This document shows positions 1-64,000 of a stretch of DNA of 64,000 nt, one piece after another. The stretch's first letter is position 1. Every line of letters begins with the position of its first letter. The DNA is from Chrysomallon squamiferum. Its lineage: Eukaryota > Animalia > Mollusca. Made by a program: the position numbers and the translations under genes. Under the pieces are notes generated by a model that was not told the DNA's origin, made no database searches, and saw nothing but the letters and a program-made list of their open reading frames with translations. The stretch covers positions 62,001 to 126,000 of the forward strand of contig CM022665.1 in NCBI GenBank assembly GCA_012295275.1, read 5' to 3'.

Positions 1-1040
1 ATTAGGAATTTGGGCAGGTTGATAAACATTTTAATAACAGTTTTCTATATCCAGTAATCAGATATTTATGTCTGTAAATACGCTGATTTTTTCAAACACA
101 TTCTAACATTACTTCCTCTTTGTAAATTTTATATCAAATATTGAAGCGTTTTCCATGGTTTAATTCGACTCAAACACTCCAGTAAAATGGACATGGACCT
201 TGCATTTGGTTAAATAAAATAAAATAAGATGCAGAGACGACCTGCATATGTTTTGTTGTTTCTTTTTAACAATACGCATTAAATGAGCAGTAAAATCACG
301 AACACGCAGATTTTAGGAAGTATTAATTTCTGCGTGGTGTTTTTGAAAACAAAATCTCGTCTCCAGATCAGTTGTGTTTGAAGTGGTTTCCCATGGTTTT
401 ATTCGATTCAAACACTCCAGTAAAATGGACATGGACCTTGCATTTAGTTAAAGAGCTTATTAACATGACAGTTTATGAAATAATGATTACGTTTTAACCT
501 ATTTTACCACATTCAGATAAGAGAAGAAACTACCTTCTTTTGTATTTGTTACGAGCGACAACGAAAAGGTCACAAATATTGACCCGTTTGTGTCGCCCAT
601 TATTGAATATCGTTCTCAGTAACAGTTAAAAGTTTATAGACTACGTGCTAAAACAAATCAGCAATGTCTCAGTCATTTCCTCTTTTCAGAAATTATCATA
701 AAATGTAACCTCGGAGTTTCATTAATGTCCTAGTTTCGTTATCAGATACTTTGTCTGTCTGTGTCTTTGTTCATTTTTCTAATCTGAATAACTGTTATTT
801 AATAAATAATTATTTTCCTATATCCGCAAACTGCTGTTAATTTTACACATTTTTTATTTATTTGTATTTCTGAAATTATAGAGATTACACATGAATTGAA
901 ACGGAATATTAATTCAACATCTTACCTATATTTTGAACGATTTTAAATTTATTTATTTATTTTTCTTTTTTGTATCTTTATGTAAACATGTATACATGTA
1001 CCAAAAATCTCAAATTATTTCGAAGTCATGTATGGATCTT

Positions 1041-1074
<34 letters not shown>

Positions 1075-1130
1075 ATCATAACTGATTGTGCACTATGTTG
1101 TTTTGAATTTATCTTAAACGTCTGTTCCAG

Positions 1131-2882
1131 ATTCAAAAGTGAAGAATTCGAACATTCTTAACAGTTTTGAGAATAATCCAAATAACGTGAGTAATGGTGG
1201 AAAGTCAGAAAAAAGAGAAGGAACTGATTCGAAAGAAGTGGGTTCAGAAGCTGATACTATTGAAGAAGATGGATCAGATACTACAACAACTGATAGAAAT
1301 GAATCAACAGATTCAACTGTTGATAGACATGAATCAGAAGTTGCATATCCTGGTATAAATAAATCAGAATCTACAAGTATTCAAGAAAATCAATCAAAAG
1401 CTGCAGAAATTCATGGAAATGAATCAGAAGCTGCAACTAATGATGGAAGTAAATCAGAAGGTGCAGTTCGTGGAACTGAATCAGAAGGTGCAACTGTTGA
1501 TGGAAGTGATTCAGGAGCTGCAGCTGTTGATGGAAATGAATCAGAAGCTGCAAGCATGGATGGAAATGAATTACAAGCTGTAAGAATTGATAGAAATGAA
1601 CCAGAAGCTTCAGTAATTGATGGAATTGACTCAAAATGTGCAGCTATTCATAGAAATAAATCGGAAGTTGAAAGAACTGACGGATATAAATCGGACGATG
1701 AAACTGCTGCTGCAAATGAATCACAATCTGCAGTAGTTGATAGAAATGTATCAGAAGGTGCAGCCATTTATAGAAATGAATCATATGCTGCAGGAGTTGA
1801 CATAAATGAACCAGAAGCTGCAATAATTATTGCAGAAGGTGCAGTTGATGGACATGAATCAGAAATTGCAAGAATTCATAGCAGTGAATCAGAACATACA
1901 ACTGTTGAGGTGAATGAATCAGAAGGTACAAATATTGATACTAATCAATCGGAACAGCTGAGTAGTGACCTAACAAGATCAAATGTTGTTGAAACTAACA
2001 AAATAATACATGAAAACACTGATGAGAATGAACTGCAACAGGAAGTTTTCGCGGAAACAGAATCAGCCGTTCCTGGTAACCAGAGAAATCAAAATGGAAT
2101 GATGAGAAATGATGAATTAAGGACAGAACCTTCAGACACTGTCAGATACAGGAGGGAGTGGGACCGATATGCGACTTACTTAGGATTTTCTCTAACCTCA
2201 GCCTGGCCAAGTCGTCTTGCAGCTGCTGGATTCTACTTCACTGGGACTGGTGATTGCGGTGTCTGCTTCAGCTGTGGTCAGAGCTATGATCACTGGAGAC
2301 CTGGAGATAGCCCAATGGCAGTTCACAGACAAATCTCTCCAAGCTGTAGATTTGTCCTGGGAGAGGAAGAAAATGAGCCGATTCGGGTAAGTGAGAATGA
2401 TGAGCAGAGACTACAAGAATTCCTGGGCAGATTAACTGTACCAGTATCGGAATTTTCTGCTATTCAAAGTGACACACTTCGTAATCGGAGCGAGTCTGAA
2501 AGTTCAGTTAGTGACAATGAAGTGTTTGGAGTCTCTGAAACATCTGCTGTTAACACCAGTGATATGGCTAAAAATACTGTTTCATTTGCTGTTAATGATA
2601 CAATTCCTTCTTTTACCGGTGAGAGTTCTATCAGTGGTGATGCTGTTGCCTCTAATGATTCTCATCAAAGTTCTTCACAGCTCAGTCTCAGTAATTTACC
2701 AATCCTTCAGCTGTCTGGTTTTATGTCTGGAAGCTCCTCTACATCAGCCCCGACATTGCATGCACCACGTCACCCCGAGTACGTCGACGTACAACGACGT
2801 ATTTTGTCTTTTCAAAACCGATGGCCACATCCTGACAACCAGTCTCAGAGAGAGCTCGCAGAAGCCGGTTTTTTCTTCTCTG
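1131..2882 (+). CDS. Copy A large exon: acidic decapeptide repeats, BIR1, S/T linker, first half of BIR2
   Basis: Acceptor tctgttccag|at, donor tctg|gttagt. Encodes [14 protein letters not shown]-x16-H-x6-C and [18 protein letters not shown]. Confidence 0.9.
1220..1950 (+). repeat. Coding 30-bp degenerate tandem repeat ([10 protein letters not shown] decapeptide, about 20+ copies)
   Basis: Recurring gatggaaatgaatcagaagctgca with 30-nt period; mirrored in copy B at about 24730-25460. Confidence 0.8.
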
Positions 2883-3642
2883 GTTAGTGTTACTGCTACT
2901 TAATTACAAATCTTCACATTTTAATGACAATATTAATTTCAATGTTAACTTAAAACACAACATTTTAATAGTTACTGGAATTGTTTTACATTTTAATAGT
3001 CATTTGAAATCTTTCACATTTCAATAGTCACTTGATGTCTTCGACATTTCAGTAGATATTTAAAATGTTTGATATTTTATTAATCTTAGAGAATCTTTGG
3101 CATTTTAAGAGTGAAATTAAATTTGCAGCATTTTAATCTTTATTTCTAATTTAAACATTTTGGTAGGTATTTGAAATTTTTGATATTTTGATATTCATTT
3201 GAATACTTCAGTATTTTAATAATCATTTGACTTTTTTGACATAAATAAACGTGAAGTTTTTTAATGTCTTTTGAAATTCTTTGATATTTTTAATTCTTAC
3301 AGCATGAAATACATTTGAGTAGTAACAGGGAACTGATTATTGTTACAGACAAAATAACATGCAAAAAACAAAAACATAAAGATTCCAAACAAAATAAAAT
3401 GAAACAAAAATAAATAAATAAATAAATAAAAAGTCATCTGAAAATCTGGTGGAACAGCATACTTTAATTTTAATTCATGAAATTATTCTGTGTTTTTATT
3501 GGAAAATGTAATTTCTAAAGCTCTTCCTTTTGTTCTTATTATTAAAAAGATAAAACACAAAAATAAACACGCACAAACATAATTTCTTTGGTGTATTATT
3601 TTATTTTGTTGTTATTGCATATAATAATTTGTGTATATGTTT

Positions 3643-3684
<42 letters not shown>

Positions 3685-3731
3685 AGATGAAATGTTAACA
3701 GTTATGAACAAGCACATTCATGTATACACAG

Positions 3732-3910
3732 GTAATTCACGTGACAGCACGTCCTGCTTTTACTGTGGCGGAGGACTTAGAAATTGAATGCAGGGAGATA
3801 ACCCTTACGTGGAACATGCCAGATGGTTTCCACGATGCGATTTCATCAGACAGGTGAAGGGAGACAGCTTTGTTGATTTGGTTCAAGAAATGAATGAAAA
3901 TGAAGAGGAG
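3732..3910 (+). CDS. Copy A BIR2 second-half exon with in-frame stop
   Basis: cag|[41 protein letters not shown]|gtaact. Confidence 0.88.
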
Positions 3911-4174
3911 GTAACTAGGTGCCATTTTTAGCTTTACCATGTAATTATTAAACTTGTATAACTACATATATTTGTTTTCTCACAAGGAATTCAGAAGTTT
4001 CATAAATTTAATTCACATTTCTAATCTTTTCTCTCTCTCTGCCTTTGAACATTTTTATTTATTTATTTAGTTTGATAGTTGGTTAGTAAGTTCGATATTT
4101 ATTAAGTTTAGTTTGCAATTTTTGATGAATCATCTTTTGTCATTATTATTATTATTATTTAAAATTTATTTTAG

Positions 4175-4253
4175 ATTAACTATAACCAAGTGATGGATAT
4201 TTTAAATGATTGTCGACCTACTTTTGAACGTCTTGGAATTAAAACACGTCAAG
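4175..4253 (+). CDS. Copy A linker exon (79 nt)
   Basis: ttttag|[27 protein letters not shown]|gtaagt; conserved in copy B. Confidence 0.8.
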
Positions 4254-4435
4254 GTAAGTTTTAACTTTAACAAAATTCTCGATTTACCAACAAAATTCTA
4301 TAGATTGCACAGTGTCACCAATTAATGTGAAGATAAAAGTATTTAATACTTTACATCCCACAAAGTAACATTTTAAATGAGATCACGTCAGTAGAATTAA
4401 TATTATAAATATTTGTTTTCATTCTTTTCGTATAG

Positions 4436-4513
4436 CTGATGGGTTCGTTGTTTCTGAAGGAAGGAGTGATGAATTTATCGAAACCACAAGAAACACAGAA
4501 CATGCAACTGAAG
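4436..4513 (+). CDS. Copy A symmetric linker exon (78 nt, phase 1-1)
   Basis: tatag|[26 protein letters not shown]|gtatat. Confidence 0.75.
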
Positions 4514-5070
4514 GTATATTGCAGTTTTATTTCACTACATTTTATTTGTTTGTTTCCTTGCTTGCTTGTTCGTTTATCTATTATTGTTGTTATTGTTATC
4601 ATTAATAATATTGATATTGTTGTTATCATTATTACTGTATTTTTTCTTGTTATCGTTGTTATTGCATTTATTATTATTAATATTACTATTATTACACTTT
4701 ATTCGTTCATTTTAGTTATTATTTATTTATTCATTTATTTATTCATTACTGATTATGATATTATTGTTGTTGTCACTGATGTTACTGGTGTTCCATTTAT
4801 TATTATTATTAGTAGTAGTAGTTGTAGTACTAGTAGTACTGATATCTGATATATTTAAGAAAGAAACAAATACAGTAAACCTTTTTGTATATTCGCAAAG
4901 CTTTTACTTTTATGATAAAACCTACAAGCTATTTGTTTACAAAGGTTATGTGTAACAAAGTATAAAAGTCATTTGATTTATTTTAAACTGTTCTTTGTTA
5001 CAAAATATACACATTACTTAACGTACAAGAATTATATTGTTTTTATTACGTACTCTTTGATATTTAACAG

Positions 5071-5249
5071 ATTCCCTGCTGGATGACAATGAAGAACTCA
5101 TCTGCAAAGTTTGTCTTCAAAACAACAGCAGAATGGTTTTCCTGCCCTGCGGTCATCTTTGTTGCTGTGAAGATTGTGCGTCCAGACTGCGAAGATGTCC
5201 ACTTTGTAGAGAGATAATCCTAGCCACTGTGCAAGCTTTCTTGTGTTAA
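5071..5249 (+). CDS. Copy A terminal RING-finger exon
   Basis: aacag|[59 protein letters not shown], a typical IAP C-terminal RING. Confidence 0.92.
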
Positions 5250-5267
5250 TCTGATTCTGACCGTTTT

Positions 5268-5322
5268 TATTATTATTATTATTATTTTTCTATTTTATTA
5301 TTAATATTATTACTATTATTAA

Positions 5323-5362
<40 letters not shown>

Positions 5363-5407
5363 TTTCTATTTTATTATTAATATTATTACTATTATTACTA
5401 TTATTAA

Positions 5408-5450
<43 letters not shown>
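5268..5450. repeat. (ATT)n microsatellite after the stop; counterpart at 20230-20323 in copy B
   Basis: Direct reading. Confidence 0.9.
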
Positions 5451-5452
<2 letters not shown>

Positions 5453-5482
5453 GACGATATGTTGAATTTTAATTCATTTTAA

Positions 5483-5620
5483 TTTGGTGTCAGTGGACAG
5501 TTTCCTCGCGAGATTGTGGAACGCAGAAAACGTTTATGGTCAAAGTTTATTGAAAACATGGACTGCGTGTGACATTAGTAGTTGACAGACTTTTTATTGA
5601 AGGAAGTCGATGGTACTTAG
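5483..5620 (+). mobile_element. Degenerate non-LTR retrotransposon ORF1 C-terminal fragment
   Basis: Translates FGVSGQFPREIVERRKRLWSKF and, after a frameshift, LVVDRLFIEG, resembling invertebrate LINE ORF1p C-terminal motifs. Confidence 0.6.
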
Positions 5621-7560
5621 ATACTCAGACACAAGACAGACATCACGAATCGAACATCCACAGATTACAAATTGTAAATCCAGACAGGCGTGTCCATAGT
5701 TTCTCCTCAGAGACGGAACAGCGTGCCTAGAACAGCCGGAGATCAACACTGGCGTCAGTCAAGATGAACTGACTGAAATATCTAACAACCACTGTCACAC
5801 AAACACAGTTAACACTTCTGTCTCTGTAAATATTGTATTTTTAAATCTTTTCCGCTTGAAAACTAAACTGTATATACCAGAATTTTAAAACGTTTTTAAT
5901 CAGTATGATATTTTGTGTTTAGTAGAAACAAAACTTGATGATACTGATAAGGTAGAAATACCAGCTTGAACACGTGGACCTTGAATTTAGTTAAAGAATT
6001 TAATAACATAACCAGTGTTTGAAATAATAATTACGTTTTAACATATTTTATTATATTATAATAATAGAGAAAAAAAAATTTGTTTGTTTTTGTTCTAAAC
6101 GACAACCAAAAGGTCGCAAATACTGACCAATGTGTATCACCACTCTTAATAATAGTTGGGATGTATAGAGTGAGTGTTCAGACAAACATTTAAAATTATC
6201 GGTTCTATTTTGCTAACATTAGGAAATATTTCCGTGTTCATTCTTTCTTTTCTGAAATCGAAACCTCTGTTTTTACAACGGAATAAAATATTTCCTGTAA
6301 CGTTGGACAACAGAGTATATAATCATATGAGAAAATTAAACGAAATATCGATGTGTTTGAGCTGTTTACAGAAGCAATGTGCTTACGAATCGTCAAATGA
6401 AATTCTACTGGTATCTTATAATTTAGATAGACTATTTATTTATTTATTTATGCGAGGGTATCTGTGAAACCTTTAACCAGTTTTCACAGGACGATAACAA
6501 AAGTTACTGTTAGACACAATATGAAAAGTTTAGTTTTGCAAGTGGGCTTTGTAAATACAGAATATTATACATAATCTGTTCTTGTTATTGTGCTACCATT
6601 TAGATCAGCTTTATTCCTGTCAGAGTTGGTTTTATGGACAACGTACAGGAAAATCCAAAGATTCCAGATTGACTACTGTTTAATAGGAAGAGTATTCAAA
6701 GAAAATAAACTGCAGTAGCTGTAATAAAAATAAAGATCGGTGTATTTTTACTGTACTTAAAGTAATATATTTTAATATTATTATATTTTATACACGGCAC
6801 ATTAGTATAATTACAAAATATCATTTGAAGCAGAACATCAAAAGAAACGATTAGCAATTTTGTAAACTGGATAAGTTGTTTGTGAGCTACGTCAAATCAA
6901 AGATGCTAAAATGTCCGAACATGAGAAAAAGTGTGCCCTTAATTACGTTACGTCTAGAAACAAACGCAGCACAAGAAATGTCAAATGTTTTGCTGTTCTT
7001 GTACATTTACGTTTCTAGTTTCAACAATTTCTATCCAGATGTCAAATTGTAAATGCTATTAAAACAAACACTTTGAAAGTCAACTATGAACATTATGTTA
7101 TCCAATGTAATGACATTGACACTGCACGGACCCATCTCTCAACACAGAAAGTGAAAATAGTGTATTGCTCCCGTAACATTTAAAAACAAATTTATACATA
7201 GTTGATCCCTACTTGATAAAGATAAATAATTATGTATTGTTTGGAGTATAAAGTATACTTATATTTGATTTTAATAATAAAAAGTGTAATAATGTAAAAC
7301 CAATAGACGAATGAATTGTTTCCAGCCCCTACAAGTACAATACAACTAACAACCCAACACCCCTAACAAATATGGAATAAATTTGCCAGTCATTTTGAAA
7401 GAGAGCAGCGGAGCGTTCCATTACAGTATTGAAGGGGGTTGATATTTTCATAAATTACGCCAAAATGTTATTAAATATCAAAAATTATTCATACATAAAA
7501 TAAATAGCATTAAACAAAATTAGATTTTGCATTTTCAAGTCAGTGGTTACATAATGGCAG

Positions 7561-7935
7561 TTAATCGTCTTCTGAATTATACAAGCTATTTTCACTACTG
7601 CGGACGAACAATCCGCCATTTAGTACATGTTCGCCTTGTGTTCGGTTCAAAAACTGTCCTAGTAGTACTTCAGCCCACCATTATTTTGATCTAGAACTAA
7701 TATATACTTGTTCGGGAGATATGTATTTACATAATAGGAATATGAATTTAATTTAATCGTCTTCTGAATTATACAAGATATTTTCACTATTGCAGACGAA
7801 AAATACTCCATTTTAATATTTGTTCGCCGTGTGTTCGGTTCAAGAACTTTGCAAGTAGTACTTCAACCCAACATTATTTTGATCTAGAACTAATATATAC
7901 TTGTTCAGGAGATATTTATTTACATAATAGGAATA
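7561..7935. repeat. Two-copy ~192 bp tandem duplication
   Basis: ttaatcgtcttctgaattatacaag at 7561 and 7753. Confidence 0.85.
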
Positions 7936-9411
7936 GTGATATTAATTTAATTACATTTTATTCCAGGAAAATTTAGTTTTTGCTTCTTTCTTCGAACGAT
8001 TACAGGTTAAAAATAACTCTGACGTTGTTTTCACTGTGATCACGTAATGCAGACAGGATTTTCCTTCAAAATGAATGCTCATTGGTTTATTTGTATGAAC
8101 TTCCTGAAAGCATAATCGTTTGTTGAAGTGAACGGTTACTTCGCAGCACACACACACAAAAAAAAACAAAAATGGAAACGCGCGTATCGATTAACGCACT
8201 GTTTTATTTGTTTTATATATCTAAAACAAATATTAGTAACATAACACAATTACAGTATTATATTTTAATGACATTTAATGAAGACTTTTGTTAATTTATC
8301 TAAATAATATTAAAGCTCATTATGTACAATTTGAAAAACAAAGGAATTCGCGTAACGTCATCTAGGTTTAGCGAATTCCCTAGTATGATGTACAAGGAAA
8401 TAAATTAATAAATAAATAAATAATATTACATAACATAATGTCTGTTGCCTGTATTATGATATTTTTCTTATTAGCGGTTCAGTGGAAAGTCGCCCAGTGT
8501 ATTCATAACCCTTTTTTTTTACAGTTTATTTCAATCACGTGATCGTTACGACATAGTGACGACCCAGATACGTCTTGTTGTCCATTTTTATCGATGTGTC
8601 TTTAAAGAAATAATTTGATTAGGAATTTAGGTATGTTGATAAACATTTTAATAATAGTTTTCTGTGACTAGTAATTTATGTCTGTAAATAAATCTATATT
8701 TTTTGAATGTACGAAAGGGATTTTAATATTACTTCCGTGTTTACGTTGTGTAAATTTTCGAAGATAAAGAAGTTTTTTTCGTTGATTTTTGAAATAGTAA
8801 TTAGGTTTTAACTAGTTTTACTATCTTCAGATAATATGTAAAACGAACTTCTTTTATATTTATTACGAGCCACAACGTAAAAGTAGCTTTACTTTACTTT
8901 CGTAAATTCAGTAAGAAGTATGATTTGTTTTTTTGTTGTTGTTTTTTTGAAACACTAACTATGAAACAAAGAAATAATTGGCTACATACACGGTTCATAC
9001 ACCCAATAAAACAGTATAGCATTAAAATATTGATATCTCGCAATTTCAGTAGCTTACAGGACGCTACCCTGATTTTTACGTAACTCATATCTTTCAATAA
9101 AGATACAAGCATCAATATCTATAACGTATTTTAATTAATGAATATCACTCAGTGATTTCGAAATATTGCAAGTCAGACAAATGTCTCCTTCACTTCCTTG
9201 TTTCAAAATTTATCGTAAAAGGTAATCTCGAAGTTTCATTAATGTCCTGGTTTCCTTGTCAAATAGTTTGTCTGTCTGTGACTTTGTGCATTTTTCTAAT
9301 TTGAATGACTACTACAGAAATATAATAGGTGAAAAATAATTATTTTCAAATAAACGTTAGCTGATGTTAATTTTGCACATTTTATGTTTATCTATATTTC
9401 TGAAATTACAG

Positions 9412-9480
9412 GTTTAACCCGTGAACTAATGAAAATCATGCTACAGAGAACTTGTTCCCTATTAAATGCTGTTCAAAACA
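9412..9480 (+). pseudogene. Orphan micro-exon relic, paralog of exon 27045-27113
   Basis: Same acceptor (tatttctgaaattacag|gtttaacc). LTRELMKIMLQRTCSLLNAVQ vs LTDKVMEINLHKTCSPLNIVE. No donor at the expected position. Confidence 0.55.
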
Positions 9481-9901
9481 TCACAATAGAAGTGCGTACA
9501 AAACAAAACCTGCATACAATGTTAAATTAATATTCTGGACCAGGACATTAATGAAGTTCTGAGATAACTCTTCATGATACATTTGTGAATAAGGAAGCAA
9601 CAAAGACACTTAATACATATTCAGTAATTAAAAAAACGTTCTAGATGTTGATGTTTGTATGTTTATTGAAAGACACGCGTGGTAGGGTCGTGTGAGCTAC
9701 TAAAATTACGAGATAACCGTCCTCAAGTGAGACATCCTTCCAGAGTAGAATTAGACAGTTATGTTCTTATTCAAAAGTAAATTGCTGCTGAACTTACCAC
9801 CAGTTTAATCTGATAACGTTCAGTTTATAAATTACAACTTATCAAACAAAACTGTGTGTTCTTTCATCACAGTTAAGAAAACATTAAACTAAAAAGTTTA
9901 C

Positions 9902-10014
9902 CTCTACATGAATCTCCTGTGTTTTTCACTTTTAGTGACTTTGTACTGTAGTGCAGCGTCCACGAACAGTTTGACATTCCCATTTTCGTCTGTTTATCTT
10001 TTAGATCTCTACTT
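9902..10014 (-). pseudogene. Orphan micro-exon relic (113 nt, 1 nt short of symmetric)
   Basis: catattacag|...agag|gtaaac in the same intron scaffold as exons 50079 and 52140. Confidence 0.5.
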
Positions 10015-10319
10015 CTGTAATATGAAATTAAAATAAACATTTTAGAATTAACATCACTGGAGCCTTGGTCACCCTATTTCCAGCTGGCCTGTTTAGCATT
10101 GTAGAATACTACTATGACATTTTATAGCTGTAAATATTATTCACAAATTGTATGTTTGAGATCTAAAATCTGATAAAACGTAGAATATATTCAAATGAAT
10201 GCAAATTTATATGACTCGTCTTTCTTTCTTTGTCGGAGACTAACAAGCTCAGAAAATTCCTGCAGGAGAAAATGGGTTCTTTTCAAACGAATTTAATCTG
10301 TGGTAAATAATTATATACA

Positions 10320-11340
10320 CAGTTCTCGAACGTTCCCGGAAATATTTTAGTCCGTTGTAAGCGACAGAGGTTTCGGTTTCAGAAACGAAAGAAATAACAC
10401 GAAAATATTTTATGAAGTTAGCAACATAAATCTAATAATTTTAAATATTTGTTTTAGCATTTACGCTATAAACTCCTATTAATAAAAATGATATTCAAAA
10501 GTGTAGGGACAGAAACGGGTCAAAATTTATGACCTTCAGGTATTGTTTGTAACAAATTATCTGAATATAATAATATATGTTAAAACCTAATTATTATTTC
10601 AAACACAGGTCATGTTATTAAACTCTTAACTAAATCCAAGGTCTACGTGCCTATTATCTATACAATCGAATGTTTTACGTCACTCACTGAATCGAATAAA
10701 ATCGACGAGAAAATGTTCGTTATTAGCTCTGAACATTTACACAAAGTAAACAAGGAGGTAATGTTAAAATCAGTTTCATACATTTAAAAAGAACATAAAT
10801 CTATCTACCGAAATAAATATATATTTACAGGCATAAATTATTAGATAGAGAAAACCTTTATTAAAATATTTATAAACTTAATTAAATTCCCAGTAACATT
10901 GTTTCTATAAAGAACAGCTCAAACTCTTTGATATATTAAAAATAGACAACACAATGTATACGGGTTTTCTCGACCTCGTAACGATCACGTTTTCAAACTA
11001 CGTGTACAAAAGTGATATAAATAAATTTGTTAACATTCCAGAAATCTAACACTTATTGAGAATAATCTCATAACTTACTAGATACATAAAACCGTTATTA
11101 AAGTTTTTGTAAACTTACCTAAATTCCGAATCAAATTATTTCCGTAAAGAACAGCTCAGACACATCGATACATTAGAAACAGACAACAATCTGAGTCGTT
11201 TCTATGTCGTAACGATCACGTGACTGAAATTACGTGTACAAAGTGATATAAATAAACTTGGCGACTTTGAACCGCTAATAAGAAAAATATCATAATCTAG
11301 GCAACAAACATAATTTAATTTAATTTAGTTTAATTTAATT
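10320..11340. repeat. Segmental duplicate of ~58110-59090 (and 11410-11870 of ~62300-62810)
   Basis: Long near-identical stretches, e.g. gtgtagggacagaaacgggtca and cgacctcgtaacgatcacgttttcaaactacgtg. Confidence 0.85.
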
Positions 11341-12160
11341 TAATTTAACTTATTTATTTTTTTATTTTTTTTATTTACCTGAGTACATTATATTTTATTC
11401 TAGTAAAAGTTGACGTAGGCGCAAACATTATTTATTTATTTTTTTATATATATATTTTTTTCTTTTTCTTAAATACAGAGAAAGATGAACTTACGCTCTT
11501 ATTTACATTAGCAACATTTCTGAACCGATTTTTGATTGAAAACTTGATTTCATCTTTCGGGGTTGTAAATCTAAGTCTTCTAAGTTATAGACTGGCACCG
11601 CGTACAGATTCGTTATTTTTCTTATTGCTTTCTGTTTTCTTTTTACTTATATAATAAATAATCAATAATAAAGAATAATTAAATTTCCACTCTCCTCTAT
11701 CTTTTTTAAATTGACTTAAGTTTAAATTTAAAAGTATAACCGAGAGGACCAAGTTCTTTTTTCTTATTACTGAGTTTCCTTTTTCTTTTCTTCTTCTTCC
11801 TTTTTTCTTTTTTCCTTTTTTTATTTTAGAAGATTACAATACAGTTTTGTAAATAGATCTTTTAAATCATATAATTTCAAGTTCTTGGTAATTTTTTGTT
11901 GTGATTTCAGATGGTTAAAATCGTCAAATATCATATGTTATTTTGTTGAATTGTTCAGTACAGTCTAAAATATGTATTGTTTAAATTAGAACCATATATA
12001 TTCACAAGATATTCTCTCCTTGTTATATGTATTGCAGTTTTAACTTGTTTTAAAAACATCGGTTAATTATTCTTAATTTCGACATTTTCCCCAACGAAAA
12101 CATTTTTAAAAGGAAGACGAACAACATAAAATAAACACGTTTCTTGACCAAGTATTAAAA

Positions 12161-12221
<61 letters not shown>

Positions 12222-12747
12222 CATACTGTTAATAATAATGCTAATAATAATAAATAAGAGAATTAAAGGAAAGTAAGAAGGTAACTAAAAAAACATTTTT
12301 AAGGTAGAAAGCAAGGAAAAAGAAAATATAATAAGAAAAACAAACAAGTAAACATTTTGAAATAAACAAACAAACAAATATATAAAGTTATTTATCTTGG
12401 TCATGTAATTTATTATCTCTGTCTCTCTCCCCCCACACACCCACACCCCCCCACACACACACACACAGATACATACACACACAAGTACATAATTGTATGT
12501 AATTTGAACTTCTTTTAAAAATATCGGTTAATTATTTTTAATTGTGACATCTCCAACGAATTTTTAGGGCAGAAAGGAAGTAAAAATAAAATAAGAAAAA
12601 CAATAAACAACTTAGCTTTTTGATAAAAGGGCCCGGTTTCCCATCCTCATTTATAAAATAAAACCATTTTAATTGTAATTGTAAAATACTTAAAATAACA
12701 AACAAACAAATACATAAAGTTAGTTAGCGTGATCATGTAATTTATTA

Positions 12748-12779
<32 letters not shown>

Positions 12780-15169
12780 GCACACTGTTCAGTAATGTAT
12801 GTAAGGTATATCAAGTATCGCAGGGCGTAGCCTGAAGGGTGGGGCCCAGGAATCACTTTATATTAAACTCCATTGATATCTCTGAGCTGATTTTATGGTA
12901 AAGTTATCTGATACGTCCTTGATAACAATAATAAAAACAACAACAATAATAACAATTGCAGCATCAACAACAACAACAATAACAATAACGATAATAATAA
13001 TAACAATAGCAACAACAATTACAATAATAATGTTAATTTTTGTTAATAATAATAATAATAATTATGATAATGATGATGATGATGATGGAAATAATAACAT
13101 AGAAATATATCATTCGTAACAAAAACACGACATTTTTATTTTTTCAAACTATTTTATTTCTTGTTACAGTTTTCTACAATGAACAACACTAAAATAATAC
13201 TTTTTACAATGTATCATTCTTATCATAAAACTATTTAAAAATTAATTCTACCAGTGAACAAGCACTTGACTGAACACCAGTAGTTACTTTTATTATTGTT
13301 CTGAATACACTGCTGTATATATTTATAACCTATTATGTTAATGTAGACTCCTACTGATTTGATCGATATACATTTCGATGTGTCATGTGTGCTTTGTTCT
13401 CTGGAATCTAGCATTTGTACTAATTTCTCGTACATTTTTTTGTTTATTGTTAAAGAGGGTACGTGGGTTAACGAATAAATACACTGCCATATAATTATGG
13501 ACATCGTAAATTTACAAGAGATTATCTTACTAGAATGAACCCATGGCAGTACAAACCAAATGCTTTAAAATATTTAATTTGCCATGAAAATATGTAATCA
13601 AAAATGTGTCTACACGATTCTTCAGTGGTTCTCATTCTTTATTAATAATAAAATAAGATAACAATAAAACAACTCCAGGTTATCCAAAGGAAGTTACAAC
13701 TTATACATAAATGTTAAATAATAGGTGTATGTCTCTGTATGCTTGTAGGTATGTGCGCGTTTGTCTTCGTGTGTAGTTAATTTAAAGTAAAGAATTTATT
13801 AGACAGTTTCAAGCGTGGTTTTAGTGTTGTGTCCCACTATAAATAACTTACAGATTAAATACGTATTTACAGTAATATGAAACATGTGTGTGTAATGTGT
13901 GTATGTGCATATGTGTGTATATATATGTATATATGTAGATATATAAACATAGTTTTATCTGAATGTCAGTATGTATATCTCTTTATGGTGTGTACACTTT
14001 TATATAGGTAGATATAAATGAATATATGAAAATGTGTGGGTGTTTATGTGAAGTAGCTATGCAATGTGTATTGATTACAATTCGACAAACATCATATATA
14101 AAATCACTGTTTATTTACACACTCTCTGTAAATCTACGTATTCAATCTAGTATTTTAATGAATAAATGTTATCCTTAAAAGAAAACTATGATAATAATAT
14201 TATAGCAAACAACAACAATATGCATATACGCTCGATGTTTGTAACTTGGATGTTTGTTTTTAAGTATCTGTCTGTTAATGGAGATATAATAAACATATCC
14301 AGTGACGTAGCTGAGATTTCTCCGGGATGTTACATCCAGTGACGTCATCGGGAGTCGAGGTTAAACGACTGTAACCGATCGATGGCGAGTTGGAGTACTT
14401 CGAGTTCTCCTTTGAGATTACGTGCCACGCAGTGTAACATGTCCTTGTTGTTCAGCTTCTACACAGACTGAGTATATGGATCGTATCTAACTTCATACGG
14501 ACGTTTGATAATTGCAGCATAATTCCTTATTAAAATTAAAATTTATACTTAAAAACACGTCATATGCTTTTTAATTGTTGATCGAAATGTGAGGTAAACC
14601 GAATACGAACTATATTAAGCGGTTGTAGTCAATTTTACTAACTATTAACAAATTAGAAGGTAGCTACTGGTATGAAACTTTTTAAGGCTATGAACAGTTT
14701 TAATGAATGTGATTATGAACTGTGACGACTAAACGCTAACCTTTCCGTTAAACTTTTGTATTTGTGCCGACAACAACTCCGCTGTTTTGCGATTATGACA
14801 GTAATATTTCACAATGGCAGAACTACGTTATTGTAAGCCAGCCTATTTGTTAGCTGTATATGTGAACTTCCCTTTTGTATCCTACTTTTTTATTTACGAA
14901 AGACTGAGCTGAGAATAAACAGAAAAGCAAAGAAAACCGCTTTAGAAAAAACAGTTTGTATGTGTACATATATCAGATTGCCAATAGCAGTTTGAAAACT
15001 TCCACACAAAAGAGAAGGATGTCATGATTAGCTGTGACTTTATTTGTACCCAGATAACGTAAGAGTTCAGCAAATCCAATTTTTAAATAGTAATTTTTAT
15101 ATGAAGAGAAAATCGACTGTATTTAGTATTTTTAAATTTTTGTTATTATTATTATTATTATTATTATCA

Positions 15170-15201
<32 letters not shown>

Positions 15202-15835
15202 GCTATTACTGTTATTGTTACTAACACTATTACTACTACTATTATTTCTTCTTATTATTATTATTATTGTTTTTATTATTATTTTGTATTACTATTATTA
15301 TTATTATCATCATCAGTAGTAGTAGTAATAGTAGTAGTAGTAGTAAACAAATTATTACTCTGCAAATAAATATAATTTAGATGGTTGTTATTTTTTTTCG
15401 ATATAAAAGAACTAAACTGCCGAATGAAATCATTTATAAAAGTTGTTATCTATGACAATACGGTTTATCATAAAACTGTTCAAAAATGTATTTTACCAGT
15501 CGACAAAAACTTGACTGAACAACAACAGTTATCTTTATTATTGGTTTGGACACAGTAAAGAAAATATGTATTACCTACTCATTTAATGTGTATATCTATA
15601 TATACATTTCTATTATTATTATTATTATTTTAAAATTGTATTTCAAAATTAATTAGTTATTCTATGAAATACTAAACTAAAATGCTAGATCTGAGCATGT
15701 AACTAAAAAACGAAAGAAACTTGAAATTCTTAGTGTGAAACTCAAACAAATCGACTCATACTCTTTGTTACATGATTCACAGGTGAATTAAAGTTCATCT
15801 CATCTTCAAAACATTTTAAAACAGATTAACGCAGC

Positions 15836-16195
15836 TAGGGTTAGGATTAGATTATCTATTAGGATTAGGGTTAGCAATAGGGTTAAATTAAATTATCTGT
15901 TTACCGCAATGGAGTTTTCGTATATAACCTGGTGTAAAACTTAAAACAACTTTTATTTCTAAATATTAACTTGGGAAAGTTTATTAGGATTGTTGGTATA
16001 ACATTGGTTAATTTATCATATTGCTAGAAGTAAGATTATATCTAGGGTGAGGTTTAGGGTTAATGTTAGCATCAGGGTTATGTTTAGTGTTAGTGTTAGT
16101 GTTAGGATGAGGTTTAGGGTTAATGTTAGCATCAGGGTTATGTTTAGTGTTAGTGTTAGTGTTAGTTTTAGGGTGAGGTTTAGCATTATGGTTAG
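15836..16195 (+). repeat. Degenerate TTAGGG/TTAGTG-like tract with an internal 60-bp duplication
   Basis: agggttaggattag..., ggtttagggttaatgttagcatcagggttatgtttagtgttagtgttag twice. Confidence 0.65.
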
Positions 16196-16989
16196 ATTTA
16201 ATTATCTACTTGCCTGAAGAAGGTTTTCAAATAAAACTTGAATAATCTTATGATAACAGTGAGGATAAAATTTATATTATTTTGCACAATTTATAATCAA
16301 GATATTAATAATATATTTCATGTTAAGCCTTTTCTTTTTGTGTGTGTGTGTGTGTGTGTGTGTCTGTGTGTTGTAATTTTAACATTAAAAAAAAAAACAT
16401 CGGTTAATTATTTTGAATTTCAGCATTTCTGCAGCGAAACAAAATTACAGAAGGGAAAAGAAGAATTTGTAAGCTAATTAAGAGTTGACATTTTTGGAGC
16501 AGTAAGGAAGTAGAAGGGACTTAATGATAAAAGTAGGTAACTGAATGAATGAATGAATGAATAAATGAATGAATGAATAAATTAATGAATAAATAAATGA
16601 ACGAACGAACGAACAAAGAAAGTTACTTTGCATTTTCAGTTTCACATGCATATATAGATATAAACATTAAGAATAATGATGATGATGATTATGACAACGA
16701 CGACGACAATGATGATAACAATGATGATAATAAGTATAATAATAATGAGACGCAAATATCATCAGTAACAACAGAATACGTCATTTCAAACTATTTTATT
16801 TCTTGTTAGATTTCTGCAGTGAACAACACAAAAATTATATTTTTTGAAATCCATGGTTCTGAAAATGAGTATATATTTAACAATTATTACCTTTTTTCGG
16901 GATAAAAGAATGAATCTGCTGAATGAAATAACTTACAAATTTGTTATCTATAAGGTTATAGAGAGAGATGTAATCACGTTAATACTAAT

Positions 16990-17143
16990 AAAAAGGTAAT
17001 TTAATAGATACAAATAAAAAGTAATTAAGTAGACACAAATAAAAAGGTAATTAAGTAGACACAAATAAAAAGGTAATTAAGTAGACACAAATAAAAAGGT
17101 AATTAAGTAGACACAAATAAAAAGGTATGTGAGTAGACACAAA
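16990..17143. repeat. 26-bp minisatellite, about 6 copies
   Basis: Unit aaaaaggtaattaagtagacacaaat. Confidence 0.9.
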
Positions 17144-17614
17144 CAAACAAACAAATATAAAATTAGTTATTTAACGATTTGAATTTACCGCTTGCTGAGA
17201 TGGTAATATAATTTAGAATCTGACATACATTTCGACATTCATATATATACATGTGTTCATACATACATACATAGATACTTATTCATGTAAATATATACGT
17301 ATATATATATATATGTTTATATACACACACACACATCCACACACATATGTATGCATGAAAACATTAATAATAATGACATACATTATGTTTTTATTGTTAT
17401 TATTCTTTTCCAAACTATTTTATTTGTAAAGATTTCTTTTAAACGAACACGAGTAAAATAATATTATAAACAAATAAAGCAAATACAATTCCCTCTGAAA
17501 AACCTATAATTTTGAGCGAAAACATGGAAATATTTCTAGTACATTATGTCTTTTTATCTAGCCACTGTTTATAGTCATTACAGTATGGAAAAATATATAA
17601 TGATACACAGGATG

Positions 17615-17652
<38 letters not shown>

Positions 17653-18399
17653 GGTCAAAATGAGGGTCATAATGACGGTCATAATGCATATTGCATTATA
17701 TTTACCTTAGGTGTTATATATTTTTCCTATTTCGTATTCGACATTGTTTACACATTATATTTTGCGTATTTCGTTCATAAACTAAATAAATGTACTACAT
17801 ACGTTCAGTATTCAGGTACATTATAAAACAATCATAAAGAAATACTTCAAACACATCATCAGAGTAACAGTAATAACTCACATTTCTCTGAATGCGACAA
17901 AATCGTATTTTAAATACTCTGTTTTAAATTGTGACATCATCTACATAATGAAGTATTTTAAATCTTTTGTATTTCATAAATGTTATTCATCTGTTATGTT
18001 TCTTACCATAATCTATGGTTTACAGTAATGTATTAGATTAAGTAAGCAGTCTAATATAAACACATAATATCAAAGCATATATCAACATAATAAAATCAAA
18101 TGAAAATTAGTTATAAAACGCACATCTAGAAAATAACAACGTCTGTCTGGAATTACTTTTCAATGGAAACTTATTTTTTCATTTACGTTCTCAGTTCTTT
18201 TATTAAACTATTTTACACCGGTTACGTAACCACCTGAACTGAACTGTATTTACACTCAGACCGTAATGTACGGCATATGAAAATACATCCATACAAAATT
18301 TAATATAATTATAATAATTATAACAAGATGATGGATTTACAGTAATGTACATATTAAAAAAAGCTTTATAATATATCAATATATGAACCAGAGAATTTG

Positions 18400-19060
18400 A
18401 AAAAATTCATGATTAGATTACAGAAAATAGAAAGTTCTCTAAGGACACCAGCTTTTTTAGAGTTAAATAATATCCATTTGTGATTGAAAGTGTTATTGTT
18501 AACATCATTCAGCAAAAGTCTGTACACTAGTAATATCAACTTAGACTGCTTTCCCATGATCATTCGATACTAGTAAATAATAACTTTTGCTTTTACAGTA
18601 GTATATACTGGATAATGTCAAAGTTCTCCATTTAATGAGTACAATGGAGCAGATTTCCTTACTGGTAATAACAATTTCATAAACCAGTTACATAATTCTT
18701 CCAGTAATGACAAATTTTCAAATTCCCAAATTTCGCTACCATGCAGGAGAACTGGTAGAACCATGCGTTAATAAAATTTTAGTTGACACTGAATGGAAAT
18801 ATTATGACATCTTCCTTGTTGTAGAATTGAATGCAATCCCTTCTGTGCTTGTGTATATAACATGTTTCTAGTTTTCAGCAGGTATGTCATTAAATTCCTC
18901 TTGCAACACGTTAAAAGTATCACTGTTAAAATAGCGAGAGACTTTAGGCGGTATATATACAACACCAGAAAATATAGTAGATGTTTTTCTAGATTTAAAT
19001 TTAAACCATAATACATATTCAGATGTTGTTATTACAAACTTGTACTTTTGAAGTGATATT
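18400..19060 (-). mobile_element. Internally deleted LINE ORF2 remnant (endonuclease piece fused to post-RT C-terminal region)
   Basis: LWFKFK..SGVVYIPPKVSRYFNSDTFNVLQEE, then QAQKGLHSI..CQLKFY*RMVLPVLLHGSEIWEFEN..RKSAPLYSLNGEL*HYP..RMIMGKQSKL; contains stops. Confidence 0.75.
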
Positions 19061-19468
19061 ACTTTTGACAGCTAGACACGTGCCGCCCGATTTAGGACAT
19101 GATTTTCCAATTCTATTATTTGTATTTACTGTATAATCTGGTATTTCTACCTTATCAGTATCATCAAGTTTTGTTTCTACTAAACACAAAATATCATACT
19201 GATTAAAACAGTAGTAGTACTAAAAGAACATAAATAATAATTGTAATAAAAATAATGACACAAAAACATAAGATAACAGAAATTTTAAAAGTAACTTAAC
19301 TAATAAAATAAGCAAATAATAAACAAAATATCCAAGGAAAGAGAAAATAAAGATTACAAAATATAAATTAAATTTAAGAAACTGTTCAAATCCTTGTGAA
19401 AACACAAATATATGTAGTTACACAAATTTAATAATTTCATGGTAAAGCTAAAAATGGCATCTGGTTAC

Positions 19469-20068
19469 CTCCTCTTCATTTTGATTCATTTCTTGAACCA
19501 AATCAACAAAACTGATTCCCTTCACTTGTCTGATGAAATCACATTGTGGAAACCATCTGGCGTGTTCCACGTAAGGGTTATCTCCCTGCTTCCAATTTCT
19601 AAGTTCTCCGCCGCAGTAAAAGCAGGACTGCTATCACGTGAATTACCTGTTTATACATGAATGTGCTTGTTCATAACTGTATACATTTCCTGTGACACAT
19701 ACATCCACCAAAACTCTGCTAATACTGGCACACAAATACATACACACTTAGATGAACACACATATGGAAATACAGACATATATACAAAATTAATGTACAA
19801 CGTTGCATCGATCTTTCAAAGATTTCAGATGACCATCAAAATACCCAAATTCAAAATCAGTCTTAAAATTCTGAAGTGTTTAAATCTCTACTGAAACGTC
19901 AGGTAAAATGTCAGAAATAGCAAATTAACATTAAAATGTAAAAGACTTAAAATGTCAATGATAAAAAATATAGAGCAGTCGAAGAAGATTTTCAAATGAT
20001 TATTAAAATGTGAAGATTTCTAAGTAAGCAGCAGTAACACTGACCAGAGAAGAAGAAACCGGCTTCTG
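19469..20068 (-). pseudogene. Third IAP fragment: last 24 nt of large exon, intron, and frameshifted BIR2 exon (19469-19646, 178 nt)
   Basis: Homologous to 23097-23620; agcagtcc vs agcacgtcc is a 1-nt deletion. Confidence 0.85.
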
Positions 20069-20228
20069 GTAGAACCATGCGTTAATGTATTTTTAGATGA
20101 CACTGAATGGAAATATTATGACATCTTCCTTGTTGTAACACGTTTTCTGCATTCCACAATCTCTCGATGAAACTGTCCACTCACACCAAATTAAAATGAA
20201 TTAAAATTCAACACATCGTCATCTTAAA

Positions 20229-20306
<78 letters not shown>

Positions 20307-20360
20307 TATAATAATAATAATAATCAAAAACATTTTATAATAAAAATGGTCAGAAACAGA

Positions 20361-20539
20361 TTAACACAAGGAAGCTCGCACAATGGCTTGGATTATCTTT
20401 CTACAAAGTGGACATCTTCGCAGTCTGGGCGCACAATCTTCACAGCAACAAAGATGACCGCAGGGCAGGAAAACCATTCTGATCTTGTTTTCAAGACAAA
20501 CTTTGCAGATGATTTCCTCATTATCATCCAGCAAGGAAT
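20361..20539 (-). CDS. Copy B RING exon
   Basis: [59 protein letters not shown]. Confidence 0.9.
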
Positions 20540-20778
20540 CTAATAAATATCAAAGAGTACGTAATAAAAATAATATAATTCTTATACGTTAAATAATGTG
20601 TGTATTTTGTAACAAAAAACAGTTTAAAATAAATCAAATAACTTGTGTATTTTATTACGCATAACATTTGAAACAAATTTTAGATTTTGTCACAAAAGTA
20701 ACTTGACTCTTCACTAGGCTTTACTAATATACAAAAATGTTTTCTGTATTTCTTTCCCTCTTAAAGATATCAAGTATC

Positions 20779-20838
<60 letters not shown>

Positions 20839-21368
20839 AATAAACAGATAAATAGATAAATAATAAACGAATAAAATGTAATACTAGTAATATTAATAAT
20901 AATAGTAACAATAACAACGATAACAAGAAAAATTAGAGCAATAATCATAACAACAACATTACTAATAAAAGTAACAACAAAAGTAATATAAACAATAACA
21001 ACAATAATAGATAAATAAACAAACGAACAAATAATAAATAAACAAGCAAGCAAACAAGCAAATAAACAAACAAATGAACAAATAAATAAAATGTCGTGAA
21101 ATAAAACTACAATATACCTCCAGTTGCAAGTTCTTTATTTCTTGTTGTTTTACTGAATGCGTCACTCTTTCCTTCAGAAACAAGAAATTCAACTGCACGA
21201 AATGAATGAAATAAAATATTAATAATATTAATTCTATTGCCGTGATCTCATTCAAAATCCTGTTTCGTGGGATGTAAAATATTTAATACTTTTATACCAC
21301 AAATATTACGTGTATTTTAAAACAAATGGAACAAAGCAGTTTAAAAAATGAATACTTTGTAGCGAGAA

Positions 21369-21431
<63 letters not shown>

Positions 21432-21644
21432 TTGTATCCTTTGTAACACAAACCTTTGAAAGAATTAGTTGAGTACATAGATAGATAGATAGATAGATAG
21501 ATACACATATAGATAAGAAATTATTCATAAAAGTAACCACGACTCTTGACAATGTTTTATGTATTTAATAAAATGTTGTTCCCTTCCTTCTCCCTAAATT
21601 ATTTCTTTATCAACCAAATGTATCAGGTAATAACAATGATAATC

Positions 21645-21700
<56 letters not shown>

Positions 21701-21912
21701 TTGTATCCTTTGTAACACAAACCTTTGAAAGAATTAGTTGAGTACATAGATAGATAGATAGATAGATAGATACACATATAGATAAGAAATTATTCATAAA
21801 AGTAACCACGACTCTTGACAATGTTTTATGTATTTAATAAAATGTTGTTCCCTTCCTTCTCCTAAATTATTTCTTTATCAACCAAATGTATCAGGTAATA
21901 ACAATGATAATC

Positions 21913-21983
<71 letters not shown>

Positions 21984-22386
21984 TTGCAGTACAATTAACA
22001 ATAGAAACAGAAAAATAAACAAACAAAAATAAAAATAAATAAGAATAGAAAGTAAATGAATAAAATGTAATAATAGTTGTAATAATAATAATAATAATAA
22101 CGACAACAACACAAGAACTAATACAGCAATAGTGATAACAATTATAACAGCAATAACAAGATTATTAAATATATCAATAAGTAAGTAAGTAAATAAATAA
22201 ATAAATAAATAAATAAAGTGTAGTCAAATAAAGCTGCAATATAGCTCCAACTGCATGTTTGTATTTCTTTTTATTTCACTAGGTTCGTCACTACTTTCTT
22301 CAGATACAAGCAATTCATCAACTATACGAACCAAATCAAATAAAATATTCGTAATATTAATTCTACTGAATATATCAGATATCAGA

Positions 22387-22438
<52 letters not shown>

Positions 22439-25400
22439 TATAGTGAAATAAAACTGCAATATACCTTCAGTTACATGGTCTGTGTTTCTTGTTGTTTCGA
22501 TAAATTTGCCATTCTTTTCTTCAGAAACAATGAATTCATCAACTACATGAACAAAATGAAATAAAATATTTATAATATTAATTCTATTGACATGATCTCA
22601 TTTAAAATGTTACTTTGTGGGATGTAAAATAATTAATACTTTTATCTTGACATTAATCTTTGACATTGTGCAGTCTATAGAATCTTGCTGGTAAATCTAG
22701 AATTTTGTTAACGTTAAAACTTACCTTGACGTGTTTTAATTCCAAGACGTTCAAATGTTGGTCGACAATCATTTAAAATATCCATCACTTGGTCATAGTT
22801 AATCTAAAATAAATTTTAAAACTTTATTACTATATTTTCAATAATAATAACGACAAAAAAAAAAATTAATAATAATAATATAATAAAAATTTCTAACTGA
22901 CTAAAATTAATAAATCAATAACTAAATATCTAAATAAATAAATAAATAAATAAGAACAATAATAAAACAAATCTAGAGAGAAAAAATTAGATGTAAAACA
23001 AATTTAAGAAACTTCTGAATTCTTTGTGAAAACAAATACACGAATTTATACAAATTTAATAATTTCGTGGTAAACATAAAAATGTTATCTAGTTACCTCC
23101 TCTTCATTTTCATTCATTTCTTGAACCAAATCGACAAAACTGTCTCCCTTCACTTGTCTGATGAAATCACACTGTGGAAACCATCTGGCGTGTTCCACGT
23201 AAGGGTTATCTCCCTGCATCCAATTTCTAAGTCCTCCGCCGCAGTAAAAGCAGGACGTGCTATCACGTGAATTACCTGTGTATACATGAATGTGCATGTT
23301 CATAATTGTACACGTTTCTTGTGACACCCACGCCAATAACCCTTACATACTGGCACACAAACATACGCAAAATTATGGTACGCTGTTCCATCGACCTTTC
23401 TAAGATGTCAGATGACTATCAAAATGCCCACATTCAAAATCTGTATTAAAAGTTTTACGTCACTACTAAAATGTCAGACATTTTAAATGTATATTGTCAG
23501 TAATTTCAAGTCTTATTTTCAAATGAATATTAAAATATAAATGTCTTAAAATGAATTAAAATGTGAAACGTTTTTAATAAAGAGTAACACTAACCAGAGA
23601 AGAAGAAACCGGCTTCTGCCAGTTCTGTCGGAGACTGGTTGTCAGGATGTGGCCATCGGTGTTCAAAAGACGAAATACGTCGTTGTACGTCGACGTACTC
23701 GGAGTGACGTGGTACATGCAGTGTCGGGGCTGATATAGAGGAGCTTCCAGACAGAAAACCGGACAGCTGAAGGATTGGTAAATTACTGAAACTGAGCTGT
23801 GAAGAACTTTGATGAGAATCATTAGAGGCAACAGCACCACCACTGACAGAACTCTGACAGGTAAAAGAAGGAACTGTAGCGTTAACAGGAAGTGAAACAG
23901 CATTTGTAGCCATATCAATAGATGTAGATGAAAAAATTACTGTAGGCAAACCACCTGTGTTAACAGTAGATGTAGATGTAACAGTGCTTGAGGGTATACT
24001 ACAAATATTACCAGTAAATGTAGGCATACAGCTGGTATTAGTAGCTGATGCTACAGTACTAGTCAAACTAACAGCAGATATGTCAATATTTTCATGACCA
24101 ACAGAGGTAACGATGTCGTCGACGTTATTTCTTGGTGTTTCAGAGACTCCAAACAGTTCATTGTCATTAACTGAACTTTCAGACTCGCTCCGATTACGAA
24201 GTGTGTCACTTTGAATAGCAGAAAATTCCAATACTGGTACAGATAATCTGCCCAGGAATTCTTGTAGTCTCTGCTCATCATTCTCACTTACCCAAATCGG
24301 CTCATTTTCTTCCTCTCCCAGGACAAATCTGCAGCTTGGTGAGATTTGTCTGTGAATTTCAATTGGCTTATCTCCAGGTCTCCAGTGATCATAGCTCTGA
24401 CCACAGCTGAAGCAGACAAGGCGATCACCAATCCCAGTGAAGTAGAATCCAGCAGCTGCAAGACGACTTGGCCAGGCTGAGGTTAGAGAAAATCCTAAGT
24501 AAGTCGCATATCGGTCCCACTCCCTCCTGTATCTGACAGTGTCTGAAGGTTCTGTCTCTAATTCATCATTTCTCGTCATTCCAGTTTGATTTCTCTGGTT
24601 ACCAGGAACGGCTGATTCTGTTTCCGCGAAAACTTCCTGTTGCAGTTCATTCTCATCAGTGTTTTCATGTATTATTTTGTTAGTTTCAACAACATTTGAT
24701 TCTGTTAGGTCACTACTCAGCTGTTCCGATTGATTAGTATCAATATTTGTACCTTCTGATTCATTCACCTCAACAGTTGTATGTTCTGATTCACTGCTAT
24801 GAATTCTTGCAATTTCTGATTCATGTCCATCAACTGCACCTTCTGCAATAATTATTGCAGCTTCTGGTTCATTTATGTCAACTCCTGCAGCATATGATTC
24901 ATTTCTATAAATGGCTGCACCTTCTGATACATTTCTATCAACTACTGCAGATTGTGATTCATTTGCAGCAGCAGTTTCATCGTCCGATTTATATCCGTCA
25001 GTTCTTTCAACTTCCGATTTATTTCTATGAATAGCTGCACATTTTGATTCAATTCCATCAATTACTGAAGCTTCTGGTTCATTTCTATCAATTCTTACAG
25101 CTTGTAATTCATTTCCATCCATGCTTGCAGCTTCTGATTCATTTCCATCAACAGCTGCAGCTCCTGAATCACTTCCATCAACAGTTGCACCTTCTGATTC
25201 AGTTCCACGAACTGCACCTTCTGATTTACTTCCATCATTAGTTGCAGCTTCTGATTCATTTCCATGAATTTCTGCAGCTTCTGATTGATTTTCTTGAATA
25301 CTTGTAGATTCTGATTTATTTAAACCAGGATATGCAACTTCTGATTCATGTCTATCAACAGTTGAATCTGTTGATTCATTTCTATCAGTTGTTGTAGTAT

Positions 25401-25547
25401 CTGATCCATTTTCTTGAACAGTATCAGCTTCTGAACCCACTTCTTTCGAATCAGTTCCGTCTCTTTTTTCTGACTTTCTACCATTACTCACATTATTTGG
25501 ATTAATCTCAAAACTGTTAAGAATGTTCGAATTCTTCACTTTTGAAT
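20361..25547 (-). CDS. IAP (BIRC-family) gene copy B, core exons; open reading frame BIR-BIR-RING
   Basis: Exons 25547-23595, 23275-23097, 22803-22725, 22542-22465, 21192-21118, 20539-20361, all AG/GT, in phase, no stops. Confidence 0.88.
21118..21192 (-). CDS. Copy B symmetric linker exon duplicate (75 nt, phase 1-1)
   Basis: gtgcag|[25 protein letters not shown]|gtatat. Confidence 0.7.
21370..21980. repeat. 269-bp intronic tandem duplication containing (AAT)n and (TAGA)n
   Basis: tttgtatcctttgtaacaca at 21431 and 21700. Confidence 0.85.
22245..22321 (-). pseudogene. Dead duplicate of the linker exon (77 nt, donor GT>CT)
   Basis: tatag|ttgatgaattg...ggag|ctatattgcag vs |gtatattgcag in sister exons. 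Confidence 0.75.
22465..22542 (-). CDS. Copy B symmetric linker exon (78 nt, phase 1-1)
   Basis: tgtag|[26 protein letters not shown]|gtatat. Confidence 0.75.
22725..22803 (-). CDS. Copy B linker exon (79 nt)
   Basis: [26 protein letters not shown]|gtaagt. Confidence 0.8.
23097..23275 (-). CDS. Copy B BIR2 second-half exon (intact)
   Basis: [39 protein letters not shown]. Confidence 0.9.
23595..25547 (-). CDS. Copy B large exon: acidic repeats, BIR1, S/T-rich linker, start of BIR2
   Basis: 649-aa ORF track entry; phase-1 acceptor at 25548-49, donor at 23594. Confidence 0.9.
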
Positions 25548-25602
25548 CTGGAACAGACGTTTAAGATAAATTCAAAACAACATAGTGCACAATTAGTTAT
25601 GA

Positions 25603-25633
<31 letters not shown>

Positions 25634-26303
25634 TCTATACATGACTTCGAAATAATTTGAGATTTTTGGTACATGTATACATGTTTACATAAAGAAAAAC
25701 AAAATAATAATAATAAAAAAAAAATTAAAATCGTTCAAAATATAGGTAAGATGTTGAATTAATATTCCGTTTCAGTTCATGTGTAATCTCTATAATTTCA
25801 GAAATATAAATAAATAAAAAATGTGTAAAATTAACAGCAGTTTGCGGATATAGGAAAATAATTATTTATTAAATAACAGTTATTCAGATTAGAAAAATGC
25901 ACAAAGACACAGACAGACAAAGTATCTGATAACGAAACTAGGACATTAATGAAACTCCGAGGTTACATTTTATGATAATTTCTGAAAAGAGGAAATGACT
26001 AAGACAATAACTCGAAATCACTGACAAACATTCACTAATTAAAATACATAATAGATGTTGATCGTATATTAATTGAAAGGTATGAGTGAGGTAAAATCAG
26101 GGTAGGGTCCTGTCAGCTACTGAAATTACGATATATCAATATTATATTGCGTACTAAATAAGTGAATATATAGGTAATTACTTCTTTGCTTCACAGGTAT
26201 TGTTGAAAAAGAATAAAACAGAGTTGTTGACCACATAAAAGTACAGAAGATTAAATATATGACAATCACTTGATAAGTTAGGATCAAGAACGTGTAAAAG
26301 TAC

Positions 26304-26363
26304 CTAAATCCTGAAAGATCCTCTTTATCATGTTCACCTGCTTATCACTTAGCTCTGTAAGCT
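26304..26363 (-). CDS. Candidate micro-exon, 60 nt, phase 1-1
   Basis: catcttacag|(E)LTELSDKQVNMIKRIFQDL g|gtactt. Confidence 0.6.
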
Positions 26364-27044
26364 CTGTAAGATGAAATTAAAACAAACATTTTAAAATTAA
26401 CATAATGAAGTGTTGTTCGTCACTCTGTTATGATTTTACATTAGATATAGGTGATGCAATTTTCACAAATTTTGTTTAAACGGATCAGTTATATTCATCA
26501 TTTATCTCGCCAATCTAGAATCGAGATTATGAGTTGTAAGGATGAATTGTTCTAAGCATCCACAGACGACATCGAGATAGAAATTTCAGCGTTTTCCTCA
26601 GATGAGTACGCGTTTCACTTAAAATACAAAATGCAAAAAGTGTTTCTCCGTATCTGCAAATAACTGTCAGAAACAGAGCTTACGGATCTATTAAATGGTT
26701 CTCCTTTTGATAATAATAACAATAATAAAGAAAGAAAGAAAGAAAGAAAGAAAGAAATGAACAAAAATAAATAAAATAAAATTAGAAAAAACAAAAAAAC
26801 AAGAACTTTACGAATCCCCTCAAGTCAGACATTACGGAGGGTGACTATGCAAATTACGTTTTAATAAAACGAGCGCGACGTGTTACATAAAGCATGACTC
26901 TAATCTAAGAAGGTTTAATCATGTAATAATATATTTATTTTTTACTACTTTCTGTGTTCTTTCATCATCTTCCAAAATTACTAAATTTACAAAATTAAAA
27001 AAACAAAAACAAAAAAAAAAAAAAAAAAATTAAATTGTACATAC

Positions 27045-27113
27045 CTTTTTCTACTATATTTAAAGGTGAACAAGTTTTGTGTAGATTGATTTCCATTACT
27101 TTATCGGTTAAAC
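27045..27113 (-). CDS. Candidate micro-exon, 69 nt, phase 1-1
   Basis: aaattacag|(G)LTDKVMEINLHKTCSPLNIVEK g|gtatgt. Confidence 0.7.
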
Positions 27114-27658
27114 CTGTAATTTCAGAAATATAGATAAACATAAAATGTGTAAAATTAACATCAGCTAACGTTTATAAGAAAGTAATTATTTTTCACCTAT
27201 TACATTCATGTAGTAGTCATTCAGATTATAAAAATGCACGAAGTCACAGACAGACAAACTGTTTGAAAACGAAACCAGGACATTAATGAAACTCCACGCT
27301 TATCTTTTGGGACAATTTTTAAAGCCGGGAAATAAAGGAGACATTTGTCTGACTTGCAATAATTCGAAATCACTGACAAACGTTCACTGATTAAAATAAA
27401 CAATAGATGTTGATATTCGTATATTAATTGAAAGGTAGGAGTGAGGTAAAATCAGGGTAGGGTCCTGTCAGCTACTGAAATTACAATATATAAATATTAT
27501 ATTGCATACTAAATAAGTGAATGTATAGGTAATTACTTCTTTGCTTCACAGGTATTTTTTAAAAAGAACAAAACAGAGTTGTTGACCACACAAAAGTACA
27601 GAAGATTAAATATATGACAATCACTTTATAAGTTAAGTTCAAGAACGTGTAAAAGTAC

Positions 27659-27718
27659 CTAAATCCTGAAAGATCCTCTTTATCATGTTCACCTGCTTAT
27701 CACTTAGCTCTGTAAGCT
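27659..27718 (-). CDS. Candidate micro-exon, 60 nt, identical to 26304-26363
   Basis: Part of a ~0.9 kb direct duplication offset by 1355 bp. Confidence 0.6.
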
Positions 27719-28950
27719 CTGTAAGATGAAATTAAAACAAACATTTTAAAATTAACATAATGAAGTGTTGTTCGTCACTCTGTTATGATTTTACATTAGA
27801 TATAGGTGATGCAATTTTCACAAATTTTGTTTAAAAGGATCAGTTATATTCATCATTTATCTCGCCAATCTAGAATCGAGATTATGAGTTGTAAGGATGA
27901 ATTGTTCTAAGCATCCACAGACGACATCGAGATAGAAATTTCAGCGTTTTCCTTAGATGAGTACGCGTTTCACTTTGAATACAAAATGCAAAAAGCGTTT
28001 CTCCGTATCTGCAAATAACTGTCAGAAACAGAGCTTACGGATCTATTAAATGGTTCTCTTTTTAATAATAATAACAATAATAAAGAAAGAAATAAAGAAA
28101 GAAAGAAATGAACAAAATTAAATAAAATAAAATTAGAAATAACACAAAAAAACAAGAACTTTACGAATCCCCTCAAGTCAGACATTACGGAGGGTGACTA
28201 TGCAAATTGCGTTTTAATAAAACGAGCTTCACGTGTTACATAAAGTATGACACTAAACTAAGAATGTTTAATCACGTAATAATATAGTAATTTACCTTTC
28301 TGTCCAGTAATATCACTGCCTTTATATGCTAGTAAAATTTATTTACAACTTTTCACTAATATAAATCACTAAAACTAATACGAATGCTCATATTTGTTTT
28401 GCTTGATTTTCTTTCCTTTCTGCAAGTTTTCACTTTGACAAATTGATCAACATTTGCTGAGAAGACAGTGAATACTAACCCATATGAAACTTTAAAAACT
28501 GCTGTGTTTAAAATATTTTTTGTTAGTTATGGCTAACTAAATGTTTCAACGAATAGGTTCGTATATTGTTACTGATGTAAATGAAGTTTATCAAAATAAT
28601 CAACTATTCAGTGCTGACATTAAGCAGCTACATCCACATGTGACTGCTGAATTAATAAAACTGTAAGATATACATTTCCTACAAATTTAATAATATGTGT
28701 GTATAAGTAAGATGCATTTAAAGAAGTAGAGTTCAGCTGAAAACAAAATAGAGAATTAAAAATCCTCAAGTGAGACATCGTTCCAAAGCACGAATTAGAC
28801 AGTTATTTTCTTGTTAAAAACTTAATTGATGGTGAATTTACCGAACTAAGAGTCTGAGCTGATATCATTCAGTTTATAAATTACAACTAACCAAACACAA
28901 TTTTGTGTTTTTTCATTACAGCTGAGAAATCTTTAAACTAACAAATTTAC

Positions 28951-29049
28951 CTGAAAGTTTGATGTCTGTAAATGATAATGGTGCTGCAGTGTTGTACAGG
29001 TTTATCTTCAAATTTGATAATTTATTTTCCGTCAGCTGATATCTTTGTT
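28951..29049 (-). CDS. Candidate micro-exon, 99 nt, phase 1-1
   Basis: tattacag|QRYQLTENKLSNLKINLYNTAAPLSFTDIKLS g|gtaaat. Confidence 0.68.
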
Positions 29050-29384
29050 CTGTAATACTCAATTCGACAAGGAGACAACGGAGTCTTTTGATATGAATTA
29101 ATCCTGTGCAAAATAATTAAATACACTGTTATCTACCTTTCCAGGAAATATTTTAGTCGGTTGTTTAAAGTAGAAGTTTCGGTTATTCAAACAGAGAAAG
29201 TATAAACCAAAGACAAATACTAAAAATATGTATTACTGGTATTAGTAAGTAATTAAATACTCTTTAAATACCGATGGAAGTAAATAATTAGAGTTTAGCT
29301 TAGAATATCAAAGTAACACACGTTCACCAGAAACTACTTTGATTCATCAGAACTGCAAAAGAAATTTAGGAAATAATTACGTAC

Positions 29385-29423
29385 GGATAGTAGTCCAGTG
29401 ATTCTGATTCATGAGAAATTTAT
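29385..29423 (-). CDS. Candidate micro-exon, 39 nt, phase 1-1
   Basis: ctattttcag|(D)KFLMNQNHWTTI c|gtacgt (weaker donor). Confidence 0.55.
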
Positions 29424-29789
29424 CTGAAAATAGAAATGTAGTTTCAGTAACATCAATAAAGATAAACTTTTCTAGCATTGTCAGAAATTTCCAATGCCTT
29501 TATATTGCAGTAAAATGTATTTACAACATTTCAGTAATATAAATCTGTAATACTAATACGAATGCTCATATTTGTTTTCATTGATTTTCTTTCCTTACTG
29601 CAGGTTTTCACTTTGACACACTGATAAACATTTGTTGAGAAGATAATGAATACAACCGTATATGAGACTTAAATACCGATGTAAGTAAATAATTAGAGTT
29701 TAGCTTAAAATATCAAACTAACACCCGTTCACCAGAAACTAAGTTGATTCATCATAACTGCAAAAGAAATTTAGGAAATAAGTACGTAC

Positions 29790-29828
29790 CATAATCTCTA
29801 TAGTCTTCCTCTACGCCAAGAAATGGAT
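29790..29828 (-). CDS. Candidate micro-exon, 39 nt, phase 1-1
   Basis: ctattttcag|(D)PFLGVEEDYRDY g|gtacgt. Confidence 0.65.
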
Positions 29829-31134
29829 CTGAAAATAGAAATGTAGTTTCAGTAACATCGATAAAGATAAACTTTTCTAGCATTGTCAGAAATTTCCAAT
29901 GCCTTTATATTGCAGTAAAATGTATTTACAACATTTCAGTAATATAAATCAGTAATACTAATACGAATGCTCATATTTGTTTTCATTGATTTTCTTTCCT
30001 TACTGCAAGTTTTCTCTTTGACAAACTGATAAACATTAGTTGAGAAGACAATGAATACAACCTTATATGAGACTTTTAAAACTGCTGTTTTTAAAAGTCT
30101 TTGAGTTGTTAGTGACACGTAACTAACTGTTTCAACGAAAAGTTGAGAAAACAATTTTATAAAAATGATATGCTTCTAAACGTTTTTTAGAACTTTGTCC
30201 ATAACCTATTTTGTAACTACTCATACGTAGTCGTATTTTAATACGCAAAATCAAAACAGAAAAATAAACTCATACCTTCAGTCGTGAAAGTAAAGTAACA
30301 GGGATTTATATGTGTTAATTATTACATACTTGGATAAATATATTGGTTGCAAATCATGTAGATAAGAATTATCAGTGTGTTTATTGTATATTACTATGAC
30401 ATCTCTGGTTGCAATGTCGTAATGTAAATCAAAGTTAATTCTAGTGTAGTCTGACTGTGTGTTCTTCTAAATTTTAAACTACAAAGCTGTATTGAAAGTT
30501 TGTATGTTGTTACTGATGTAAATGAAGTTTGTCATAAATATGAAGAATTGAAAGGCGATATTCAGTGCTGGCATTAAGCAGCTATATCCACATGTGACTG
30601 CTGAATTAAAAAAAACTGTAAGATTTACATTTACTATAAATTTAATAATATGTGTGTATAAGTAAGATGCATTTAAAGTAGCAGAGATCAGATGAAAACA
30701 AAATAGACATTTAAAAAGAAATTTTTTAGACTCCTCAATTGAGACATCGTTCCAAAGCACGAATTAGACAGTTATGTTCTTCTTAAAAAGTTAACTGCTG
30801 CTGAATTTACTGAGCTAGCAGTTTGATCTGATATCCTTCACTTAAAAAATTACAACTTATCAAACAAAATTTTGTGTTCTTTCATTACATTTCAGAAACT
30901 TTAAACTAAGCATATTAACTAACGATACTATTATGCCTTTAATAACTGTATATGCATATAAAGTTCAGATTCTCTTGTCTCTAATAATAAAATAGAATAA
31001 ATTATAAACGAAAGACAAATGACTAATATATGCAAATTATTAGATTTCTGTTTAAAAACAACAAAGAGACACCCATACACAAGAAGGTATGCTTTATCAT
31101 AGCTAGAGAAGAAAGTTAACAAATAATTATGTAC

Positions 31135-31197
31135 CTGAATTACACGTCTGTTTCACTGTTTTTGATTTGGAAATGGCTGTCAGCTTTCGTTGTACAC
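31135..31197 (-). CDS. Candidate micro-exon, 63 nt, diverged member of the array exon family
   Basis: aaattacag|(G)VQRKLTAISKSKTVKQTCNS g|gtacat. Confidence 0.65.
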
Positions 31198-31332
31198 CTG
31201 TAATTTCAGTAACATAAATAAAGATAAACATTTCTAGCATAGTTGAGTATTATCACTGGTTTTTTATGCCAGTAAAAATTATGTACAACTTTTGACTAAT
31301 ATAAATCAGTAAAACTAATAAGAATGCTCATA

Positions 31333-32078
31333 CAGCGGTATTTCGAGTTACGAGTGCTCCAACTGACGATTTTTTCGAGTTACGAGCAGCTGCCCGGTCG
31401 ATTTTTTGCTTTCAGTTGCGAGCCAAAATCCGAGTTACGAGCGAGATTCAGATATGTCTCCGCTAGTTGGCGCAACGAACAACACAACATCCGCCGAGAA
31501 TCCCGCGACTTACTCATTTACTTCACGTGGTTACCTAACCGTGGAAGCATTTCTGTTGTGTTGTACTCGCGTTTTGTGCAATATTTTGCCAAAGTTAGTG
31601 CAAAGGTCAGTGCTGAGACGAAGAAGCGGATGATGTCCATTGAATTAAAGTACGAAATCATAGAAAAGCATGAGCGAGGTTTGCGTGTGGTCAACGTGGC
31701 TAGACAGTACATTATGTACCATACGATATGCACCATAATGAAGCAGAAGGAGTCGATAAAGGCTGTAAGTCCAGCCAAAGGCCTTAAAATAATTTCTAAG
31801 CTGAGGACCTCTGACCATGAAAAGATGGAGAAACGCTAACCCTGTCCACTTTCCAAAACCAATTTATTTCTTTACATTCTCTTTTATGTTGTTTTTATAC
31901 AATATTTGTCATTTATACATACATTTTTTTATTTGGAGTGGTTTTCGGGGGTTGAGGCTGAAACGGATTAATAGTATTTCAATTAATTTCATTTGGGGAA
32001 ATTGATTTGATATACGAGCAGTTTGAGTTACCAGCTCGGTCACGGAACGAATTAAACTCGTAAGACAAGGCACCACTG
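31333..32078 (+). mobile_element. Non-autonomous Tigger/pogo-like DNA transposon
   Basis: TA flanks; imperfect TIRs CAGCGGTATTTCGAGTTACGAG / CTCGTAAGACAAGGCACCACTG; remnant CENP-B-type HTH KKRMMSIELKYEIIEKHERGLRVVNVARQY..TICTIMKQKESIK; no DDD domain. Confidence 0.85.
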
Positions 32079-32081
32079 TAC

Positions 32082-32150
<69 letters not shown>

Positions 32151-32486
32151 CCACATATTTTTCCATATGTGCAAATAATTATCAGAAAGAGTACTTACGA
32201 ATTATGTCAAATTATATCAAACAAAACTTTAAACAAGAAATAAAGAAAGAAAGAAAGAAAGAAACAGAGAAAAATACTAAATTCTTAATCCCCCCTAAAA
32301 TATCACCGTTAAGTGCGACTATGAAAATTAGGCTCTTATAAAAAAAAAAAAAAAAAAAAAAAATTATCTGTCACATAAAGAATAAAGTTAAACAAGAAAC
32401 TTTAGTAATAACAGATTTAATTTTTGTGTTCCTGTGATTTATCATGATCCTTTCAAAACTGTTACATTTAAAAGCTTTATATAAAC

Positions 32487-32527
<41 letters not shown>

Positions 32528-32560
32528 GTAGTACCTTAATAATAATCATCATAATAATAC

Positions 32561-32620
32561 CTGCATACCTTGTATAACCCTGTTGATTGTCCGGACAATT
32601 AGTGATCAAGTTCCTTAACC
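32561..32620 (-). CDS. Candidate micro-exon, 60 nt, phase 1-1
   Basis: ttttttcag|(G)LRNLITNCPDNQQGYTRYA g|gtatta; a competing internal donor aag|gtatgc exists. Confidence 0.55.
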
Positions 32621-33383
32621 CTGAAAAAATCAAACATCAATTAGTTTAAAATTTAAAATTAACATCAGTTTACAATTACAAGAAAATTATTATTTTTCAC
32701 GTTTTATTTTAATGAGATAGTTATTCAGACTAGAAAAATGCACAAAATCAGAAAGAGACAAACTATTTGACAATGAAACCAGGACATTTATGACGTTCTG
32801 AGATCACTGCTTATGACAAATCTTGGAACAAGGAAGTAAAAAAGACACTTGTCTAACTTGCGATATTCAGATTAAAGTCTGTATTACATTTTCACTTGTT
32901 AAAAAACGTTATAGATGTTACTGAAATACATATGTGGTAGGGTCCTGTGAGCTATTCTAATTACAAAATACCAGTATTTTATTGCCGAACTACTTTTAAA
33001 ATGTACAGTTCGGCTATCATGATTAAATGCAACAATGAGATGGAAGATTAGACAGTGTTTTTAAGCATTTATATCTTTGGTTGAAATGCATTCTTTCTGC
33101 TCGTTATATAACAAACAACAAAAAGTAATAATAATAAATTAATAAAAAAAATAAAAAATAAATAAAACATAAATAGAGAAAATACTAAATTCTAAAACTC
33201 CCTGAGATATCAGTCTTCAGTGCGACTATCAAAATTAGGTTCTTATACAACAGCAGAAAAAGATGTGACACCTAAAGTAGAAAATTAAACAATAAGCTTT
33301 AGTAAAAACAGATTTATTTTTTATTTCTTCCTGTGATCTATCACGATGCCTACAAAACTGTTAAATTTAAGAACTTTATATAA

Positions 33384-33427
<44 letters not shown>

Positions 33428-33815
33428 AAAATAATAATTATAATAAAATAATAATAAAATAAAGAAACTCCAAAATAACAGTAACACAGAACTCACTGCA
33501 ATCTCTGGCACTGATATTTCAGAAAAACAAAATATTTAAAATTAAAAAATGATCATCAGTTTACGATTATAAGAAGAAATATACTGATCATCGTATCATG
33601 AGCAACAGTCAGATGGAAGTTTAGTCCGTTTATTTAAACATTTATATCTTTGGTCTTTAAAAACACACTAGCTGCTGGCAAAACAACGAACGAAAATAAT
33701 TAAAATAATAATATAAATAAATAAATAAATAATAATAACGATCTATTCATTACTTTTAGTAAAATCACGCTGTTTAATCACAGATAGAAAAGAAAGTTAA
33801 CAATTAATAATTTAC

Positions 33816-33866
33816 CTGCATTACCCAGGTGTTTCATCCAACTATTTACTGATCCATGTGTTGCAC
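33816..33866 (-). CDS. Candidate micro-exon, 51 nt, phase 1-1
   Basis: aaattacag|(G)ATHGSVNSWMKHLGNA g|gtaaat. Confidence 0.68.
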
Positions 33867-34607
33867 CTGTAATTTCAGTAAAATAAATAAATATAAATAT
33901 TTCTGATACTGTACAGTAATATCACTGGCATTTTGTGGCAACAAAAAATATTGTATTCTCTGATTTTCTTGTACAGTAGGGCACTTCCCTTGCGAAGTTT
34001 AACATTTCAGTATTCCTCACTTCATTTGTCAAATATTTAATTTCAGTAATATGTATCAATGGAGTGTGGGTCACCCTGTTTTCAGCTAGCCTCTTTAGAA
34101 TTATAAGACAATACTACTGACATTTTATAACACGCAAATATTATCATTTTATTAATAAACATGAACATGATCATGATTTGATGTGGATGTCATTACTGAA
34201 AATCTCAGCTGTACAAAATTATCACTGACTACTATCAGATTTTTACAGCTGTCACGAAAATGGATAATTTTGTGTTCAACATTCAATCCCTGACGTCTAC
34301 TGAAAATGCTTTTCACTGAATACATTCCTTTGCATATATTAACTATAGATAATCTTATTACTTTAACAATTTTATATGTACATAAAGTTCAAACTTTCTA
34401 GTCTCTATTCATCAAACAGAGAACATATAAACCAAATACAAACACCCAAATATGTATTACTGGTATTAGTAATTAATTAAACATTCTTAAAATGCCGAAG
34501 AAAGTAAATAATTAGAGTTTAGCTTAAAACATCAAAGTAAAACACATTCACAAGAAACTGCATTGATTCATCATACAGCAAAAATAAGTTAGGAAATAAT
34601 TATGTAC

Positions 34608-34694
34608 TTGAATTACTCCTGCGTTTCATTAATTCTAATACTTTACAACACTTCAGTGTCAATCGACTCTTTACAGAAACGTCTTTTTGTAGAT
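34608..34694 (-). pseudogene. Micro-exon with mutated acceptor (87 nt, open frame, AG>AC)
   Basis: aaattacac|LQKDVSVKSRLTLKCCKVLELMKRRSNS a|gtacat. Confidence 0.55.
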
Positions 34695-35708
34695 GTGTAA
34701 TTTCAGTAACATAAAAAAACAAAAACATTCATCGCATTGCCGAGTATAATTAGTAAATATTCATACTCAGTCTATATTAATACGTAAAATCAAAACACAA
34801 AAATAAAACGTCGTACCATCAGAAACGGAAGTAAAGTAACAACAATTTATAGGTTAATTATTACACACTTGGATAAATACATTCGTTGCAAATCATGTAG
34901 ATAAGAATTATCTGTTCTGACTGTCACTGTGACACCTTTGTTTGCAATGTTGTAATATAAATCAAAGTTAATTCTAGCGTAGTCTGACTGCGCGTTCTGC
35001 TAAATTGTAAACTACAAAGCTGTACTGAAAGTTTGTATGTTATTACTCATGTAAATGAAGCTTCTCATAAATATCAACAATTCAAAGGCGATATTCAGTG
35101 CTAACATTAAGCAGCTACATCCACATGTCACTGCTGAATTAAAAACACTGTAAGATAAACATTTTCTATAAATTTCGAAAGATGTGAATGTATAATTAAG
35201 GTAATTTTAGGTATCAGAGTTGACTTGAAAACAAAATAGACAATGAAAAAGAAACCCTTAAGACTCCTCAAGTGAGACATCGTTCCAAAGCCCGATTTAG
35301 ACAGTTGTGTTCTTCTTAAAAAGCTTAATTGCTGCTGAATTTACTGAGCTAGCAGTTTGATGTGATATCCTTCTGTTTATAAATTACAACTTATCAAACA
35401 AAATTTTGTGTTCTTTCATTACATCTGAGAAATCTTTAAACTAGGCATATTTACTAAAGACAACCTTATGCTTTTTATAATTTTATATGTATACAAAGTT
35501 CAGATTGTCTTCTCTACTAAAAACATAGAATAAACTATAAACGAAAGCCAAATGCTAAACATATGTATTAATGGTGTTAATAATTAATTTTCACTAATGT
35601 AAGTAAATAATTAGATTTCTGTTTAAAGACAACAAAGTGGCACCCATACACAAGAATGTAATTTGCTTTATCATAGCTAGAGAAGAAAGTTAACAAATAA
35701 TTATGTAC

Positions 35709-38700
35709 CTGAATTAGACCTCTGTTCCACTCTTTCTGATTTGGAAATGGCTGTCGACTGTAGTTGTACTTCTGTAATTTAAGTAACGGAAATAAAGTTA
35801 AATATTTCTAGCATAGCTGAGTAGTATCAATGGCTATTTATGCCAGTAAACATTATATACCACTTTTCACTAATATAAATCACTAAACTAATACGAATTT
35901 TCATATTTGTTTTGCTTGTTTCTCTTTCTTAGCTGGATGTTTTCACTTCGACAACCTCATAAACATTTCCTGGGAAGACAGTGAATACTAACCCATGTGA
36001 GACTGTAAAAACTGCTGTCTTTAAAAGTTTTTGTGTTGTTAGTTACAGCTTACTAAATGTTTCACCGAAAAGTGCGAAAACCACTTTGTAACAAAGATAT
36101 ACTTCTAAACGTTTTCTAGAAGTATTTAGTAACTACTCATAAGTAGTCAATATTAATACGTAAAATCAAACATCAGACACTGAAGTAAAGTAACAACAAT
36201 TTATAGGTTAATTATTACACACTTGGATAAATATATTCGTTGCAAATCATGTAGATAAGAATTATCTGTTCTGACTGTCACTGTGACACCTCTGTTTGCA
36301 ATGTTGTAATGGAAATCAAAGTTAATTCTAGCGTAGTCTGACTGCGCGTTCTGCTAAATTGTAAACTACAAAGCTGTACTGAAAGTTTGTATGTTATTAC
36401 TCATGTAAATGAAGCTTCTCATAAATATCAACAATTCAAAGGCGATATTCAGTCCTGACATTAAGCAGCTACATCCACATGTCACTGCTGAATTAAAAAC
36501 ACTGTAAGATATACATTTTCTATAAATTTCGAAAGATGTGAATGTATAATTAAGGTAATTTTAGGTATCAGAGTTGACTTGAAAAGAAAATAGACAATGA
36601 AAAAGAAACCCTTAAGACTCCTCAAGTGAGACATCGTTCCAAAGCCCGATTTAGACAGTTGTGTTCTTCTTAAAAAGCTTAATTGCTGCTGAATTTACTG
36701 AGCTAGCAGTTTGATGTGATATCCTTCTGTTTATAAATTACAACTTATCAAACAAAATTTTGTGTTCTTTCATTACATCTGAGAAATCTTTAAACTAGGC
36801 ATATTTACTAAAGACAACCTTATGTTTTTCATAATTTTATATGTATACAAAGTTCAGATTGTCTTCTCTACTAAAAACATAGAATAAACTATAAACGAAA
36901 GCCAAATGCTAAACATATGCATTAATGGTGTTAATAATTAATTTTGACTAATATATGCAAATAATTAGATTTCTGTTTAAAGACAACAAAGTGGCACCCA
37001 TACACAAGAATGTAATTTGCTTTATCATAGCTAGAGAAGAAAGTTAACAAATAATTATGTACCTGAATTAGACCTCTGTTCCACTCTTTCTGATTTGGAA
37101 ATGGCTGTCGACTGTAGTTGTACTTCTGTAATTTAAGTAACGTAAATAAAGTTAAATATTTCTAGCATAGCTGAGTAGTATCAATGGCTATTTATGCCAG
37201 TAAACATTATATACCACTTTTCACTAATATAAATCACTAAACTAATACGAATTTTCATATTTGTTTTGCTTGTTTCTCTTTCTTAGCTGGATGTTTTCAC
37301 TTCGACAACCTCATAAACATTTCCTGGGAAGACAGTGAATACTAACCCATGTGAGACTGTAAAAACTGCTGTCTTTAAAAGTTTTTGTGTTGTTAGTTAC
37401 AGCTTACTAAATGTTTCACCGAAAAAGTGCGAAAACCACTTTGTAACAAAGATATACTTCTAAACGTTTTCTAGAAGTATTTAGTAACTACTCATAAGTA
37501 GTCAATATTAATACGTAAAATCAAACATCAGACACTGAAGTAAAGTAACAACAATTTATAGGTTAATTATTACACACTTGGATAAATATATTCGTTGCAA
37601 ATCATGTAGATAAGAATTATCTGTTCTGACTGTCACTGTGACACCTCTGTTTGCAATGTTGTAATGGAAATCAAAGTTAATTCTAGCGTAGTCTGACTGC
37701 GCGTTCTGCTAAATTGTAAACTACAAGGCTGTACTCAAAGATTTTATATTATTACTCATGTAAATGAAGCTTCTCATAAATATCAACAATTCAAAGGCGA
37801 TATTCAGTGCTGACATTAAGCAGCTACATCCACATGTCACTGCTGAATTAAAAACACTGTAAGATATACATTTTCTATAAATTTCGAAAGACGTGAATGT
37901 ATAATTAAGGTAATTTTAGGTATCAGAGTTGACTTGAAAACAAAATAGAAAGTGAAAAAGAAACCCTTAAGACTCCTCAAGTGAGACATCGTTCCAAAGC
38001 CCGATTTAGACAGTTGTGTTCTTCTTAAAAAGCTTAATTGCTGCTGAATTTACTGAGCTAGCAGTTTGATGTGATGTCCTTCTGTTTATAAATTACAACT
38101 TATCAAACAAAATTTTGTGTTCTTTCATTACATCTGAGAAATCTTTAAACTAGGCATATTAACTAAAGACAACCTTATGTTTTTTTATAATTTTATATGT
38201 ATACAAAGTTCAGATTGTCTTCTCTACTAAAAACATAGAATAAACTATAAACGAAAGCCAAATGCTAAACATATGTATTAATGGTGTTAATAATTAATTT
38301 TCACTAATGTAAGTAAATAATTAGATTTCTGTTTAAAGACAACAAAGTGGCACCCATACACAAGAATGTAATTTGCTTTATCATAGCTAGAGAAGAAAGT
38401 TAACAAATAATTATGTACCTGAATTAGACCTCTGTTCCACTCTTTCTGATTTGGAAATGGCTGTCGACTGTAGTTGTACTTCTGTAATTTAAGTAACGGA
38501 AATAAAGTTAAATATTTCTAGCATAGCTGAGTAGTATCAATGGCTATTTATGCCAGTAAACATTATATACCACTTTTCACTAATATAAATCACTAAACTA
38601 ATACGAATTTTCATATTTGTTTTGCTTGTTTCTCTTTCTTAGCTGGATGTTTTCACTTCGACAACCTCATAAACATTTCCTGGGAAGACAGTGAATACTA

Positions 38701-41213
38701 ACCCATGTGAGACTGTAAAAACTGCTGTCTTTAAAAGTTTTTGTGTTGTTAGTTACAGCTTACTAAATGTTTCACCGAAAAAGTGCGAAAACCACTTTGT
38801 AACAAAGATATACTTCTAAACGTTTTCTAGAAGTATTTAGTAACTACTCATAAGTAGTCAATATTAATACGTAAAATCAAACATCAGACACTGAAGTAAA
38901 GTAACAACAATTTATAGGTTAATTATTACACAGTTGGATAAATATATTCGTTGCAAATCATGTAGATAAGAATTATCTGTTCTGACTGTCACTGTGACAC
39001 CTCTGTTTGCAATGTTGTAATGGAAATCAAAGTTAATTCTAGCGTAGTTTGACTGCGCGTTCTGCTAAATTGTAAACTACAAAGCTGTACTGAAAGTTTG
39101 TATGTTATTACTCATGTAAATGAAGCTTCTCATAAATATCAACAATTCAAAGGCGATATTCAGTGCTGACATTAAGCAGCTACATCCACATGTCACTGCT
39201 GAATTAAAAACACTGTAAGATATACATTTTCTATAAATTTCGAAAGATGTGAATGTATAATTAAGGTAATTTTAGGTATCAGAGTTGACTTGAAAACAAA
39301 ATAGACAATGAAAAAGAAACCCTTAAGACTCCTCAAGTGAGACATCGTTCCAAAGCCCGATTTAGACAGTTGTGTTCTTCTTCTTAAAAGCTTAATTGCT
39401 GCTGAATTTACTGAGCTAGCAGTTTGATGTGATATCCTTCTGTTTATAAATTACAACTTATCAAACAAAATTTTGTGTTCTTTCATTACATCTGAGAAAA
39501 ATCTTAAACTAGGCATATTTACTAAAGACAACCTTATGCTTTTTATAATTTTATATGTATACAAAGTTCAGATTGTCTTCTCTACTAAAAACATAGAATA
39601 AACTATAAACGAAAGCCAAATGCTAAACATATGCATTAATGGTGTTAATAATTAATTTTGACTAATATATGCAAATAATTAGATTTCTGTTTAAAGACAA
39701 CAAAGTGGCACCCATACACAAGAATGTAATTTGCTTTATCATAGCTAGAGAAGAAAGTTAACAAATAATTATGTACCTGAATTAGACCTCTGTTCCACTC
39801 TTTCTGATTTGGAAATGGCTGTCGACTGTAGTTGTACTTCTGTAATTTAAGTAACGTAAATAAAGTTAAATATTTCTAGCATACCTGAGTAGTATCAATG
39901 GCTATTTATGCCAGTAAACATTATATACCACTTTTCACTAATATAAATCACTAAACTAATACGAATTTTCATATTTGTTTTGCTTGTTTCTCTTTCTTAG
40001 CTGGATGTTTTCACTTCGACAACCTCATAAACATTTCCTGGGAAGACAGTGAATACTAACCCATGTGAGACTGTAAAAACTGCTGTCTTTAAAAGTTTTT
40101 GTGTTGTTAGTTACAGCTTACTAAATGTTTCACCGAAAAAGTGCGAAAACAACTTTGTAACAAAGATATACTTCTAAACGTTTTCTAGAAGTATGTACCT
40201 AACTAGAAGTATTTAGTAACTACTAATACATAGTCAATATTAATACGTAAAATCAAACATCAGACATGGAAGTAAAGTAACAACAATTTATAGGTTAATT
40301 ATTACACAGTTGGATAAATATATTCGTTGCAAATCATGTAGATAAGAATTATCTGTTCTGACTGTCACTGTGACACCTCTGTTTGCAATGTTGTAATGGA
40401 AATCAAAGTTAATTCTAGCGTAGTTTGACTGCGCGTTCTGCTAAATTGTAAACTACAAAGCTGTACTGAAAGTTTGTATGTTATTACTCATGTAAATGAA
40501 GCTTCTCATAAATATCAACAATTCAAAGGCGATATTCAGTGCTGACATTAAGCAGCTACATCCACATGTCACTGCTGAATTAAAAACACTGTAAGATATA
40601 CATTTTCTATAAATTTCGAAAGATGTGAATGTATAATTAAGGTAATTTTAGGTATCAGAGTTGACTTGAAAACAAAATAGACAATGAAAAAGAAACCCTT
40701 AAGACTCCTCAAGTGAGACATCGTTCCAAAGCCCGATTTAGACAGTTGTGTTCTTCTTAAAAAGCTTAATTGCTGCTGAATTTACTGAGCTAGCAGTTTG
40801 ATGTGATATCCTTCTGTTTATAAATTACAACTTATCAAACAAAATTTTGTGTTCTTTCATTACATCTGAGAAAAATTTTAAACTAGGCATATTAACTAAA
40901 GACAACCTTATGTTTTTTATAATTTTATATGTATACAAAGTTCAGATTGTCTTCTCTACTAAAAACATAGAATAAACTATAAACGAAAGCCAAATGCTAA
41001 ACATATGTATTAATGGTGTTAATAATTAATTTTGACTAATATAAGTAAATAATTAGATTTCTGTTTAAAGACAACAAAGTGGCACCCATACACAAGAATG
41101 TAATTTGCTTTATCATAGCTAGAAAAGAAAGTTAACAAATAATTATGTACCTGAATTAGACCTCTGTTCCACTCTTTCTGATTTGGAAATGGCTGTCGAC
41201 TGTAGTTGTACAT
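35709..41213 (-). CDS. Five 63-nt candidate micro-exons, type A (35709-35771, 37063-37125, 38419-38481, 39777-39839, 41151-41213)
   Basis: ttaaattacag|(E/D)VQLQSTAISKSERVEQRSNS g|gtacat, once per unit. Confidence 0.62.
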
Positions 41214-42524
41214 CTGTAATTTAAGTAACGTAAATAAAGATTAAATATTTCTAGCATAGCTGAGTAGTATCAATGGCTATTTATGCCAGTAAACATTATA
41301 TACCACTTTTCACTAATATAAATCACTAAACTAATACGAATTTTCATATTTGTTTTGCTTGTTTCTCTTTCTTAGCTGGATGTTTTCACTTCGACAACCT
41401 CATAAAACATTTCCTGGGAAGACAGTGAATACTAACCCATGTGAGACTGTAAAACTGCTGTCTTTAAAAAAAAAGACAATTTGTGTTGTTAGTTACAGCT
41501 TACTAAATGTTTCACCGAAAAAGTGCGAAAACCACTTTGTAACAAAGATATACTTCTAAACGTTTTCTAGAAGTATTTAACTAGAAGTAACTTACTAACT
41601 ACTCATACGTAGTCAATATTAATACGTAAAATCAAACATCAGACATGGAAGTAAAGTAACAACAATTTATAGGTTTATTATAACCTGGATAAATACATTC
41701 GTTGCAAATCATGTAGATAAGAATTATCTCTTCAGTCTGTCACTATGACATCTCTGTTTGGAATGTTGTAATGTAAATCAAAGTTAATTCTAGTGTAGTC
41801 TGACTGCGCGTTCTGCTAAACTGTAAACTACAAAGCTGTATTGAAAGTTTGTATATTATTACTCATGTAAATGAAGCTTGTCATAAATATCAACAATTCA
41901 AAGGCGATATTCAGTGCTGACATTAAGCAGCTACATTCACATGCCACTGCTGAATTAAAAACACTGTAAGATATACATTTACTATCAATTTCGAAACATG
42001 TGAATGTATAATTAAGGTAATTTTAGGTATCAGAGTTGACTTGAAAACAAAATAGACAATGAAAAACAAACCCTTAAGACTCCTCAACTGAGACATCGTT
42101 CCAAAGCCCGATTTGGACAGTTGTGTTCTTCTTAAAAAGCTTAATTGCTGCTGAATTTTCTGAGCTAGCAGTTTGATGTTATATCCTTCTGTTTATAAAT
42201 TACAACTTATCAAACAAAATTTTGTGTTCTTTCATTACATCTGAGAAAACTTTAAACCAAGCATATTAACTAAAGACCATCTTATGATTTTTATAATTTT
42301 ATATGTATACATAGTTCCGATTGTCTTCTCTATTAATAATATAGAGTAAACTATAAACGAAAGCCAAATGCTAAACATATGTATTAATTGTGTTAATAAT
42401 TAATTTTGACTAATATATGCAAATAATTAGATTTCTGTTTAAAGACAACAAATTGGCACCCATGCACAAGAATGTAATTTGCTTTATCATAGCTAGAAAA
42501 GAAAGTTAACAAGTAATTATGTAC

Positions 42525-45500
42525 CTGAATTACACCTCTGTTCCACTCTTTCTGATTTGGAAATGGCTGTCGGCTGTCGTTGTACATCTGTAATTTAAGT
42601 AACGTAAATAAAGATAAACATTTCTAGCATAGTTGAGTAGTATCAACGGCTATTTATGCCAGTAAAAATTATATACCACTTTTCACTAATATAAATCACT
42701 AAACTAATACGAATTTTCATATTTGTTTTGCTTGTTTCTCTTTCTTAGCTGGATGTTTTCACTTCGACAACCTCATAAACATTTCCTGGGAAGACAGTGA
42801 ATACTACCCCATGTGAGACTGTAAAAACTGCTGTCTTTAAAAGATTTTGTGTTGTTAGTTACAGCTTACTAAATGTTTCACCGAAAAAGTGCGAAAACCA
42901 CTTTGTAACAAAATATACTTCTAAACGTTTTCTAGAAGTATCTACCTAACTAGAAGTATTTACTAACTACTCATACGTAGTCAATATTAATACGTAAAAT
43001 CAAACATCAGACATGGAAGTAAAGTAACAACAATTTATAGGTTTATTATAACCTGGATAAATACATTCGTTGCAAATCATGTAGAAAAGAATTATCTCTT
43101 CAGTCTGTCACTATGACATCTCTGTTTGGAATGTTGTAATGTAAATCAAAGTTAATTCTAGTGTAGTCTGACTGCGCGTTCTGCTAAACTGTAAACTACA
43201 AAGCTGTATTGAAAGTTTGTATATTATTACTCATGTAAATGAAGCTTGTCATAAATATCAACAATTCAAAGGCGATATTCAGTGCTGACATTAAGCAGCT
43301 ACATTCACATGCCACTGCTGAATTAAAAACACTGTAAGATATACATTTACTATCAATTTCGAAACATGTGAATGTATAATTAAGGTAATTTTAGGTATCA
43401 GAGTTGACTTGAAAACAAAATAGACAATGAAAAAGAAACCCTTAAGACTCCTCAACTGAGACATCGTTCCAAAGCCCGATTTGGACAGTTGTGTTCTTCT
43501 TAAAAAGCTTAATTGCTGCTGAATTTACTGAGCTAGCAGTTTGATGTGATATCCTTCTGTTTATAAATTACAACTTATCAAACAAAATTTTGTGTTCTTT
43601 CATTACGTCTGAGAAAACTTTAAACCAAGCATATTAACTAAATACCATCTTATGATTTTTATAATTTTATATGTATACATAGTTCCGATTGTCTTCTCTA
43701 TTAATAATATAGAATAAACTACAAACGAAAGCCAAATGCTAAACATATGTATTAATTGTGTTAATAATTAATTTTGACTAATATATGCAAATTATTAGAT
43801 TTCTGTTTAAAGACAACAAATTGGCACCCATGCACAAGAATGTAATTTGCTTTATCATAGCTAGAAAAGAAAGTTAACAAGTAATTATGTACCTGAATTA
43901 CACCTCTGTTCCACTCTTTCTGATTTGGAAATGGCTGTCGGCTGTCGTTGTACATCTGTAATTTAAGTAACGTAAATAAAGATAAACATTTCTAGCATAG
44001 TTGAGTAGTATCAACGGCTATTTAAGCCAGTACAAATTATATACCACTTTTCACTAATATAAATCACTAAACTAATACGAATTTTCATATTTGTTTTGCT
44101 TGTTTCTCTTTCTTAGCTGGATGTTTTCACTTCGACAACCTCATAAACATTTCCTGGGAAGACAGTGAATACTACCCCATGTGAGACTGTAAAAACTGCT
44201 GTCTTTAAAAGTTTTTCTGTTGTTAGTTACAGCTTACTAAATGTTTCACCGAAAAAGTGCGAAAACCACTTTGTAACAAAGATATACTTCTAAACGTTTT
44301 CTAGAAGTATCTACCTAACTAGAAGTATTTACTAACTACTCATACGTAGTCAATATTAATACGTAAAATCAAACATCAGACATGGAAGTAAAGTAACAAC
44401 AATTTATAGGTTTATTATAACCTGGATAAATACATTCGTTGCAAATCATGTAGATAAGAATTATCTCTTCAGTCTGTCACTATGACATCTCTGTTTGGAA
44501 TGTTGTAATGTAAATCAAAGTTAATTCTAGTGTAGTCTGACTGCGCGTTCTGCTAAACTGTAAACTACAAAGCTGTATTGAAAGTTTGTATATTATTACT
44601 CATGTAAATGAAGCTTGTCATAAATATCAACAATTCAAAGGCGATATTCAGTGCTGACATTAAGCAGCTACATTCACATGCCACTGCTGAATTAAAAACA
44701 CTGTAAGATATACATTTACTATCAATTTCCAAACATGTGAATGTATAATTAAGGTAATTTTAGGTATCAGAGTTGACTTGAAAACAAAATAGACAATGAA
44801 AAAAAACCCTTAAGACTCCTCAACTGAGACATCGTTCCAAAGCCCGATTTGGACAGTTGTGTTCTTCTTAAAAAGCTTAATTGCTGCTGAATTTACTGAG
44901 CTAGCAGTTTGATGTGATATCCTTCTGTTTATAAATTACAACTTATCAAACAAAATTTTGTGTTCTTTCATTACATCTGAGAAAACTTTAAACCAAGCAT
45001 ATTAACTAAATACCATCTTATGATTTTTATAATTTTATATGTATACATAGTTCCGATTGTCTTCTCTATTAATAATATAGAATAAACTATAAACGAAAGC
45101 CAAATGCTAAACATATGTATTAATTGTGTTAATAATTAATTTTGACTAATATATGCAAATTATTAGATTTCTGTTTAAAGACAACAAATTGGCACCCATG
45201 CACAAGAATGTAATTTGCTTTATCATAGCTAGAAAAGAAAGTTAACAAGTAATTATGTACCTGAATTACACCTCTGTTCCACTCTTTCTGATTTGGAAAT
45301 GGCTGTCGGCTGTCGTTGTACATCTGTAATTTAAGTAACGTAAATAAAGATAAACATTTCTAGCATAGTTGAGTAGTATCAACGGCTATTTATGCCAGTA
45401 AAAATTATATACCACTTTTCACTAATATAAATCACTAAACTAATACGAATTTTCATATTTGTTTTGCTTGTTTCTCTTTCTTAGCTGGATGTTTTCACTT

Positions 45501-48500
45501 CGACAACCTCATAAACATTTCCTGGGAAGACAGTGAATACTACCCCATGTGAGACTGTAAAAACTGCTGTCTTTAAAAGTTTTTGTGTTGTTAGTTACAG
45601 CTTACTAAATGTTTCACCGAAAAAGTGCGAAAACCACTTTGTAACAAAGATATACTTCTAAACGTTTTCTAGAAGTATCTACCTAACTAGAAGTATTTAC
45701 TAACTACTCATACGTAGTCAATATTAATACGTAAAATCAAACATCAGACATGGAAGTAAAGTAACAACAATTTATAGGTTTATTATAACCTGGATAAATA
45801 CATTCGTTGCAAATCATGTAGATAAGAATTATCTCTTCAGTCTGTCACTATGACATCTCTGTTTGGAATGTTGTAATGTAAATCAAAGTTAATTCTAGTG
45901 TAGTCTGACTGCGCGTTCTGCTAAACTGTAAACTACAAAGCTGTATTGAAAGTTTGTATATTATTACTCATGTAAATGAAGCTTGTCATAAATATCAACA
46001 ATTCAAAGGCGATATTCAGTGCTGACATTAAGCAGCTACATTCACATGCCACTGCTGAATTAAAAACACTGTAAGATATACATTTACTATCAATTTCCAA
46101 ACATGTGAATGTATAATTAAGGTAATTTTAGGTATCAGAGTTGACTTGAAAACAAAATAGACAATGAAAAAGAAACCCTTAAGACTCCTCAACTGAGACA
46201 TCGTTCCAAAGCCCGATTTGGACAGTTGTGTTCTTCTTAAAAAGCTTAATTGCTGCTGAATTTACTGAGCTAGCAGTTTGATGTGATATCCTTCTGTTTA
46301 TAAATTACAACTTATCAAACAAAATTTTGTGTTCTTTCATTACATCTGAGAAAACTTTAAACCAAGCATATTAACTAAATACCATCTTATGATTTTTATA
46401 ATTTTATATGTATACATAGATCCGATTGTCTTCTCTATTAATAATATAGAATAAACTATAAACGAAAGCCAAATGCTAAACATATGTATTAATTGTGTTA
46501 ATAATTAATTTTGACTAATATATGCAAATAATTAGATTTCTGTTTAAAGACAACAAATTGGCACCCATGCACAAGAATGTAATTTGCTTTATCATAGCTA
46601 GAAAAGAAAGTTAACAAGTAATTATGTACCTGAATTACACCTCTGTTCCACTCTTTCTGATTTGGAAATGGCTGTCGGCTGTCGTTGTACATCTGTAATT
46701 TAAGTAACGTAAATAAAGATAAACATTTCTAGCATAGTTGAGTAGTATCAACGGCTATTTATGCCATTAAAAATTATATACCACTTTTCACTAATATAAA
46801 TCACTAAACTAATACGAATTTTCATATTTGTTTTGCTTGTTTCTCTTTCTTAGCTGGATGTTTTCACTTCGACAACCTCATAAACATTTCCTGGGAAGAC
46901 AGTGAATACTACCCCATGTGAGACTGTAAAAACTGCTGTCTTTAAAAGTCTTTGTGTTGTTAGTTACAGCTTACTAAATGTTTCACCGAAAAAGTGCGAA
47001 AACCACTTTGTAACAAAGATATACTTCTAAACGTTTTCTAGAAGTATCTACCTAACTAGAAGTATTTACTAACTACTCATACGTAGTCAATATTAATACG
47101 TAAAATCAAACATCAGACATGGAAGTAAAGTAACAACAATTTATAGGTTTATTATAACCTGGAATAAATACATTCGTTGCAAATCATGTAGATAAGAATT
47201 ATCTCTTCAGTCTGTCACTATGACATCTCTGTTTGGAATGTTGTAATATAAATCAAAGTTAATTCTAGTGTAGTCTGACTGCGCCTTCTGCTAAACTGTA
47301 AACTACAAAGCTGTATTGAAAGTTTGTATATTATTACTCATGTAAATGAAGCTTGTCATAAATATCAACAATTCAAAGGCGATATTCAGTGCTGACATTA
47401 AGCAGCTACATTCACATGCCACTGCTGAATTAAAAACACTGTAAGATATACATTTACTATCAATTTCCAAACATGTGAATTCATAGTTAAGGTAATTTTA
47501 GGTATCAGAGTTGACTTGAAAACAAAATAGACAATGAAAAAGAAACCCTTAAGACTCCTCAACTGAGACATCGTTCCAAAGCCCGATTTGGACAGTTGTG
47601 TTCTTCTTAAAAAGCTTAATTGCTGCTGAATTTACTGAGCTAGCAGTTTGATGTGATATCCTTCTGTTTATAAATTACAACTTATCAAACAAAATTTTGT
47701 GTTCTTTCATTACATCTGAGAAAACTTTAAACCAAGCATATTAACTAAAGACCATCTTATGATTTTTATAATTTTATATGTATACATAGATCCGATTGTC
47801 TTCTCTATTAATAATATAGAATAAACTATAAACGAAAGCCAAATGCTAAACATATGTATTAATTGTGTTAATAATTAATTTTGACTAATATATGCAAATA
47901 ATTAGATTTCTGTTTAAAGACAACAAATTGGCACCCATGCACAAGAATGTAATTTGCTTTATCATAGCTAGAAAAGAAAGTTAACAAGTAATTATGTACC
48001 TGAATTACACCTCTGTTCCACTCTTTCTGATTTGGAAATGGCTGTCGGCTGTCGTTGTACATCTGTAATTTAAGTAACGTAAATAAAGATAAACATTTCT
48101 AGCATAGTTGAGTAGTATCAACGGCTATTTATGCCAGTAAAAATTATATACCACTTTTCACTAATATAAATCACTAAACTAATACGAATTTTCATATTTG
48201 TTTTGCTTGTTTCTCTTTCTTAGCTGGATGTTTTCACTTCGACAACCTCATAAACATTTCCTGGGAAGACAGTGAATACTACCCCATGTGAGACTGTAAA
48301 AACTGCTGTCTTTAAAAGTCTTTGTGTTGTTAGTTACAGCTTACTAAATGTTTCACCGAAAAAGTGCGAAAATCACTTTGTAACAAAGATATACTTCTAA
48401 ACGTTTTCTAGATGTATCTACCTAACTAGAAATATTTACTAACTACTCATACTTAGTCAATATTAATACGTAAAATCAAACATCAGACATGGAAGTAAAG

Positions 48501-49423
48501 TAACAACAATTTATAGGTTTATTATAACCTGGATAAATACATTCGTTGCAAATCATGTAGATAAGAATTATCTCTTCAGTCTGTCACTATGACATCTCTG
48601 TTTGGAATGTTGTAATATAAATCAAAGTTAATTCTAGTGTAGTCTGACTGCGCGTTCTGCTAAACTGTAAACTACAAAGCTGTATTGAAAGTTTGTATAT
48701 TATTACTCATGTAAATGAAGCTTGTCATAAATATCAACAATTCAAAGGCGATATTCAGTGCTGACATTAAGCAGCTACATCCACATGTCACTGCTGAATT
48801 AAAAACACTGTAAGATATACATTTCTATCAATTTCGAAATGTATAATTAAGGTAATTTTAGGTATCAGAGTTGACTTGAAAACAAAATAGACAATGAAAA
48901 AGAAACCCTTAAGACTCCTCAACTGAGACATCGTTCCAAAGCCCGATTTGGACAGTTGTGTTCTTCTTAAAAAGCTTAATTGCTGCTGAATTTACTGAGC
49001 TAGCAGTTTGATGTGATATCCTTCTGTTTATAAATTACAACTTATCAAACAAAATTTTGTGTTCTTTCATTACATCTGAGAAAACTTTAAACTAAGCATA
49101 TTAAATAACAATACTATTATGCCTTTAATAATTTTATATGTATATAAAGTTCAGATTCCCTTGTCTCTATTAATAAAATAGAATAAACTATAAACGAAAG
49201 ACAAATGCTAAAGATATGTATTGATGGTGTTAATAATTAATTTTCACTAATGTAAGTAAATAATTAGGTTTCTGTTTAAAACAACAAAGTGACACCCGTG
49301 CACAAGAATGTAATTTGCTTTATCGTAGCTAGAAAAGAAAGTTAACAAGTAATTATGTACCTGAATTACACCTCTGTTCCACTCTTTCTGATTTGGAAAT
49401 GGCTGTCGGCTGTCGTTGTACAT
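42525..49423 (-). CDS. Six 63-nt candidate micro-exons, type B (42525-42587, 43893-43955, 45261-45323, 46630-46692, 48000-48062, 49361-49423)
   Basis: aaattacag|(D)VQRQPTAISKSERVEQRCNS g|gtacat, once per unit. Confidence 0.62.
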
Positions 49424-50078
49424 CTGTAATTTCAGTAACGTAGATAAAGATAAACATTTCTAGCATAGTTGAGTAGTATCAACGGCTATTTATGCCAGTA
49501 AAAATTATATACCACTTTTCACTAATATAAATCACTAAACTAATACGAATGTTCATATTTGTTTTTCTTGATTTTCTTTCTTAGCTGGATGTTTTAACTT
49601 TGACAAACTAATAAACATTTTTTGAGAAGACAATGACTACTACCCCACATGAGACTTTAAAGACTGCTGTCTTTAAAAAAATGTTGTGCTGTTAGTTACA
49701 GCTTAATAAATGTTTCAGCGAAAAAGTGAGAAAACCTCTTTGTAACAAAGATATACTTCTAAACGTTTTCTAGAAGTATCTAACTGACCAGAAGTATTTA
49801 CTAACTACTCATACGTAGTCAATATTAATACGTAAAATCAAAACACAAACATAAAACGTCGTACCATCAGACATGGAAGTAAAGTAACAACAATTTATGG
49901 GTTAATTATTACACACTTGGATAAATATATTCGTTGGAAATCACGTAGATAAGAATTATCGGTTCAGTCTGTCACTAACACGTTTGTCCTGAGATCATCA
50001 GTTTATAGATTACAACTTATCAACAAAATGCTGTGTACTTTCATTACCGCTGAGAAATCATAAAACCAACAAATTTAC

Positions 50079-50156
50079 CTGAACGACATTCGTGGATAAT
50101 TCCATTGACACTTTCAAAGCCGTTATTCAACAGGAAATTCCGTCTTAATGTTTCTT
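50079..50156 (-). CDS. Candidate micro-exon, 78 nt, phase 1-1
   Basis: catattacag|(E)ETLRRNFLLNNGFESVNGIIHECRS g|gtaaat. Confidence 0.68.
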
Positions 50157-51441
50157 CTGTAATATGAAATTAAAAAAAAACATTTTAGTTTAACATCAGT
50201 CCAGTGTGTGTGCACCTACTTCCAGGAAGACTCTTTGCCAATGTAACATAATACCACTAACATTTTATAGCTCTAAGTATTTTTCATAAATTTTTTGTTC
50301 GATATATTGAATTTGATAAAATATAAAAGATATTAAAATTAATACAAATTTATATGATTTGTCTTTCTTTCTTTATCGGAGAAAGTCACTGACAAAGTTA
50401 CCCAGTTCCTGAAGGAGACAACGAATTCCCTTGATATGAATTAATCCTGTGCAAAATAATTAAATACACTTTTGTCCAGCTTTCCAGGAAATATTTTAGT
50501 CGGTTGTTTGAAGTAGGAGTTTCGGTTAATCAAACAGAGAAAGTGTAAGCCAAAGACTAACACAAAAAATATGTATTACTGGTATTAGTAATTAATTAAA
50601 AACTCTTTAAATGCCGATGCGAGTAAATAATTGTTGTTTAGCTTAAAATATGAAAGTAACACCCGTTCATCAGAAACTACTTTGATTCATCAGAACTGCA
50701 AAAGACATTCAGGAAATAATTACGTATCTAAAGCCCAGCAGCATTTCTTTCCTTGAGACATTTCTCTTCTGATCGAAGTCCTACAGATTTAGTTTCAATA
50801 ACGTAAATAAAGATAAACATTTCTAGCATTGTCAAGTATTACCAATGCCTTTATATGCCAGTAAAATGTACTTACAACTTTTCAGTAATATAAATGACTA
50901 AAACTAATACGAATGCTCATATATATTTTGGTTGATTTTGTTTCTTTACTGCAAGTTTTCACTTTGACAAACTAATAAACATTTTTTGAGAAGACAATGA
51001 CTACTACCCCACATGAGGCTTTAAAGACTGCTGTCTTTACAAAATGTTGTGCTGTTAGTTACAGCTTAATAAATGTTTCAGCGAAAAAGTGAGAAAACCT
51101 CTTTGTAACAAAGATATACTTCTAAACGTTTTCTAGAAGTATCTAACTGACCAGAAGTATTTACTAACTACTCATACGTAGTCAATATTAATACGTAAAA
51201 TCAAAACACAAAAATAAAACGTCGTACCATCAGACATGGAAGTAAAGTAACAACAATTTATGGGTTAATTATTACACACTTGGATAAATATATTCGTTGG
51301 AAATCACGTAGATAAGAATTATCGGTTCAGTCTGTCACTATGACGTTTGTCCTGAGATCATCAGTTTATAGATTACAACTTATCAACAAAATGCTGTGTA
51401 CTTTCATTACCGCTGAGAAATCATAAAACCAACAAATTTAC

Positions 51442-51519
51442 CTGAACGACATTCGTGGATAATTCCATTGACACTTTCAAAGCCGTTATTCAACACGAAA
51501 TTCCGTCTTGATGTTTCTT
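51442..51519 (-). CDS. Candidate micro-exon, 78 nt, duplicate of 50079-50156
   Basis: (E)ETSRRNFVLNNGFESVNGIIHECRS. Confidence 0.68.
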
Positions 51520-52139
51520 CTGTAATATGAAATTATAAAAAAACATTTTAGTTTAACATCAGTCCAGTGTGTGTGCACCTACTTCCAGGAAGACTCTTTG
51601 CCAATGTAACATAATACCACTAACATTTTATAGCTGTAAGTATTTTTCATAAATTTTTTGTTCGATATATTGAATTTGATAAAATATAAAAGATATTAAA
51701 ATTAATACAAAATTATATGATTTGTCTTTCTTTCTTTATCGGAGAAAGTCACTGACAAAGTTACCCAGTTCCTGAAGGAGACAACGAATTCCCTTGATAT
51801 GAATTAATCCTGTGCAAAATAATTAAATACACTTTTGTCCAGCTTTCCAGGAAATATTTTAGTCGGTTGTTTGAAGTAGAAGTTTCGGTTAATCAAACAG
51901 AGAAAGTGTAAACCAAAGACTAACACAAAAAATATGTATTACTGGTATTAGTAATTAATTAAAAACTCTTTAAATGTCGATGAATTTAGACAGTTGTGTT
52001 CTTCTTAAAAAGTTAATTGCTGCTGAATTTACTGAACTAACAGTTCGTCCTGAGATCATCAGTTTATAGATTACAACTTATCAACAAAATTCTGTGTACT
52101 TTCATTAGAGGTCAGAAATCATAAAACTAAGAGATTTAC

Positions 52140-52223
52140 CTGAATAATTTGAGTTTATAAAGAGTTGTGGGTTGTTGTTGTTAAAGTTTGATAATGCCAT
52201 TTCCCTCAGTTGATCTCTTTGTT
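52140..52223 (-). CDS. Candidate micro-exon, 84 nt, phase 1-1
   Basis: catattacag|(E)QRDQLREMALSNFNNNNPQLFINSNYS g|gtaaat; 5' part resembles exon 28951-29049. Confidence 0.68.
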
Positions 52224-52964
52224 CTGTAATATGAAATTGATATAAATATTTTATTCTACAAACTCCTTTTATTATAAACGATATTCAGACAATCTAAGGA
52301 CAGAAACAGGTGAATATTTCTGACCCTTTGGTTGTTGTTTGTAACAAATACAAAAAGGTTGTTTCTCTATTATATGAAAATAATGAAATATGTTGAAATG
52401 TAATTATTATTTCAAACACTGGTCATGTTATCAAATTCTTTAGCTAAATCCAAGGTCTACCCGCGTAAAACGAAGGAGAGAAAGAACATAATGTTAGCAT
52501 CATAAATTTAATAATTTTAAATATTTCTCTTCACACTTACTCTGTGCTCTCCTAACAATTACTGAGAAAGATATTCAAAAAGTGGGCGACATAAACGGGT
52601 CAGTATTTGTAACCTTTTCTTTGTGTCTCGTAACAAATATAAAAGAATGTGGGGTTTTTTTATTCTTCTGTTATCTGGATATGGTATAACAGGAAACTGT
52701 TATTAGTTTGTTTATACACGTACCTGTATTCCTAATGAAATTATTTCTGTAAAGAACAGCACAGACACATTACAAATAGACAACCAAACGTAATGGGTCG
52801 TATCTACGTCGAAGCGATCACGTGACTCAAAGTGCGTGTACAAAGTTCTATAAATAAACTTGTCAACCTTCTAGAAAATGAACTGCAGTTGATAATAATC
52901 TCATAAGTTACGCAACATCTACTTTTTATTATTATTTTATTTGTTTATTTATATGTTTTAATTC

Positions 52965-52998
<34 letters not shown>

Positions 52999-53540
52999 AT
53001 TTTGTTTTTTAATTAATTAATTTATTTATAATCAGTTGAATACATTGTATTTTATTCTAGTAGAAGTTAACTATATGTTATTGATATGACAACTAGGTAC
53101 ATTATTTACACGGCAAACCTTTTTCGTATAACTTCCTATGTTTTCTGCCTTAATAAGATCAACTCGGATTTGAATACACATTTACATGTTGTTATTATAA
53201 TATTAATTTTATGTGTATTACTTTAACTCACTCTTCATAAATCTAGAAACACTTTCTGATAGACAAACATAAATATTTGTAACATTTTTCACGTACATTA
53301 TTCTCAGTGGATTAATGTGCAACGTATAAAATATAATAATATTAAAATATATTACTTTCATTACAATACAAATACACAAATCTTTATTTATATTACAACT
53401 ATTATGGTTTATTTTCTTCGAATACTCTTGCGATCAAACAGCAGTCAATTTGGGGGGGGGAAGAAATAATAAAAACAACAAAAATAACGAAATAAAAAAA
53501 AATTAAAATAAAATAAGACATACATTTGTTATTATTATTA

Positions 53541-53588
<48 letters not shown>

Positions 53589-53825
53589 ATTTTATTTATT
53601 ATTTTTTATTATTATTTATATTATTTTATTATTATTATTTATTTATTTATATATTTCTTTATTTATTTACTGGTTTTGGGTTTTTTTTTTTTATCTGTTG
53701 TTGATAAAAGAAATGACGAAATGTTTTTTACATTTTTAACTTAAATCTTTTAGGCATAATAGAAGTTTCAGTTTCAGAAGAGAAAAGAAGTACACGGAAG
53801 CTAATATTTTTAAATATTTATCTTA

Positions 53826-53970
53826 ACACTTACTCTGTACACTTCTAACTGTTATACAAAAAACAATTACTCTATTATTCTAACTATTATTCAAAAAACA
53901 ATTACTCTGTTATTCTAACTATTATTCAAAAAACACTTACTCTATTATTCTAACTGTTATACAAAACAAT
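53826..53970. repeat. 35-bp minisatellite, about 4 copies
   Basis: Unit caattactctattattctaactattattcaaaaaa. Confidence 0.8.
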
Positions 53971-56628
53971 ACTGAAGAAAAGTAGTGACAAAAACGAATC
54001 AATATTTGTGACCTTTTCGTCGTCGCTCGTAAAAAATACGAAAGAAGGTCAATTTCTTTACTGTCTGAAGATAGTATAATGTGTTAAAATGTAATTCTTA
54101 TTTCAAACACCGATCCTGTTATTCATCTATTTCAACTAAATCCAGTGTGCTGTTTACGTGAGTTTTGGTATTGACTAAAAGCTTCTCTAGTTAATATGAA
54201 ACGTACACAAAGTTAAACAACGGTGAAAGGGTGTAAAGTTAAAATCGGTTTAGTATATTTGAAAAAGTATCAGAATATTTACAGACATAAATATATGATT
54301 ACTGGATGAAGGAAACTGTTATTGAAATATCTATATAAATTCCTAATCACATTATTTCTGTAAAGAACACCTCAAACACATCGAGATTTCGTTTGATTTT
54401 CTCGAAAAATTATGTTCTCTGTTAACAAACATTAGAGGAAATAGTTTAGTCCGTTGCAAAAATAGAAGTTTCGTTTGCAAAAGAAAGAAACCACACACAA
54501 ATATTTTATAAAGTTAGCGACATAGATCTAAACATATTTAATATTTGTCTTAAAATTTACTCGATGTATTTTTAACTTTCATTAAAAACAGTATTGAGGG
54601 AGGGTCGTGACACAAATGGGTTTATTTATTTATTTATAATTTGTTCAATACATTATATTTTATTTTAGTAAAGTTAACTAAATATTATTAACTTTACAAC
54701 TAAGTACATTGTTTACACGTTAAACTCTGTCATATTTGAATAAAATATGTCTAAATGTTGCTATTATAATATTAATTCTATTTTTATTACTTTAACTCCC
54801 TCTGCCTAAATCTAGAATGATTTTCTGATATTTTACTTTCATTAGAGTACAAATACTCTAATCTTTATTTATAGTACAGCTATTGCAGTTTATTTCCTTT
54901 GACTACTGTTCCTATTAGACAACGTTCAATTTGGAATCTTTGGATTTTCCTATATATGATCCAAAAGATTACGCAATAATAAGAATTTATTCTGTCTGAT
55001 ATTCTGAATACACTGAGCCGATTGCAAAACCGCAATCTGTTCATTTTGTGTCTAACAGCAACTTTTGATACCGCCCAGTAGAAAAGTATCAAATAAAAAT
55101 ACTTAGAAAATTTGTGCTCAAATCTGGATACGTTATATTGAAGCATATAGAAAAATTATCTACAAGAAAGTTTCCCATGAAAATTATGTACTTAGTTGTA
55201 ATTTAAGTAAAAAATAAGCAGTTTTACCTAGAATAAATTATAAATTAATCATATAACTAAACAAACAGAACTAAATAAAATAATTAATTTTAAAAAACAT
55301 TTTTTTTTTATTAAATAAATAAAAATTAGACTTATTTTTTGAAACTTTCTATTTATTTAAAAAAATGTTCTAAATAAAATAAAAATTAACAAATGTTTTC
55401 TACATTGTTCACTTAAATCTTGTCAAGCATGATAGAGATTTCAGTTTCACAAAAGAAAAGAAGTACATGGAAATATGTTATAATGTTAACAATATAAATC
55501 TAATAATTTTAAATATTTCTCTTAACACTTACTCTATACACTTCCAACTTTTATTGAAAACGATACTCAAGAAGTGGGCAACAAAAATGGATCAGTATTT
55601 GTGACTTTATTGTTGTCGCTCTTAACAAATACAAAAGATTGTTGTTTTCTTTATATTATCTGAGTATAATATAAATTTATTGTGTTAAAATACTGGTCTT
55701 GTTTTAAACTGTTATTATTATTATTTTGTAACTAAATCCAGTGTCTACGCATGCTTTACGTAACTCAGTGAATCGAACAAATTCGACAAGAAACATTTTA
55801 TTAGCTCTGAAAATGTACACAATGTAAACAAGGAAATAAAGTTAAAATCAGTTTCCTACTTTTAAAAAATATACATATTTCTACATATATAAATATATAT
55901 TTACACACATAAATTGCTAGATACAGAAAACTGTTATTATTTTTTTTATATAAACTTACTTAATTCAGCTGAATCCCTTTGATATATTAGAAACAGACAA
56001 CAAAACATTTACTGGTTATCTCTACATTATATTGATCATGTGACTCAAATTACGTGTACAAAAGCGATATAAATAAACTTGTTAACCTTCCAGAAATCTA
56101 ACTGCTATTGAGAATAATATCATAACTTAGGCTATAACCATTTTTTATTTATTTTTTATTTTTTTTTCATTTTATATTATTTATTTATTTGTTTCTTCTT
56201 TTATGTTTTCTTTCCTTTTCTTTTCTTTTATTTGTTTCGTTATTGCTTTATGTGTATATTTTATTTATTTTTTTATGTATTTTTTTCCTTTATGTGTTTT
56301 ATTTCCTTTATTTTTTCTGCATTTTTATTTATTTATTTATTTATTATTTTATTTATTTTGCAGAGTACAATATATTCTATTGTCAATGTCCTAAACTAGA
56401 ATACTTTTTTAATAAGTCGGATTTAATTATCTGCAAACATTATGCTGCAGTGCAAAGTTAACATTATACTGAGTAGTAAATAATTATATGCACTGTTCTC
56501 AAACGTTCCAGAAAATATTTTCGTCCGCAAACGTTTGAGTTTCAAAAAAAACACAAAAAAAACAACAACTGAAACGCGGAAATATTTTATAAATAAATCA
56601 AGTACAATGAAATAAATCTACAATATAC

Positions 56629-56910
56629 CTACAGTTGCACGTTCTGTGTTTCTTGTTGTTTCACTTAGAACGCAACTCAGTCCTTCAGATTTGTGAATAA
56701 AATAAGATTTTTGTAAATTTTAATTCTGTTGACACGAACTCATTTAAAATATCATTTTCTGGGACGTAAAATTCTTCAATATTTCTATCTGCAAATTTGT
56801 TTGTGATATTCCGATATTGGGCTATGCGATGTGTCTAATGTTTTTTTGTAAACCTATACTTTTCTAATAACATACCGTGACATCTTCTATTTTCATTAAG
56901 ATCAGTATCT
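56629..56910 (-). pseudogene. Orphan relic of the IAP linker exon and its upstream intron
   Basis: SEGLSCVLSETTRNTERATV g|gtatattgtag matches the linker exon family; acceptor missing; intron resembles 22543-22724. Confidence 0.65.
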
Positions 56911-59623
56911 CTGTCATAGAAGTTTAATATGTTAAAACGTAATTATTATTTCAAATACTGGTCATGTTATTAAACTCTGTAACTAAATCCAATGTCTAAG
57001 TATGTTTTACATGACTCACTGAATCCAACAAAATGGACGAGAAAAACGTCGTTAATAGCTGAGAAATTTTATACAACGTAAACAAGGAAGTAATGTTAAA
57101 TTAGTGTCATACATTTAAAAAATATAAATATCTCTGCAGAGATAAATGTATATTTATAGACATAAATAACTAGATAGAGAAAACTGTTAATATTTTTTTT
57201 TTGTAAACTTACTTAAATTCCTAGTAACATTATTTCTATAAAGAACAGCTCAAACTCTTCGATATATTAAAAACAGAAAATAAAACGTATACGGGTTGTC
57301 TCGACCTCGTAATGATTACATGTCTGAATTTACGTGTACAAAATCAACTTGGTAACATTCCGGAAATCTAACTGCTGTTTAGAATAATCTCATAACTTAG
57401 GCTACAACCATTTTTCATTTTATTACTTTTTTATTTATTTATATTTTTATTTTTTTTGAAAACATTCTATTTTGTTCTAGTAAAAGTTAACTAAATAGTA
57501 TTCATCAGAAAAATTTGATACTCTAGACAACAAACATTTATTTTATTTTATTTCTTTGTTTATATATTTGATTTCATTATTCATTTACGTATTTTATTTA
57601 TTAACTTATTTATTTATTTATTTATTCTACTTAACTAAATATTAATCGTACTACAACCAGCTTTATTGTTTAAATGGTGAACTTTTTTTGCCTTAATGAA
57701 AGTTCTTATTATAATATTACTTATATTTGTATTACTTTAACTTTCTCTTCATAAATGTAGAAAGGTTTTCTGACAGACAAATATAAATATTTGTGATATT
57801 TTCATGTATTTCATACTCAGTGGACTAATTTGAAACGTATAAAATCTTCGGATTAAATCTTCGGATTTTCTTATATATTATACATAATACCAACCGCGAC
57901 AGGAATAAAACTGATCTAAATGGTAGAACAATAACAAGAACAGATTATGTATGATAGTCTGAATATATAGAGCCCAGTTGCAAAGCATTAAACTGTTTGT
58001 ATTGTGTCCCATCAAAAACAATATACATAAAATGTACATGTCTATAAATTATAATAAACCATTACATATATAATTCTAATAATGTAAATTTCTCGTATAA
58101 GTATGTACTATGTTCTCGAACGTTACAGGAAATATTTTCGTCATAAATATAAGTTTCGGTTTCAGAAACGAAAGAAATAACACGGAAATATTTTATAAAG
58201 TTAGCAACATAAATCTAATAATATTAAATATTTGTTTTAGCATTTACGCTATAAACTCCCATAAAATGATATTCAAAAGTGTAGGGACAGAAACGGGTCA
58301 ACATTTATGACCTTCTGGTACCGTTTGTAACAAATTATCTGAATATAATAATATATGTTAAAACCTAATTATTATTTCAAACACAGGTCATGTTATTAAA
58401 CTCTTAACTAAATCCAAGTTCTACGTGCCTATTACCTATACAATCGAATGTTTTACGTCACTCATTGAATCGAATAAAATCGACGAGAAAAGCTTCGTTA
58501 TTAGCTGTGAACATTTACACAACATAAAAAATCAATTTCATACATTTCCAAAAAACATAAATCTATCTACCGAAATAAATATATATTTACAGGCATAAAT
58601 TACTAGATACAGAAAACTGTTGTTAAAATATTTATAAACTTTTTTAAATTCCTAGTAACATTGTTTCTGTAAACAACAGCTCAAACTCTTCGATATATTA
58701 AAACATAGACAACACAATGTATACGGGTTGTCTCGACCTCGTAACGATCACGTTTTCAAACTACGTGAACAAAAGTGATATAAATAAACTTGTTAACATT
58801 CCAGAAATCTAACTCCTATTGAGAATAATCTCATAACATACTAGATACATAAACCGTTATTAAATTTGTTGTAAACTTACCTAAATTCCGAATCAATTAT
58901 TTCCGTAAAGAACAGCTCAGACACCTCGATTCATTAGATGGGTCGTTTCTATGTGTGTGGGTCGTTTCTATGTCGTAGCGATCACGTGACAGAAATTACG
59001 TGTACAAAAGTGATATAAATGAACTTGGCGACATTGAATCTCTAATCAGAAAAATATCATAATCGAGTTAACAAACATTATTTAATTTAATTTAACTTAA
59101 CTTAACTTCACTTATTCATTTATTTATTAATTTATTTATTTATTTAGTTGTTGATTTTTTTGTTTCCATGTTTATTGATTTATTTATAATCTGTTGAAGA
59201 CATTGTATTTTATTCTAGTAAAAGTTAACTAAATATTATTCATATTACAACTAGGTATATTGTTTACAAACTTTCTCTTATAGTAACTTCCTTTGTCTTA
59301 TGTTTTATTAAGACCAACTCAGTTTATTTTCTTTGAATACTCTTACTATTAAACAGCGGTCAATTTGATATGTTTGGATCTTCCTGTACATTGTCCACAA
59401 AACCAACTCTGACATAAATAGAACTGATCTAACTGGTAGCACACTGACAATAACTGACTCTGTATAATATTATAATACACAGAGCCGACTTCCAAAACAG
59501 TCAACTGTTTATATTGTGTGTAACAACACCTTTTGTTACCGCACTATGAAAACTGGTGTAAAGTTTCAACGATACCCTCTGATAAATAAATAAAAGAAAA
59601 GACATATTTAAATTGTAAGATAC

Positions 59624-59657
59624 CAGAAGAATTTGACGATTTTCTCGAATGCATCAT
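59624..59657 (-). CDS. Candidate initiator exon MMHSRKSSNSS, ending in phase 1
   Basis: catttag|gtc ATG ATG...TCT TCT G|gtatct; weak donor; second copy at 63490-63523. Confidence 0.35.
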
Positions 59658-60779
59658 GACCTAAATGTTAGCACAACAACAACGACAGATTCTGCATAAT
59701 ATTCTGAATATAGAGAGTCCAACTGCAAAACTGTTAAGTGTTCATACTGTGTGTAACAGCAACTTTTGATACCGCCCAGTAGAAAAAATATCATAATAAA
59801 AATACTTAGAAATGTTTATTCAAATCTGGGTACGTTTTATTCACGCATATAGGAAAATAATATACAAGAACGTTTGTCATGTACATGAGGTGCTCAGTTG
59901 TAATTTAAATAAAAAATATGCATGTTTTATTAGAAGAAATATAATTCATATAAATAAACAAACAAAACTAAATCAAATAACTAATTAAATCAAATTTAAT
60001 TAAAGAATCAAATAAAACATGTATTTTATATAATATATTTATATATTTATCTGTTCGTAATAAAAAAAACCTAATAAATAAAATAAAATAAAAGTAAAAA
60101 TTACCAAATGTTTTCTACATTTTTAATTCAAATCTTGTCAGGCATATTAGAGGTTTCTGTATTACAAAAAATAAATAAATATTTTATAATATTAGTAACA
60201 AAAAGGTAATAATTTTAAATATTTGTCTTAACACTTACTCTGTACACTCCTAACTATTATTAAAAACGATGCTCAAAAAGTGAACGACACAAACGGGTCA
60301 ATATTTGTGACCTTTTCGTTGTCGCTCCTAAGAAATACAAAAGAATTTCGTTTTCTCTATTATCTGAAGATAGTTAAAATTTAATGTGTTAAAATACTGG
60401 TCTTGTTTTAAACTTTTTGTTATTATTATTAGTTTTTAACTAAATCCAAGATCAACGAATGTTTTAGGTCACTCATTGAATCGAATAAAATCGCCTAGAA
60501 AAGCTTCATTATTAGCTGTGAAAATTTACACAACGTAAAACAAGGAAGTAAAGTTAAAATCGGTTTCATGTGTTTTCAGAATATTATATATACAGACATG
60601 AATACTGGATAAAGAAAACTGTTATTTAAACGTCTCTAAACTTATCTAAATTCCTAATCACATTATTTCTATAAAGAACAACTCAAACACATTGGTATAT
60701 TAAAAAAAAGACAACAAAACTTACGTTCCGAAGTGTCTTTTAGTAATCGATAACTACTGTCTTGAGGTCTGTTTATTAA

Positions 60780-60860
60780 TATCACTTACGTGACTACGAC
60801 TTCACTGTATTAACTACAAGTCCAAACCAATGATGACACGCACTGCGCATGTCCTTGTCT
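60780..60860 (-). promoter_or_regulatory. Candidate promoter motif cluster
   Basis: ACTACAAGTCC (ZNF143/THAP11-like) at 60813, CCAAT at 60827, TGCGCATG (NRF1-like) at 60844; minus-strand donor aac|gtaagt at 60724. Confidence 0.4.
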
Positions 60861-63289
60861 AACAGGGCTGTGTTAGTTTATCAATACAGTTCTGATTCAT
60901 AATGTCTGAGATATTTTCGTCTTTTGTGAACAATACAAGTTTCGGTTTCAGAAAAGAAAGAAAAGACACGGAAATATTTTATAATGTTAGCAACATAAAT
61001 CTTATAATTTTAAATATTAATTTTAGCACTTAGTTTATAAACTCCTAACTATTAGCAAAATCGATATTCAAATAGTCTAGGGACAGACATGGTTCTTTGC
61101 GACCGTCTGGTTGTCGTTTGTAACAAATACAAAACAATGTAGTTTTCTCTACTATCTGAATATAATAAAATGTGTTAAAACGTAATTATTATTTCAAAGA
61201 CTGATCATGTTAGTAAACTCTTTAGCTAAATTCAAGGTCTACGTGTTTTTTTAAGTGAATGTTTGAATCGAATAAAATCGACGAGAAAAGCTATTAGCTG
61301 TGAAAACTTACACAGTGTAAACAAGGAAGTAAAATGAAAATCAGTTTCATACATTTAAAGAATATAAATATATCTATAGACATACATGTATATTTACAGA
61401 CATAAATTATTAGATATAGAAAACTGTTATAAAAATGCTTATGAACTTACCTAAATTCTTAATCACATTATTTCTGTAAAGAACAGCTCGAACTCATAGA
61501 TATATTAACAACAGACAACAAAACGTATCCGGGTCGTCATTAGGTCGTGACGATCACGTGACTCAACTTACGCGTACAAAGAGACATAAACATGGCGACT
61601 TTCCATTGAACCGCTGATAAGGAAAAATCTCATAATCTAGGGAGCAAATATTATCTTATTTATTTATTTATTTATATTTTGCTGAATACATCTTATTCTA
61701 GTACAAGTTAACTAAATATTAATAGTATCACAAATAGGTATACTGTTTACATCAGAAACTTTCTAGTGCCTTAATAAGACGAACCCAGATTTAAAAAAAA
61801 AAAAAAAAAAAAAAAATAGATTTTCTAAATGTTGTTATTATAATATAATTCCATTTTTATTACTTTAACTCACTCTTGATAAATTTAGAAAGATTTTCTG
61901 AGACACAAATATAGATATTCGTAATATTTTCATGTACATTATACTCAATGGATTAAAAAATAACGATGTTAAAAAATATCATATATTTTCATTAGAGTAA
62001 GATTACATTGAACTTTATTCCTATTACAGCTTTCTATTTCATTTTCTTTGAATACTCTTCATTTTAAAACGCGGTCAACATGGAATTTTTCGAATTTTCT
62101 TGAACACTGCCCATAAAAGCAACTCTGACACGAATAAAACTGATCTAAATGGTAGCACAATAACTGATTCTGCATAATATTCTCAATACACAGCGTCCAC
62201 TTGATTAGACTCTGAACTGTTTGTGTTGTGTTACCTGCACTTAGAAAAATAACACAGGTTTCTTATAAAAAGAAGGAAAAAATATGAGAAAAGTTTCATA
62301 ACTTAGGCGCAAACATTATTTATTTATTTATATTTTATTTTATTTTTATTTTTATTAAATACAGAAAAAGATGAACTTATTCTCTTATTTACATTAGTAA
62401 CATTTCTAAATTGACTTTTGACTGAAAACTTCATTTCATCTAAATTTTCTAAGTTACAGACTGGTACCGCGTACAGACTCATTTTTTTTTTTATTGTTGT
62501 CTGTTTTCCTTTTACTTATTTAACAAAGAATTAATAATAATAAGTTATTAAATTTCCACTCTCCTTAACCTTTTTTAAATTGACTAAAGTTTAAATTTAA
62601 AAGTATAACCGAGAGGATTAAGTGATAACTATTTTCTCTTACACTTTTTGTACATCAGATTGTTAGATAATAAGTCTAGTATAGCTTTTTTTTTCAAGTT
62701 TTTATTGTTATTGAGTTTCCTTTTCCTTTTCTTCTTCTTCCTTTTTTATTTTTTTATTTTTTATTTTGTTTTCATTTTAGAAGATTAGAATTCACTTTTC
62801 TAAATAGATTCTAACTTAATAAACAATGCGAATTTATGATTACACATTGTTTACCCATGGGCTGTGGACCAAGCTACAAACAACCTAAAGTGAAACTGTG
62901 CAAAAATCATACTGGAAATCATAACTCATCAACAAAGAACATGCAATTTGACCTTATTTAGCTCGGTGATATGTATTTTAATATTATCAGCTATTTTGAT
63001 GTTAATAACTTATCTGATCTACCATGATATAAATAAATAAATAAATAAATTTCCAGTAGTATTTTCATCCGTACAAGTTTCAGTTTCACAAAAGATCGAA
63101 ACAACACGGAATATTTTATAACTTTAGCAACAGAAAGCTAGTAACTTTAAATATTTGTTTTACCACTTATTTTATACACTCATAACTATTATTAAAAACG
63201 ATACTGAATAAGTGCGGAGACACAAAATTGTCGACATTTGTTACTTTTACGTTGTCGCTCGTAATAAATGTAAAAGAAGGTTGTTTTAT

Positions 63290-63489
63290 NNNNNNNNNNN
63301 NNNNNNNNNNNNNNNNNNNNNNNNNNNNNNNNNNNNNNNNNNNNNNNNNNNNNNNNNNNNNNNNNNNNNNNNNNNNNNNNNNNNNNNNNNNNNNNNNNNN
63401 NNNNNNNNNNNNNNNNNNNNNNNNNNNNNNNNNNNNNNNNNNNNNNNNNNNNNNNNNNNNNNNNNNNNNNNNNNNNNNNNNNNNNNNNN
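63290..63489. other. Assembly gap (200 N)
   Basis: Run of N. Confidence 0.99.
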
Positions 63490-64000
63490 CAGAAGAATTT
63501 GACGATTTTCTCGAATGCATCATGATCTAAATGTTAGCACAACAACAACGACAGATTCTGCATAACATTCTGAATATGGAGAGTCCAACTGCAAAACTGT
63601 TAAGTGTTCATACTGTGTCTAACAGCAACTTTTTGATACCGCCCAGAAAAATATCATAATAAAAGACTTGAAAATGTTTATTCAAATCTGGGTACATTTA
63701 TTCCACGCATATGAAAATAATATACAAGAAAGTTTGTCATTTACATGAAGTACTTAGTTGTAATTTAAATTTTAAAAAATGCATGTTTTTAGTATAAGAA
63801 ATATAATTCATATAAATAAACAAAATTAAATAAAATAACTAATTAAATAAAAATTTAATTAAAAATCAAATAAGACGTATTTTAAATATATATATATATT
63901 TATAAAAAATAATAAATAAAATAAAATAAAAGTAAAAATTACCAAATGTTTTCAACATTTTTAACTTAATTCTTGTCAGGCATATCAGAGGTTTCTGTAT

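Follow-up and report, generated by a model that had tools for sequence, protein, structure and literature searches.

An array of 23 short symmetric exon candidates upstream of an IAP gene of Chrysomallon squamiferum, and its possible role as a variable bait leader

Upstream of a BIR-BIR-RING IAP gene (gene B) of Chrysomallon squamiferum lies an array of short symmetric exon candidates in which, for several duplicate pairs, divergence is confined to the exons within near-identical intron units; this most telling feature of the locus was missed by the earlier note on the same window (the whole 64,000-nucleotide stretch analysed, whose positions are used here). We favour, with a probability of about 0.35, the reading that the array encodes a hypervariable, domain-free bait or degron leader, cleavage of which would remove the IAP and cause the cell to die. 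The identity of the gene is borne out by Pfam matches to BIR in the large exon (PF00653, E 7e-24) and in the BIR2 exon (E 6.5e-13) and to a C-terminal C3HC4 RING (PF13920, E 4e-15). All 23 segments were found on the minus strand where they had been reported, from 52223 to 26304, with lengths in this order of 84, 78, 78, 63 (eleven times), 51, 60, 63, 39, 39, 99, 60, 69 and 60 nt; each has a YAG acceptor (CAG throughout), a GT donor, a length divisible by 3 and no stop in phase 1. As claimed, nearly all (22/23) end in G, and none of the 276 ordered pairs creates a stop at its junction; the 1473 nt amount to 491 codons, in agreement with the proposed capacity of some 490 aa. The count of 10 distinct sequences stands for families (10-11), but the exact number is 14. 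Likewise, small symmetric segments are real, but only 3/23 are of 51 nt or less, so that "short exons" is a better term than the "micro-exons" first used.

Such segments are far above chance expectation. In a blind splice scan with generic weights (score at least 5, after removal of 9 of the 11 array copies), 11 of the 15 best minus-strand candidates were symmetric and open in phase 1, against 2/15 in phase 0 and 2/15 in phase 2. The opposite-strand and shuffled controls that the earlier note had proposed gave 0/7 symmetric phase-1 candidates on the plus strand and a mean of 0.46 with a maximum of 3 (100 shuffles); the flanks gave 1/15 and 0/12. Of the 14 listed segments in its region, the scan recovered 9 exactly, placed a boundary of 2 elsewhere and failed to find 3; among its own 11 candidates, one that is absent from the original list lies in a transposon-like insert. 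An exon candidate at 31612-31535 was rejected for lying within a transposon-like insert, and the one proposed at 59722-59624 is closed in all three frames. Two array members are weak: at 32620 a stronger donor yields a frame-shifting 52-nt exon, and at 29423 the donor is poor (CC/GT). The frame is kept across 8 exon lengths, and dead 87- and 81-nt slots, recognised by flank homology, are still open. Flanks and units are homologous, as in tandem exons produced by duplication, and the array likely arose by tandem duplication of exon-plus-intron units (Table 1). Even on a dull reading, the birth and death of exons and selection on their frame are clearly captured in this one locus.

Table 1. Features of gene B and its surroundings, upstream to downstream on the minus strand, with paralogue copy A (window positions)
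Feature	Position	Strand	Evidence or remark
Exon-like element, 23 nt, non-symmetric	52724..52746	-	Lies before the first ATG; may be 5' untranslated
84-nt exon candidate, first of array; in-frame ATG 52200 (likely start)	52140..52223	-	
78-nt exon candidate a	51442..51519	-	Segment check, splice scan
Dead slot of 59 nt lacking both splice sites; unit homologous to 39-nt units	50728..50786	-	
78-nt exon candidate b; differs from a by 2 changes, both non-synonymous	50079..50156	-	
Tandem array of 11 exon+intron units, each ~1.37 kb, in two subfamilies; identity 90-99.5%	34747..49977	-	
63-nt exon candidate, array copy 1	49361..49423	-	
63-nt exon candidate, array copy 2	48000..48062	-	
63-nt exon candidate, array copy 3	46630..46692	-	
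63-nt exon candidate, array copy 4	45261..45323	-	
63-nt exon candidate, array copy 5	43893..43955	-	
63-nt exon candidate, array copy 6	42525..42587	-	
63-nt exon candidate, array copy 7	41151..41213	-	
63-nt exon candidate, array copy 8	39777..39839	-	
63-nt exon candidate, array copy 9	38419..38481	-	
63-nt exon candidate, array copy 10	37063..37125	-	
63-nt exon candidate, array copy 11	35709..35771	-	Segment check, splice scan
Dead slot, 87 nt, phase 1 still open, acceptor AC	34608..34694	-	
51-nt exon candidate	33816..33866	-	Segment check, splice scan
Ambiguous slot, acceptor intact; a strong donor gives 14 nt and breaks the frame, a weak one gives 42 nt	33469..33510	-	Lengths by inspection
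60-nt exon candidate, doubtful (52 nt with stronger donor)	32561..32620	-	
Diverged copy of the 63-nt exon candidate; each of its 7 changes is non-synonymous	31135..31197	-	
39-nt exon candidate a	29790..29828	-	Segment check, splice scan, flank comparison
39-nt exon candidate b; weak donor	29385..29423	-	Flank comparison
99-nt exon candidate; peptide related to 84- and 69-nt peptides	28951..29049	-	
60-nt exon candidate, identical to 26304-26363	27659..27718	-	
69-nt exon candidate; related 81-nt-type exons joined to 60-type in RNA	27045..27113	-	
60-nt exon, RNA-spliced to large exon; in-frame ATG 26331	26304..26363	-	3/3 RNA runs
Decayed 69-type slot lacking a donor; bypassed by the RNA joint	25720..25789	-	
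Large exon, 1953 nt	23595..25547	-	
BIR2 second half	23097..23275	-	
79-nt linker exon, conserved in Gigantopelta	22725..22803	-	
78-nt symmetric linker exon	22465..22542	-	RNA contigs
Duplicate 78-type linker slot, donor lost	22244..22321	-	
75-nt symmetric linker exon candidate	21118..21192	-	
RING exon with stop; ends ASLC	20361..20539	-	
Paralogue copy A, sharing the core; TGA within BIR2 (3785-3787)	1131..5249	+	

The contrast between exons and introns is sharpest in the 39-nt pair, whose flanks are 99% and 93% identical while 20-23 of the 39 exon bases differ (10/260 flank bases against 20/39 exon bases, Fisher p 1.5e-13). The 84- and 78-nt exons share 55% identity (shuffle expectation 47%) beside a downstream intron that is 90% identical, and the 78- and 99-nt exons share 51% beside an intron at 84%; no exon excess of divergence was found in the 78/78, 60/60 and 63/63 duplicate pairs. 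Among recent duplicates, 13/13 coding changes are non-synonymous (p about 0.026). In the eleven-copy 63-nt array, 4/63 exon columns vary against 174/1266 intron columns (p 0.13), both splice sites are kept in all 11 copies, and the exons carry no indel while 128 intron columns contain gaps; these near-identical copies of one 21-aa unit would add length, not variety. The copies differ by 0.5-10% in a gradient, and an assembly artefact is therefore unlikely. Templating of exons from neighbouring introns was rejected (2/13 tests with p<0.05, neither of them a 39-nt exon). Homogenisation of introns by gene conversion can imitate fast-evolving exons; taken at face value, exons that diverge while their introns stay alike would point to an arms race at the N-terminus of this IAP.

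RNA contigs from three runs, all of one study and from individuals other than the sequenced one, were examined for 1 of the 23 short exons at this locus. The upstream exon that had been expected for the large exon is there: the last short exon, 26304-26363, is spliced to the BIR exon through a GT-AG joint (25547 to 26304, minus strand) in 3/3 RNA runs and 0/1 DNA-like run. Four core or leader joints are present in RNA contigs, which may derive from paralogues. Loose contig ends from related copies join 60-type exons to 69/81-type exons on both sides (81-type to 60 and 60 to 69-type; 24/30, 25/28 and 20/26 matches), so that these two types are chained and not mutually exclusive there. Contig depth (~1000-1800 on the unit, ~1000 on the BIRs, ~100 on the acidic part in X5) gives a weak hint of many paralogues. 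With full inclusion of the candidates, the open frame extends over 1305 aa. In-frame ATGs are present in six exons, including the first (52200, context GAA ATG G) and the last, and the latter (26331), from which an 831-aa protein could be made without the array, weakens the earlier statement that no ATG lies near the large exon. The 23-nt element upstream has 9 homologous copies within the window, many with decayed sites.

According to the favoured explanation, most of the short-exon candidates would enter the mRNA and translation would begin at ATG 52200; the product would have about 1305 aa, with residue 822 as the position of BIR1. Exon number would vary among paralogues and alleles through unequal crossing-over, and selection would preserve the frame and favour new amino acids. 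The leader is predicted to be largely unfolded and to bear cleavage sites or degrons; it would act as bait, such that cleavage or modification by a pathogen destabilises the IAP and releases caspases, and loss of the cut IAP would kill the infected cell. Exon skipping may supply extra variety but is not required. None of the seven leader peptides tested (7/7) matched Pfam, and a charge-hydropathy line places the 63-nt, 84-nt and acidic parts with unfolded sequences, the 60-, 69-, 78- and 99-nt peptides with folded ones. There are precedents: a leader degron drives turnover of lepidopteran IAPs upon baculovirus infection (PMC4966970), snail TEP2 has tandem alternative bait exons (PMC7016707), NLRP1 is a tripwire (PMC7857732), and deep-sea mussels and an intranuclear parasite are in conflict over apoptosis (PMC11521996).

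The same leader could instead be a constitutive spacer, grown by unequal crossing-over, with all exons included, only the frame under selection, and gene conversion smoothing the introns of a tolerated low-complexity extension; we regard this as somewhat less probable than the bait reading. The identity gradient of the eleven-copy array is typical of unequal crossing-over, the amino acids show no purifying signal, the large exon and the leader of the Gigantopelta protein P0051 have independently expanded simple repeats, and named orthologues function with leaders of about 200-260 aa. However, neutral conversion should not halt at both exon edges, and it sits poorly with a 39-nt exon that has diverged to shuffle-level identity at unchanged length and frame, with no local template explaining the change (p 0.11), or with coding changes that are all non-synonymous. 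In a third account, which takes up the earlier note's suggestion of possible combinatorial splicing, combinatorial or mutually exclusive splicing would place a subset of the exons in each mRNA and yield a repertoire of binding sensors or decoys, as in Schistosoma micro-exon genes, Dscam or snail TEP2. Combinatorial splicing of the array is possible, though we think this account of it rather unlikely: any subset stays in frame, 60-type exons have three different 5' partners among the RNA loose ends, and donor 22465 has the RING exon as its partner in X2 and X3 and a different 78-type exon in X1; yet no RNA partner matches this locus exactly, so that these ends may derive from paralogues, and no skipping joint within the locus is among the joints listed. 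Moreover, a tandemly duplicated exon survives only if it is symmetric; duplication alone thus predicts symmetry, which does not by itself imply alternative splicing.

It is more doubtful still that only the proximal exons are used, with a start at ATG 26331 or 27686 and the distal units silent duplicates or part of another transcript. The RNA-confirmed exon does have an in-frame ATG with A at -3, several dead slots lie inside the array, the doubtful 60/52-nt exon at 32620 could disrupt the frame, copy A has no adjoining array (no short-exon unit within 664 bases upstream of the shared block), and RNA contigs also contain unspliced unit sequence. Against this, splice scores of the distal 84-, 78- and 51-nt candidates are among the best and these candidates are open in phase 1 alone, all 11 array copies have escaped the indels that mark their introns, and one X2 contig extends 143 nt beyond the acceptor, 83 more than the length of the last exon. 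Very improbable is the idea of an LRR-IAP fusion in which each exon represents one decayed leucine-rich repeat; in its favour are LRR- or COR-bearing IAPs among the homologues (P0086, P0108, P0078) and exon sizes of 60-84 nt that approximate one LRR. LxxLxLxxNxL repeats were not found in the leader: a profile, built from only 7 repeats, scored it at 1.5 bits (37/200 shuffles as high; true carriers 75-79), a PSSM test gave p 0.92, and Pfam gave no match.

The array is reminiscent of Schistosoma micro-exon genes (MEGs), which likewise combine numerous small symmetric exons with rapid amino-acid change, and such a small-exon region is joined to a known domain in the composite VAL-6 gene (PMC4350168). 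MEGs are secreted, have a signal peptide and demonstrated alternative splicing, and are apparently restricted to flatworms. Here, in contrast, exons of 39-99 nt precede a cytoplasmic BIR-RING core and make up 491 of about 1305 codons, whereas very small symmetric exons hold most of a MEG's coding sequence; nor does the first exon show the signal segment of a secreted or membrane-anchored protein (highest 11-residue hydropathy -0.47, by hydropathy window alone). Another parallel is Biomphalaria TEP2, a thioester protein of mollusc immunity whose gene carries, spread over 30 kb, a tandem set of 12 mutually exclusive exons that are variable, of unequal length and encode a protease-exposed region (PMC7016707); bait-region exon arrays also occur in Chlamys and Drosophila TEPs. 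TEP2 is secreted and uses a single exon at a time in an internal region, unlike the array here, which is N-terminal and intracellular, with at least some exons chained. In insect IAPs and in NLRP1/CARD8, an N-terminal or linker region governs the turnover of a cell-death regulator upon infection (PMC4966970, PMC7857732, PMC10249858); the passages cited do not present these regions as exon arrays, and a degron or cleavage site is here only predicted.

IAP families are much expanded in molluscs. Two surveys sort these IAPs by domain content, an approach blind to a domain-free leader of short exons, which gene predictors also easily miss. If the bait reading is true, IAP expansion would be tied to pathogen sensing, and an intracellular case would join the short list of invertebrate exon-array diversifiers. 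A bolder and less probable version, which we hold to be unlikely, is that of a mollusc IAP family with a hypervariable cassette array, reshuffled by unit duplication and exon skipping into a repertoire of pathogen-protease baits; each gene, allele or cell would then have a distinct bait set wired to the apoptosis brake, an intracellular exon-shuffled repertoire of tripwire receptors in an invertebrate.

Two exons together encode the C-terminal BIR, an arrangement described for protostome XIAP/DIAP2-like proteins (PMC13159474). The nearest relatives are lophotrochozoan two-BIR plus RING (DIAP1-like/XIAP-like) IAPs of Gigantopelta aegis, compared as proteins (XP_041379548.1, P0012; XP_041350670.1, P0051): BIR1 is 56% and 51% identical, the second half of BIR2 78% and 81%, and the RING 69%, and the 79-nt linker peptide is conserved (p 0.001). 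The leader, about 820 aa here if all exons are used against about 230-450 aa in these two, has no detected homologue; short-exon peptides show no detectable homology to either leader (combined p 0.68 and 0.69), and a motif likeness seen by eye was rejected as not significant. Word-based protein searches gave 1 match among 7990 candidates and 1 among 195; with the initial 150 aa of the large exon as query, none of 80 candidates matched. HMMER gave 4318 matches, of which the best 150 are all at no more than 47% identity; two distant loci at 43% from a metagenome scan were set aside, the ESM Atlas gave only generic BIR clusters under 0.9, and Rfam 0 matches. In line with the earlier note, to which the architecture was unfamiliar, the searches made brought up no IAP with such a short-exon array. 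The large exon encodes in order an acidic region of about 335 aa made of 10-aa repeats, BIR1, a Ser/Thr linker and the first half of BIR2. In the RING, the residue at -3 aids dimerisation; gene B has Ser there, where 76/96 RING-ended homologues have Phe or Tyr, so that self-ubiquitination by this RING may be weak.

All 23 segments that the earlier note had placed upstream of the large exon of copy B, the minus-strand IAP gene, are present (84, 78, 78, 11 x 63, 51, 60, 63, 39, 39, 99, 60, 69 and 60 nt); all are bounded by CAG/GT, have a length that is a multiple of three and stay open in phase 1, and none of the 276 ordered junctions creates a stop codon. The conceptual chain from the ATG at 52200 is open to the RING stop (1305 aa, with BIR1 at 822), and that from the ATG at 26331 gives 831 aa. 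A splice scan blind to length and frame, using approximate splice weights and excluding nine of the eleven array copies, returned 15 best candidates on the gene strand, 11 of which are symmetric and open in phase 1, against 0/7 on the other strand, 1/15 and 0/12 in the flanks and a mean of 0.46 (maximum 3) in 100 shuffled sequences. The 14 previously proposed segments in the scanned region were found exactly (9), with other boundaries (2) or not at all (3). The exon at 32620 is doubtful because a stronger donor yields 52 nt, and an intact acceptor at 33510 would permit a 14-nt exon that breaks the frame. We consider it likely that most candidates are real exons.

Five runs contain part of the gene and four of them were compared over 22445-26650: X1, X2 and X3, three RNA samples from a single study, and X5, whose intron coverage is DNA-like. 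The proposed splicing of the segments to the IAP is borne out for the last of the 23: the 25547-26304 joint, a GT-AG intron of 756 nt, occurs in X1, X2 and X3 and is absent from X5. The same three runs contain the core joints 22542-22725, 22803-23097 and ~23270-23594, and the 78-nt linker exon joins either the RING or another 78-type exon. One X2 contig extends 143 nt beyond the acceptor (the last exon plus 83). The contig parts hanging past the match upstream of the 60-nt exon resemble the end of an 81-nt relative of the 69-nt exon (24/30 and 25/28 bases), and one downstream resembles the start of the 69/81 type (20/26 bases); for a third upstream partner the window offers no good counterpart. 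These loose ends never match copy B exactly and therefore derive from paralogues or alleles, so that the chained short-exon layout is apparently expressed from more than one copy. The short-exon array is real and in part supported by RNA.

The array has probably grown by duplication of exon-plus-intron units: there is an eleven-copy array (1.37 kb; identity 90-99.5%, highest between neighbours), one 405-bp pair and pairs of 1.2-1.4 kb. The flanks of both acceptors and donors show homology from unit to unit, and the symmetry of the exons is therefore partly inherited; their lengths take eight values, all multiples of three despite drift. Flank homology also revealed dead slots, two with the frame still open and two with it closed, namely a remnant outside the gene and a 59-nt slot that has lost both sites. 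Upstream of the first ATG lies a different repeat with a 23-nt non-symmetric exon-like element (9 copies, sites mostly decayed), in keeping with a position outside the coding frame; this second family lies upstream of both IAP copies and may be the site of a promoter or of 5' untranslated exons. The linker between BIR2 and RING, with exons of 78, 78 (dead) and 75 nt in B and a single 78 in A, is a small-scale case of the same duplication process.

Features of the window by position
Feature	Position	Strand	Remarks
Copy A, IAP paralogue	1131-5249	+	TGA within BIR2 exon at 3785-3787
Tract at copy A	665-2542		97% identity to copy B; remainder 75-90%
Copy B, IAP gene	25547 to 20361	-	tail-to-tail with copy A
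Acidic part of large exon	24856-25387	-	30-nt (10-aa) tandem repeat, ~18 copies
Partial third IAP copy	19222-20068	-	frameshifted; large-exon end and BIR2 exon; just downstream of B
Dead slot, 87 nt	34694		frame open
Dead slot, 81 nt	9412	+	frame open; donor lost; best match to RNA loose ends
Remnant, 113 nt	10014	-	frame closed
Scrambled short-exon unit remnants	8934-10378		outside both genes
Second repeat family	52250-63290, 1-660, 5969-6804, 8392-8789, 10307-11754		older, degenerate, 65-88% identity; carries 23-nt element
Orphan piece of 78-type linker exon	56610-56690	-	far upstream of B
Insertion, ~745 bp	31333-32078		TA on both sides
Isolated GC-richer stretch	14345-14530	-	one internal stop in translation

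The window (G+C ~29%, eukaryotic DNA) carries two IAP copies. Pfam places BIR domains in the large exons of both and in the next exon of B, and a C3HC4 RING in the last exon of B, which belongs to the two-BIR RING IAPs. Among the best 150 of 4318 HMMER matches, the nearest named proteins are from the peltospirid snail Gigantopelta aegis, with identities of 78-81% in the BIR2 half, 69% in the RING and 51-56% in BIR1, which makes a related gastropod the likely source of the window; the Gigantopelta homologue P0051 (XP_041350670.1) has, at the place of the 10-aa repeat before BIR1, an unrelated 5-aa repeat. Copy A has no short-exon units directly upstream, and the identity profile of its first part suggests a recent conversion tract. 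Over the initial 1.4 kb of their large exons, A and B differ by 25 non-synonymous and 3 synonymous codons, clustered in BIR1. Some database IAPs (P0086, P0108, P0078, P0006) are fusions with sensor-type domains: LRR, four BIR and RING (with one example in the sponge Corticium candelabrum), COR-B, four BIR and RING, or seven BIR, FIIND and CARD (Xenopus tropicalis).

While right about the segments, the earlier note overlooked a divergence confined to exons in some duplicate units. The 39-nt exons of the 405-bp pair are 49% identical (shuffled sequence, 45%), between flanks that are 98.7% (150 bases upstream) and 92.7% (110 downstream) identical, or 20/39 differences against 10/260 (p 1.5e-13); the change in the 39-nt exons is not explained by any template nearby. 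Exon and downstream intron identities are 55% and 90% in the 84/78 pair and 51% and 84% in the 78/99 pair; the upstream flanks of both pairs have diverged too (57-59%). Judged from sequence comparison, either exon sequence may have been pressed to change while length and frame were kept, or conversion may have smoothed introns around exons that were kept different.

Beyond the architecture, the one splice junction and the exon-confined divergence in some pairs, which are direct observations, we propose, with a probability of about 0.35, that the leader, the peptide of the 23 short exons, acts as a bait or degron. Most short exons would be included in the mRNA, with translation from the ATG at 52200, and cleavage or modification of the leader by a pathogen is predicted to remove the IAP and free caspases. 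A weakness for this mechanism is the RING, where the residue at -3, which has a role in RING dimers, is Ser in copy B and Phe or Tyr in 76/96 homologues. That the leader is instead a neutral spacer is possible, if doubtful. The 13 coding changes that separate recent duplicates, two of them in junction codons, are without exception non-synonymous (expected share 0.76, p ~0.026); on the other side, recent 63-, 78- and 60-nt duplicates show no exon excess (4/63 vs 174/1266 columns, p 0.13). None of seven leader peptides matched Pfam, and no homology to Gigantopelta leaders was detected (combined p 0.68, with a positive control at p 0.001).

A combinatorial repertoire, for which symmetric exons are suited, seems rather unlikely; the joints considered in 22445-26650 include no case of exon skipping at a single locus, a further 14 joints and 138 loose ends lying beyond this set. 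Use of the proximal exons only is less likely still. The median homologue leader, estimated from a rough count of motifs, is ~43 aa long (n=149). Just three of these leaders reach 800 aa, two with LRRs, and a decayed LRR is highly improbable for copy B, whose leader contains no LRR signal. As the leader has no signal-like segment either and the array makes up less than half of the coding region, copy B falls outside the family of Schistosoma micro-exon genes (MEGs), going by the accessible parts of the sources for its features (PMC4350168), exon range (PMC10526429) and 51-nt definition (PMC4317164). The array is akin to known exon-array diversifiers; what sets it apart is its placement on an intracellular death regulator, with a predicted function. 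Titles and abstract openings of the 20 listed among 177 matching papers, in a coverage outside subscription journals, disclosed no IAP exon arrays. In the accessible text of one IAP survey (PMC13159474) 'alternative splicing' and 'low-complexity' have 0 occurrences, and in that of another (PMC8917759) alternative splicing alters domain content, a leader array not being among the splicing described; the supplements of both may hold such gene models.

Within the leader region, the ~745-bp insertion has imperfect terminal inverted repeats (15/22, by inspection) and a 179-aa open stretch without a Pfam match, which we take to resemble a Tigger/pogo-type DNA-binding start. A 20-aa piece of the translated GC-richer stretch had no Pfam match; the translation resembles the final exon of an aromatic amino-acid hydroxylase.

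Follow-up and report, generated by a model that had tools for sequence, protein, structure and literature searches.

The 64-kb stretch of Chrysomallon squamiferum DNA analysed here, called the window below, has a GC content of ~30% and carries on its minus strand a gene that, to judge from its domains, is a BIR-BIR-RING inhibitor of apoptosis (IAP). Self-comparison of the window reveals a family of repeated units filling 25.8-52.3 kb, upstream of this gene. The features of the gene and of the predicted mini-exons on the same strand are as follows.

20361-20539, minus strand: last IAP exon, RING finger (PF13920, E=4.5e-15 at 20364-20540)
23097-23275, minus strand: IAP exon with the second half of BIR2 (PF00653, E=6e-13)
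23595-25547, minus strand: IAP big exon with a phase-1 acceptor, acidic 30-nt repeats, BIR1 and the start of BIR2 (PF00653, E=7e-24)
26304-27718, minus strand: three candidate exons of 60 nt (27659-27718), 69 nt (27045-27113) and 60 nt (26304-26363), the last before the IAP big exon
28951-29049, minus strand: candidate exon of 99 nt, sharing 65% identity with the 84-nt exon below
31135-31197, minus strand: 63-nt candidate exon, separated from the types of the 11-unit array by 7-11 non-synonymous changes, with 0 synonymous
32561-32620, minus strand: 60-nt candidate exon; the frame-blind scan picked an earlier donor, giving 52 nt
33816-33866, minus strand: 51-nt candidate exon of the same flank family, its slot 51% identical to 31135-31197
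35709-49423, minus strand: 11 tandem units of ~1360 bp, each with a 63-nt phase-1 candidate exon, in three sequence types; exons better conserved than flanks
50079-52223, minus strand: three candidate exons with a second flank type, of 84 nt (52140-52223), 78 nt (51442-51519) and 78 nt (50079-50156)

The nearest named protein is a XIAP-like protein of Gigantopelta aegis (54% identity, covering 29% of the query). When protein collections were searched for a form derived from transcripts, the best matches were below 55% identity, none of them from C. squamiferum. The initial annotation had likened the pattern to that of toxin and immune gene families; the gene is not a toxin, and the BIR and RING exons make the array probably that of an IAP. 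Since the big exon opens in phase 1, the predicted mini-exons could be spliced to it in frame. An inverted IAP paralogue lies at 665-5250 on the plus strand; it is 97% identical over 665-2542, has a TGA stop in its BIR2 exon and is not directly preceded by a mini-exon array within the window. A third IAP copy at 19470-20070 (minus strand) is fragmentary, with a 1-nt deletion in its BIR2 exon by reading. Between BIR2 and RING, at 21130-22540 (minus strand), there are three related short exon-like segments (~22465-22540, 22250-22320 and 21120-21195), which suggests exon duplication in the 3' linker as well.

In all, 23 symmetric phase-1 mini-exons of 39-99 nt are predicted upstream of the IAP gene, two of them the 39-nt segments described below. 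This list comes from a scan retaining only open candidates with a length divisible by three (3n), which is circular for claims on frame, and a frame-blind scan was added for that reason. On the gene strand, a 3n length and an open phase-1 frame are found in 20 of its 24 candidates, with 0/20 open in phase 2; the figure for control strands and regions is 1/11. Counted as independent length classes, the array gives 7/10 vs 1/11 in the controls (p=0.008), a result that is supportive rather than clean, as the motifs were written after the array had been seen. Three sister units are broken (50728-50780, 34609-34694 and 25733-25790). An exon-slot unit with an acceptor and no donor sits just before the big exon in both IAP paralogues, at 25733-25790 (minus strand) and 881-938 (plus strand).

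The ~1360-bp array extends over 34747-49977 with identity up to 97%. Its two main exon types are arranged in blocks, six units at the 5' end and four at the 3' end with one intermediate between them, a layout as would be expected from unequal crossing-over. No start codon or start exon for the mini-exons was found in the window. Twelve mini-exon peptides gave nothing significant against the N-terminus of the Gigantopelta protein P0001 (best p=0.09), 152 other proteins or the acidic repeats of the IAP gene itself.

A further family of intron-like units, also duplicated, occupies 52300-64000 (minus strand), with copies at 1-660, 5970-6800, 8390-8790 and 10300-11750. Many of its units contain an AG...GT-bounded segment of ~23 nt, variously decayed; these segments may be 5' non-coding exons of the IAP gene. 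At 31330-32000 there is an insertion with short internal repeats and an ORF of 179 aa (31300-31836) that resembles a DNA-transposon or transposase fragment but has no Pfam match. An assembly gap of 200 N lies at 63290-63489.

The 405-bp duplication and its divergent block

Within the unit family, Tandem Repeats Finder reports a repeat at 29264-30075 with a period of 405 and 91% identity, and the flanks of this pair are themselves part of the family.

~29264-29668 and ~29669-30075, no strand: copies 1 and 2 of the 405-bp tandem duplication, with a short TTAAA microhomology at the junction
29385-29423, minus strand: candidate 39-nt phase-1 exon of copy 1, (D)KFLMNQNHWTTI; acceptor as in copy 2, weak donor CC/GTACGT
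29790-29828, minus strand: candidate 39-nt phase-1 exon of copy 2, (D)PFLGVEEDYRDY; acceptor TTTTCAG, donor TG/GTACGT
50728-50780, minus strand: nearest relative unit, flanks 51/60 and 56/60 identical to those of copy 1; broken, with AT as donor and a length that is not 3n

An ungapped alignment of the copies at offset 405 contains 39 mismatches in 407 positions, and 23 of these fall inside the minus-strand AG...GT-bounded segments of 39 nt (29385-29423 vs 29790-29828). These segments are thus identical at 16/39 positions, the flanks at 352/368 (96%), with 8/121 mismatches on the donor side and 8/247 on the acceptor side, three of the latter within the first 180 nt. The concentration is highly significant (Fisher p=3e-17), and in 20,000 random placements of the 39 mismatches none put 23 in one 39-nt window, the maximum being 14. 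The initial annotation had reported a duplication of about this length, approximate flank counts of 3/180 and 8/120, the 16/39 match and the preservation of length, phase and open frame with both peptides, and all of these observations stand. The donor edge of the block is exact, and at the acceptor edge seven of the first nine nt are still identical. The last 30 nt match at 9/30, which is near chance (shuffle mean 10/39).

Phase 1 is the sole frame of the three that is open in both copies, where it reads KFLMNQNHWTTI in copy 1 and PFLGVEEDYRDY in copy 2; by chance, 41% and 34% of shuffles are open in this phase. Copy 2 passes the frame-blind scan, and copy 1 fails it because of its CC/GT donor. 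Codon positions 1, 2 and 3 differ at 9/13, 7/13 and 7/13, over a background of 4%, a distribution unlike the one that selected point changes would leave. In the flanks both copies carry derived substitutions, a pattern as after ordinary duplication. The homogenisation of introns by gene conversion proposed earlier is therefore not needed: the junction is that of a single duplication, and each copy has its own derived flank changes. The copies are more alike over the acceptor-proximal 180 nt than over the remaining flank (3/180 vs 13/188, p=0.02), which hints at tracts. In the first 72 nt past the donor, copy 1 sides with the nearest outgroup at 5/6 differences, a non-significant excess that hints at a tract of foreign origin in copy 2.

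Divergence confined to exons, the pattern named in the initial annotation, does not extend to the whole array. Across the 11 tandem units, 4/63 exon columns vary vs 102/428 and 62/404 in the flanks, and introns at 93-98% identity hold for the 405-bp pair and not for the unit family at large. Recent pairs are free of slot divergence (51519/50156, 97%; 27718/26363, 100%). Exon slots fall into two classes, 83-100% or ~27-65% identical. Low-identity slots recur between conserved flanks: the values for flank, slot and flank are 51/60, 29/60 and 56/60 for copy 1 vs the 50728-50780 (50786) unit, and 49/60, 32/63 and 41/60 for the 33866 vs 31197 units. Together with the pair 52223 vs 51519, these are older pairs with slots of ~45-51% between better-kept flanks, although the intron next to splice sites is often constrained anyway. 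The pair 27113 vs 9412 (plus strand) was discarded as a case of exon-confined divergence, its breakpoint lying inside the exon (93%/62%/41%).

Parts of the stretch are represented in nine sequencing runs, in every case by contigs; two of the nine are RNA runs, each with 0.16 of the words. Four runs were compared over 28200-31330, a region that stops short of the join to the BIR exon, with 32 of 411 pieces listed. The RNA runs gave 15 and 14 contigs, mostly 86-95% alike, on intron sequence, and their depth over 29460-29879 is zero. Among the 15 RNA joints listed (nine more are unlisted), none falls at a 39-nt splice site, which speaks neither for nor against splicing. The joints 31130-31193 and 29383-31199 were considered as new exon variants and rejected: as judged from the alignment, both are accounted for by units of the 33866 and 50786 types already present in the window. 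Likewise, 39 letters at 28929-29957 considered as an exon turned out to be intron. Contigs from all four runs match 29934-30558 at 91-93%, the best paralogue in the window at 78-81%, and run X2 has a contig with 27 differences (depth 284) beside one with 1 difference (depth 87). Contigs closer than the in-window paralogues point to further copies or strongly diverged alleles outside the window, hence to possible donors.

Origin of the divergent segment

The two 39-nt segments differ in what they retain of their ancestry. Copy 1 resembles the 63-nt exon type, yet in a different reading frame; local alignments give p=0.001 and 0.004 among 13 exon comparisons, and p=0.02 against the broken 50728-50780 unit. 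In the ancestral frame copy 1 reads ISHESESLDYY, matching ISKSERVE, but this reading is preceded by a stop; the same frame gives REMSQGKKCCWAL in the sister unit. Because the ancestral-frame reading of copy 1 begins with a stop, its phase-1 peptide appears to be a shifted frame. The segment of copy 2 aligns with none of the 13 exons, and its last 30 nt have no related sequence elsewhere in the window. With copy 1 keeping the ancestral similarity and copy 2 keeping none past the first 9 nt, the divergence is one-sided and block-like. We infer that both 39-nt exons probably arose from an exon that had undergone a frameshift and then regained a 3n length, so that the frame would be constrained and the peptide would not.

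Our preferred reading, to which we give an even chance, is that an exon cassette was replaced by ectopic recombination via look-alike introns and that frame-keeping variants were retained. In this reading the recent 405-bp duplication of an intron-exon unit came first; the last 30 nt of copy 2 would then have been replaced in one step through recombination with a related unit elsewhere in the genome. The look-alike introns would have acted as homology arms, through which exons of differing age and sequence may be exchanged between units, as in the SmPoMuc exon-2 repeats discussed below. The mini-exon units would be spliced and translated as a variable N-terminal region, and selection would retain variants that are 3n and open in phase 1, being indifferent to the peptide or favouring its change. 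Cassette-like replacement had been named in the initial annotation as one of two options, and of the readings considered it best fits the block-like, one-sided change. It has one informative pair behind it, and replacement from a donor pushes back by one step the question of why the slots diverge. The weak donor and shifted frame of copy 1, the broken state of the nearest relative unit and the chance frequency of open phase-1 frames weigh against it.

A donor for either 39-mer was not found in the window (both strands, ungapped and local searches); the best ungapped match is 24/39 and the longest exact match 11-12 nt. A 12-nt match of copy 1 to the acidic repeats of the big exon was set aside as borderline chance, 1-2 of 40 shuffles being as good. 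A scan of metagenomes for the acceptor motif returned 0 matches.

A first alternative, the leading idea of the initial annotation and in our view unlikely, is that the duplication is old and the exon evolved fast in place, by point changes and compensating frameshifts under diversifying selection, with gene conversion keeping the introns alike. The divergence of copy 1 from the 50728-50780 unit, raised yet still alignable, fits this course, as does the greater likeness of the 180 nt by the acceptor. The X2 contig across the tandem junction, with as many differences as expected for a copy 2 end joined to a copy 1 start, would mean exchange between the copies. Changes in the alignable mini-exons are non-synonymous in 13 of 13 cases (p ~0.02), and the big exon departs from the inverted paralogue by 29 non-synonymous changes against 3 synonymous ones (pN/pS 2.8, p=0.048), a test weakened by the BIR2 stop in that paralogue. 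Diversifying selection, as claimed initially, thus has some weak and indirect signal elsewhere in the gene, but it is not demonstrable for the 39-nt pair, since synonymous positions are as scrambled as the others. Third positions being saturated speaks against change in place, as does the absence from copy 2 of any trace of the ancestral core; moreover, conversion would have to span both flanks up to the splice sites and yet miss 30 nt.

It is likewise unlikely that the segments are unspliced relics in which a one-off repair, by insertion-deletion with DNA from elsewhere, replaced ~30 nt and ended by chance at the old donor. The ancestral acceptor TTACAG is altered in both copies, the donor of copy 1 is weak, with a C at -1 unlike the donors of the IAP core exons, and the three sister units named above are broken, all of which a relic would explain. 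Against this stand the equal length, the exact stop at GT, the strong new acceptor 12 nt on, and phase 1 as the only open frame; copy 2 also passes the frame-blind scan, and the pattern recurs in other slots. In short-range template-switch mutation clusters, according to the accessible parts of PMC5453318 and PMC9435742, DNA close by is copied as its reverse complement to form the new segment. Such a local source was tested for the 39-mers and rejected, inverted local matches reaching 7 nt at best (p=0.93 and 0.97).

An assembly artefact, either two alleles of one unit set in tandem or a local misjoin, is very unlikely: the region is rich in repeats, and the sole listed contig across the junction, from X2, which may be the source sample, has 12 differences from the window, but that contig spans the junction ungapped with 63 and 110 letters on either side, another X2 contig of the shared acceptor flank ends like an assembly-graph fork at 29422, immediately ahead of the first difference between the copies, the flank substitutions are derived in both copies, and the exon-confined difference stays real even if allelic. 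The 12 differences equal the 5+7 expected for the end of copy 2 joined to the start of copy 1, a tentative assignment made from the difference count.

Related systems and implications

The closest architecture, as far as the accessible part of the report goes, is that of the SmPoMuc exon-2 repeats of Schistosoma mansoni (PMC2576457), a 5' variable region of tandem units of ~1 kb, each with one short exon and flanking intron. The introns are >93% alike and exon types differ between clusters; the authors propose that conversion is limited to introns, that exons are under selection and that they are exchanged by ectopic recombination. Tandem units with one short predicted exon and flanking intron occur in the snail array too, and introns above 93% with differing exons are found in the 405-bp pair (352/368 vs 16/39) and not in the 11-unit array. 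The snail host gene is a BIR-BIR-RING IAP and no mucin, so it may work alike without being a family member. Its exons, predicted from DNA alone, measure 39-99 nt with many types in one array, in contrast to the 27 nt described for SmPoMuc, and microsatellite spacers between the 405-bp copies are absent. The same exon type in another cluster, which marks a donor in SmPoMuc, does not occur in the window; closer relatives of the units exist outside it.

In the accelerated segment switch in exons (ASSET) of snake venom genes, a short exon segment has turned unrelated between introns >85% alike, by a mechanism on which the accessible part of PMC2711939 reports no agreement. The 405-bp pair shows the same combination. 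As described there, most ASSET segments are internal to exons that encode secreted toxins with a cysteine frame, whereas the snail switch ends at the donor and the host is an intracellular-type E3 ligase IAP, not a venom protein, and thus not a member of this class. The micro-exon genes of schistosomes contain series of short symmetric exons whose skipping leaves the frame intact, and they change fast non-synonymously (PMC8293314, accessible part). Runs of short symmetric predicted exons are likewise found in the snail array; the schistosome exons are given as ≤36 bp and belong to secreted proteins, unlike the 39-99 nt ahead of BIR and RING domains here. For the Argiope MaSp2 silk genes, the accessible part of PMC9779670 describes tandem exon-intron units with near-identical introns as sites for unequal exchange. 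The 11-unit array of 1360 bp matches such iterated homogenised-intron units, but the silk exons are homogenised too, and that text mentions no unrelated exon in a shared slot.

Expansion of IAPs is known in molluscs, segmental duplication being prominent in Gigantopelta and alternative splicing in oysters, according to the parts of PMC13159474, PMC8917759 and PMC7895826 that were accessible. Three XIAP-like paralogues of Gigantopelta aegis (P0001, P0154, P0048) have variable N-termini with block-like gains and losses, followed by a low-complexity repeat, BIR, linker, BIR and RING, the last absent from P0048. The mini-exon peptides of the snail have no significant similarity to the N-terminus of P0001, a comparison made at the protein level alone.

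A mini-exon array in an IAP gene was not found described in the literature covered, mostly the main texts of open papers; the proposed process is of a known kind, and its setting in an intracellular IAP appears to be new. The present case captures a segment switch at just 4% divergence between the copies; its borders are exact and a donor pool is likely, which makes the donor hypothesis testable by one genome search. Since ASSET-type switches are, in the source cited above, without an agreed mechanism, the 405-bp pair is of value for their study. In a further-reaching version, which we regard as doubtful, the N-terminus of the IAP E3 ligase would be diversified by cassettes, with two dozen skippable in-frame exons and slots refilled from a genome-wide pool of units, leading to individual-level variation in an intracellular apoptosis regulator, variation of a type described to date for surface proteins of parasites and for venoms. 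In general, replacement of mini-exons would give the IAP protein a changeable front end. If true, exon-cassette variation, seen in secreted proteins of parasites and in venom proteins, would extend to an intracellular regulator of cell death, in a mollusc group with expanded IAPs.
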